From positions 3,150,001-3,182,000 of the forward strand of contig NC_014033.1 of NCBI RefSeq assembly GCF_000025925.1: DNA of 32,000 nt, written 5' to 3'. The DNA comes from Xylanibacter ruminicola 23 (lineage in GTDB: Bacteria > Bacteroidota > Bacteroidia > Bacteroidales > Bacteroidaceae). Under the pieces are notes generated by a model. That model ran no database searches, was not told the DNA's origin, and saw only the letters and a program-made list of their open reading frames with translations. Of this stretch, positions 1 to 32,000 are shown one piece after another (position 1 is the first letter of the stretch; each line of letters opens with the position of its first letter). The position numbers were made by a program, and so were the translations under genes.

Positions 1-850
1 CCGCCTGTCGCAGAACCCCATGCCCAAGGATGTGCAGCCACTCAGTCAGCTGTGGAAGATGAAGGTGGGTGCCGAAATGCCCCAGTGCCCCAGCAGCGAC
101 GTATCGTTACAGAACCTGCCCACCACACTGTATAATGCCGTGCTGTATCCATTGGCACCTTATGCCATCAATGGCGTGGTATGGTATCAGGGCGAGTCGA
201 ATACTGGCAATCCTGCCCCCTATGCCGACCATCTGAAAAAGCTGATGGGTAGCTGGCGCGATCGCTGGAACGACCTGCAGATGCCGTTCGTGATTGTGCA
301 GTTGGCCAACTACGACGGTCGCCAGCAGACAGGCTTCCCACGTCCCATCACCCCACAGACAGAGCCTGTAAACAGCGGTTGGGCACAGTTGCGCGAGGCT
401 CAGCGTGTAGTGGCTAAGGCCGATGCCAAAGCCGAACTGGCTGTGATTAACGACCTGGGTGAGACGGTTGACATCCATCCCCTTCGTAAAAAAGAGGTGG
501 CCGAGCGTATCGGCTTGTGTTTTGATAAGCTCTTATATAATAATAAGGTGAAGCTGTCGCCCGAGGTGGTATCTACCCAGGTGAGTGATGCAGCTATCCA
601 GCTCACACTCGACCAGCCCATACAGGAAGGCGACCTCTATACATTCGAGGTTTGCAACAATGGTAACAATACATACCAGAATGTGCCTGCTGTCGGCAAG
701 GGTAATGTGATAACCCTTCTCGTACCTCAAGCTTCGCAAGCATCAGCCTTGAAAATCCGCTATGCCTGGAAGGACGATCCCAAGCAGGCCAACGTTCGCT
801 CGCTGAGCGGACTGCCCATGAGTTCATTCGAATTATCAATTAATAACTAA
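1..850 (+). CDS. Carbohydrate esterase, sialate 9-O-acetylesterase-like (SGNH/DUF303-type), N-terminus outside window
   Basis: ORF track 20..850. The frame stays open back to nt 2, so the gene starts upstream of the window. The GVVWYQGESN motif and surrounding region match my memory of this esterase family, which is common in Bacteroidales glycan loci. TAA stop at 848-850. Confidence 0.7.
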   Translation, partial: RLSQNPMPKDVQPLSQLWKMKVGAEMPQCPSSDVSLQNLPTTLYNAVLYPLAPYAINGVVWYQGESNTGNPAPYADHLKKLMGSWRDRWNDLQMPFVIVQLANYDGRQQTGFPRPITPQTEPVNSGWAQLREAQRVVAKADAKAELAVINDLGETVDIHPLRKKEVAERIGLCFDKLLYNNKVKLSPEVVSTQVSDAAIQLTLDQPIQEGDLYTFEVCNNGNNTYQNVPAVGKGNVITLLVPQASQASALKIRYAWKDDPKQANVRSLSGLPMSSFELSINN

Positions 851-858
851 TAAATAAT

Positions 859-2250
859 ATGAGTACATCTAACGAAACCAAAGGCTTCTACAAGCTTTCG
901 TGGCTCCAGCGCATCGGCTATGGATCGGGCGACCTGGCGCAGAATCTTATTTTCCAGACAGTAGCATGTTACCTCATGCTTTATCTGACTACAGTACTGA
1001 AGATTAATCCGGCATTTGTAAGCGGACTGATTCTTTCTGTCCGACTCATCGACTGCTTCTGGAGTCCTGTAGTGGGTCGTTATATCGACAACCGTAACCC
1101 CAAGTTGGGTAAGTATCGTGCCTATCTGCTGTATGGTGGTATCCCCTTGACGGTTGCTGCCTGCCTGCTTATGCTGCCACAGGCCGCTACCTGGTCGCCC
1201 AGCGTGAAGCTGATTTATGCCACCGTTAGCTATACCGTGCTTAGCATGATCTACTCGGTAGTAAATATTCCTTATGGCTCTATCATGGCCAGTATGACTC
1301 GCGATAACGACGAGGTGCTGAAGCTTACATCTACCCGTATGGTATGTGCCAACATCGGTCAGATTGTGGTTCAGGCTGGTTTCCCCATCGGTTTGGCTAT
1401 GGTAGCTCATACCATGATCGACTGGAACCAGGCTCTGTTCATGGCCATTGGTACCATTCCTGCCTTCGTTATCCTGCCCTCGCTGCCTATGCTGAAGAGC
1501 TGGTTGGGTAAGAAGGGCTTGTATTACCTGCTGCTCACCATTGGTTTTGTAGGTTTTGTCATCCTGTTTACCATTGGTAAGTTCTTCGATGTGGCCGAGC
1601 TCAATACATTGGTACAGACAGCTAAGGTGATGACAGGTGTTGGTTTGCTGGTTGGTTCGCTCATGTGGGCCCTTGTGCCTGAGGTAATTACCGAGGCCGA
1701 GTATCGTACAGGCAACCGTCCTGCTGCTACCGTTAACGCCCTGGCTGGTGTAGCCTTCAAGGCAGGTTTCTCAATCGCTGGTTGGATTACCCCACTGGTA
1801 ATGGGTATGATTGGTTTCGACCTGGCCAGCGAGGAGTCGGCTCTGCCTATCGATCCTACAGCTTGGTTTACCGTTACCTGCGTATTTGCTATTGTAGGTT
1901 TTGTACTGTTGCTTTACTGCTTCACAGGTTGTAAGGAGCGCATTGCCACTACACCCGAAAAGCCTGTTACCTATGGCGAGATGTTTGCCGAGTTCAAGGC
2001 CAACAAGTGCCTGCAGCTGGTGCTCAGCATCTTTGTAACGGTGTTCCTGGCTTCGTTCATCAGCGCACCTGTAAACGCTTATTATACCCACCTGGCCGAG
2101 TATTCGGTAACAGCCCAGAATGCTATTCTGGTGTTCACCTGTATCATTCCTGCCGTTCTGTTGATTATCGTTGGAGGTCTTATCTACAAGTATCCTCTTA
2201 CCGATGAACGTCTGGACGAGATTAACAAGGAAATCGAGGCTCGTGGATAA
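859..2250 (+). CDS. MFS transporter, glycoside-pentoside-hexuronide (GPH):cation symporter family
   Basis: 463 aa with about 12 hydrophobic segments. N-terminal YGSGDLAQN and loop motif GRYIDNRNPKLGKYRAY are typical of GPH symporters. It starts 8 nt after the esterase stop, so co-transcription is likely. Confidence 0.8.
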   Translation: MSTSNETKGFYKLSWLQRIGYGSGDLAQNLIFQTVACYLMLYLTTVLKINPAFVSGLILSVRLIDCFWSPVVGRYIDNRNPKLGKYRAYLLYGGIPLTVAACLLMLPQAATWSPSVKLIYATVSYTVLSMIYSVVNIPYGSIMASMTRDNDEVLKLTSTRMVCANIGQIVVQAGFPIGLAMVAHTMIDWNQALFMAIGTIPAFVILPSLPMLKSWLGKKGLYYLLLTIGFVGFVILFTIGKFFDVAELNTLVQTAKVMTGVGLLVGSLMWALVPEVITEAEYRTGNRPAATVNALAGVAFKAGFSIAGWITPLVMGMIGFDLASEESALPIDPTAWFTVTCVFAIVGFVLLLYCFTGCKERIATTPEKPVTYGEMFAEFKANKCLQLVLSIFVTVFLASFISAPVNAYYTHLAEYSVTAQNAILVFTCIIPAVLLIIVGGLIYKYPLTDERLDEINKEIEARG

Positions 2251-2307
2251 AAGAGCGATATTTATAAATTTTTGATTGAATAACTTGCAAGTTTCAAACT
2301 TTTTCCG

Positions 2308-2315
2308 TATCTTTG
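2308..2315 (+). promoter_or_regulatory. Bacteroidetes sigmaA-type -7 box (TATCTTTG)
   Basis: Exact TAnnTTTG consensus 30 nt upstream of the ATG at 2345, in the 82-nt gap after the MFS gene. Confidence 0.5.
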
Positions 2316-2344
2316 CCCACAATAAATGATTATTGGGCAGAAGA

Positions 2345-4408
2345 ATGAGCCACAGAACTATTAAACTACTGGCTTGTTTCTCACTGGTGGTGATGCTGGT
2401 GGTTGCATGCGGCGAACGGAAAGAAACAGGACTTGAAAAGAATACAGCCGACGGATTAGTCCTTGATGCGTATAAGCATAAGGACTATCCGTTGTTGTTG
2501 TCTTTAGCCGATAGCCTTGGTAAGATTGGTGCTATTTCCGAAGTTCAGTCGCACTATTGGAGTGGCTATGCCAGCGACCGCATGGGTAAGAAGCGCACAG
2601 CCGAGTATTACTGGAAGAAGGCCGAGAGCGAAGTAGAAAACTTTAATAATTCCGAGCAGGTAGATTATTACGCCAAGGCGGCCAGTCATCTGGCTAACCT
2701 GCTGAACCTGAAGGGCGACTACGACGGTTCGCTGAAAGAGGCCATCAATGCAGCCGAAAAACTCGAGGTGTTAGGTTGCGATACCACCACCGATTATGTA
2801 AACCTGCTGGTGTTTATCGGTTGCGGACAGGCCCGTTTGCCTGGCATGGAAGAAACTACTAAGAAATCGTTCGAACGCGCTTATAACAAGCATCTTGAGC
2901 GCATCAGCGCATCACCTACCGAATCTACTTACAAAGGTGCCATTGCAGGCATTGTAAATATGGCTTACTCGTGCAATGCCACCCATCAGTATCAGCAGGC
3001 CCTGTATTGGTGCGACCGCTATGAAGAGCTGGTACACAAATACGAGAGGCTATATTCTGCCGACGAGGACTATATCGACAAGCAGCTTGCCCGTTGTAGT
3101 ATCTATCGTGCCACAGCGCTTGTATCGTTAGGGCAATCGCAGGAGTCGTATCTGGCTTATCTCGACTTCAGAAACACCAAGTTCAGTAAGAGTCCTGAGG
3201 GTATCTACGATGCTGGCGAGTACCTGATTGAGGCCAAACAATGGAAAGATGCAGCCGTTTGTTTCCAGCGACTCGATGAGTTGGTAAACAAATATCGCAT
3301 GGAGTTTTCGATCGAGAATCTCGAGACCTATTATCTGAAGAAGTACGAGGCCAACCTCAAGGCAGGTCGCAAGGACTCGGTTTATGCTATCAGTACCTTT
3401 ATCTGCGACTCGCTGAGTGTAGCTATCGATCGTGCAAGAGCCGACAATGCAGCCGAACTGGCCACTATCTACAATACCGAGCAGAACGAAACCCGACTGG
3501 CCGAGAACAAGGCCAAGCTGATGCGCGAGCGTCAGATAGCCGCTGTTGTCACTATTATTCTGATTATCGGCTTCTTTATTGTTTATGCTCTTTACAAACA
3601 GAAGGCTGCCGCCAAGTTGCACAAGGCGCATAACGAACTGAAGGCGGCTTACGACCAGCTCGAGGAAACCACATCGGCCAAGGAGCGTATCGAGAGTGAG
3701 TTGCGTATCGCCCGCCACATTCAGGAGTCGATGGTGCCTAACGAGTTCCCACAGCGCTCCGATTTCGATCTCTATGCCTCGATGACAGCTGCCAAGGAGG
3801 TAGGAGGCGATTTGTACGACTATCTGATTATTGGCGATAACCTGTGCTTCTGCGTAGGCGACGTATCAGGTAAGGGAGTGCCCGCAGCGCTCTTCATGGC
3901 TCAGGTTATCAGGTTGTTCCGTGCTATGGTTAAGCGTAACTACACGCCAGCCAAGTTGGCTACCGAGCTGAATGCCGAACTGAGCGAGCATAACGACGAC
4001 GGCATGTTTATTACCATGTTTATCGGTATGGTGAACCTGCGTACCGGCAAGCTCGATTTCTGTAATGCAGGTCATAATCCCCCCATACTGGGCAATGGCA
4101 ACGAGAGCAGATTCCTGAAGATGGAACCCAATGCGCCTATCGGCCTTTGGGAAGGACTGAAATACGAGGGCGAGGTGATAGATGATATCCGTGGCCACCT
4201 GTTCTTTGTATATACCGATGGTTTGAACGAGGCCGAGAACACGAAACTTGAGCAGTTTGGCGACGAACAGGTGCTTAACGTAGTTAAAAGTGCCAGCCAG
4301 CTGAATCCACGAGATATGGTAGATACCATGAAGAACGAGGTGAATCGTCATCGCAACGGCGCCGATCCTAACGACGATCTCACCATGCTCTGCCTACATG
4401 TAGTATAG
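2345..4408 (+). CDS. Membrane sensor serine phosphatase, SpoIIE/PP2C family (RsbU/RsbP-like), with periplasmic TPR-like helical-repeat domain
   Basis: The ORF track starts at TTG 2333. ATG 2345 is preferred because it gives MSHRTIKLLACFSLVVMLVVAC, a signal peptide with a lipobox-like VVAC. About 370 aa of helical-repeat sequence follow, then one TM segment (IAAVVTIILIIGFFIVYALY), a coiled coil, and a PP2C domain with the motifs GGDLYDY, CVGDVSGKGVPAALFMA, YTDGLNEA and DPNDDLTMLCL. Confidence 0.85.
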   Translation: MSHRTIKLLACFSLVVMLVVACGERKETGLEKNTADGLVLDAYKHKDYPLLLSLADSLGKIGAISEVQSHYWSGYASDRMGKKRTAEYYWKKAESEVENFNNSEQVDYYAKAASHLANLLNLKGDYDGSLKEAINAAEKLEVLGCDTTTDYVNLLVFIGCGQARLPGMEETTKKSFERAYNKHLERISASPTESTYKGAIAGIVNMAYSCNATHQYQQALYWCDRYEELVHKYERLYSADEDYIDKQLARCSIYRATALVSLGQSQESYLAYLDFRNTKFSKSPEGIYDAGEYLIEAKQWKDAAVCFQRLDELVNKYRMEFSIENLETYYLKKYEANLKAGRKDSVYAISTFICDSLSVAIDRARADNAAELATIYNTEQNETRLAENKAKLMRERQIAAVVTIILIIGFFIVYALYKQKAAAKLHKAHNELKAAYDQLEETTSAKERIESELRIARHIQESMVPNEFPQRSDFDLYASMTAAKEVGGDLYDYLIIGDNLCFCVGDVSGKGVPAALFMAQVIRLFRAMVKRNYTPAKLATELNAELSEHNDDGMFITMFIGMVNLRTGKLDFCNAGHNPPILGNGNESRFLKMEPNAPIGLWEGLKYEGEVIDDIRGHLFFVYTDGLNEAENTKLEQFGDEQVLNVVKSASQLNPRDMVDTMKNEVNRHRNGADPNDDLTMLCLHVV

Positions 4409-4433
4409 ACTTTTTAAAAAGAGAATATTTGAT

Positions 4434-4979
4434 ATGATTAAGTGTAAACATCTTTGTATGATGCTGTTACTGGCATTATGCACTCTTACTGCTCAGGCTC
4501 AGGAGGCCGAGCTTATTCGTAATGGCGATTTTGAATTAACCCCCAGGGTTGAAAAAGGTGCTAATGCCACCACCGCTTGGGATAGCCGCAAGCCCTTAGT
4601 AGTGGTTCATGTTGATCCTGTTAGTACCGATAATCCTTGCTATGCCGTCATCTGCTGCGACACCATCTATAACCAGGGTTTTGATGGTATCCCTGTAGTC
4701 GAGGGTACCAAGTACGATTTCTCAGTATGCCTGCGCAATCTGCCTGCCTTGAAGGAAGAGGACCGTGTGGAAGGCTGCAAACTGCTGATTATCCAGCTGG
4801 TTGATGAGCAGCGCCAGCCCCTGGCCGAGGCTACCATCCGTGCCAAAGGCAACCAGTGGCAGCAGTACCACGCTGTGTTTACGGCTCATGGTAGCTGTGC
4901 CAAGGCCCAGTTGGCTATTGTGGGCGTTGGTTGCCAAAAGATAGCTATCGATAAGGTAAGTATGAAAAAACACCAGTAG
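4434..4979 (+). CDS. Secreted stand-alone CBM-like beta-sandwich protein, paralog of the N-terminal domain of the GH51 arabinofuranosidase at 9036..11051
   Basis: Signal peptide MIKCKHLCMMLLLALCTLTAQAQ. Three blocks align by eye with the GH51 N-terminus: AELIRNGDFELTP vs AELIQNGAFEFSP, NQGFDGIPVVEGTKYDFSVCLRN vs NDGFDGISVKAGEKYDFSAFMRN, and CAKAQLAIVGVGCQKIAIDKVSM vs CKQAALQILVLTKGDMDIDVVSLM. It starts 25 nt after the phosphatase stop. Confidence 0.75.
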   Translation: MIKCKHLCMMLLLALCTLTAQAQEAELIRNGDFELTPRVEKGANATTAWDSRKPLVVVHVDPVSTDNPCYAVICCDTIYNQGFDGIPVVEGTKYDFSVCLRNLPALKEEDRVEGCKLLIIQLVDEQRQPLAEATIRAKGNQWQQYHAVFTAHGSCAKAQLAIVGVGCQKIAIDKVSMKKHQ

Positions 4980-4982
4980 AGT

Positions 4983-6668
4983 ATGTTACATATCCGTTGC
5001 AAGAATAACAACATCACCAAGAGTTTCCCTGAAGGCACATCGTTGGCCGACGTTTATCAGGCGTTTGCCAGCGAACTTAATTTTAAGTATCCAGTAGTAT
5101 CGGCCAAGGTCAACAACGCCTCGCAAGGCCTGAAGTTCCGTTTGTATCAGAATCGCGACGTAGAGTTCCTTGATGCCCGCAGTGGTTCTGGTCGTCGTGT
5201 TTATACCCGTTCGCTGTGCTTTGTGCTCTACAAGGCCACCAGCGATGTGTTCCCAGGTAGCAAGCTCTACATGGAGCACCCCATCTCAAACGGCTACTAC
5301 TGCAACTTTAAAAAGAAAAACAACGAGCCCCTGACGGATGAGGATGTGCAGAAAATCTGCCAGCGCATGAAAGAGATTGTAGATCTCGACCTGCCTTTCC
5401 GTCGCACCGAGGCCACTACCGACGAGGCTGTACGTGTGTTCAGCGAGCGTGGTTTTGCCGATAAAGTAAAGTTGATTGAAACCAGCGGTCAGATATATAC
5501 CGATTATTATATGCTGGGCGATACCGTAGATTATTACTATGGTCCGTTGGTGCCCTCGGCAGGCTTCCTTAAGGTGTGGGGCCTGGAGCGCTATCACGAC
5601 GGTTTGTTGCTGCGTGTGCCCGATAAGAACGATCCTACCAAATTGGCCGAGAAGGTTGACATGCCTCGCACGTTCGAGGTGTTTGCCGAAAAGGTACGTT
5701 GGGATATCATCATGCGCCTGTCGAATGCCGGCGATGTCAACAAGGCCATCCTGCGTGGCTATGGCTCCGAGCTGATTCAGGTGAGCGAGGCCCTGCAGGA
5801 AAAGAAAATTGTAAAAATCGCCGAGGAGATCGACCAGCGTTTCCGCGACCCAGAGAATCCCATCCGTATAGTCCTCATTACAGGACCGTCGAGCTCAGGT
5901 AAATCCACCTTCTGTAAGCGTCTTTCTGTGCAGCTGCTGGCTTGCGGTTTGCGTCCCTATTCTTTCTCAACCGACGATTACTTTGTGAACCGTGTCGATA
6001 CCCCCAAGCTGCCTAACGGTCAGTACGACTTTGATAATATCGAGACCGTGGATTACAAGTTGCTGGGCGAGCACCTGGAGCGCCTGATGAAGGGCGAGGT
6101 AGTAGAAGTGCCCCAGTATAACTTTGTAACTGGTAAGCGCGAGTGGAATGGCAAGAAGTTTAAGTTGAGCAACGATAGCGTGCTGATTATCGAGGGTATC
6201 CACGCCCTGAATCCCCTGCTCACTAAGCAGATTCCCGATTCGGCCAAGTACAAGATTTACATCTCGGCCCTTACCAGTATCTCGCTCGACGATCATAACT
6301 GGATTCCCACACAGGACAACCGTTTGCTGCGTCGCATTATCCGCGACTACAACAAAGGAGCCTTCTCAGCTCGTGAGACTATCAGTCAGTGGCACAGCGT
6401 GTGCGAGGCCGAGGATCAGTGGATTGTACCTTTCCAGGAAACAGCCGATGTGATGTTCAACTCGGCCCTCAACATCGAGTTTGCCGTGTTGCGCACCCAT
6501 GCCGAGGTGATCCTCGCGTCAGTTCCCAAAAACTGCCCGGAGTATGCCGAAGCCCATCGCCTGTTAAAGTTCCTGCATTACTTTATCCCCATCAGCGATA
6601 AGGAGATTCCCCCCACTAGCATCATGCGTGAGTTCGTTGGTGGCAGCAGCTTCAAATACCGCGGATAA
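4983..6668 (+). CDS. Uridine/nucleoside kinase family protein fused to a ThrRS-N-terminal-like (TGS plus adjacent) domain
   Basis: 561 aa. The N-terminus resembles the ThrRS N-region (YTRSLCFVLYKATSDVFPGSKLYMEHPISNGYYCNF). The C-terminal half has the P-loop ITGPSSSGKSTF and IIEGIHALNP, typical of Udk/PRK-type kinases. It starts 3 nt after the preceding stop. Confidence 0.75.
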   Translation: MLHIRCKNNNITKSFPEGTSLADVYQAFASELNFKYPVVSAKVNNASQGLKFRLYQNRDVEFLDARSGSGRRVYTRSLCFVLYKATSDVFPGSKLYMEHPISNGYYCNFKKKNNEPLTDEDVQKICQRMKEIVDLDLPFRRTEATTDEAVRVFSERGFADKVKLIETSGQIYTDYYMLGDTVDYYYGPLVPSAGFLKVWGLERYHDGLLLRVPDKNDPTKLAEKVDMPRTFEVFAEKVRWDIIMRLSNAGDVNKAILRGYGSELIQVSEALQEKKIVKIAEEIDQRFRDPENPIRIVLITGPSSSGKSTFCKRLSVQLLACGLRPYSFSTDDYFVNRVDTPKLPNGQYDFDNIETVDYKLLGEHLERLMKGEVVEVPQYNFVTGKREWNGKKFKLSNDSVLIIEGIHALNPLLTKQIPDSAKYKIYISALTSISLDDHNWIPTQDNRLLRRIIRDYNKGAFSARETISQWHSVCEAEDQWIVPFQETADVMFNSALNIEFAVLRTHAEVILASVPKNCPEYAEAHRLLKFLHYFIPISDKEIPPTSIMREFVGGSSFKYRG

Positions 6669-6685
6669 AAAACAAACAACAAAAC

Positions 6686-6721
6686 AAAGGCTTGCTCAAT
6701 AATCCAGAGCAAGCCTTTTTT
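6686..6721 (+). terminator. Rho-independent terminator after the kinase-fusion gene
   Basis: 12-bp perfect stem aaaggcttgctc / gagcaagccttt with a 9-nt loop, followed by a T-run (6716-6721). Confidence 0.75.
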
Positions 6722-6725
6722 GATA

Positions 6726-6806
6726 TTCCCATTAGTGGAACGCGATGTTCCCACGGTGGGAATGAATCGTTCCCAGGTTGGGGACAAAACATTCCCAAGT
6801 TGGGAA
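6726..6806. repeat. Four tandem 22-bp units, each a 15-bp palindrome TTCCCA-N3-TGGGAA (iteron/operator-like array)
   Basis: TTCCCA starts at 6726, 6748, 6770 and 6792, an exact 22-nt period. The units are ttcccattagtggaa, ttcccacggtgggaa (perfect), ttcccaggttgggga and ttcccaagttgggaa (perfect). Confidence 0.9.
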
Positions 6807-6871
6807 AATATTATGCGCTTTTGATGGCGATGTGTACAACCTTAGTTTGCACTTTTTGCAACGTTTTTACT

Positions 6872-6990
6872 AAAAATCCCTCCATCTCTCAACAAATCTC
6901 TCAAAACCCGTATAAACACTGGTGTTTTGAGAGATGAGAGATTCTCATAATCCCTCCCTGATCTCTCCCTCATCCCTCCCTCCATCTCTC
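6872..6990. repeat. Left arm of ~118-bp imperfect inverted repeat (partner 8381..8498)
   Basis: Hand alignment with the reverse complement of 8381-8498 gives about 100 identical of 119 positions, including a 41/42 block catctctcaacaaatctctcaaaacccgYataaacactggtg. The arm is built from ATCTCTC/GAGAGAT heptamers (at least 6 copies). It contains an internal hairpin atctctcaaaa...ttttgagagat. Confidence 0.9.
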
Positions 6991-7068
6991 AATACCATCC
7001 AAAATTTAATATTTCAAGAAAAATAGAAAAAAAACGACCGAAACACTTGCAAACCGCGATTTTTTTTG

Positions 7069-7076
7069 TACCTTTG
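7069..7076 (+). promoter_or_regulatory. Bacteroidetes -7 box (TACCTTTG) for the VapE-like gene
   Basis: Exact TAnnTTTG preceded by a T-run, 93 nt upstream of ATG 7169. It lies inside the segment bracketed by the inverted repeats. Confidence 0.45.
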
Positions 7077-7168
7077 CACCATGAAACGCACGCTGTGGAA
7101 AGCGCGCCAAAAACCTGACCCAAGGAGAAGGACTTAAGGAAGAGTAAAAACTTTTAAAATCTTTTTTT

Positions 7169-8371
7169 ATGACTGAAAACTGTGTTACTATCAGTGAGGC
7201 AAATAACGCTTCACAGGAGGCAACGCTCGCCATCGAGCTGTTCCTCAACGAGAATTACGTGTTCCGCCGAAACACCCTCAACGGCAAGGTGGAATATGCT
7301 GTGCTGCCTAAAGCAGATGTGTTCCGACCTCTAACCAAGGAGGCCCTGAACAGTATCGTGATTCGTGCCAAGCGCGAACAGATACTGGAAAAGGGAAGTC
7401 CTAAGACAGAGATAACGGAATATGTGGAATCTGAGGAGGTGTCTGAGTATAATCCTGCGCAGGCATTCCTGACTACGCTACCCAACTGGGATGGACAGAA
7501 CCATATCGCCAGGATTTTTGGTCGCATACCTGGCATCAGTTCTGAGCAGCTTAACTATCTCACCATCTGGCTCCGCTCTGCCGTGGCCCATTGGTTGCAG
7601 ATGGATATGCTGCATGGCAACGAGTGTGTGCCTACGTTTATCGGCAGTCAGGGTTGTGGTAAGACCACCTTTGTGCGTCGACTGCTGCCCCTTGAACTAC
7701 GTGAGTATTATCTCGACCATCTGAACCTGAGCAATAAGTTCGATAAGGAGATGGCGCTTACCAACAATCTCATTGTGAATCTGGACGAGCTCGAGGCCAT
7801 CGGCGTTAAACAGCAGTCGAAGCTTAAGCAGACGCTGTCGGTAAGTAAAGTGAATGGTCGTCCCATCTTTGGTCGTACCCAGCAGGATCGCCCTCGATTC
7901 GCATCGTTTGTGGCAACCACCAACAATCCTCACCCTCTGACCGACCCTACAGGCAGTCGCCGATACATCTGTATCCAGATTCCTGACGGGCACCTGATTA
8001 ATAATGAGGGCGACATCGACTATCTGCAGCTATATGCTCAGGTGGTTTATGAGCTACAGGAGCTAAAGGCTCCCTACTGGTTCAGTAACGATGAGGTGGC
8101 CCGCATACAGCAGTTGAATCAGGACTTTATGGAACAGAAGGACCTGGGCGAGATGTTTGTTGCATGTTTCCGCCATCCTGAAGAAGGTGAGGTACCTAAG
8201 GCGATGAATTGTGACCAGATGATAGTTGTGATGCAGAAGAGCTATCCTTCGCTCACCAATACCATCGGCAACAAGGTACGACTGGGTAAAACCATCAAGG
8301 CGCTGGGTTTTAAGCACAGGGAGCGTGCTCACATCTCGTACTACGATGTGATGCCTATCAAGGTGGCATAG
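7169..8371 (+). CDS. VapE/VirE-family P-loop NTPase (primase-helicase-associated family), no primase domain
   Basis: 400 aa. The motif order matches the virulence-associated protein E family seen in phage, satellite and conjugative-element replication modules: LPNWDGQNHI, Walker A GSQGCGKTTF, Walker B-like IVNLDELEAI, then RPRFASFVATTNNPHPLTDPTGSRRYICIQI. Confidence 0.8.
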   Translation: MTENCVTISEANNASQEATLAIELFLNENYVFRRNTLNGKVEYAVLPKADVFRPLTKEALNSIVIRAKREQILEKGSPKTEITEYVESEEVSEYNPAQAFLTTLPNWDGQNHIARIFGRIPGISSEQLNYLTIWLRSAVAHWLQMDMLHGNECVPTFIGSQGCGKTTFVRRLLPLELREYYLDHLNLSNKFDKEMALTNNLIVNLDELEAIGVKQQSKLKQTLSVSKVNGRPIFGRTQQDRPRFASFVATTNNPHPLTDPTGSRRYICIQIPDGHLINNEGDIDYLQLYAQVVYELQELKAPYWFSNDEVARIQQLNQDFMEQKDLGEMFVACFRHPEEGEVPKAMNCDQMIVVMQKSYPSLTNTIGNKVRLGKTIKALGFKHRERAHISYYDVMPIKVA

Positions 8372-8380
8372 AGATGTAGG

Positions 8381-8498
8381 GAGAGATGGCATGAGAGATG
8401 AGGGAGAGATGAGGGAGGGATAAAAGCCATCTCTCATCGCCCGAATCACCAGTGTTTATGCGGGTTTTGAGAGATTTGTTGAGAGATGAGAGATTTTT
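8381..8498. repeat. Right arm of ~118-bp imperfect inverted repeat (partner 6872..6990)
   Basis: See the left arm. This arm starts 10 nt after the VapE-like stop codon (8369-8371) and ends 22 nt before the next ORF. Confidence 0.9.
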
Positions 8499-8519
8499 TG
8501 ATTAATAACTAAAAAAAAT

Positions 8520-8969
8520 ATGAATATGGAAGAGAAAGAACTGAAAGTAGAAAACATCCCTGGGAGCTATGCCCTGTGTTTTAATGGCGAGTGTGGTAAA
8601 AAAGATACGTGCATGCACTATCAGGCCATGCTGCTAAAGCGAGGGGAACGTGGTCGTGGCATGGCCATATATCCTACAGCCTGGCAGGATGGCGAGTGCT
8701 GCTACTATCGTGAGAAGAAACTGGTACGGAAGGCCTGGGGATTCAGTCAGCTGTACAAGAACGTGGACAAGTATCATAAGGCCGAGGCGCGCCAGAGTGT
8801 AAGCTCATTCTTTGGGCGTGGTAACGGACCCTATTATCGCGCCCATCATGGCGAGCTACTGCTCACACCCGAGCAGCAGGAGGGCATTATGAACATCATT
8901 GCCCAGTTTGGTCCCATCGACGATATTAAATTCGATCACTACAAAACCGATTGGGACTTTGATTACTAA
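8520..8969 (+). CDS. Small Cys-rich hypothetical protein (possible zinc-binding)
   Basis: 149 aa with no signal peptide. Cys/His cluster CFNGECGKKDTCMHY ... GECCYY. No own TAnnTTTG box was seen, so it is probably co-transcribed with the VapE-like gene through the right repeat arm. An alternative start at 8526 is possible. I cannot assign a family. Confidence 0.55.
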   Translation: MNMEEKELKVENIPGSYALCFNGECGKKDTCMHYQAMLLKRGERGRGMAIYPTAWQDGECCYYREKKLVRKAWGFSQLYKNVDKYHKAEARQSVSSFFGRGNGPYYRAHHGELLLTPEQQEGIMNIIAQFGPIDDIKFDHYKTDWDFDY

Positions 8970-8975
8970 TAACAA

Positions 8976-9015
8976 CAACAAAGGCTTGCTCGGGAATTCC
9001 TATGCAAGCCTTTGT
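8976..9015. terminator. Bidirectional terminator hairpin between convergent genes
   Basis: 13-bp perfect stem aacaaaggcttgc / gcaagcctttgtt with a 14-nt loop containing ggaattcc. It has T-rich sequence downstream and A-rich sequence upstream, so it could serve both the 8520 ORF (+) and GH51 (-). Confidence 0.7.
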
Positions 9016-9035
9016 TTGTTTATGTTTAGCTGATG

Positions 9036-11051
9036 TTACAGCTGGTACTGCAGCATAACCATTGAGTAGGGGGCCAGGTCGAGGGTGAACTTCTTCTGGG
9101 CCTTGATCTGCTCTTTCTTGGGAGCGATGGGCTGGGCGTCGAAGTTGTTCTCGTCGTTAGGCTGACCTGCGAGGGTGGTCTTGGTGGCCAGCTTCTTGAT
9201 GCCAAAGCGGCTCAGGTTGATGTTGGCCTTCTTGGCATCGGCACTGGCGTTAACCAGTTTCACGAACAGCTGGCGGGTCTTGGTGTTGAGAATCACGCTC
9301 TGACCGTAGTGCACACCCTCCATAGGCTGGATGGCATCGGCAGCATCGCCCTCAAACTTCACGCAGTCGCCATAGTAGTAGTTACCGCTCGACTGTCCGA
9401 ACAGCTGCTGAACATAGTAGCTGCAGGTGAGGAATGGGCGCTCGTTGTCGTAGTAGATGAGGTCGGGATTCCACTGGGTGCCGTTCTTGCGGGCAAACAG
9501 GGGAGCGTAAGATGTCATGGCTACTACATCACCATTGCGCTCTACGTGCAACAGATACAGACCTTCGGCCAGGGCGTCGATGAGTTTCTTGTCCTTAGCG
9601 GCATACTCGCCCAGATAGACCTTGGTCTTGCGGTCGCGGGGATAGCTGTCGTACTGGCGCTTGTTCAGGAAGTAGGTGTTGGGCTCGTAGTAGTGCTCGT
9701 CGAGGATAGGCATATTGAGTTCCTCGGCCAGCTTCCAACCGTTCTGGTAGTCGCCGTTATCGGCATGCGAGCCAGGACCGGCTGTACCAACAATCACGAT
9801 TTCAGGATGAGCCTTGGTAACACGCTCGTAGATATACTTGAAGCGCTCGCAGAACTCGGGCGAGATGCGCTCTTCGTTGCCAATACCAAGATATTTGAGG
9901 TTGAAGGGCTTGGGATGACCTGCCTCGGCACGCATCTTGGCCCACTTGTTGGTGGCGGGATCGCCATTGGCCCACTCAATCAGGTCGATGCACTCGTCAA
10001 CCCACTCGTCCATCTCGCTCATGGGAACTACGTCCTGAGCCTGGCCTTTCATGCCCCAACCACCGTTGGCGCCCTGACAGCTGACGCCGGCAGGCAGGAT
10101 GGGCAGGGGCTCCATACCCAGATCCTCGCAGAACTGGAAGTACTCGAAATAGCCCAGACCTACACTCTGGTGATAACCCCAGGTGTTCTTGAGTTGGCGG
10201 CGTGTTTCCTTAGGTCCGATAGTGGTCTTCCAGCGATAGGTGTTCCAGAATCCGTCGCCACCACCGTGAACCACGCAACCACCAGGGAAGCGCATGAACT
10301 TAGGATGCAGGTCGGCCAGTGCCTGAGCCAGATCCTTACGCAGGCCGTGGCCCTTATATGTATCTTCGGGCATAAGTGATACCACATCGATATCCATATC
10401 ACCCTTGGTAAGTACCAGAATCTGCAGGGCAGCCTGCTTGCAGTCGGCATTAGGTGTGAGCACAGCCTCGAACTTCTTCCAATCGCCGTTGCTTACGTCG
10501 AAGGTTGTTTCGGCCAGCAGTTTGGGATCCTTAGGTGGCCAGCCCTTTACAGGCTCAATCAGCACCACGCGTACCTGCTTGGCATCGCCTTTTACGTTGC
10601 GCATAAAGGCCGAGAAATCGTACTTCTCGCCAGCCTTAACTGAGATGCCGTCGAAACCGTCGTTCTGAATGCCGAAGCCAGTCCAACCTGTGTAGTCGTA
10701 ATACTGGTTGGCGCGCTCGCAGTGCAGGCGCATATAGGTGGCGTTGTTGGCATGAACGGGGTTGTCCATGCGGGGCTGGATATAGCCGGTGGAGTGACCA
10801 GGACGGGTGATGCGCCAGGCGGTGCCGGGGCCCCATCCGTCGCGCTCAACGGGTGAGAACTCGAAGGCGCCGTTCTGAATAAGCTCGGCATAGAGTCCGC
10901 CATCGGCAGAGTTGTTAATGTCTTCAAAGAAGATACCAATGAGCTCGTTGCTGATGGCTTTGCCGCCAGCAGGGGCTTTCACTGGTTTCTGGGCGTTAAG
11001 ACCCATGGTGGCTGCTGCAAGGGCAGCACAGAGAATTGAACGTTTGTACAT
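9036..11051 (-). CDS. Alpha-L-arabinofuranosidase, glycoside hydrolase family 51, with N-terminal CBM-like domain
   Basis: 671 aa with signal peptide MYKRSILCAALAAATMGLNAQ. N-terminal IGIFFEDINNSADGGLYAELIQNGAFEF and catalytic-core YLGIGNEE are as I remember for GH51 enzymes. Confidence 0.85.
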   Translation of the reverse strand: MYKRSILCAALAAATMGLNAQKPVKAPAGGKAISNELIGIFFEDINNSADGGLYAELIQNGAFEFSPVERDGWGPGTAWRITRPGHSTGYIQPRMDNPVHANNATYMRLHCERANQYYDYTGWTGFGIQNDGFDGISVKAGEKYDFSAFMRNVKGDAKQVRVVLIEPVKGWPPKDPKLLAETTFDVSNGDWKKFEAVLTPNADCKQAALQILVLTKGDMDIDVVSLMPEDTYKGHGLRKDLAQALADLHPKFMRFPGGCVVHGGGDGFWNTYRWKTTIGPKETRRQLKNTWGYHQSVGLGYFEYFQFCEDLGMEPLPILPAGVSCQGANGGWGMKGQAQDVVPMSEMDEWVDECIDLIEWANGDPATNKWAKMRAEAGHPKPFNLKYLGIGNEERISPEFCERFKYIYERVTKAHPEIVIVGTAGPGSHADNGDYQNGWKLAEELNMPILDEHYYEPNTYFLNKRQYDSYPRDRKTKVYLGEYAAKDKKLIDALAEGLYLLHVERNGDVVAMTSYAPLFARKNGTQWNPDLIYYDNERPFLTCSYYVQQLFGQSSGNYYYGDCVKFEGDAADAIQPMEGVHYGQSVILNTKTRQLFVKLVNASADAKKANINLSRFGIKKLATKTTLAGQPNDENNFDAQPIAPKKEQIKAQKKFTLDLAPYSMVMLQYQL

Positions 11052-11062
11052 AGTTGATAATA

Positions 11063-13474
11063 TTATTGATTGTTACTAATTAGTCTCACTTCGTAAATCT
11101 CGCCAACCTGCTTGTGGGGCTTGGCCACGAATTTGATGCGCACCTGCTTTTTGCCCTTGAGCAGCTGGGCTGGGATAGGATACTCCTCGAACTTGAACTG
11201 TGAGGTGCGATACTTGCCGACGAGGTTGACGGTGGTTACCAGCGTGTCATCTACAAAGATATCGAACTCAGGGTTCTTCCAATCGCCTACACCCCAGTAT
11301 TTCAGGCGCAGACTCAGGTCGGTCTTGCCGCCTGTCTGCATCAGGTAGCTGAAATAGTGACCATCGCGGGCATCGCGGAAGAATACATCGTTGGTGTTGC
11401 CCACGGTCGATTGGTCAGTCTCCATAAAGTGGTCGCTCTCAGGCTGTTGCTCGCCTGGCTGCACCTTGTCGGTGGTGCGGGCCTCGAGTGCCTGGCGCTC
11501 CTGCTCCTGCTTGGCCAGATTGGCCAGATAGTCCTTGTAGCTATCCTCAGAGAGCGCCAACCAGTACATCATGTAACGGGCATCGTGCAGCTCGAAGAAA
11601 GGCATCAGCTCGCCCTCAATCTTATTTACCATCTTGGTGCTGAGGTTGAAGTGCAGGGGCTTGCCTGCTATGGGTTGCAGCTGGTTGGCAATGCTCTCCA
11701 CATCCTTATTAACCAGGATAGGGGCCTGGTCGATAGGCAGCTTTTTGCCTGTGGCCAACTGGCCGAATCGGCTGTCGTCGGCTATCAGGTGTGCCAAATC
11801 CTCAGTACCCGTCTTCATAGCCAGCATGATAGGGCCGTGCATCAGGGCAATATACTGTGGCAGGTTGGGCAGATACTTCACGCTGTTGTACATGGGGAAT
11901 TGGATATCAATCACATCGCCCTTTTTCCACTGGCGATTGATGGCTACATAGCTTGATGGACCAGTGACGATGCTCACAGGCTTGCCATTCACCTTAACGC
12001 TGAACTGGCCTGGCTTTACCCAGCCGGGGTAGCGCACCATGATGGGTGTTGGCTGTTTGGTGTTGGATGATTGCGTGATGGTGATACGGCTGTTCTCGCT
12101 ATAAGGGAAACTGGTTTCCTGGCGCAGGGTGATGCCTTTGGCTTTCCAGTTAAGCTCTGAGGCCACAAACAGGTTCACAAACAGGGCATCGCCGCTGTGA
12201 GTATAGATAAACTGGTTGTACTTGCCATGATTCTCCATGCCTGTGCCCACGCAGCACCACATGGCCTCGTTGGGAGCCGAATAGTTGCGGTAGTGGCGCG
12301 GACGGGCTGAAGTGAAATATACGTAGCCGCCATGCTCAGGGTGCTGGGTTGAGAGTATATGATTGAAGGTAGCCAGCTCGAAGAAATCGGCATAGCGGGC
12401 TTCGGGGTTGCGACGATGCAGATCCTCGGTGAGCTTCAGCATATTGTTGGTGTTACAGCTCTCAGGACCGTCGATATCCTGCACAAAGTCCTGACAAGCC
12501 TCGCGACTGGGGAAGTGCTCACGACGACTGTTGCCGCCAAAGGCCAGTGTGCGCTCGCCTGTTACGATATCCCAGAAGTAGGCACCTGCAGTGTGGTAAG
12601 CCTCGTCGCCACTCAGCTCGGCTATACGCTCAAAACCTATCACCTTGGGCACCTGGGTGTTGGCATGCATGTTGTCGAGCACGTCGCGGCGCTGCATCAG
12701 CGGGTTCAGCAGGCGGCGATGCGAGAATCGACGGGCCACATCCAGATATTTCTGCTCGCCAGTGATGGCGTAGGCATCGGCCAGCACCTCGTTCATGCCA
12801 CCATGCTCGGTATCCAGCGCGCGCTCCATCTGAGCATCGGTGAGATTGGCTGTCAGGTCGATGGCCCAGTCGCAGAAGCCCAGAAAGAGCTTCTTGGCCT
12901 GCTCGTTGCCACAGTAAACCCACGCGTCGCGCAGGCCGGCATACATCTTGTGTATATTATAGAAAGGAACCCACGCGCCAAAGTAGGGGCCGAAGTTACC
13001 TTTCTTAAAGTTGCTCCAGATACGGTCGCTGCCGGGCACACCGCCCACATAGCCACGGCCCCAGTCGGGGTGGTTCTTGGCATTGGCATCGGCACAGGCC
13101 TGCAGCTCGCTAATCCAGTATTCCATGCGCTTGCGGCACTCTTGGCTGCCAGTAGCAGCATTGATGGCCATCGCAGTCAGATAGTGGCCGCCCACGTGTC
13201 CGTCCAATCCGTCCCAGTTAGGGTACGACTTGCCTTTCGGTGTTAGTCCGGCCTCTTTCAGATAAGGCGCCAGCAGGCGGTCGTTGTCGTACTTCAGCAG
13301 CGTCTCGATGTTCAAGTCGCGCGCATGCTTCAGCGGACCGTTTAGCAGGGTTACATCCCCTAAGGGAAACTCGTTGGCATACAGCCTGTCTTGGGCTTGA
13401 CTACTGCCAGCTGCCAATGTCAGCAGCACGGATAGTAGCAGGCCTCGTGAATGGTTGTTAAATAGGTACATCAT
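11063..13474 (-). CDS. Glycoside hydrolase family 127 (DUF1680; beta-L-arabinofuranosidase-like)
   Basis: 803 aa with a signal peptide. The N-terminal region has the GDVTLLNGPLKHARD...DRLLAPYLKEAGL pattern, and WCCVGTGMENH is the Cys-rich metal/catalytic motif typical of HypBA1-type GH127. It lies 11 nt upstream of GH51. Confidence 0.85.
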   Translation of the reverse strand: MMYLFNNHSRGLLLSVLLTLAAGSSQAQDRLYANEFPLGDVTLLNGPLKHARDLNIETLLKYDNDRLLAPYLKEAGLTPKGKSYPNWDGLDGHVGGHYLTAMAINAATGSQECRKRMEYWISELQACADANAKNHPDWGRGYVGGVPGSDRIWSNFKKGNFGPYFGAWVPFYNIHKMYAGLRDAWVYCGNEQAKKLFLGFCDWAIDLTANLTDAQMERALDTEHGGMNEVLADAYAITGEQKYLDVARRFSHRRLLNPLMQRRDVLDNMHANTQVPKVIGFERIAELSGDEAYHTAGAYFWDIVTGERTLAFGGNSRREHFPSREACQDFVQDIDGPESCNTNNMLKLTEDLHRRNPEARYADFFELATFNHILSTQHPEHGGYVYFTSARPRHYRNYSAPNEAMWCCVGTGMENHGKYNQFIYTHSGDALFVNLFVASELNWKAKGITLRQETSFPYSENSRITITQSSNTKQPTPIMVRYPGWVKPGQFSVKVNGKPVSIVTGPSSYVAINRQWKKGDVIDIQFPMYNSVKYLPNLPQYIALMHGPIMLAMKTGTEDLAHLIADDSRFGQLATGKKLPIDQAPILVNKDVESIANQLQPIAGKPLHFNLSTKMVNKIEGELMPFFELHDARYMMYWLALSEDSYKDYLANLAKQEQERQALEARTTDKVQPGEQQPESDHFMETDQSTVGNTNDVFFRDARDGHYFSYLMQTGGKTDLSLRLKYWGVGDWKNPEFDIFVDDTLVTTVNLVGKYRTSQFKFEEYPIPAQLLKGKKQVRIKFVAKPHKQVGEIYEVRLISNNQ

Positions 13475-13486
13475 TTGTTATAGTTG

Positions 13487-14371
13487 TTATTGATTGTTCT
13501 TGATGATCTGGTGCACATCGTCGATGCTGTGGGCAAAGGGGCCTGTGTGTTCCAGCTTCAGCGTGCACATGGCGGCTGCAAACTGACCGCTTTCTATATA
13601 GCTCATCCCCCTGGCACGGGCATACAGATAGCCAGCGCTGTAGGTGTCGCCGCAACCTGTGGCATCAACTAACTTGGTTGGTGGGTAGGCAGGAGTTTCG
13701 TAGAACTTGCCCTCGGTATAGATCACCGATCCGCCACCACCTAAGGTGATAATCACTTCGCGTACACCCCAGTCGTAAATCTGTTGGGCGGCCTCGTAAG
13801 GGTCGGTCATGTTCGTCAGCGTCTGGCACTCCCACTCGTTTACCTTCAGGATAGCTGTGTGCTTCAGCAGTCGCAGCTTGTCGGTCCACTCGCAGGCGCG
13901 CACCTCCTCGCCAACCACCTCGCGCAGATAGCCCTGCACATCGATGCTCACATCGCCCTTGGTGGCCAGATATTCTACTATTTCGGGTGCAAAGTCGTCG
14001 GCCAGCAGTGTGCCTAAATGGAACACGCGGGCCTGCTCGTCGTTCAGTTCGTTAAGTGTGAATGGAGCCGACTTGGCCAGTACCCGCTGTGTGCGGTTGT
14101 CCATGTTGGCACCATACTTATTCTCGAAAAACACGTTGGTATCGCTCTCAAAGGCCGTTACCCGCACGCCAGCCTGGCGCAGTTTCTCAACTTCGGGCAT
14201 CACCTCGCTGCTAACCGAGGTGATAAGGTGGAAATTAACGTCATGGGGCAGTGCCTGGATGGCCCACGCCATATAGTAGGCCGAACCGCCTGCGCAGTGC
14301 GTGGTTACGGGCGGAACCTGAGTGATGATCCTGTCACGAGTGATATGTCCAATACAGCAAATATCTGTCAT
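13487..14371 (-). CDS. PfkB-family carbohydrate kinase (ribokinase-like fold)
   Basis: 294 aa. It has the C-terminal PfkB signature DATGCGDTYSAGYLYA and N-terminal CIGHITRD...AGGSAYY. It is the first gene of the kinase-GH127-GH51 operon, with a 12-nt gap to GH127. Confidence 0.8.
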   Translation of the reverse strand: MTDICCIGHITRDRIITQVPPVTTHCAGGSAYYMAWAIQALPHDVNFHLITSVSSEVMPEVEKLRQAGVRVTAFESDTNVFFENKYGANMDNRTQRVLAKSAPFTLNELNDEQARVFHLGTLLADDFAPEIVEYLATKGDVSIDVQGYLREVVGEEVRACEWTDKLRLLKHTAILKVNEWECQTLTNMTDPYEAAQQIYDWGVREVIITLGGGGSVIYTEGKFYETPAYPPTKLVDATGCGDTYSAGYLYARARGMSYIESGQFAAAMCTLKLEHTGPFAHSIDDVHQIIKNNQ

Positions 14372-14411
14372 TTTGTCGACTTTTGATTGAATATTATCTT
14401 TATTTCGGTTG

Positions 14412-14419
14412 CAAAGATA
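14412..14419 (-). promoter_or_regulatory. -7 box (TATCTTTG on minus strand) for the PfkB-GH127-GH51 operon
   Basis: Plus-strand caaagata is the reverse complement of TATCTTTG. It lies 41 nt upstream of the start at 14371. Confidence 0.5.
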
Positions 14420-14460
14420 ACATTTTTTTCTAAATATTTTGTTTTATTCGAGAAATATAC

Positions 14461-14468
14461 TATCTTTG
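14461..14468 (+). promoter_or_regulatory. -7 box (TATCTTTG) for GH28-SusC-SusD
   Basis: Exact consensus 33 nt upstream of ATG 14501. It is the mirror image of the minus-strand box. Confidence 0.5.
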
Positions 14469-14500
14469 CAACGAATTATTCGTTACTACTAAGATAATTA

Positions 14501-15823
14501 ATGGCGAAAAAAACATTATTGCAGTTAATTCTGCTTTGGATGATAGTGATGTCGGCAGCGGCACAATCGGTTTACGATGTGACGGCAGCTGGCGCTATTG
14601 GTAACGGTATCGTAGATGATGCCCAGGCCATTCAGCGTGCTATCGACCGTTGTTCGGCTGAGGGTGGCGGCCGCGTGCTGTTGCCTCGTAATCATACCTT
14701 CATGGCTGGTCCTATCCAGCTTAAGAGCAATGTTGAGCTTTATCTGGAAGCTACTGCCATCCTGAAGGCTAACCCCGATGAGAGTATCTATAAGCTGAGT
14801 GCTTTTGGACAGAACCGTGGCGAGGGTATGCTGTGGCTCTGGGCCGAGCATGCTGAGAACATCAGTATCTGTGGTAAGGGCACCATTCATGGTAATGGTA
14901 TCGCTTTTATGGGTGCTGAGCTGAGCGACAGCTACGAGCTGAAGCCATTGAAGGATCAGACTTTCGACCCACGTCCACATGTACTCACACTTACCGATGT
15001 AAAGAATCTCACCATTCGCGATGTAACCATCAAGGAGGGTGCCTACTGGACGGTGCACCTGATTGGTTGCGATGAGGCTGTGATTGATGGCATCAATCTG
15101 CTGAACAATCTGAAGATTCGCAATGGCGATGGTATCGATATCGACCATTCAAAACACGTGCGTATCGCTAACTGCCATATCACCAGTGGTGATGACTGCA
15201 TCTGTTTAAAGAACCGTCGTGAGTTCGAGCAGTATGGCTCGTGCCACGATATTACTGTTACCAACTGTGTGATGTCGAGCCGCTCGTGCGCCATCAAGAT
15301 TGGTAGCGAGAATATGGACTCTATCTATAACGTGGTGTTTGATAACTGCATCATCACAGGTTCGAACCGTGGTTTGGGCATCCAGAATCGCGACGAGGGA
15401 ACCGTTACCGATGTGGTATTCTCGAACATCCAGTTGGACTGTCGCCTGTGGAGCGATGTGTGGTGGGGTAAGGCCGAGCCTATCTACGTTACCAGCTATC
15501 CACGTGCCAACGGCAATCATAAGGATGCCAACTGGCGATTCCCCAAGGGGCAGATTGAGGGTCGTTGCGGCGAGGTGAGTCGTATCTATTTTAACAACAT
15601 TACCAGCACCAGCGAGAACGGCTGCTTTGTAGGTGGCGACGTGCCTGGCAAAGTGCGCGACATCTATTTTAATAATGTACGCGTACGACTTCAGGGCGAA
15701 GGTTCGCGTAGTATGGATAAGAGGCCTTGCAAGGGCGAGGGCTTTATCAAGGCTGACCTGAAAGCTATGCAGGCCATGCAGGTACCCCTGATAACCGAAA
15801 ACGCTACAGTAGAAATAAGATAA
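14501..15823 (+). CDS. Glycoside hydrolase family 28 (polygalacturonase/rhamnogalacturonase-like)
   Basis: 440 aa with a signal peptide. GH28 beta-helix motifs are present: NGDGIDIDH, SGDDCICLK and SCAIKIGSE. Confidence 0.85.
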   Translation: MAKKTLLQLILLWMIVMSAAAQSVYDVTAAGAIGNGIVDDAQAIQRAIDRCSAEGGGRVLLPRNHTFMAGPIQLKSNVELYLEATAILKANPDESIYKLSAFGQNRGEGMLWLWAEHAENISICGKGTIHGNGIAFMGAELSDSYELKPLKDQTFDPRPHVLTLTDVKNLTIRDVTIKEGAYWTVHLIGCDEAVIDGINLLNNLKIRNGDGIDIDHSKHVRIANCHITSGDDCICLKNRREFEQYGSCHDITVTNCVMSSRSCAIKIGSENMDSIYNVVFDNCIITGSNRGLGIQNRDEGTVTDVVFSNIQLDCRLWSDVWWGKAEPIYVTSYPRANGNHKDANWRFPKGQIEGRCGEVSRIYFNNITSTSENGCFVGGDVPGKVRDIYFNNVRVRLQGEGSRSMDKRPCKGEGFIKADLKAMQAMQVPLITENATVEIR

Positions 15824-15859
15824 AACTTTTAATATTCTTTTTATACTAACTTTTAATTA

Positions 15860-18800
15860 ATGATTATGCAAAAGATCCTAAATCTCAAGCAAGGAACTCA
15901 GAAGGCCATGTTCTTCGTGTTCTTTCTGTTGTGCAGTACAGTGATGCTGGCACAGAACAAGGTGTCGGGAACTGTACTGGACGCAACCGGTGAGCCTCTG
16001 ATTGGCGTAAGCGTTCTGGAGGCAGGAACCAACAATGGTGTTGTGACCGATTTCGACGGAAACTACACGCTGACTGTAAAGCAGGGTGCCAAGCTCACAT
16101 TCTCTTACGTAGGCTACACCTCAAAGACCCTGGCTGCCGCCAACGGCATGAAGGTAACTCTCGAAGAGGACAACAAGGTACTGAACGAAGTTGTAGTAGT
16201 AGGTTATGGTACCATGCGCCGCAAGGACGTCACATCGTCTATCACAACTGTGAAAGCTGAAGACCTGAACCGTGGTGTATTCACCGACCCAGGACAGATG
16301 TTGCAGGGTAAGGTGCCCGGACTGGTTGTATCTTCAACAGCCGACCCTAACGGCTCTCCAACCATCACGCTTCGTGGTGCCTCTACACTGCGTTCTGGAG
16401 CTATGTCACCTTACTATGTAGTTGATGGTATTCCTGGTGTTGATATTTCTATCGTTTCGCCCGATGATATTGAGAGCATCGATGTGCTGCGTGATGCTAC
16501 AGCTACAGCTATCTACGGTTCGAAGGCTGCCAACGGTGTGATCATCATTACTACCAAGAAGGGTGATAAGGAGAGAACCAACGTTACCTATAATGGTTAT
16601 GTGGCTTTTGATAATATCCTGAAAAAGTATGATGTTGCTTCAGCTTCTGACTTGCGTCAGTATGCCTCTAAGAATGGCGTAGCTCTGAAGGATGGTGGTG
16701 CTGATGTTAACTGGCAGGATGAGGTGTTGCGTACTGGTATCAGCCATAATCACAATGTGGGCATCAATGGCGGTAACGGACGTACCAACTATATGATTAG
16801 TGGTAACCTCATGAAGCGTGAAGGTGTTATCAAAATGACAGGTATGGATCGTTTCAATGTACGTTCACTCGTGTCAACTAAGACTCTGAAGGATCGACTC
16901 ACTTTGTCGATGAGCCTGAATGCGATGTATGGCAAGCACTTTGGTGTGCCTACAGGTAATGAGGGTGCATCAGTTCTCGATGCGATGAACTACTACTCGC
17001 CTACTAATGCAGTTAAGAATGCTGACGGTTCATGGACGTCGGGAGCTGGTTCAAAGAACTACAATCCACTGGCTCTGATGGAGGAGAATACTTCTGAGAC
17101 CATCTGGAAGCGTAATCAGTTTATTGGTAAGGCTACTCTGGAGATTCTGAAGGGCCTCCTCTGGAATGTTAACTACTCTTGGAGTAACTATCAGAGCACT
17201 TACAGCGCGTATAACACTCGTAACTCTCAGTTGGAGGGTATTGGTAATAAGAATGGTCAGGCCAGCCGTAATACATACTTTGGCTACGAGCAGACCTTCG
17301 AGACCTATCTGAACTATGGCTTTACAACAGGTAAGCACAAGATTGACCTGATGGCCGGTTATACTTGGGAGAAGAAAAAGAACAATGATGGTTTCGGCCT
17401 GAGTGTTGAGGGGTACTATAATGATGACCTGACATGGTATAATATGTCGTATGCACAGACTATTCTCGGTGTTCAGAACTCTGTATCAAGTGGTTATGTA
17501 GAGAATGTAAAGAATATCTCGTTCTATGGTCGTGCCAACTACTCATTCGATGGCCGTTATATGCTGCAGGCTACTATCCGTCGTGATGGTTCATCGGTAT
17601 TTGGTAAGAACCACCGTTGGGGTACATTCCCATCTGTATCTGCTGCTTGGAATATCACAGAGGAGAGCTTCATGAAGAACCAGAAGATTTTTGATAATCT
17701 GAAGTTGCGTGCTGGCTATGGTGTATCTGGTAATGCTATGGGATTCGATGTCTATTCTTCATTCGTTACTTATGGAGCTACGGGTACATTCGAATATGAT
17801 GGTAAGATCTATCGTACATACGGTGCTTCTAAAAATGCTAATCCCGACCTGAAGTGGGAGACCACATCAATGCTGAACATCGGTCTTGATTTTGCATTCT
17901 TGAGAGGTCGTATTAACGGTACTTTGGAGGTTTATCATAAGAAAACCAAGGACCTTATCTGGGGCTATCCTGTTCCAACCACACAGTATGTGTATGGTTG
18001 GCTGGACGCCAATGTTGGTGAGATGACTAACAAGGGTATCGAGTTCTCTATCAATGCTGTTCCTGTTCGTACCAAGAACTTCACATGGAGCACCACTCTT
18101 AATCTGTCGCACAACAAGAATACTGTTGACAAGATGCAGAATGAGACTTATCATACTACAAACCTGGCGCAGGGAGATCCAATGGTATCTGGTGTTTCTC
18201 ATGATGGTTGGACCCAACGCATTATGGAGGGTGAGTCTATCGGTACATTCTATACCTATCAGTATGCAGGTACAGTGAAACGTACAGATCCTGATGGAAA
18301 TATTATTGAACGCTCTGAGTATTACGTTCTTGATGAGAATGGAAACCGTACAGGTGAGACTACTAACAACCCCACTCTGAAGGATCGTTCTATCACTGGT
18401 TGTGCACAGCCTAAGCTTAATGCCGGTTGGAACAACAGCCTGACCTATAAGAACTGGAACCTGAATGCATTTATCACAGGTGTATTCGGTAATGATGTTT
18501 ACAATGCTCCACGTGCACACTATACCAGCTCACAGATGTTCTCTGATGGTAAGAATGTGCTGAAGGAGTTCCTGTCGTTCCCTGTTGGCGATGCTTCTGG
18601 CTCACTGCCATCTGACCGCTGGATTGAGAAGGGTACTTACATCCGTCTGCAGTCATTGTCGCTGAGCTACACATTCAAGAACTGTTTCGACAACTGGATT
18701 CAGGATCTTACTCTCTATGGTACAGCTAACAACCTTCTCACTATCACAAACTACAAGGGGCTTGATCCAGAGGTTAACCTCGGTGGTATCGATCCTGGTA

Positions 18801-18886
18801 TCGATTATCGTTGGAGCCGTTATCCACACACACGTACATTCATGGTTGGTGTGAAGATTAACTTTGGCGATGGCAAGAAGAAATAA
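15860..18886 (+). CDS. SusC/RagA-family TonB-dependent outer-membrane transporter
   Basis: 1008 aa. It has a signal peptide, a carboxypeptidase-regulatory-like N-domain (VSGTVLDATGEPLIGVSVLE...DFDGNYTL), a plug region VVVGYGTMRRKDVTSSI, and a C-terminal beta-barrel ending in F. The start could instead be 15866. Confidence 0.9.
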   Translation: MIMQKILNLKQGTQKAMFFVFFLLCSTVMLAQNKVSGTVLDATGEPLIGVSVLEAGTNNGVVTDFDGNYTLTVKQGAKLTFSYVGYTSKTLAAANGMKVTLEEDNKVLNEVVVVGYGTMRRKDVTSSITTVKAEDLNRGVFTDPGQMLQGKVPGLVVSSTADPNGSPTITLRGASTLRSGAMSPYYVVDGIPGVDISIVSPDDIESIDVLRDATATAIYGSKAANGVIIITTKKGDKERTNVTYNGYVAFDNILKKYDVASASDLRQYASKNGVALKDGGADVNWQDEVLRTGISHNHNVGINGGNGRTNYMISGNLMKREGVIKMTGMDRFNVRSLVSTKTLKDRLTLSMSLNAMYGKHFGVPTGNEGASVLDAMNYYSPTNAVKNADGSWTSGAGSKNYNPLALMEENTSETIWKRNQFIGKATLEILKGLLWNVNYSWSNYQSTYSAYNTRNSQLEGIGNKNGQASRNTYFGYEQTFETYLNYGFTTGKHKIDLMAGYTWEKKKNNDGFGLSVEGYYNDDLTWYNMSYAQTILGVQNSVSSGYVENVKNISFYGRANYSFDGRYMLQATIRRDGSSVFGKNHRWGTFPSVSAAWNITEESFMKNQKIFDNLKLRAGYGVSGNAMGFDVYSSFVTYGATGTFEYDGKIYRTYGASKNANPDLKWETTSMLNIGLDFAFLRGRINGTLEVYHKKTKDLIWGYPVPTTQYVYGWLDANVGEMTNKGIEFSINAVPVRTKNFTWSTTLNLSHNKNTVDKMQNETYHTTNLAQGDPMVSGVSHDGWTQRIMEGESIGTFYTYQYAGTVKRTDPDGNIIERSEYYVLDENGNRTGETTNNPTLKDRSITGCAQPKLNAGWNNSLTYKNWNLNAFITGVFGNDVYNAPRAHYTSSQMFSDGKNVLKEFLSFPVGDASGSLPSDRWIEKGTYIRLQSLSLSYTFKNCFDNWIQDLTLYGTANNLLTITNYKGLDPEVNLGGIDPGIDYRWSRYPHTRTFMVGVKINFGDGKKK

Positions 18887-18917
18887 AGTTATTATCATTT
18901 AATAAGATTCAAGTATT

Positions 18918-20540
18918 ATGAAACTAAATAAAGTATTTCTTGCAGCTGGCATGTTTGCCGTAGCACTCACCAGCTGTACAGATTTGGATGTAACTCCAAG
19001 TTCTCAATACACAGAAGACCCCAGTAAGAATTCTGGAGTTGACCCGATGATTATGGTAGAGGCAAAAATGGCAGATTTGTATTTCCACCTGTCAGGTACA
19101 TTTGGTCGCCGATATATGGAAGCACAGTGCCTTGCTTCGGATGAGTTTACGTCTCTGGCTTTTGATGGAGGCTACTATGATGGAGGTACCTATGCTCACC
19201 AGGCTCTTCACTGCAGTTCGGCTACCGATGCCTCACTCGACTGGTATTCGGATGTAACTGCTGGTATTACAAAGGCCAACACTATTCTTGAGGAACTAGG
19301 TAGTAGTGCTTCTGTCCAGATGACAGCACCTGCTCGTGCTATTCGTGCTTACTTTACATGGATATTGATGGATAGCTTTGGCGATACACCTATTCTTGAA
19401 AAGGTGCCTGCTGAGGGTGAGGTGGTAGCTCGTTCTCCACGCAAGGAAGTTGCTGAGTGGATTGAGAGTGAACTCACAGAGATTATTCCTTACCTCACAG
19501 AGGATGTAACAGAGAATACCTATGGTAAGCCAACCAAGTGGATGTCACAGGCTCTGCTTGCTAAGCTTTATATCAACTGGCCAGTCTATACAGCCGAGTC
19601 TGTTGATCAGTATGATGCTGCTACTGCTGCAAATCCAAAACTCGATGCATGTATCGAGCTTTGTGATGACATCATCAATAGCGGTAAGTTCAATTTGGGC
19701 TCTGTTGACTATCTGCATAAGTTCTCATACGACAATGGCTCTCAGATAGAAGACTTCATCTATGCAATGCCTTATGACGCTATCAACCGTCAGGGTATGC
19801 AGTGGGGACGTCCTCGCTCATTCAAGCAGTTGAAAGGCATGTTGCCAACTTATTATGGATTTGCTGATAAGTTTACCCAGTCGTTTGGTGGTAATATGGT
19901 CGTTACACCTGAGTTCGCTAAACTCTTTAGCCTCGATGGCGATATCCGCAATCTCAGCATTCTGCGTGGCGACGTCTTTATCCGTGATCCGAAGACACTG
20001 CGTCCTACCTCTGAGCCATTTATGTATAAAGACAAGCAGGTTCATTTCACAGAGGACATTACGCTGATTAAGCAAGACAACACTATCGACGTGGGTAATG
20101 ATGATAACGCTATCCAGCAGGGCTGTCACTCTATCAAGTGGTTCATTAATCCTGCCGACTATAACAATGGTCGTAACCAGTCGAACGATGTGCCCATCTT
20201 CCGTTATGCTGATATCCTGCTGATGAAGGCTGAGGCACTCACACGCATTGGCAAGACTGGTGCCAAGGACCTCTTCAATCAGATCCGTAAGTATGCTGGT
20301 GCACCAGAGATCGCAGCAGAACCTACACTCGATGAGATCTATCAGGAGCGTGGCCGTGAGTTCTTTGATGAGAACTGGCGCCGTAACGATATGATTCGCT
20401 TCGGTCACTTCGAGGACGAGTTCTTCCCTCACTACAAGAACTTCCCCGATGCTGATTTCGACAAGCGTCATCGTATCTTCCCCATTGAGCAGGAGATGCT
20501 CGATCTGAACCCAGGTTGGGAGCAGAACCCTGGTTATTAA
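18918..20540 (+). CDS. SusD/RagB-family glycan-binding lipoprotein
   Basis: 540 aa. Lipoprotein signal MKLNKVFLAAGMFAVALTSC and the C-terminal SusD-like block YQERGREFFDENWRRNDMIRFG. It immediately follows SusC. Confidence 0.9.
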   Translation: MKLNKVFLAAGMFAVALTSCTDLDVTPSSQYTEDPSKNSGVDPMIMVEAKMADLYFHLSGTFGRRYMEAQCLASDEFTSLAFDGGYYDGGTYAHQALHCSSATDASLDWYSDVTAGITKANTILEELGSSASVQMTAPARAIRAYFTWILMDSFGDTPILEKVPAEGEVVARSPRKEVAEWIESELTEIIPYLTEDVTENTYGKPTKWMSQALLAKLYINWPVYTAESVDQYDAATAANPKLDACIELCDDIINSGKFNLGSVDYLHKFSYDNGSQIEDFIYAMPYDAINRQGMQWGRPRSFKQLKGMLPTYYGFADKFTQSFGGNMVVTPEFAKLFSLDGDIRNLSILRGDVFIRDPKTLRPTSEPFMYKDKQVHFTEDITLIKQDNTIDVGNDDNAIQQGCHSIKWFINPADYNNGRNQSNDVPIFRYADILLMKAEALTRIGKTGAKDLFNQIRKYAGAPEIAAEPTLDEIYQERGREFFDENWRRNDMIRFGHFEDEFFPHYKNFPDADFDKRHRIFPIEQEMLDLNPGWEQNPGY

Positions 20541-20573
20541 TCCGAAGTATACATTTTATACAATCTTTATACG

Positions 20574-20608
20574 TCTGGGCAGTCACCTCGGTGGCTGCCC
20601 AGATTTTT
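20574..20608 (+). terminator. Rho-independent terminator after SusD
   Basis: tctgggcagtcacc / ggtggctgcccaga form a 14-nt inverted repeat with one mismatch and a short central loop, followed by TTTTT. Confidence 0.7.
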
Positions 20609-20654
20609 ATGGTATTTTAATGGGTAATAGTTTTGGAAGTTAGATAATTTTTCG

Positions 20655-20662
20655 TATCTTTG
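20655..20662 (+). promoter_or_regulatory. -7 box (TATCTTTG) for the binding-protein/sensor-phosphatase operon
   Basis: Exact consensus only 5 nt before the GTG at 20667. This implies a leaderless or near-leaderless transcript, or else that the true promoter lies elsewhere. Confidence 0.4.
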
Positions 20663-20666
20663 CGGC

Positions 20667-21626
20667 GTGAAACCAAAGGTAAAATTATTTATTACTGCTA
20701 TAACGCTTGCTGTTTGCTTGCCGTTGCTGGCGCAGAAGAAATACACTGGAAAGTTCGTCTTTACGCCACAGTGGACTGCCCACGCGCAGTTTGCTGGTTA
20801 TTATGTGGCCCAGGAAAAAGGCTTCTATAAGGCCGAAGGTCTGGATGTGGATATAGTACACCCATCGGTATCCGAAACGGCTATGCACCGCATTCAGGAG
20901 GCTGAGAGTCATGCCACCACGCTGCCACTCTGTTTGGCGATGGAGATTATGGACAAAGGTGTGCCTTTGGTGAACATCCTGCAAACATCGATGAACAACT
21001 CTACGGTTATCGTATCGCGCCGTGGTAAGAATCCGCTCACGCAGAAGGGTGCCCGTGTGGGTATCTGGCATGCCGGATTCGGACAGGTGGCCATCTGCAT
21101 GAGTCGCAAGGAACATCTGAATTACCAGTGGATACAGTTTACATCGAACTTCGACTTGTTTATAAAAGGTGCTATCGACGCTACGCTGGCTATGAGCTAC
21201 AACGAGTACTACCAGCTGATGCAGATGGGCTTTACATTTACCAAGGATAATGTTTATCGCTTTAGCGACCACGGTTACAATATTCAGGACGATGGTCTGT
21301 ACATGCGCCGCGACTACTACGAGACCCATAAGGCCAAGGCAGAGAAGTTTGCCCGTGCCAGCCGTAAGGGTTGGGAATGGGCCAGCGAGCATCCTGAGGA
21401 AACGCTGGATATTGTGATGAAATATGTACAGCAGAACCACGTGACAACCAATCGCACGCTGCAGCGCCTGATGCTGAAAGAGATATTGCGCCTGCAGGTG
21501 GACCGCGACTCGAAGAAACGCGAGTTCCGTTTGCGCCCCGATATGGTGAAGAAGGCCAATATGCTGATGCGCTCGAATGGGATGCTGAAGCGCGACATTA
21601 CTTACCAAGAATTATTAGATCGTTAA
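20667..21626 (+). CDS. Periplasmic substrate-binding protein, NMT1/THI5 (SsuA/TauA-like) fold, no cognate ABC permease or ATPase nearby
   Basis: 319 aa. GTG start, with no in-frame ATG that would keep the signal peptide MKPKVKLFITAITLAVCLPLLAQ. QWTAHAQFAGYYVAQEKGFYKAEGLDVDIV is typical of this SBP family. The 307-aa antisense ORF is rejected. Confidence 0.7.
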   Translation: MKPKVKLFITAITLAVCLPLLAQKKYTGKFVFTPQWTAHAQFAGYYVAQEKGFYKAEGLDVDIVHPSVSETAMHRIQEAESHATTLPLCLAMEIMDKGVPLVNILQTSMNNSTVIVSRRGKNPLTQKGARVGIWHAGFGQVAICMSRKEHLNYQWIQFTSNFDLFIKGAIDATLAMSYNEYYQLMQMGFTFTKDNVYRFSDHGYNIQDDGLYMRRDYYETHKAKAEKFARASRKGWEWASEHPEETLDIVMKYVQQNHVTTNRTLQRLMLKEILRLQVDRDSKKREFRLRPDMVKKANMLMRSNGMLKRDITYQELLDR

Positions 21627-21632
21627 TACCAC

Positions 21633-23555
21633 ATGAAGAATCCAAGAGACTATATCCGCACTTCCCTGTCACGTCGCCTTAGTATTATCATTGTACTGAT
21701 GGCCTCGATATTTTTTCTGGGATCACTTGGATTCTTGTTTGTAGAGTCGCGTAAGGCTGTGCGCGAGGAGGCGCTGAACGGTGCGGCCCAGGTGCTGGAT
21801 AACACGGTGCAGCGTGTAAACGTGCTGATGCAGCGTGTAGAGATAGCATCCGACAACTTTATGTGGTTGCCATTGCGACATCTTGATGTGGCCGACTCGA
21901 TGTTTGTGTATTCGCGTCGTATCCTGACCTGCAACCCCGATCTGAACGGTTGCTCGATAGCTTTCGAACCTAACTATTTCCCCGATAAGGGCCATTATTT
22001 CTCGGCCTATACCCTTAACGACAATGGCAAATTCGACACCACTCAGGAAGGTAATCCCTCTTATGATTATCATTATATGGATTGGTATCAGGCTCCCAAA
22101 CTGCTGGATGAGCCAGTGTGGATTGAGCCGTTTGCAGATTTCAACCCTGAGGATGTCTATGCCGAAGAGATTATTGCATCGTACTGCCGCCCAATGAAGG
22201 ATTCGAAGGGCCGCTATGTGGGCACATTCTCTACTGATATCTCGATGGAGTGGATATCGAAAACCATATCCGAAGTAAAGCCCTATCCCAACTCGTACTG
22301 CATTATGATTGGTCAGAGTGGTACTTTCTTTGTACATCCCGATACCACCAAACTGCTGCGCGAGAGCATTTTTACGCCTACACTGGAGCATCCTGATACA
22401 GCACTTACCAACCTGGGGCATGCCATGCAGCGTGGCGAAACGGGTGTGCGCAAACTGGTGTTCGAGGGCAAGGAGAGCTACGTGTTCTACAAGCCACTTG
22501 GCATTACGGGCTGGAGCGTGGCTATGGTTTGTCCTGAGAGCGATATTTTTGGCGGTTACATGCGTCTGTATAAGATAGTAATCTTTATCGTTATCGTTGG
22601 CTTGATATTGATGCGTCTGGCATTCAGTCGTATCATCAAGCGTGAGCTGAAGCCGCTGAACACGCTGGCACAGCAGGCCGAGACGATTGCATCGGGACAG
22701 TTCGACAAAACGCTGCCACGCGATAACCGTATCGACGAGATTGGTAAGCTCACGCATTCGTTCAGCGACATGCAGCACTCGTTGGTTAACTACATCAGCG
22801 AGCTGAAGCGCACCACAGCTGTTAAAGCCTCTATCGAGAGCGAGCTGAAGGTGGCCAGCGACATACAGATGGGTATGATTCCACGTGTGTTCCCACCATT
22901 CCCTGAGCGCCAGGATATCGACCTGTATGCACTGATGACTCCAGCCAAGGTGGTTGGTGGCGATCTGTACGACTACTTCCTGCAGAACGAACGCCTTTAC
23001 TTCTGTGTGGGCGACGTATCGGGTAAGGGTATTCCCGCTGCGATGTTTATGGCGATTACGCGCGACCTATTCCGCATTATTGCCCAGCAGAACCGTTCGC
23101 CATGGGAGATTGCTACGATGATGAACAACTTCCTGGTAAAGGACAACGACCAGAGCATGTTTGTAACCATGTTTATTGGTATGGTTGACCTGCCTAAGGG
23201 CCGATTGGAGTACTGTAACTGCGGTCATAATGTGCCTATACTGGATGGTAAGTTCCTGGAGATGGGCAGCACAAACCAGCCATTGGGTTTGTGGGAGTGC
23301 AAGGCCTTTGAGGGCGAGGTGATAGAGGATATTCGCAACCGACAGCTGCTGGTTTATACCGACGGACTGAATGAGGCCGAGAACGACCGTCAGGACCGTT
23401 TGGGCGACGAACGTCTGCTGGAGGCTATGCAGGGTACTGAGCAGCTTTCATCCGAGGAGGTTATACACCGTCTGCAGGTAGTGGTTAACAACCATCGTGC
23501 AGGTGCAGAACCTAACGACGACCTGACGCTGCTGTGCCTCTCGATCCGTAAATAA
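21633..23555 (+). CDS. Membrane sensor serine phosphatase: Cache-like periplasmic domain - TM - HAMP - SpoIIE/PP2C
   Basis: 640 aa. TM1 is LSIIIVLMASIFFLGSLGFLFV, followed by a ~270-aa periplasmic domain with Cache-like sequence and TM2 IVIFIVIVGLILMRLAF. A HAMP-like linker (PLNTLAQQAETIASGQFD...IDEIGKLTHSFSDMQ) follows. The PP2C motifs are GGDLYDY, CVGDVSGKGIPAAMFMA, YTDGLNEA and EPNDDLTLLCL. By eye about half the positions are identical to the catalytic domain of 2345..4408. There is a 6-nt gap after the SBP gene. Confidence 0.85.
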   Translation: MKNPRDYIRTSLSRRLSIIIVLMASIFFLGSLGFLFVESRKAVREEALNGAAQVLDNTVQRVNVLMQRVEIASDNFMWLPLRHLDVADSMFVYSRRILTCNPDLNGCSIAFEPNYFPDKGHYFSAYTLNDNGKFDTTQEGNPSYDYHYMDWYQAPKLLDEPVWIEPFADFNPEDVYAEEIIASYCRPMKDSKGRYVGTFSTDISMEWISKTISEVKPYPNSYCIMIGQSGTFFVHPDTTKLLRESIFTPTLEHPDTALTNLGHAMQRGETGVRKLVFEGKESYVFYKPLGITGWSVAMVCPESDIFGGYMRLYKIVIFIVIVGLILMRLAFSRIIKRELKPLNTLAQQAETIASGQFDKTLPRDNRIDEIGKLTHSFSDMQHSLVNYISELKRTTAVKASIESELKVASDIQMGMIPRVFPPFPERQDIDLYALMTPAKVVGGDLYDYFLQNERLYFCVGDVSGKGIPAAMFMAITRDLFRIIAQQNRSPWEIATMMNNFLVKDNDQSMFVTMFIGMVDLPKGRLEYCNCGHNVPILDGKFLEMGSTNQPLGLWECKAFEGEVIEDIRNRQLLVYTDGLNEAENDRQDRLGDERLLEAMQGTEQLSSEEVIHRLQVVVNNHRAGAEPNDDLTLLCLSIRK

Positions 23556-23601
23556 CAAATATGATATAATCCATTTTATCAACCATTTTATTATCAACTG
23601 T

Positions 23602-24912
23602 ATGAAAAAGTTTTTTATTTGCCTGATGATGGCAAGTGCGATGACTGCTCAGGCACAAATCGCACGTTTTTCAGGAAAGACAGCACTCGAAGAGATTGCT
23701 GCCGACAAGTTCTTGGCTGCTGGTAACATGACCGACTACGATCATTTGCCACGTACATCTCTAACACCTGCCCCTAAGGGCTACGAGCCTTACTATCTGT
23801 CGCACTATGGTCGCCATGGTGCCCGCTATCTGCTTGAGGAGAACGATTATGCCATGCCTGTACAGACGTTGCGCAAGGCCAAGTATGCCGGTAAGCTTAC
23901 GCCGCTGGGCGATAAGGTGCTGGCTAAGCTCGACTCGATGCAGAAGACTACTAAGGACCGACTGGGCGACCTGACAGCTACTGGTCAGCGTCAGCACCAT
24001 GGCATCGCTAAGCGCATGGCGCAGAACTTCCCTGAGATTTTCAAGAAACCTAATCTGCCTATCCACTCGGTTTCTACCACCTCTATCCGTGCCATTATCT
24101 CTATGATGGCTGAGTGTGAGGAGTTGCAGGCTGCTAATCCATCGGCCCGTATCTTTAATGATGCCAGCAAGGCCGATATGCACTATATGAACTACTCGCC
24201 ATCACGCCAGGAGCGCGGCATGGGTATGCCACAGATGAACGTGATGCGTGCCATGCAGAAGCAGCAGGCCATGAGCGACAGTCTGAAGCACCCTGAGCGC
24301 CTGATGCAGCAGCTGTTTAACGATCAGCACTGGGTGTATCTGAATGTAACCACAGGTTCGCTGATGAGCAAGATAGCCGATGTGGCGCTGAACATGCAGA
24401 GTCATGATGGAGATGCCACCCTGTTGGAACTGTTTACGCCAGAGGAACTGCGCGACCTGTGGCGCAGCAACAACTTGTACTGGTATCTGTTGTACAGTAA
24501 TGCTCCACAAACAGGCGGTAAGATGCAGTGGAACCAGAAGAACCTGCTGAAGAACATTATTGAGACTGCCGATACCGTTACCCAGACACAGGTATCGCTG
24601 CGTTTTGGTCATGATACCGTTGTGCTGCCCCTGCTGTGTATGCTGGATCTGGATGGATCGGCTGTACAGGTTGATAACCTCGATGAGCTCGAGAACTCGT
24701 TCCGCACCTACTACCTCATCCCCACAGGCAGTAACGTTCAGTTCGTCTTCTATCGCCCCAAGAAAGGCAAAACAGGCGATATCCTAGTAAAGGTACTGTT
24801 TAACGAGCGCGAGGCCCACATGCCGCTTAAAACCGACACCTGGCCCTATTACAAGTGGCAGGATGTTCGCGAGTACTACTTAGCTAAGCTGGCCGAGCAG
24901 GAGAAGAAATAA
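23602..24912 (+). CDS. Secreted histidine acid phosphatase (branch-2 histidine phosphatase; phytase/Minpp-like)
   Basis: 436 aa with signal peptide MKKFFICLMMASAMTAQAQ. It has the catalytic RHGxRx motif (SHYGRHGARYL) and a downstream HD motif (LRFGHDTVV). Confidence 0.75.
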   Translation: MKKFFICLMMASAMTAQAQIARFSGKTALEEIAADKFLAAGNMTDYDHLPRTSLTPAPKGYEPYYLSHYGRHGARYLLEENDYAMPVQTLRKAKYAGKLTPLGDKVLAKLDSMQKTTKDRLGDLTATGQRQHHGIAKRMAQNFPEIFKKPNLPIHSVSTTSIRAIISMMAECEELQAANPSARIFNDASKADMHYMNYSPSRQERGMGMPQMNVMRAMQKQQAMSDSLKHPERLMQQLFNDQHWVYLNVTTGSLMSKIADVALNMQSHDGDATLLELFTPEELRDLWRSNNLYWYLLYSNAPQTGGKMQWNQKNLLKNIIETADTVTQTQVSLRFGHDTVVLPLLCMLDLDGSAVQVDNLDELENSFRTYYLIPTGSNVQFVFYRPKKGKTGDILVKVLFNEREAHMPLKTDTWPYYKWQDVREYYLAKLAEQEKK

Positions 24913-24924
24913 AAACAAACATGT

Positions 24925-26037
24925 TTAGATATTATGCAGATATTCCTCGTCGGCAATCTTGCTGGCGAGGATTGCATCTGCAATGGCTTTCTCCATCACC
25001 AGCGAGGCCAGCACGCCAACAGTGTTGACGTCCGACAAAATCATACCACCGCTAAGGGAAATGGCATAAACGGTATCGCCATCAGCCATGGTAAACACTG
25101 GCCGTATGCTGCGTGCCATGCCGGTAGAGGCCATATTTGCTACCTTCTGTAGGTCGGCGACACTCAGATGGGCGTTGGTAAACACGGCTGCGATGGTGGT
25201 ATTGCCTGCTATCAGATCGGAATACTGGTTCTTGAGCACTGCCTGTTCGGCACTTACAAAGCCCTTGCGGTCGATGGTGGTCATGCCTGCTATCTTAACA
25301 CCATCCTGGAAGATGTCGCCTAAGGCATTGACAACAACGGCTACACCTACCTCCAATTGTCCAAGACGTGCTGCAGCATAACCAATGCCACTCTTCTGGG
25401 CTGTGGCCATGCCGCCAGGTTTACCTACTGTAGCACCTGTGCCGGCACCTACATTGCCGCTGAGTGGTGAGTTGCTGGCAATGGCATTCTGACAAGCTTT
25501 ATAACCCATTTCGCGGTCGGGGCGGATGTTACTTTTGCCGTATGAAAGGTCGAAGATGCAACTCTGACATACAATGGGTAGCAGTCCGTAGCCTGTGTTA
25601 TAGCCATAGCCATGTTCTTCAAGGCTGTTTACCACGCCGTCGGAAGCTGCCAAGCCATAAGCAGAACCACCACTGAAAACCAGAGCGTTGAGAGGCTGTG
25701 TGTTGCGCTGAGGGTCTAATAGTGGTACCTCGCGCGATGCAGGTCCACCACCCAGGACTACCGCTGAGGCCATGGATGCCTTTGGGAAAAAGAATACCGT
25801 TACACCTGTTTGGGCATCATTGTCTTGTGCATTTCCAACGCTTATGCCTTGAAGTTCTGAAAAAGGAAGGGATTCTACCAAATTATCCATGTCGCTATAG
25901 TTATCGACACGGTTTGTTGTATCCACTCCTAACATCTTTTCATCATTGTTCTTTGAACATGATGTAAATATGCTTAAGCCGCAAATACGAATAGCGGCGA
26001 AGAGCCCTAAAAAGATCTTCTTTTTCATGTCGTTCAA
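24925..26037 (-). CDS. P1/S58 (DmpA-like) family peptidase, lipoprotein
   Basis: 370 aa with a lipobox (IFTSC). GNVGAGTGATVGK, NTTIAAVFTNA and FTMADGDTVYA resemble the Ntn-hydrolase L-aminopeptidase/D-esterase family. Confidence 0.7.
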   Translation of the reverse strand: MNDMKKKIFLGLFAAIRICGLSIFTSCSKNNDEKMLGVDTTNRVDNYSDMDNLVESLPFSELQGISVGNAQDNDAQTGVTVFFFPKASMASAVVLGGGPASREVPLLDPQRNTQPLNALVFSGGSAYGLAASDGVVNSLEEHGYGYNTGYGLLPIVCQSCIFDLSYGKSNIRPDREMGYKACQNAIASNSPLSGNVGAGTGATVGKPGGMATAQKSGIGYAAARLGQLEVGVAVVVNALGDIFQDGVKIAGMTTIDRKGFVSAEQAVLKNQYSDLIAGNTTIAAVFTNAHLSVADLQKVANMASTGMARSIRPVFTMADGDTVYAISLSGGMILSDVNTVGVLASLVMEKAIADAILASKIADEEYLHNI

Positions 26038-26054
26038 AAGTTTAATAGGAATTG

Positions 26055-26062
26055 CAAATATA
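26055..26062 (-). promoter_or_regulatory. Possible -7 box (TATATTTG, minus strand) for the peptidase gene
   Basis: Plus-strand caaatata lies 18 nt upstream of the start at 26037, between the tRNA 3' end and the peptidase gene. Confidence 0.35.
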
Positions 26063-26078
26063 GTGTTTTTTGATTTTG

Positions 26079-26152
26079 TGGACCAGCCTGGGCTTGAACC
26101 AGGGACCTCCAGATTATGAGTCTGTTGCTCTAACCAACTGAGCTACAAGTCC
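26079..26152 (-). tRNA. tRNA with CAT anticodon (elongator tRNA-Met, or tRNA-Ile2 if C34 is lysidinylated); CCA not encoded
   Basis: The reverse complement reads ggacttgtagctcagttggttagagcaacagactCATaatctggaggtccctggttcaagcccaggctggtcca. It has a 74-nt cloverleaf with D-loop agctcagttggttagagc, T-arm ggttcaagccc, and a 7-nt anticodon loop cuCAUaa. It lacks the three consecutive G-C pairs of initiator tRNA. Confidence 0.85.
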
Positions 26153-26178
26153 GATGCCTTTGCTTTGAAAAGCGAGTG

Positions 26179-26186
26179 CAAAGGTA
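26179..26186 (-). promoter_or_regulatory. -7 box (TACCTTTG, minus strand) for the tRNA
   Basis: Plus-strand caaaggta lies 27 nt upstream of the mature tRNA 5' end. Confidence 0.45.
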
Positions 26187-26270
26187 CGGCAATTTCTTTA
26201 AATATCCAAATTATTAAGAGAAAATAACTAAAAATGATTGATTGGCAGGGGTAAATTGCGGATTTTTGAG

Positions 26271-26278
26271 TACCTTTG
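26271..26278 (+). promoter_or_regulatory. -7 box (TACCTTTG) for ribF
   Basis: Exact consensus 10 nt before ATG 26288, which implies a very short leader. Confidence 0.45.
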
Positions 26279-26287
26279 CAGCCTAAT

Positions 26288-27235
26288 ATGGAGATATTCT
26301 ACGATATAAAAGATACGATGATAGTGCCCGAGTGCGCTGCTACGATAGGCGTGTTTGATGGCGTTCATGCTGGGCATCGCCAGGTTATCAAGCAGATGAT
26401 GGACGAAGCACAGCAGCATGGCTACAAATCAATGGTAATCACCTTCGATAAGTTGCCACAACAGCTGTTTGTGCCTGGTTTCCAGGCGCAGCTGATTACC
26501 ACACTCGACGAGAAGATACAGTTGCTTGGCGAACTTGGCATCGACTACTTGGTGGTGCTGCCTTTTGATATGCAGATAGCACAGCTCACAGCGCGTGAGT
26601 TTATGGCTCAGATACTGCACGAGCGCCTGAATGTAAAAGCGCTGTGTATAGGCTACGATAACCAGTTTGGTCGTGGTCGCATGGAAACATTCGGCGACTA
26701 TGTGGAATATGGTAAAGCGCTTAATATACACGTATTTAAGGCTATGGAGGTATGCCCTGATGGGTTTGATGTGCCTGTAAGCTCATCGCTGATAAGACAT
26801 CTGATAACCGAAGAAGGAAAGGCTTTTGAGGTTTCACAGATGCTGAAGCACTATTACAAACTTACTGGCCGCGTGGTGGCTGGCGAGCATATTGGCACAG
26901 GGTTGGGCTATCCTACAGCTAATGTGGTGCCTGATAATGCTGAAAAGCTGATACCTGCCGACGGTGTTTATGCTGTGTTGGCCAGTATTGATGGGAGCGA
27001 ACCTATGCAGGCGATGATGAACATAGGCAAACGTCCTACTTTTAATGGGAAGCAGCGCACTCTTGAGGTGAATATTCTTGATTTCAAGGGTGACCTGTAT
27101 GGCAAGCAAGTTGCCATCAGTTTTGTAAAACTTGTGCGCTTGGAGCAACACTTTTCGTCGGCTGACGAGTTAAAACGTCAGATAGAGAAAGACGAGGTAT
27201 TAATTAGAGATATATTTGAAAAGATAATAAAGTAA
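26288..27235 (+). CDS. ribF: Bifunctional riboflavin kinase / FMN adenylyltransferase
   Basis: The ORF track begins at TTG 26276; ATG 26288 is preferred. It has the N-terminal FAD-synthetase motif IGVFDGVHAGHRQVI and C-terminal riboflavin-kinase motifs GLGYPTANV, MMNIGKRPTF and LEVNILDFKGDLYGK. Confidence 0.9.
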   Translation: MEIFYDIKDTMIVPECAATIGVFDGVHAGHRQVIKQMMDEAQQHGYKSMVITFDKLPQQLFVPGFQAQLITTLDEKIQLLGELGIDYLVVLPFDMQIAQLTAREFMAQILHERLNVKALCIGYDNQFGRGRMETFGDYVEYGKALNIHVFKAMEVCPDGFDVPVSSSLIRHLITEEGKAFEVSQMLKHYYKLTGRVVAGEHIGTGLGYPTANVVPDNAEKLIPADGVYAVLASIDGSEPMQAMMNIGKRPTFNGKQRTLEVNILDFKGDLYGKQVAISFVKLVRLEQHFSSADELKRQIEKDEVLIRDIFEKIIK

Positions 27236-27243
27236 ATAAGGAT

Positions 27244-28014
27244 ATGAAGAATGCGATTATTTATACCGTGCTGTTTGCTGCCCTTCAGGTAGTGGTGTCG
27301 ACAGTTACCCAGCTGGTTTGGAACCGGTTATTAGGGAATAGCGGCGTCATGGGTACTGAGTTTATGATTGGCACGCTGATAGCATTTAACGTGCTGGGAC
27401 TGATACTGTTTTTAGCAACCAAGTGGGCTGTGGTTAGCAGAAATTGGATACGTACGCGCCCTTGGATGGTGCTGTTCTGGGCAGCAATGGCGTCGGTGGG
27501 GTGTATCGTTCCATCTATGTGGCTGCAAGAAGTGATGCCCGAACTGCCAAATTTAATGCAGGAGGGATTGGAAGAACTGATGGGTAGTCGCTTAGGTTAT
27601 GTGGTAGTGGGACTGTTGGCACCACTGGTTGAGGAAGTTGTGTTTCGTGGTGCTATCTTGCGTGCCTTGCTTAAGTGGAACCAGAACCATTGGTTGTGCA
27701 TAGCTATATCGGCAGCTCTGTTCGGCCTGTCGCATTTTAACCCCGCTCAGATGCCGCATGCTTTTCTGGCTGGCTTGCTGCTGGGATGGATGTATTACCG
27801 TACGGGTAGTATCGTGCCTGGCGTGGTGGTGCATTGGGTGAACAACTCGGTGGCTTATGCCATGTATAACGTATCGATGGCAGCCTATGGTACAGGCGAC
27901 CCAACGATGGCGCAGTTGTTTGGCGAACAGCGCGTGCTGCTGGCTGTGCTCTTCTCGCTGTGCATACTGATACCAGCTATCTACCAGCTTAACCTGAGAA
28001 TGAAGAGAGCTTAA
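27244..28014 (+). CDS. CPBP (CAAX) family intramembrane glutamic endopeptidase
   Basis: 256 aa and polytopic. It has the motifs EEVVFRG (EExxxR), FGLSHF (FxxxH) and VHWVNN (HxxxN). Confidence 0.8.
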   Translation: MKNAIIYTVLFAALQVVVSTVTQLVWNRLLGNSGVMGTEFMIGTLIAFNVLGLILFLATKWAVVSRNWIRTRPWMVLFWAAMASVGCIVPSMWLQEVMPELPNLMQEGLEELMGSRLGYVVVGLLAPLVEEVVFRGAILRALLKWNQNHWLCIAISAALFGLSHFNPAQMPHAFLAGLLLGWMYYRTGSIVPGVVVHWVNNSVAYAMYNVSMAAYGTGDPTMAQLFGEQRVLLAVLFSLCILIPAIYQLNLRMKRA

Positions 28015-28031
28015 ACCATATAACATTGAAG

Positions 28032-28055
28032 AAGGCTGCACGTTTGTGCAGCCTT
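28032..28055. terminator. Hairpin terminator between convergent CPBP and anti-sigma-like genes
   Basis: 10-bp perfect stem aaggctgcac / gtgcagcctt with a 4-nt loop gttt. The following T-tract is weak. Confidence 0.55.
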
Positions 28056-28173
28056 TAACTTCAGCGTTAGTATTTCCTGAAAATTTGAGAGAAACAAACC
28101 GGAGCTTCACAGCTTTCGGCGTCTTAATTGTTTTACTTGTTTTATTTATAAAGAAAGCATAGAAAAAAATATC

Positions 28174-28668
28174 TTATTCGTATAAGGCGGGCGTATCCGT
28201 GGCACTTACCTTAGTGGTGTCGGCCATATTCTCGGCCTGCATAGTGCCGAGGGTGTTAACGGAGTCGGCCTGATGCTGCTGGTGGAACTTAGCATATGCA
28301 TCCTTCGGGTCGTCCCATCCGCGGTCCCAAGGGGCCTGTGCGGCGTTACCCAGTGTAAGGATGATGGCTACCACGGCTGCAGCACGGAACAGCGGCATGA
28401 GGCGTGTGGTAAGAGTTACCATCTTGGCCTTTGGCGCTTCGGTGTTCTCGCCTACCATTTCGAGTATTCGGGCATCAAAGTCATCGCCCAGTTCAGGCTT
28501 CTCCTGCTCGAGAGTAAACAGCGCTTTGTACTGCATCAGACTGGCTGGTACATCCTCCTGACTGAAGAATGTGCGCAGAATTGACTCTTCCTGTAGTGTG
28601 GTTTCACACTGCCAGTAGCGCTCCAGTAACTGTTCGATATACTTATAATCCATATTTCTCGGTTTCAA
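28174..28668 (-). CDS. Small single-pass membrane protein downstream of ECF sigma (putative anti-sigma factor)
   Basis: 164 aa. The N-terminal YIEQLLERYWQCETTLQEESILRTFF resembles short proteins I recall following ECF sigma genes in Bacteroidales. It has one TM segment (LMPLFRAAAVVAIILTLGNAA). It overlaps the sigma gene by 26 nt, or by 11 nt if the start is the ATG at 28653. Confidence 0.6.
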   Translation of the reverse strand: MKPRNMDYKYIEQLLERYWQCETTLQEESILRTFFSQEDVPASLMQYKALFTLEQEKPELGDDFDARILEMVGENTEAPKAKMVTLTTRLMPLFRAAAVVAIILTLGNAAQAPWDRGWDDPKDAYAKFHQQHQADSVNTLGTMQAENMADTTKVSATDTPALYE

Positions 28669-29161
28669 TATATTTTTGTCGGATGGCTTGGCGAGCGCGG
28701 AAGATGTTTACCTTTACCTGCTCTTCGCTGACAGCCATAATCGACGCTATTTCTTTATAACTCTTGCCTTCGAATTCGCGCAACTGCATAGCGCTTCGCT
28801 GTTTCTCAGGCAGTTCATTAATAAGTTGGCGTATCAGCTCGATGCGATCGCGCTGCATAGCCTGCTCTTCAGGGTTCGAGGCGTAGCTCTGGTCGGCTTT
28901 GTCGTGGTCGCCTTCTTCCAGACTCTGGTTCTGGTTTTCCAAGTGTCGCATTCTGTCGAGTGCCAGGTTGCGGCAGATGGTAAGGCAAAAGGCTTCAATC
29001 GATTCGATGTCGTCCCATGCCTCGCGGCGATTCCACACCTTTATCATCGTGTCCTGTACTACATCCTCTGCCTCTGCAGGGTTGAGGGTGATGCGGAGGG
29101 CAAGCCTGTAGAGCTCGTTCTTCAGCGGCAAGATGTCAGTTTTAAAACTTATCTTTTTCAT
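28643..29161 (-). CDS. ECF-type RNA polymerase sigma-70 family factor
   Basis: 172 aa. It has region 2 (AEDVVQDTMIKVWNR) and a region 4 HTH (QRSAMQLREFEGKSYKEIASIMAVSEEQVKVNIFRARQAIR). Confidence 0.85.
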   Translation of the reverse strand: MKKISFKTDILPLKNELYRLALRITLNPAEAEDVVQDTMIKVWNRREAWDDIESIEAFCLTICRNLALDRMRHLENQNQSLEEGDHDKADQSYASNPEEQAMQRDRIELIRQLINELPEKQRSAMQLREFEGKSYKEIASIMAVSEEQVKVNIFRARQAIRQKYIETEKYGL

Positions 29162-29219
29162 CCTCTCTTATTATATGACGAATAACCTGGGGCAAAAGTT
29201 ACAAGTAAAACAAAAAAAA

Positions 29220-29993
29220 TCAGAAAATTTTTGTGCCGCTCTCTCCATCGATGGCAGTGGCCAGGGTAATGATAACCCGGCTAACGCCAGCATCGATGGC
29301 GCTCAAGGCGTTTTCGATCTTAGGCAGCATGCCACCACTGATGGTGCCATCGGCCTTGTACTGCTTGAAATCGGCGCGGGTGATGGTGGGGATAACCGAA
29401 TCGTCGTCGTCGGGATTGCGCAGTACGCCTTTCTTCTCGAAACTGTAGATGAGTGTTACATCGTAATAGGGAGCTAAAGCTTTGGCTGTTTCGCTGGCAA
29501 TGGTGTCGGCATTGGTGTTCAGGATGTGTCCCTGACCATCGTGGGTGAGTGGGGCCATCACGGGGGTGATGCCTGCCTTAATCAGTCGGCTCAGCATCTC
29601 ACCGTCGGCACGATCAACATCGCCCACAAAACCAAAATCCACACCATCCTTAATGGGGCGCTTATGGCTGCGAATCACATCCATATCGGCACCAGTAAGG
29701 CCCAAGGCGTTTACACCATTAGCCTGCAGGCGGGCCACCAGGTTCTTGTTAACCAGGCCGCCGTAAACCATGGTTACCACGCTCAGCATGTCGGCATCAG
29801 TAATGCGGCGTCCGCCAACCATCTTCGACTCGATGCCCAGGCTTGCTGCTACCTGAGTGGCACGACGGCCACCGCCATGAATGAGCACTTTGTTGCCCTC
29901 GATGGCACTGAAATCCTTGAGCAGCTGACTGAGTTGGGCCTCGTCTTCGACCACGGCGCCACCTACTTTTACAATTGTTAGTTTCTCTTTCAT
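29220..29993 (-). CDS. argB: Acetylglutamate kinase
   Basis: 257 aa of the amino-acid kinase fold, with IVKVGGAV, VLIHGGGRRAT, LNTNADTIA and ISGGMLPKIENA. Confidence 0.85.
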   Translation of the reverse strand: MKEKLTIVKVGGAVVEDEAQLSQLLKDFSAIEGNKVLIHGGGRRATQVAASLGIESKMVGGRRITDADMLSVVTMVYGGLVNKNLVARLQANGVNALGLTGADMDVIRSHKRPIKDGVDFGFVGDVDRADGEMLSRLIKAGITPVMAPLTHDGQGHILNTNADTIASETAKALAPYYDVTLIYSFEKKGVLRNPDDDDSVIPTITRADFKQYKADGTISGGMLPKIENALSAIDAGVSRVIITLATAIDGESGTKIF

Positions 29994-30016
29994 TTTTTAT
30001 AATATGTGTATGAGTG

Positions 30017-31066
30017 TTACTGCTTTTGTCCGATAGCCTTGTATTGGCGTATCATGGCATCGGCCAGTATAGCGTTACTCTCGTTGGCACCGTACAGGGT
30101 GTCGTAAATCATCTTCACATCATCGCGACCGCCGCCATGCTTCAAGGCGTAAACCACGCACAGGTTCTGCAGACCAACCGACTCAGACAGGATATCAAGG
30201 TCGGTAACAGCCAACTGCGACAGGGCCAGCTGATAGGCTGTGTCGCTCAAATCGTCGACCATAGCTTGTACATCGCCTAACGATTCCATGCCAAAATGCT
30301 CCAGAACGCGCAGGAAAGGCATCAGCGAGGCGGGGAACAGCTCGGCCTGGTTAACAGCAGCAATACGCTGGTTAAGACGCTCGAATGGGTGCAATTCAAG
30401 ATAGCTGCGGAACGAGTCGGTAGAGAGTGTTACCTCGCTTAGGTTGCCTGATTTTACCAGCGTTTGTATCTGTCGGCGGTATTCGGTCATAGTGGTGCGC
30501 AGACGGCTGAACTCATCGTCGGCCAACTCTAACATACCGGCCAGGCGACTGAACTGTCGGCGATACTGTGGGGGCAGTTTAACGGCACCCTTGTAGCCGA
30601 TGTCGTGCTCGATGGCCGACCACGTGTGCTGCAGTGCTGTACGTATCTGTATCTCGAAGGGAATGCTACCCTCGTGCAGCTGGCAGATGTAGTGCAGCGA
30701 GTTATAGCCAAAGCTGTTGAAATCGTGCAGCTTGCGCTTATCAACAGAGTTGCTCCAGTCGATATCGAACAACTGACTGACAATGGCTGCTACCTTATCC
30801 ACATCATCGGTATAGAAGGTAACAATGCGCAGGCCAATCAGGTCGGTAATGTCGCTTAGCGAGTGATATTTCTCGCCTTTGCGCTCTAACTTACCAGCCA
30901 ACGACTCAACACCCTTGATGCGGTGCTCGATGCTGTTAAGTTCGATGCCCTGCTGCTGCATGGTGGTCTGTAACAGCTCGAAAACCTTGTTGTCAAGCTG
31001 TATCAGTTGTGGCCGCAGTTCGATGAACTCCTGCAGCAACGCTTCGCAATGTGGCGACAGGCGCAT
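30017..31066 (-). CDS. RelA/SpoT-domain nucleotide pyrophosphokinase (small alarmone synthetase-like) with ~150-aa C-terminal extension; no hydrolase domain
   Basis: 349 aa. All synthetase motifs are present: HRIKGVESLAGKLERKG, DLIGLRIV, GYNSLHY and FEIQIRTALQHTWSAIEHDIGYK. Its ATG (31064-31066) overlaps the STAS stop (31066-31068) by 1 nt. Confidence 0.85.
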   Translation of the reverse strand: MRLSPHCEALLQEFIELRPQLIQLDNKVFELLQTTMQQQGIELNSIEHRIKGVESLAGKLERKGEKYHSLSDITDLIGLRIVTFYTDDVDKVAAIVSQLFDIDWSNSVDKRKLHDFNSFGYNSLHYICQLHEGSIPFEIQIRTALQHTWSAIEHDIGYKGAVKLPPQYRRQFSRLAGMLELADDEFSRLRTTMTEYRRQIQTLVKSGNLSEVTLSTDSFRSYLELHPFERLNQRIAAVNQAELFPASLMPFLRVLEHFGMESLGDVQAMVDDLSDTAYQLALSQLAVTDLDILSESVGLQNLCVVYALKHGGGRDDVKMIYDTLYGANESNAILADAMIRQYKAIGQKQ

Positions 31067-31368
31067 TAGATAAACTCAAAAAGATTAATAAAACCAGTCA
31101 TGGCAAACACCTGGCGCAGATCTTCGTTCATGTTGCGCAGATAAACATGGCTGCCTTTGGGCTTTGCGGCCTTGAGCAGACCAAGGAACAGGCGCAGACC
31201 ACTTGATGAGATATACTCGAGTGCTGTGCAATCAAGAATGATATCGTGACCAGAGCATTCGTAAAGTGGAGCCATGCTCTTTTCAACCTCTGCTGATGCA
31301 GCCGTATCCAAACGACCTTCGAAGTACATCACGAAATTCTTCTCTTCTTCTTTGAATGTTGTTTTCAT
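31066..31368 (-). CDS. STAS-domain anti-sigma-factor antagonist (SpoIIAA/RsbV-like)
   Basis: 100 aa. It has the conserved phosphorylatable-serine motif in LEYISSSGLRLFLGLL and the typical C-terminal VFAMTGFINLFEF. Confidence 0.85.
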   Translation of the reverse strand: MKTTFKEEEKNFVMYFEGRLDTAASAEVEKSMAPLYECSGHDIILDCTALEYISSSGLRLFLGLLKAAKPKGSHVYLRNMNEDLRQVFAMTGFINLFEFI

Positions 31369-31374
31369 AACTAT

Positions 31375-31794
31375 TTATTTTTTAGTGATAATTTTGCTGA
31401 GTGTGAGTAGATTCTTATTATCTACACGCTCGTAGTTAATGGTATCCATTATTTGTCGTATCAGGTGAATGCCTAATCCGCCGATACTACGCTGTTCGGC
31501 TGAAAGCGTAGTATCGACCTCGGCTTTGACCGTTGGGTCGAAGGGGGTACCGCTGTCGCTGATGACAAACTTAAGATGCTCATCGTTTATCTGGGCATCG
31601 ATATCCACATCGCCCTTACCATTGGGATAGGCATAGTTCATGACGTTAACCACAGCCTCTTCGATGGCCAGGTTAATCTTCATCGTTGTGCTCATGTCGA
31701 GGCCTGCAGTCTCGCACACCTCATCTACAAATGCATTGAGCTGGGGCACTTCCTGCACATCGTTAGGCAGTGTAAGATGATTTTGGTAACGCAC
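31375..31794 (-). CDS. RsbW/SpoIIAB-like serine-protein kinase (HATPase_c anti-sigma regulatory factor)
   Basis: 139 aa with a GTG start; no in-frame ATG would keep the N-terminal helix. It has the N-box IEEAVVNVMNYAY and G-boxes ISDSGTPFDP and IGGLGIHLIRQIMD. There is a 6-nt gap to the STAS gene. Confidence 0.8.
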   Translation of the reverse strand: MRYQNHLTLPNDVQEVPQLNAFVDEVCETAGLDMSTTMKINLAIEEAVVNVMNYAYPNGKGDVDIDAQINDEHLKFVISDSGTPFDPTVKAEVDTTLSAEQRSIGGLGIHLIRQIMDTINYERVDNKNLLTLSKIITKK

Positions 31795-31866
31795 GTCGAA
31801 TTGTTATTTAGTGTATTGAAGTACGACTTGTATCATCTGATAGATGATGGCATGAGAAGAAACTGC

Positions 31867-32000
31867 CTACTCAAGATAGGTATATCCGTAGAGTCCTGAG
31901 CGGTAGTTAGAGAGGAATTCCTTACCCTCGTCCAAACTGATCTTGCCCTGCTTTACGCTCTTGGCAACCCAAACCTCCAGCTGGCGAACCAGCTTCTTGG
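31867..32000 (-). CDS. 3' end of an unidentified CDS continuing beyond the window
   Basis: The minus-strand frame is open from 32000 down to TAG (plus-strand cta at 31867-31869). It encodes ...KKLVRQLEVWVAKSVKQGKISLDEGKEFLSNYRSGLYGYTYLE*. It is too short to be in the ORF track and I cannot assign a family. Confidence 0.35.
   Translation of the reverse strand, partial: KKLVRQLEVWVAKSVKQGKISLDEGKEFLSNYRSGLYGYTYLE

Follow-up and report, generated by a model that had tools for sequence, protein, structure and literature searches.

The window, the 32,000-nucleotide stretch of DNA analyzed here, belongs to a rumen Prevotella/Xylanibacter genome and probably encodes a partner-switch-type unit made up of a serine kinase, a STAS protein, and a small alarmone synthetase, together with two SpoIIE-type phosphatases that are likely to be independent orphans of a distinct clade. 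This synthetase, rather than a sigma factor, is the proposed output of the unit. The known regulation of small alarmone synthetases is transcriptional or allosteric and is not known to proceed via a phospho-protein partner, and no published reports of partner-switch control over such an enzyme were found in the literature. A preliminary description of this DNA had joined five genes and the Rel gene into a single multi-input signaling system arranged around a glycan locus. All of these genes are present where they had been placed (Pfam), and a census of the window with HMMs in all six frames returns one STAS, one RsbW-like, two PP2C, and one Rel gene, in agreement with the single STAS and single RsbW-like protein reported earlier. 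The glycan locus is a PUL containing GH51, GH127, PfkB, GH28, SusC, and SusD genes at 9036..20540.

The core unit is encoded on the minus strand. The RsbW-like serine kinase (31375..31794, 139 aa, GTG start) matches the Pfam HATPase_c_2 family (E=7.3e-28; 97.6 bits, cut-off 27.4) and has an RsbW-like match in NCBIfam that falls under its cut-off. Inspection of the sequence reveals the residues of the N, G1, and G2 boxes (EEAVVNVMNYA, DSGTPFD, and GGLGIH). The kinase gene is upstream and ends 6 nt from the gene for a single-domain STAS protein (31066..31368, minus strand, 100 aa; Pfam STAS, 1.1e-17), which exceeds the cut-off of the anti-sigma-factor antagonist model TIGR00377 (66.5 bits, cut-off 53.45). 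This protein is the predicted phospho-acceptor and transducer, with Ser54/55 in YISSSGLR as the predicted phospho-serine, and the motif Y-I-S-S-[SA]-G-L-R is (nearly) invariant in a comparison of 52 Rel-linked STAS proteins. Partner switching is marked by a STAS protein with a conserved phosphorylatable serine and an adjoining RsbW/SpoIIAB-type GHKL serine kinase, and both are found here. The STAS stop codon overlaps the ATG of the Rel gene (30017..31066, minus strand, 349 aa; Pfam RelA_SpoT, 1.3e-22) in the sequence TAATG. All three ORFs are intact, and their catalytic and phospho-site motifs are conserved. The three-gene cassette lies insert-like between speA and argB, and a recognizable kinase promoter is absent from the 73-nt gap after speA.

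The RelA_SpoT domain of the Rel protein scores 80.7 bits (cut-off 27), and the Pfam search found no HD hydrolase, TGS, ACT, or any further Pfam domain. The protein is composed of an N-terminal small alarmone synthetase domain (residues ~1–205) and a C-terminal all-helical domain (~206–349) of ~145 aa that is without a fold match. The synthetase motif residues R49, K51, K59, D75, G78, R80, and Y121 do not vary among the 20 family sequences aligned, and neither do S123, E138, Q140, H154, Y158, and K159. Sequence matches to Rel in the PDB are RelQ and RelP, and the AF2 model (pLDDT 90.9) comes closest in fold to B. subtilis SAS1 and to S. aureus RelP (TM ~0.75); CapRel is also among the Foldseek matches, weakly. 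Rel thus combines a synthetase domain and its motifs with the absence of HD, TGS, and ACT domains, the features that define a small alarmone synthetase of the RSH superfamily. Assignment as a RelQ/YjbM equivalog was rejected based on the score against NF053588 (GTPPhKinYjbM; 63 bits, cut-off 320) and the extra C-terminal domain. Rel is presumed to be the output enzyme of the kinase–STAS unit, and its predicted product is a 3'-pyrophosphorylated nucleotide; enzymes of this class make (p)ppGpp or (pp)pApp from ATP and a purine nucleotide. The HD_4 hydrolase that adjoins Rel in 29 of 76 relatives fits a hydrolyzable 3'-pyrophosphate product and does not tell a guanine nucleotide, adenine nucleotide, or tRNA acceptor apart.

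The conservation of the unit was probed using Rel homologue loci from 80 species-level Bacteroidales genomes, where linkage was defined as a partner-switch component on the Rel strand within 6 kb. At least one such component is linked to Rel at 60 loci. A PP2C~RsbW fusion together with a STAS gene is linked to Rel in 42 of the 80 species, while seven have RsbW and STAS without a linked PP2C, eight have STAS only, and 20 have none. The PP2C genes in these Rel loci are nearly always fused to RsbW (45 of 48, architecture checked by Pfam), and the fusions have the arrangement dCache(-HAMP)-PP2C-RsbW in one protein. The speA-RsbW(139 aa)-STAS-Rel layout of the window is also present in an independent metagenome contig (L002). 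An SAH (HD_4) gene lies within 5 kb of Rel at 29 of 76 loci, in many relatives directly downstream with a gap of 2–4 nt, and a gene for an APH-like kinase is found at 26 of 76. The gene order Rel>SAH>APH>fusion>STAS occurs at ~20 loci; here STAS adjoins the fusion and not Rel, and adjacency is consequently no proof of STAS–Rel contact. Moreover, partner-switch genes are absent near 20 of the 80 Rel homologues and near distant family members from other environments, indicating that Rel can work without the module. The possibility that the kinase acts as an anti-sigma factor for an operon-encoded sigma factor was rejected, as no sigma gene is found in the conserved operon across the 80 loci. The nearby ECF sigma gene (28643..29161) is paired with its own TM anti-sigma, and its synteny extends no further than close relatives (L011–L013). 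Comparative sequence evidence supports the kinase, STAS, and Rel proteins as a single conserved signaling unit for which PP2C phosphatases are the natural input.

In the window genome the cognate fused phosphatase has been lost. The window kinase is 83% identical to residues 669–807 of the 809-aa fusion protein of L013, and blastn reveals that 3.3 kb of L013 (locus positions 5946–9246) correspond to ~50 bp in the window genome. The ~3.3 kb were lost from the interval that separates speA from the kinase domain, and the right edge of the deletion is marked by a remnant of the deleted PP2C 3' end (31795..31822, minus strand), a non-coding stretch of roughly 24 nt with an in-frame TAA. At the junction the window reads CAATACACTAAATAACAATTCGACGTG and L013 reads CAATACAGTAAACAAAATCTTGATGTG, where L013 encodes ...QYSKQNLDV. 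These alignments identify the kinase gene as what survives of an ancestral gene for a dCache-HAMP-PP2C-RsbW fusion, namely its truncated 3' end encoding the C-terminal domain, and the sensor-PP2C half of the fusion as lost by the 3.3-kb deletion. The window census also returned no hydrolase (SAH) gene; with the deletion of the sensor-PP2C half, the module is therefore kinase-only. The STAS protein is 97% identical to that of L013, and dN is 0.092 for the kinase, 0.013 for STAS, and 0.039 for Rel. The dN/dS of the three genes is 0.015–0.064, with the kinase value versus L013 (0.064) indicating purifying selection overall, but this ratio is blind to selection before versus after the deletion, and the kinase might consequently be poorly expressed or decaying.

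By analogy to RsbW/RsbV and SiaB/SiaC/SiaD, the kinase would phosphorylate the conserved STAS serine and a PP2C phosphatase would remove the phosphate. The phosphorylation state of STAS would then determine whether STAS binds Rel and whether the Rel product is made; both the direction of regulation and the choice of STAS, not the kinase, as the Rel contact are drawn from these analogous systems. In the ancestral form, proposed for most related species, the kinase and phosphatase would be two domains of a dCache[-HAMP]-PP2C-RsbW membrane sensor that responds to a periplasmic ligand by setting how far STAS is phosphorylated, and the small alarmone hydrolase encoded beside Rel would degrade the Rel product. 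In the window genome, STAS would be either permanently phosphorylated or reset by a phosphatase encoded elsewhere.

Two candidates for such a phosphatase are encoded in the window. The SpoIIE#1 gene (2333/2345..4408, plus strand; Pfam SpoIIE, E=2.6e-47) encodes an N-terminal signal/lipobox helix, a periplasmic TPR-fold domain of ~310 aa, one TM helix (residues ~403–423, ~3539–3601), a coiled-coil linker, and a PP2C domain (3836–4402). The window protein has no Pfam TPR match; TPR_1/2/12 are carried by homologues with 45–48% identity, and the AlphaFold model (pLDDT 83) contains ~16 paired helices matching TPR superhelices (LGN, consensus TPR). The best Foldseek match of its PP2C domain is SiaA (6k4e, TM 0.86). 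An orthologue is kept in X. ruminicola. In the four contexts compared, no STAS or RsbW gene is found within 10 kb of SpoIIE#1 homologues, and no Rel gene is found near them. These contexts mark SpoIIE#1 as an orphan sensor phosphatase, and it is a weak, rather improbable candidate for a trans-acting input to the window STAS.

The SpoIIE#2 gene (21633..23555, plus strand; Pfam SpoIIE, 5.7e-39, with dCache_1, MCP-like_PDC_1, and HAMP) encodes a protein with two TM segments in the order TM, dCache (~21918–22526), TM, HAMP (22632–22787), coiled-coil linker, and PP2C (22986–23546). An NMT1/THI5-like periplasmic binding protein gene (20667..21626, plus strand; Pfam NMT1, 1.1e-29) ends 6 nt upstream, and its product is a probable ligand-binding co-sensor for SpoIIE#2. 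An NMT1 gene is also found directly upstream of a dCache phosphatase in Prevotella sp. P6B1, L092, L097, L098, and L099, and precedes a dCache phosphatase in over a dozen Rel operons, the NMT1 proteins of which are 63–66% identical to that of the window. The sensor half of SpoIIE#2 shares 54–63% identity with the sensors of the NMT1-linked Rel-operon fusions, while its catalytic half is 40–43% identical to fused PP2Cs versus 70–77% to unfused orthologues. SpoIIE#2 is, on these identities, a mosaic with a sensor like that of Rel-linked fusions and a catalytic domain like that of unfused orthologues. In three contigs, SpoIIE#2 orthologues occur with another stand-alone RsbW/STAS pair, the STAS of which is 32–36% identical to the window STAS; such operons suggest that this clade acts on separately encoded STAS proteins. 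P6B1 keeps both the unfused SpoIIE#2 orthologue and its own fusion-STAS-Rel operon. SpoIIE#2 is likewise classed from its sequence and contexts as an orphan sensor phosphatase. Together with NMT1 it is a more plausible trans-acting input to the window STAS than SpoIIE#1, albeit a tentative one. Neither the coupling of this NMT1-type gene to SpoIIE#2 nor the truncated-fusion origin of the kinase was part of the preliminary description.

A trans-acting phosphatase for the window STAS is attractive because the cognate phosphatase has been deleted, and both SpoIIE proteins might dephosphorylate the single STAS, relaying two periplasmic signals to Rel in the manner of RsbU and RsbP on RsbV in Bacillus. 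A kinase-only module would need a phosphatase in trans, and the seven other species with RsbW, STAS, and Rel and no linked PP2C are in the same position. SpoIIE#2 has a sensor and NMT1 partner of the type that drives STAS-Rel elsewhere and belongs to a clade that works with separately encoded STAS proteins. As described earlier, about half of the catalytic positions are shared by SpoIIE#1 and SpoIIE#2 (131/253, 52% identical, E=2e-85), and the sensors are unrelated (TPR fold in one, dCache and HAMP in the other), with no significant alignment outside the catalytic regions. The two PP2C domains are each other's closest relatives and could therefore share a substrate. However, the PP2C tree places them in a separate clade that excludes the fused PP2Cs linked to Rel, with which they share 40–44% identity, and the STAS proteins beside SpoIIE#2 orthologues have only low identity to that of the window. 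Retention of SpoIIE#2 in P6B1 and SpoIIE#1 in X. ruminicola, in a group whose relatives have an intact fusion-STAS-Rel operon, points to SpoIIE roles independent of the loss of the cognate phosphatase, and none of the four SpoIIE#1 homologue contexts has a STAS, RsbW, or Rel gene nearby. All of the genes lie inside 29 kb, with the PP2C genes 7.5 and 27 kb from the kinase–STAS–Rel unit, but the two flank the PUL in an arrangement syntenic with P6B1 and X. ruminicola; the 32-kb co-localization is inherited synteny and not independent evidence of a shared circuit. PPM phosphatases are also usually highly substrate-specific, and the preference of a paralogue for its own STAS can amount to 400- to 4000-fold (PMC11418112). 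Convergence on the window STAS is possible but unsupported, owing to the different catalytic clade, persistence beside the fusion, pairing of SpoIIE#2 orthologues with another STAS, and unlinked SpoIIE#1, and we consider it very unlikely that both phosphatases act in this way. Of the single multi-input system proposed earlier, the kinase–STAS–Rel unit with a PP2C input is supported, based on the 60 linked loci and 42 with fusion and STAS, while the choice of the window phosphatases as its inputs is not supported; co-occurrence across the 80 Bacteroidales species bears out the RsbW–STAS–Rel linkage but not linkage of these phosphatases.

Two further readings concern the unit itself. Rel could be a toxSAS-like toxic synthetase, with STAS as a phosphorylation-controlled neutralizer and the SAH of relatives as a second, enzymatic antitoxin, which would make the module a conditional growth-arrest/defense switch and not a metabolic signaling pathway. 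The TAATG overlap of STAS and Rel resembles that of toxin-antitoxin pairs, toxSAS systems with SAH antitoxins have been described (PMC7229694) and would fit the SAH just downstream of Rel in many relatives, the cassette is insert-like, and CapRel appears in the Foldseek list, though weakly. This reading seems unlikely given that Rel is closest in sequence and fold to the housekeeping RelQ/RelP and not to CapRel or FaRel, that the window genome keeps Rel with no SAH in the window census, that the loci lack a mobile-element or defense-island context, and that STAS is a signaling domain, not a known antitoxin. Less likely still is that the cassette is a decaying remnant, with the kinase unexpressed or the pathway locked off and the SpoIIE genes serving unrelated pathways, for example PUL-linked regulation through an unlinked STAS or other phosphoprotein. 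The sensor and phosphatase were deleted, presumably along with the promoter; the kinase starts at GTG, lacks an SAH partner, and has the highest dN of the three genes; and both SpoIIE genes are in conserved synteny with the PUL (X. ruminicola, P6B1). Against decay, the three ORFs and their motifs are preserved, dN/dS is low, the layout recurs in independent assemblies, and natural stand-alone RsbW-STAS-Rel operons occur in the seven other species. The partner-switch-type unit with two orphan phosphatases remains the favored reading.

The unit shares features with several known systems. In the sigma-B partner switch of B. subtilis (RsbU/RsbP-RsbV-RsbW), as in the proposed ancestral form of the unit, a STAS antagonist carrying a conserved phospho-serine is combined with a GHKL serine kinase and PP2C phosphatase activity; there, two phosphatases that differ in their sensor domains act on the same STAS. 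In contrast to the sigma-B system, the conserved operon described here lacks a sigma factor and its output is an enzyme. Rv1364c from Mycobacterium tuberculosis (PDB 3ke6), which is among the top fold matches, has an RsbU-type PP2C fused to an RsbW-type kinase, as in the Bacteroidales fusions, but it has extra PAS and STAS domains in the chain, is cytoplasmic, and acts on a sigma factor and not a Rel enzyme, and the window gene has lost its PP2C half. Rel resembles RelQ/RelP and the SAS of toxSAS systems (PMC3153485, PMC7229694) in its single synthetase domain, full set of RSH synthetase motifs, and RelQ/RelP fold, and the HD_4 small alarmone hydrolase adjoining Rel in relatives resembles the SAS+SAH pairing. 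Rel differs in its extra ~145-aa C-terminal helical domain and in the linkage of its gene to STAS, kinase, and phosphatase genes, which is unmentioned in the RSH surveys (PMC3153485, PMC7229694).

In SiaABCD from Pseudomonas aeruginosa (PMC8457831, PMC7647112), the membrane HAMP-PP2C protein SiaA and the RsbW-like kinase SiaB set the phosphorylation of SiaC, which binds and activates SiaD, a nucleotide-second-messenger synthase of the same operon, without a sigma factor. The present unit, in its proposed ancestral form, would similarly pair a PP2C phosphatase, an RsbW-like kinase, and a small partner protein with a messenger-synthase output and no sigma factor, and among PDB structures SiaA-PP2C (6k4e, TM 0.86) comes closest in fold to the PP2C domain from the window. 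Orthology to SiaA was rejected, as the scores against NF038263 (80.3 bits for SpoIIE#2 and 34.8 bits for SpoIIE#1) are far under the cut-off of 700, limiting the likeness to fold and logic. The two systems also differ in that the synthase here is a RelA/SpoT-type pyrophosphokinase and not a diguanylate cyclase like SiaD, the partner is a canonical STAS whose site is a Ser, in contrast to the Thr that is phosphorylated in SiaC, and most relatives combine kinase and phosphatase in a single polypeptide.

On the minus strand of the window, the gene of an RsbW-like kinase (31794..31375) is followed by that of a STAS protein (31368..31066) and by that of a RelA_SpoT protein of 349 aa (31066..30017), identified by the Pfam/NCBIfam scan and here called Rel. 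The kinase gene is separated from the STAS gene by a 6-nt gap, and the STAS and Rel genes share a TAATG overlap. All large ORFs of the window were scanned with Pfam and NCBIfam, and these scans bore out the gene inventory of the preliminary description. A six-frame HMM census agrees with its statement that the window holds a single STAS protein and a single RsbW-like kinase, and it revealed no further STAS, RsbW, PP2C or Rel genes and no small alarmone hydrolase (HD_4, SAH) or APH-like phosphotransferase (APH) genes in the window. The kinase, STAS and Rel proteins very probably constitute one functional module.

Rel has the full set of RSH synthetase motifs, none of which varies across an alignment of 20 family members. 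Whether sequence or fold is compared, its nearest solved structures are RelQ and RelP, both small alarmone synthetases. Rel contains no hydrolase, TGS or ACT domain. The C-terminal domain (residues ~206–349) is all helical and confidently modelled, and had no match in a whole-protein fold search whose hit list was taken up by the N-terminal synthetase domain. The family is large, comprising 1,096 representatives at E<1e-30, and the product of Rel could be a guanine nucleotide, an adenine nucleotide or a tRNA acceptor.

The surroundings of Rel were compared across 80 loci from 80 species-level genomes, all of rumen or gut Bacteroidales, which were retrieved via the family alignment and encode Rel proteins 49–93% identical to that of the window. 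Neighbours were annotated by profile searches and Pfam, and arrangements were counted for same-strand genes no more than 6 kb from Rel. A PP2C~RsbW fusion accompanies a STAS gene at 42 of the 80 loci (33 of the 54 loci that have full flanks), while a stand-alone RsbW and STAS without PP2C are found at seven, STAS only at eight, separate PP2C, RsbW and STAS genes at one, the fusion without STAS at two, and no partner-switch gene at 20. The fusion has the Pfam architecture dCache(-HAMP)-SpoIIE-HATPase_c_2, and 45 of 48 PP2C genes in these loci carry the C-terminal HATPase_c_2 domain. Two operon orders recur, namely [NMT1]>fusion>STAS>Rel, where NMT1 is a periplasmic binding-protein gene, and Rel>SAH>APH>fusion>STAS. 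At 29 of 76 loci an SAH gene is found no farther than 5 kb from Rel, often 2–4 nt downstream, and at 26 of 76 an APH gene is. Furthermore, the phospho-site motif Y-I-S-S-[SA]-G-L-R is kept in all 52 Rel-linked STAS proteins. A STAS link across the whole Rel family was rejected, since distant members from other environments, examined at 80 metagenome loci (25 with a length >8 kb), have essentially no STAS, RsbW, PP2C or SAH neighbours, as judged with HMMs that were built on Bacteroidales and may miss divergent domains; the link thus appears to be Bacteroidales-specific. Taken together, the neighbour counts, the operon orders and the STAS motif establish that the module of sensor-phosphatase/kinase, STAS, synthetase and hydrolase is real and conserved. 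The APH protein and a tyrosine-phosphatase family protein, Y_phosphatase3, may be extra components of the module, and the genes for both are missing from the window. APH is sometimes joined to a second STAS domain (STAS~APH in L020 8012-9223, L025 and L052), and Y_phosphatase3 genes (cluster 7, e.g., L081 12385-13191 and L084 12508-13314) occur at 11 Rel loci, sometimes right after STAS.

The kinase of the window is a truncated fusion whose sensor phosphatase was lost by deletion. The three closest relatives, Prevotella sp. P6B1 (L011), Prevotella sp. MA2016 (L012) and an X. ruminicola MAG (L013), share with the window the order speA ... STAS-Rel-argB-ECF-antisigma-CAAX-ribF-tRNA-Met. The interval from speA to the kinase domain spans 3.3 kb in these relatives versus ~50 bp in the window genome, and in the MAG it codes for a PS-decarboxylase-like gene and the dCache-HAMP-PP2C part of the fusion. 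The GTG start of the window kinase corresponds to an internal valine codon in the MAG (...SKQNLD-VRYQNH...), and the 24–28 nt 5' of the kinase still align to the PP2C-coding end, with an in-frame TAA inside. A metagenome contig of independent origin (L002) shows the truncated arrangement too. The kinase ORF is intact, with a dN/dS of 0.064 against the MAG, a value that is not specific to the period after the deletion.

Two unfused membrane PP2C phosphatases are encoded on the plus strand, either side of a PUL with GH51, GH127, PfkB, GH28, SusC and SusD genes. SpoIIE#1 (2333/2345..4408) begins with a signal/lipobox helix, followed by ~370 aa of helical periplasmic sequence, a single TM helix at residues ~403-423 and PP2C. 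SpoIIE#2 (21633..23555) is arranged as TM, dCache, TM, HAMP, PP2C. Taken together with the coiled-coil linker before them, the catalytic halves share 52% identity across 253 aa (E=2e-85), in keeping with the earlier view of paralogous domains identical at about half their positions, and the alignment shows no similarity beyond this region. The TPR-like character ascribed to the SpoIIE#1 sensor holds at the fold level: the AlphaFold model (pLDDT 83) shows a paired-helix stack resembling LGN and consensus-TPR superhelices, and homologues at 45–48% identity have Pfam TPR matches, but the window protein itself has none. The best fold match of its PP2C domain is SiaA.

The preliminary description had these two phosphatases converge on the window's STAS protein within a single multi-input system that included Rel. 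The kinase-STAS-Rel unit of that proposal is conserved across Rel loci, but input from both phosphatases finds no comparative support, and their separate PP2C clade, the different STAS partner of SpoIIE#2 orthologues and inherited synteny speak against a cognate relationship. In a PP2C-domain tree the two window domains are nearest to each other and fall outside all Rel-linked fused domains, to which they are 39–44% identical versus 52% to each other. P6B1 carries an unfused SpoIIE#2 orthologue (75% identical) with NMT1 at the same PUL end, ~20 kb from its intact fusion-STAS-Rel operon, and the block SASA-MFS-SpoIIE#1-178aa-PRK-GH51-GH127-PfkB-GH28-SusC is kept in X. ruminicola. These gene orders indicate that the co-localisation is inherited synteny and that the presence of both phosphatases is not tied to the loss of the fused one. 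Derivation of SpoIIE#2 by inversion, with the N-terminal half of the ancestral fusion splitting off, was rejected: its catalytic domain is only 40–43% identical to fused PP2Cs, P6B1 carries the fusion and the unfused orthologue together, and the PP2C-end remnant lies directly 5' of the kinase, which demonstrates an in-place deletion.

That SpoIIE#2 feeds the kinase-STAS-Rel unit is nevertheless the less doubtful half of the proposal, possible if rather unlikely. Its sensor half is 54–63% identical to the sensors of NMT1-type fusions that other species have in their Rel operons, and the NMT1 proteins of those operons are 63–66% identical to its own NMT1 partner, indicating that the signal of SpoIIE#2 drives STAS-Rel in other species. 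A linked phosphatase is missing from the window module, as it is in seven other species. Judged by operon context, members of the SpoIIE#2 clade demonstrably work with STAS proteins encoded by separate genes. On three contigs (L092, L097 and L098), orthologues 67% identical overall and 70% in the catalytic domain lie in an operon, around 3100-14300, of several 36–85-aa ORFs, RsbW, STAS, a 278-aa HlyD-like protein, a C39-peptidase ABC exporter, a second ABC protein, NMT1, the dCache-HAMP-SpoIIE orthologue, HlyD and OEP, which looks like a partner-switch-regulated peptide/bacteriocin export system. Its STAS and RsbW are only 32–36% and 39–42% identical to the window pair, and paralogous PPM phosphatases can tell STAS substrates apart 400- to 4000-fold (PMC11418112). 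Input from SpoIIE#1 is quite improbable; no STAS or RsbW gene was found within 10 kb of its homologues in four contexts. PP2C sensors resembling its N-terminal domain occur near Rel in two species, the sole hint tying TPR-type phosphatases to Rel: a 961-aa protein with a weak RsbW-like tail lies 1.5 kb upstream of Rel and divergent from it (L036 5592-8477, minus strand), at a locus where no STAS gene was detected, and a sensor-PP2C lies 8.4 kb downstream of Rel in the other (L032 19463-21055). That both phosphatases feed the unit is highly improbable.

Rfam and tRNA scans found only tRNA-Met (26078-26152, minus strand), and synteny with the three relatives stops exactly at its 3' end. The genes to its left (Peptidase_S58, His_Phos_2, SpoIIE#2 and the PUL) are arranged differently in these relatives, and P6B1 has ~14 kb of extra genes (GH3, esterases, MgtC, helicase) between SpoIIE#2 and this point, which marks tRNA-Met as a variable junction. 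A minus-strand pair at 28174-29161 includes an ECF sigma factor of the PG0214/GFO_1088 type (NCBIfam 201 bits, cut-off 130) and a 164-aa single-TM protein without a family match, whose gene overlaps and follows the sigma gene (28643..29161) and which probably acts as its anti-sigma factor. Synteny of the two genes is confined to the three closest relatives; on this ground, and because it has its own anti-sigma-like TM gene, the sigma factor was rejected as an RsbW target. Near SpoIIE#1, a 181-aa secreted protein with a weak CBM_4_9-like match (4434-4979) precedes a 561-aa uridine-kinase/PRK-family protein (4983-6668) whose N-terminal region resembles the ThrRS N-terminus (TGS-like); in L022 a homologue of the kinase-like protein is encoded immediately upstream of Rel, and in L023 ~2 kb downstream of it. 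Between the uridine-kinase-like gene and GH51 stand a VapE-like/DUF5906/DUF3874 gene and one for DUF6078 (7169-8969), which look like a small inserted element since GH51 comes directly after the kinase-like gene in X. ruminicola (L093). The DUF6078 and VapE pair also adjoins tandem SpoIIE#2-like genes in L099.

By analogy with RsbW/RsbV, and especially with SiaABCD (PMC8457831, PMC7647112), Rel would be controlled by phospho-STAS: the kinase would phosphorylate STAS, a PP2C phosphatase would reverse this, and the phosphorylation state of STAS would set Rel activity by direct binding, while in the relatives SAH would remove the Rel product. In a possible classical variant, the kinase domain would sequester Rel and dephospho-STAS would set it free. 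A wider reading is very unlikely as a whole: a phospho-STAS switch of rumen Bacteroidales would directly gate a dedicated synthetase and, in this lineage, both PUL-flanking orphan phosphatases, one sensing through a periplasmic TPR domain and the other through NMT1 and dCache, would have become its inputs after the sensor phosphatase was lost. If true, periplasmic nutrient/glycan sensing would be wired post-translationally to alarmone synthesis via several inputs. Control of small alarmone synthetases is thought to be mainly transcriptional and allosteric. A conserved operon joining membrane sensor fusion, STAS, synthetase and hydrolase, which recurs in dozens of rumen Bacteroidales species, would provide a ligand-gated, post-translational route to alarmone synthesis. 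The window genome is a natural "phosphatase-deleted" variant suited to testing cross-talk of orphan SpoIIE proteins with a non-cognate STAS.

Of more interest than SpoIIE convergence is a partner-switch-type phospho-relay with a small alarmone synthetase as output. Full-text literature searches, a STAS review and RSH surveys yielded no description of a link between partner switching and small alarmone synthetases. The outputs of partner-switching systems include sigma factors, diguanylate cyclases and glycosyltransferases, to which an alarmone synthetase would add a new class of output enzyme. The window module is best grouped with systems of the SiaABCD type, in which partner switching is directed at a target other than a sigma factor.

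Follow-up and report, generated by a model that had tools for sequence, protein, structure and literature searches.

In the SpoIIAA/AB-σF and RsbV/W-σB systems, a kinase sequesters a sigma factor, and the unphosphorylated STAS protein competes for the kinase. To our knowledge, Bacteroidota largely lack sigma factors of the σB/σF type. A stretch of 32,000 nucleotides from the Xylanibacter ruminicola 23 chromosome (hereafter the window) encodes a kinase domain and a STAS protein of this kind, followed by a RelA/SpoT-type synthetase, which raises the question of what this pair controls. A first-pass annotation had coupled the pair with the synthetase, not with a sigma factor. Post-translational regulation of small alarmone synthetases (SASs) is, as far as we know, largely unknown beyond the allostery of RelQ, and we know of no clear reason for the existence of extra RSH enzymes. 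Our comparative analysis makes it probable that these genes form a conserved module and that a phospho-switch of the partner-switching type controls an SAS via the state of the STAS protein.

Organization of the locus

Three open reading frames are packed on the minus strand of the window: an RsbW-like serine kinase domain of 139 residues with a GTG start (positions 31375..31794), a single-domain STAS protein of 100 residues resembling the anti-sigma-factor antagonists RsbV and SpoIIAA (31066..31368), and a synthetase-only RelA/SpoT protein of 349 residues (30017..31066), hereafter SAS. A 6-nt gap separates the kinase stop codon from the STAS start codon, whereas the STAS and SAS genes overlap by one nucleotide in the sequence TAATG, where base 31066 belongs to both the STAS stop codon and the SAS ATG. 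Reading frames, coordinates, strand and spacing all agree with the first-pass annotation. Scanning revealed no terminator-like site between kinase, STAS, SAS and argB, and the local layout could therefore be explained by co-expression alone. The promoter scan was uninformative, as the sole Bacteroidetes -7 motif on the minus strand sits inside the kinase ORF and occurs at chance-level frequency.

A synthetase-only RelA/SpoT protein with a conserved C-terminal domain

The sole Pfam match of SAS is RelA_SpoT (PF04607, E 1e-22, residues 48-160); HD, TGS and ACT domains were not found by the Pfam search. The four synthetase motifs listed in the first-pass annotation are all present, namely R48-x-K50...S54...K58, D74-x-x-G77-x-R79, G119-Y-x-S-x-H124 and E137-IQIRT...QHxW...EH...YK158, and nearly all of their residues are invariant among 25 family members sharing 29-86% identity. 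With a SYNTH domain, intact catalytic motifs and none of the HD, TGS and ACT domains, the protein is an RSH small alarmone synthetase, as had been annotated. PF04607 and the matches to RelQ and RelP place the SYNTH domain and the long helix after it at residues 1-204 (30455..31066, minus strand). RelQ and RelP are the best matches in both sequence and fold, with a TM(target) of ~0.7 for the latter. Against the YjbM equivalog model of NCBIfam (NF053588), SAS scores 63 bits at a cutoff of 320, and the protein is classed by sequence as distinct from the RelQ/RelP (YjbM/YwaC) orthologues.

The remaining part, residues 205-349 (30017..30454, minus strand), folds in the AF2 model into a mostly α-helical C-terminal domain, which was modelled separately with a pLDDT of 94.6 and a pTM of 0.89. 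This domain of ~145 residues is conserved across the family, has no Pfam match and finds no match in a Foldseek search, the best E being 1.6 against the PDB and 1.1 against BFVD, with CapRel absent from the PDB matches. As more distant members that share the synthetase and the C-terminal domain lack a partner switch, the domain is not a dedicated STAS-docking domain.

The first-pass annotation had also considered a fused toxin-antitoxin enzyme of the CapRel kind, an alternative that lost ground here. The SAS family profile matches RelQ with an E of 5e-24 and CapRel with an E of 3e-5, CapRel being the sole recognised toxSAS name among the PDB matches of the profile. We found neither a CapRel pseudo-ZFD nor a dedicated small antitoxin: the C-terminal domain has no fold match at E<1, and the small gene upstream encodes a bona fide STAS protein. 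A CapRel-like fused toxin-antitoxin was thus rejected, as the C-terminal domain matches nothing in the PDB, BFVD or Pfam.

The STAS protein retains the phospho-acceptor serine

The STAS protein matches PF01740 with an E of 1e-17 and scores 66.5 bits against TIGR00377 (anti-sigma-factor antagonist), above the cutoff of 53.45; its best PDB matches are a SpoIIAA-like protein and RsbV. The SpoIIAA/RsbV-type motif ISSSGLR, already noticed in the first pass, spans residues 53-59, and in alignments S55 falls on the serine that accepts the phosphate in RsbV and SpoIIAA. The protein is thus a single-domain STAS protein with a phosphorylatable serine. Among the SAS-linked STAS proteins, the SS-x-GLR motif, including the acceptor serine, is invariant (70 of 70).

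The kinase is the remnant of a membrane-bound sensor fusion

The kinase ORF covers the whole HATPase_c_2 profile (PF13581) with an E of 7e-28. Its best solved homologue is RsbW (PDB 6m36_A), with which the N-box, G1 and G2 motifs align; the E/N (EEAVVN), DxG (DSG) and GGLG elements are all retained, as in a kinase of the RsbW/SpoIIAB type. The first-pass annotation had described a separate 139-residue kinase gene. The reading frame and its HATPase domain are real, but it is not a primary stand-alone gene: comparison with its relatives identifies it as what remains, namely the C-terminal domain, of an ancestral gene for a dCache-HAMP-PP2C-kinase fusion. The genes of these relatives encode fusions of 778-811 residues with the kinase domain at the end (loci L001, L008 and L011-13), and PP2C and kinase share one polypeptide in 37 of the 80 loci surveyed. 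The input part of the fusion is an MCP-like PDC/dCache_1 domain plus HAMP, with two TM helices.

Next to the kinase ORF lies a deletion scar (31795..31867, minus strand), a degenerate leftover of the 3' coding end of the PP2C (SpoIIE) domain, defined by translation against the L001 and L008 proteins and by DNA alignment against the intact alleles L008 and L013. It shares the reading frame of the kinase and is broken by two changes, a deletion of 51 nt and a CAA to TAA stop. The 3' end of speA, encoding arginine decarboxylase (31868..32000, minus strand), abuts the scar. Between speA and the scar, intact alleles have psd and ~640 sensor-phosphatase codons that the window allele lacks, a junction located by comparing the gene tables of L004-L009 with those of L001 and L008, together with blastn breakpoints. 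By this comparison, a deletion of ~3 kb in this Xylanibacter ruminicola lineage took psd and the sensor-phosphatase part, leaving kinase, STAS and SAS intact. Between the window and L010, both from strains with the deletion, the kinase differs by eight synonymous and two non-synonymous changes, and dN/dS is 0.07 in the kinase gene, 0 in STAS and 0.03 in SAS. The three genes are under purifying selection in deletion-bearing strains.

As the sensor-phosphatase part is deleted and only the scar of the cognate PP2C is left at this locus, dephosphorylation of the STAS protein would depend on a phosphatase encoded elsewhere. A paralogous sensor-PP2C is found 6.5 kb away (21633..23555, plus strand), where Pfam recognizes a kinase-less dCache-HAMP-SpoIIE(PP2C) membrane protein of 640 residues whose two TM helices bracket the dCache domain. 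It shares 32% identity over its full length with the intact fused sensor, and 36-37% with kinase-less sensor-PP2C genes beside STAS in loci L053, L058 and L060. From this paralogy we offer the guess that it could plausibly act in trans as the replacement STAS phosphatase. Alternatively, given the lost cognate phosphatase and no hydrolase adjacent to SAS, the switch in this strain may be locked in one state.

Partner-switching genes accompany the synthetase across genomes

Our survey covered the 80 closest species-level loci and the neighbours within 6 kb of SAS. In 66 of these loci, SAS is accompanied by STAS and/or kinase genes, and all 130 STAS or kinase matches lie on the same strand as SAS. 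STAS is the commonest neighbour (65 loci; the kinase has 56) and adjoins or overlaps SAS much more often than any other; it is directly upstream of SAS in 38 loci with a median gap of ~5 nt, and a kinase-domain gene takes this position in 6 loci. The linkage is retained in four or more gene orders and is seen on contigs assigned to Bacteroidota, Bacillota and one spirochaete, although many of the non-Bacteroidota loci are MAGs and some taxon labels could be mis-binning. In the other 14 loci no partner-switch gene was found in the available DNA, some of those contigs being short. As a control, 80 loci of distant family members on viral or prophage contigs (808 kb) contained no STAS, kinase, PP2C or small alarmone hydrolase (SAH) genes, and four distant chromosomal family members likewise had no such neighbours.

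The sole sigma factor nearby in the window, an ECF sigma with its own putative anti-sigma, is linked only in the four nearest genomes and two others; linkage of argB and speA in the survey is confined to the four nearest genomes, and no sigma factor is conserved across the 80 loci. Neither the ECF sigma nor argB is therefore the conserved output of the module, and both were rejected as its real partner. The order speA-(psd)-module-argB-ribF occupies the same chromosomal position across Xylanibacter and Prevotella species. The first-pass annotation had staked its proposal on synteny reaching beyond this genome, and the linkage of a partner-switching pair to a RelA/SpoT synthetase does so, in 66 of 80 loci against 0 of 80 in the control, on one strand and in several gene orders. 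Linkage of this kind establishes that the genes are functionally associated, which is less than a direct regulatory contact or the direction of one.

Hydrolase neighbours and the predicted product

An HD_4 small alarmone hydrolase is present in 40 of the 80 loci, usually directly after SAS, and one SAS family member carries a C-terminal HD_4 fusion. In the window lineage, no hydrolase is adjacent to SAS. We found no sequence feature in the toxSAS literature that could be carried over to SAS to tell the product nucleotide, or to choose between GDP/GTP, ATP and tRNA as substrate, and the type of the neighbouring hydrolase is therefore the only usable, if weak, hint. The hydrolases of these loci are closer to those of the Rel/SpoT/Mesh1 type than to the ppApp-specific Aph1, an indirect pointer to ATP:GTP/GDP 3'-pyrophosphotransferase activity. 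The predicted SAS product is most likely (p)ppGpp.

Proposed mechanism and alternative explanations

Building on the observed domain identities, intact catalytic and acceptor residues, conserved linkage, deletion and purifying selection, we propose that the ancestral membrane protein would combine a periplasmic dCache sensor, HAMP, a PP2C phosphatase and an RsbW-like kinase, and would set the phosphorylation state of S55 in the STAS protein. One phospho-form of STAS would then bind SAS and switch alarmone synthesis, most likely that of (p)ppGpp; an extracytoplasmic signal would thus be converted into a nucleotide second messenger, bypassing ribosome-based starvation sensing. The small alarmone hydrolase encoded after SAS in many species would be a further part of the module. 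That STAS physically contacts SAS, whether it would thereby activate or inhibit the enzyme, which nucleotide is made and which ligand is sensed are all matters of inference. STAS is the likely proximal partner of SAS because it is the commonest and most often adjacent neighbour with an invariant acceptor serine, and because the 37 PP2C-kinase fusions resemble SypE and HsbR, for which STAS is the output. The suggestion in the first-pass annotation that envelope or nutrient signals feed the synthetase is strengthened by the finding that the kinase was ancestrally fused to a periplasmic dCache-HAMP-PP2C sensor with two TM helices. Whether gut and rumen anaerobes hold a self-contained, ribosome-independent alarmone circuit, in which a dCache cue would act through PP2C/kinase and STAS on a dedicated SAS, often with a hydrolase, to set (p)ppGpp-type levels, we regard as an evenly balanced proposition.

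The RsbW-like kinase domain might instead bind SAS itself and inhibit it, or tether it to the membrane, until unphosphorylated STAS, made upon activation of PP2C by the sensor, competes for the kinase and frees active SAS. Such a scheme is the textbook one for RsbW/RsbV and SpoIIAB/SpoIIAA, and RsbW is the best structural homologue of the kinase; moreover, a kinase-domain gene ends right before the SAS start in the six loci mentioned above, and one natural HATPase_c_2::SAS fusion exists (P0121). We nevertheless consider this unlikely. The fusion carries little weight because it is a singleton on one MAG contig, without STAS nearby; the kinase is less often linked than STAS and seldom adjoins SAS; and in 37 loci it forms the tail of a large membrane sensor-phosphatase, an arrangement in which the kinase of SypE (PMC8256260) or HsbR modifies STAS only. 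A different view is that SAS is a toxic growth-arrest effector of the toxSAS kind, making (pp)pApp or pyrophosphorylating tRNA, silenced by the STAS/kinase pair, with the hydrolase as antidote in toxin-antitoxin or phage-defence function. The overlapping layout of a small gene and SAS resembles toxSAS operons, the SAS-SAH pair recalls FaRel/ATfaRel (PMC7229694), and CapRel likewise joins a synthetase to a C-terminal regulatory domain (PMC9712102). SAS also matches the PADLOC candidate PDC-S33 (E 3.5e-15) and phrog_9640 (E 5e-61), and prophage or viral contigs (IMG/VR) carry 80 distant relatives. However, those relatives share at most 48% identity and lack partner-switch or SAH neighbours, whereas the partner-switch-linked subclade is under strong purifying selection and, in Xylanibacter and Prevotella, sits at one chromosomal site among the housekeeping genes speA, psd, argB and ribF, a conserved synteny that does not correspond to a mobile-element or defence-island context. 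The SAS profile is far nearer to RelQ/RelP than to CapRel, the C-terminal domain is dissimilar to that of CapRel, STAS and kinase have no PADLOC matches, and SAS has stayed intact in the window lineage despite the missing adjacent hydrolase. A toxic effector therefore appears rather improbable. An anti-phage defence system was rejected, as the PADLOC match to the candidate system covers the synthetase domain only and the viral relatives are distant and without a partner switch.

It is more doubtful still that the genes are merely co-transcribed, with the switch targeting a sigma factor or enzyme elsewhere, or that the window holds the remnant of a module decaying after the deletion. The uninterrupted run from kinase to argB, the lost sensor-phosphatase and the commonness of non-canonical STAS proteins with unknown targets (PMC8256260) would fit such readings. 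Yet a linkage that outlasts rearrangements in 66 of 80 species across several phyla, on one strand and mostly with translational coupling, is hard to explain without shared function, and the loci have no conserved sigma factor. Further points against are the continued purifying selection on kinase, STAS and SAS in the deletion-bearing strains and the kinase-only arrangements common in other species (at least 20 loci). Control of SAS through the phosphorylation state of STAS is the reading that we favour.

Significance of the module

In the open-access full-text literature, we found no paper linking STAS proteins or partner switching with RelA/SpoT enzymes, although absence there is not proof. 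The locus points to a way, not described before, of coupling an external signal to alarmone production through a partner switch. If confirmed, the module would be the first case of partner switching with a RelA/SpoT output, adding the stringent-response machinery to the known non-sigma outputs, and a new class of stringent-response input. A conserved phospho-switch upstream of SAS, in many Bacteroidales and gut Bacillota, would give a concrete and testable answer to how such synthetases are regulated. It would also let an extracellular ligand act on global growth control in Bacteroidota, which bears on persistence and nutrient sensing in the rumen and gut. Both kinds of allele, intact and sensor-deleted, exist in nature, the sensor-deleted one in a cultured X. 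ruminicola strain, and thus provide a natural genetic comparison.

Comparison with known systems

The module shares with RsbU-RsbV-RsbW-σB and SpoIIE-SpoIIAA-SpoIIAB-σF of Bacillus a PP2C phosphatase, a single-domain phospho-serine STAS protein and a HATPase_c_2 kinase. They differ in that the conserved fourth gene encodes here a RelA/SpoT synthetase, without a conserved sigma factor, and in that the ancestral protein joins phosphatase and kinase to a membrane dCache-HAMP part, the phosphatase part being deleted in the window. RelQ and RelP (SAS1/SAS2) of Firmicutes, whose control is transcriptional and allosteric, are likewise synthetase-only RSH proteins with the same catalytic motifs and fold; unlike them, SAS possesses the extra C-terminal domain of ~145 residues without a known fold and a partner-switch neighbourhood.

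In the HptB-HsbR-HsbA-HsbD system of Pseudomonas aeruginosa, the dual PP2C/kinase HsbR acts on the STAS protein HsbA, itself the output, which includes a diguanylate cyclase. In Vibrio fischeri, SypE combines PP2C and an RsbW-like kinase in one polypeptide that acts on the STAS protein SypA, itself the output (PMC8256260). Similarly, the orthologous loci with a fusion encode PP2C and HATPase_c_2 in one protein near STAS, a feature absent from the window because of the deletion. In contrast to SypE and HsbR, the input is here a periplasmic dCache-HAMP part with no receiver (REC) domain. Where those systems act on a c-di-GMP cyclase or an unknown biofilm factor, the target presumed here is an alarmone synthetase, and its gene is translationally coupled to that of STAS. 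The recently described HenR-STAS-glycosyltransferase module of Anabaena also has a PP2C/STAS phospho-switch with an enzyme, not a sigma factor, as output (PMC13555669), but it differs in the class of the output enzyme, the phylum and the input domain, the present module being known from comparative genomics only.

Finally, the toxSAS systems, including FaRel with its hydrolase ATfaRel and the fused CapRel, resemble the module in the tight overlapping operon, the hydrolase that sometimes follows, and a synthetase preceding a C-terminal domain (PMC7229694, PMC9712102). They are set apart by the weak similarity to CapRel, an unrelated C-terminal domain, and the core-chromosome site and purifying selection of the genes described here, whose partners are signalling proteins rather than antitoxins.

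Gene organization of the synthetase locus

Sequence analysis recovered the three minus-strand ORFs at the coordinates of the first-pass annotation. The kinase ORF (31375-31794) starts with GTG and encodes 139 residues that match HATPase_c_2 from end to end (E 7e-28); RsbW is the one solved structure it matches at E<1e-3, and the alignment of the two covers the N-box, G1 and G2 motifs. The 100-residue STAS protein (31066-31368) scores above the TIGR00377 anti-sigma-factor-antagonist cutoff. Its residue Ser55, within the ISSSGLR motif, takes the position of the RsbV phospho-acceptor serine in the alignment, and it is invariant in 70 of 70 sequences. The small alarmone synthetase (SAS, 30017-31066) has 349 residues, of which 48-160 form a RelA_SpoT synthetase domain; HD, TGS and ACT domains were not detected in it. 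The TAATG overlap, in which base 31066 is common to the SAS start and the STAS stop codon, was confirmed, and the synthetase motifs quoted in that annotation are all present, nearly all of their residues being invariant among 25 aligned family members (29-86% identity). The window derives from Xylanibacter (Prevotella) ruminicola, and at the amino-acid level its synthetase region is 99% identical to that of strain D31d.

The N-terminal 200 residues of SAS are closest to RelQ/RelP by both sequence (family profile, E 5e-24) and fold (target-normalised TM about 0.7), whereas CapRel is a far weaker match to the family profile (E 3e-5). Orthology to RelQ/RelP is ruled out by a score of 63 bits against the NCBIfam cutoff of 320. 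The C-terminal residues 205-349 (CTD) are predicted to form a mostly helical domain (pLDDT 94.6, modelled alone), for which no Pfam match and no structural match in PDB (best E 1.6) or BFVD (best E 1.1) was found. Since the CTD is also common to family members without a partner switch, it is a trait of the family and not a docking site dedicated to that switch.

Linkage of the synthetase to partner-switch genes

Scanning the family alignment against one genome per GTDB species yielded 80 related loci with 35-99% identity to the query, whose mechanically called ORFs were searched with the STAS and kinase of the window and with the PP2C (SpoIIE/RsbU-type phosphatase) and sensor regions of locus L001. 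Within 6 kb of SAS, a STAS gene is present in 65 of the 80 loci, a kinase domain in 56, a PP2C domain in 37, and STAS and/or kinase in 66; no partner-switch gene was found in the locus DNA searched for 14. The STAS gene sits directly upstream of SAS in 38 loci, with a gap of -26 to +54 nt (median about 5), and a kinase-domain gene does so in six. Every one of the 130 STAS and kinase hits is encoded on the SAS strand. The gene order varies: sensor-PP2C-kinase, STAS and SAS in Prevotella and Paludibacteraceae; sensor-PP2C-kinase, SAS and small alarmone hydrolase (SAH) with STAS further along in L047, L056, L063 and L065; SAS and SAH followed at a distance by sensor-PP2C-kinase and STAS in L034, L039 and L068, or by STAS and PP2C-kinase on contigs labelled Lachnospiraceae, Ruminococcus and Ructibacterium. 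The persistence of the linkage through such extensive rearrangement argues for a shared function of SAS and the partner switch.

Control comparisons lead in the same direction. Among the 80 loci, argB and speA are linked to the synthetase solely in the four closest genomes, where an ECF sigma factor and a putative anti-sigma factor also accompany it; the ECF sigma factor recurs in two further loci. In the window, the ECF sigma gene (28643-29161, minus strand) overlaps by 26 nt an ORF at 28174-28668 (minus strand) encoding 164 residues with a hydrophobic segment and no Pfam match, which is probably its anti-sigma factor.

Control loci delimit the association. On viral or prophage contigs of IMG/VR (80 loci, L096-L175, 808 kb), none of the eighty distant SAS relatives (27-48% identity) has STAS, kinase, PP2C or SAH genes around it, and four distant chromosomal members (30-37% identity) likewise lack partner-switch and SAH neighbors. 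Thus, the association defines a subclade within a larger SAS family, for which 1,096 clusters (50% identity) have scores below E 1e-30. Many loci come from metagenome-assembled genomes, and mis-binning could account for some of the non-Bacteroidota labels at 44-49% identity. However, the more divergent Bacillota-type loci possess a distinct architecture, with a PP2C-kinase of 935-959 residues sited after STAS, which supports a real cross-phylum spread of the module.

Some loci vary further. Duplicated STAS genes, either in tandem upstream of SAS or flanking it, occur in L022 and L036 (5359-5982), L035 (5243-5980), L086 and L087, suggesting branched or competing STAS inputs. The distant member P0142 (L093, L094; 37% identity), which has no partner switch, directly follows genes for the large and small subunits of acetolactate synthase (ilvB/ilvN-like), which hints that this lineage ties it to branched-chain amino-acid metabolism.

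Origin of the window kinase gene

Comparison with close relatives indicates that the window kinase gene is a remnant of a larger fused gene. In L008, L001 and L011-L013, the synthetase is identical or 86-93% identical to that of the window, yet the layout upstream of STAS differs: psd and speA precede a gene for a 778-811-residue protein with the order dCache_1/MCP-like PDC, HAMP, SpoIIE (PP2C) and HATPase_c_2. A hydrophobic helix lies on either side of its dCache region, from which a periplasmic location of the sensor is predicted. By contrast, speA is directly followed by the 139-residue kinase ORF in the window, L004-L007, L009 and isolate D31d (L010). The 73-nt spacer between them (31795-31867, minus strand) aligns with the last PP2C codons of the intact allele, from which it differs by a 51-nt internal deletion and a CAA-to-TAA stop. 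This junction and scar indicate that a deletion took psd and ~640 codons of the sensor/phosphatase.

The scar and the adjoining speA end (31868-32000) mark a structural polymorphism at the population level. L008, with a synthetase protein identical to that of the window, keeps psd and the full 778-residue sensor-PP2C-kinase gene; the deletion, about 3 kb long, is shared by the window, isolate D31d and five metagenome contigs. Among cultured isolates, Prevotella sp. MA2016 and P6B1 have the intact sensor. Because psd encodes phosphatidylserine decarboxylase, its absence implies either another copy in the genome or a changed lipid pathway. The three remaining genes are not in decay: between the window and L010, two strains both with the deletion, synonymous and non-synonymous substitutions number 8 and 2 in the kinase, 7 and 0 in STAS, and 39 and 4 in SAS.

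A kinase-less sensor-phosphatase paralogue of 640 residues (21633-23555, plus strand) lies 6.5 kb off on the strand opposite to the module. Along its entire length it is 32% identical to the intact fused sensor; identity to kinase-less sensor-PP2C genes adjoining STAS in L053, L058 and L060 is 36-37%. It is a plausible replacement phosphatase. Immediately upstream of this dCache-HAMP-SpoIIE gene is one for an NMT1/THI5-like periplasmic-binding-type protein (20667-21626, plus strand), and downstream one for a histidine phosphatase branch-2 protein (23602-24912, plus strand); the genes of 20667-24912 may constitute a sensing unit of their own. The adjoining segment is strain-variable, with a Peptidase_S58 gene present in the window and L005 and absent from L004.

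Hydrolase neighbors and fusions

The SAH is an HD_4 (PF13328) protein of some 170-220 residues, encoded on the SAS strand of 40 among the 80 loci, its gene usually starting -7 to +48 nt from the synthetase stop. The solved structures nearest to it are those of Lmo0812, the hydrolase domains of Rel/SpoT, and Mesh1; the ppApp-specific hydrolase Aph1 (7smg; PMC10083569) is more distant. In the family protein P0161 (528 residues), HD_4 is fused to the C-terminus of SAS, giving a synthetase-hydrolase of inverted order. These neighbors, their Rel/SpoT/Mesh1-like type and the fusion favor a nucleotide alarmone open to hydrolysis as the SAS product, with (p)ppGpp as the simplest candidate.

Loci with SAH after SAS include L034, L039, L047, L054, L056-L060, L062-L065, L068 and L075-L087. 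An APH-family (PF01636) phosphotransferase-like gene lies 3' of SAH in several loci (L034, L039), and in L058-L060 and L075 the hydrolase match falls inside a longer ORF of about 470-505 residues that may be an SAH-APH fusion. No adjacent hydrolase was found in most of the closest relatives (L010-L031, except L021), and no SAH gene anywhere in the 32,000-nt window.

Proposed mechanism and alternative explanations

Intact kinase, STAS and synthetase are tightly and specifically linked, and the ancestral locus, as read from sequence, placed a periplasmic dCache sensor above the module with opposing phosphatase and kinase in one protein. We propose that the sensor would fix the phosphorylation state of STAS, one phospho-form of which would bind the synthetase and switch it on or off. 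STAS is our preferred candidate for the proximal regulator, because no other partner accompanies SAS as frequently or, by a wide margin, adjoins it as often, and because in the SypE and HsbR systems PP2C and kinase are fused and STAS carries the output. Alternatively, the kinase domain might sequester the synthetase as RsbW does sigmaB, which would accord with the six loci where the kinase adjoins SAS and with a singleton kinase::SAS fusion (P0121, L095 6001-7566; HATPase_c_2, 521 residues), found on a metagenome-assembled contig with no STAS nearby. In the window's strain, no cognate phosphatase opposes the kinase, and STAS would be expected to remain largely phosphorylated unless the paralogous sensor-PP2C takes over.

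Co-transcription alone, without direct regulation, is unlikely given the linkage pattern across loci. Another explanation, of low probability, is that SAS is a toxSAS (the toxic synthetase of toxin-antitoxin type) or a defence effector. Family relatives are borne on prophages, SAS matches phrog_9640 (unknown function, E 5e-61), and the SAS-SAH pairing of related loci resembles FaRel/ATfaRel (PMC7229694). However, the subclade occupies a fixed site among housekeeping genes and is under purifying selection, SAS is close to RelQ/RelP, its CTD is unrelated to that of CapRel, and STAS and kinase gave no PADLOC hits. SAS itself matches the PADLOC candidate PDC-S33 (E 3.5e-15), and the broader SAS-CTD family may extend to phage-associated proteins that serve another role.

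Comparison with known partner switches

In the open-access full-text literature, we found no publication that ties STAS or partner switching to RelA/SpoT enzymes; the main text of the main toxSAS neighbourhood study makes no mention of STAS or anti-sigma proteins, and a review of STAS lists no alarmone output. The fusion of PP2C and kinase in relatives of the module is shared with HsbR/HsbA, in which the STAS protein carries the output, and HsbA-HsbD is a partner switch with an enzyme output. SypE/SypA likewise combines a fused PP2C-kinase with a STAS protein as output (PMC8256260), and the Anabaena module is another partner switch that acts on an enzyme (PMC13555669). Enzyme-output partner switches and small alarmone synthetases are therefore both already known, and the present module is not a new category; what appears to be new is their combination.
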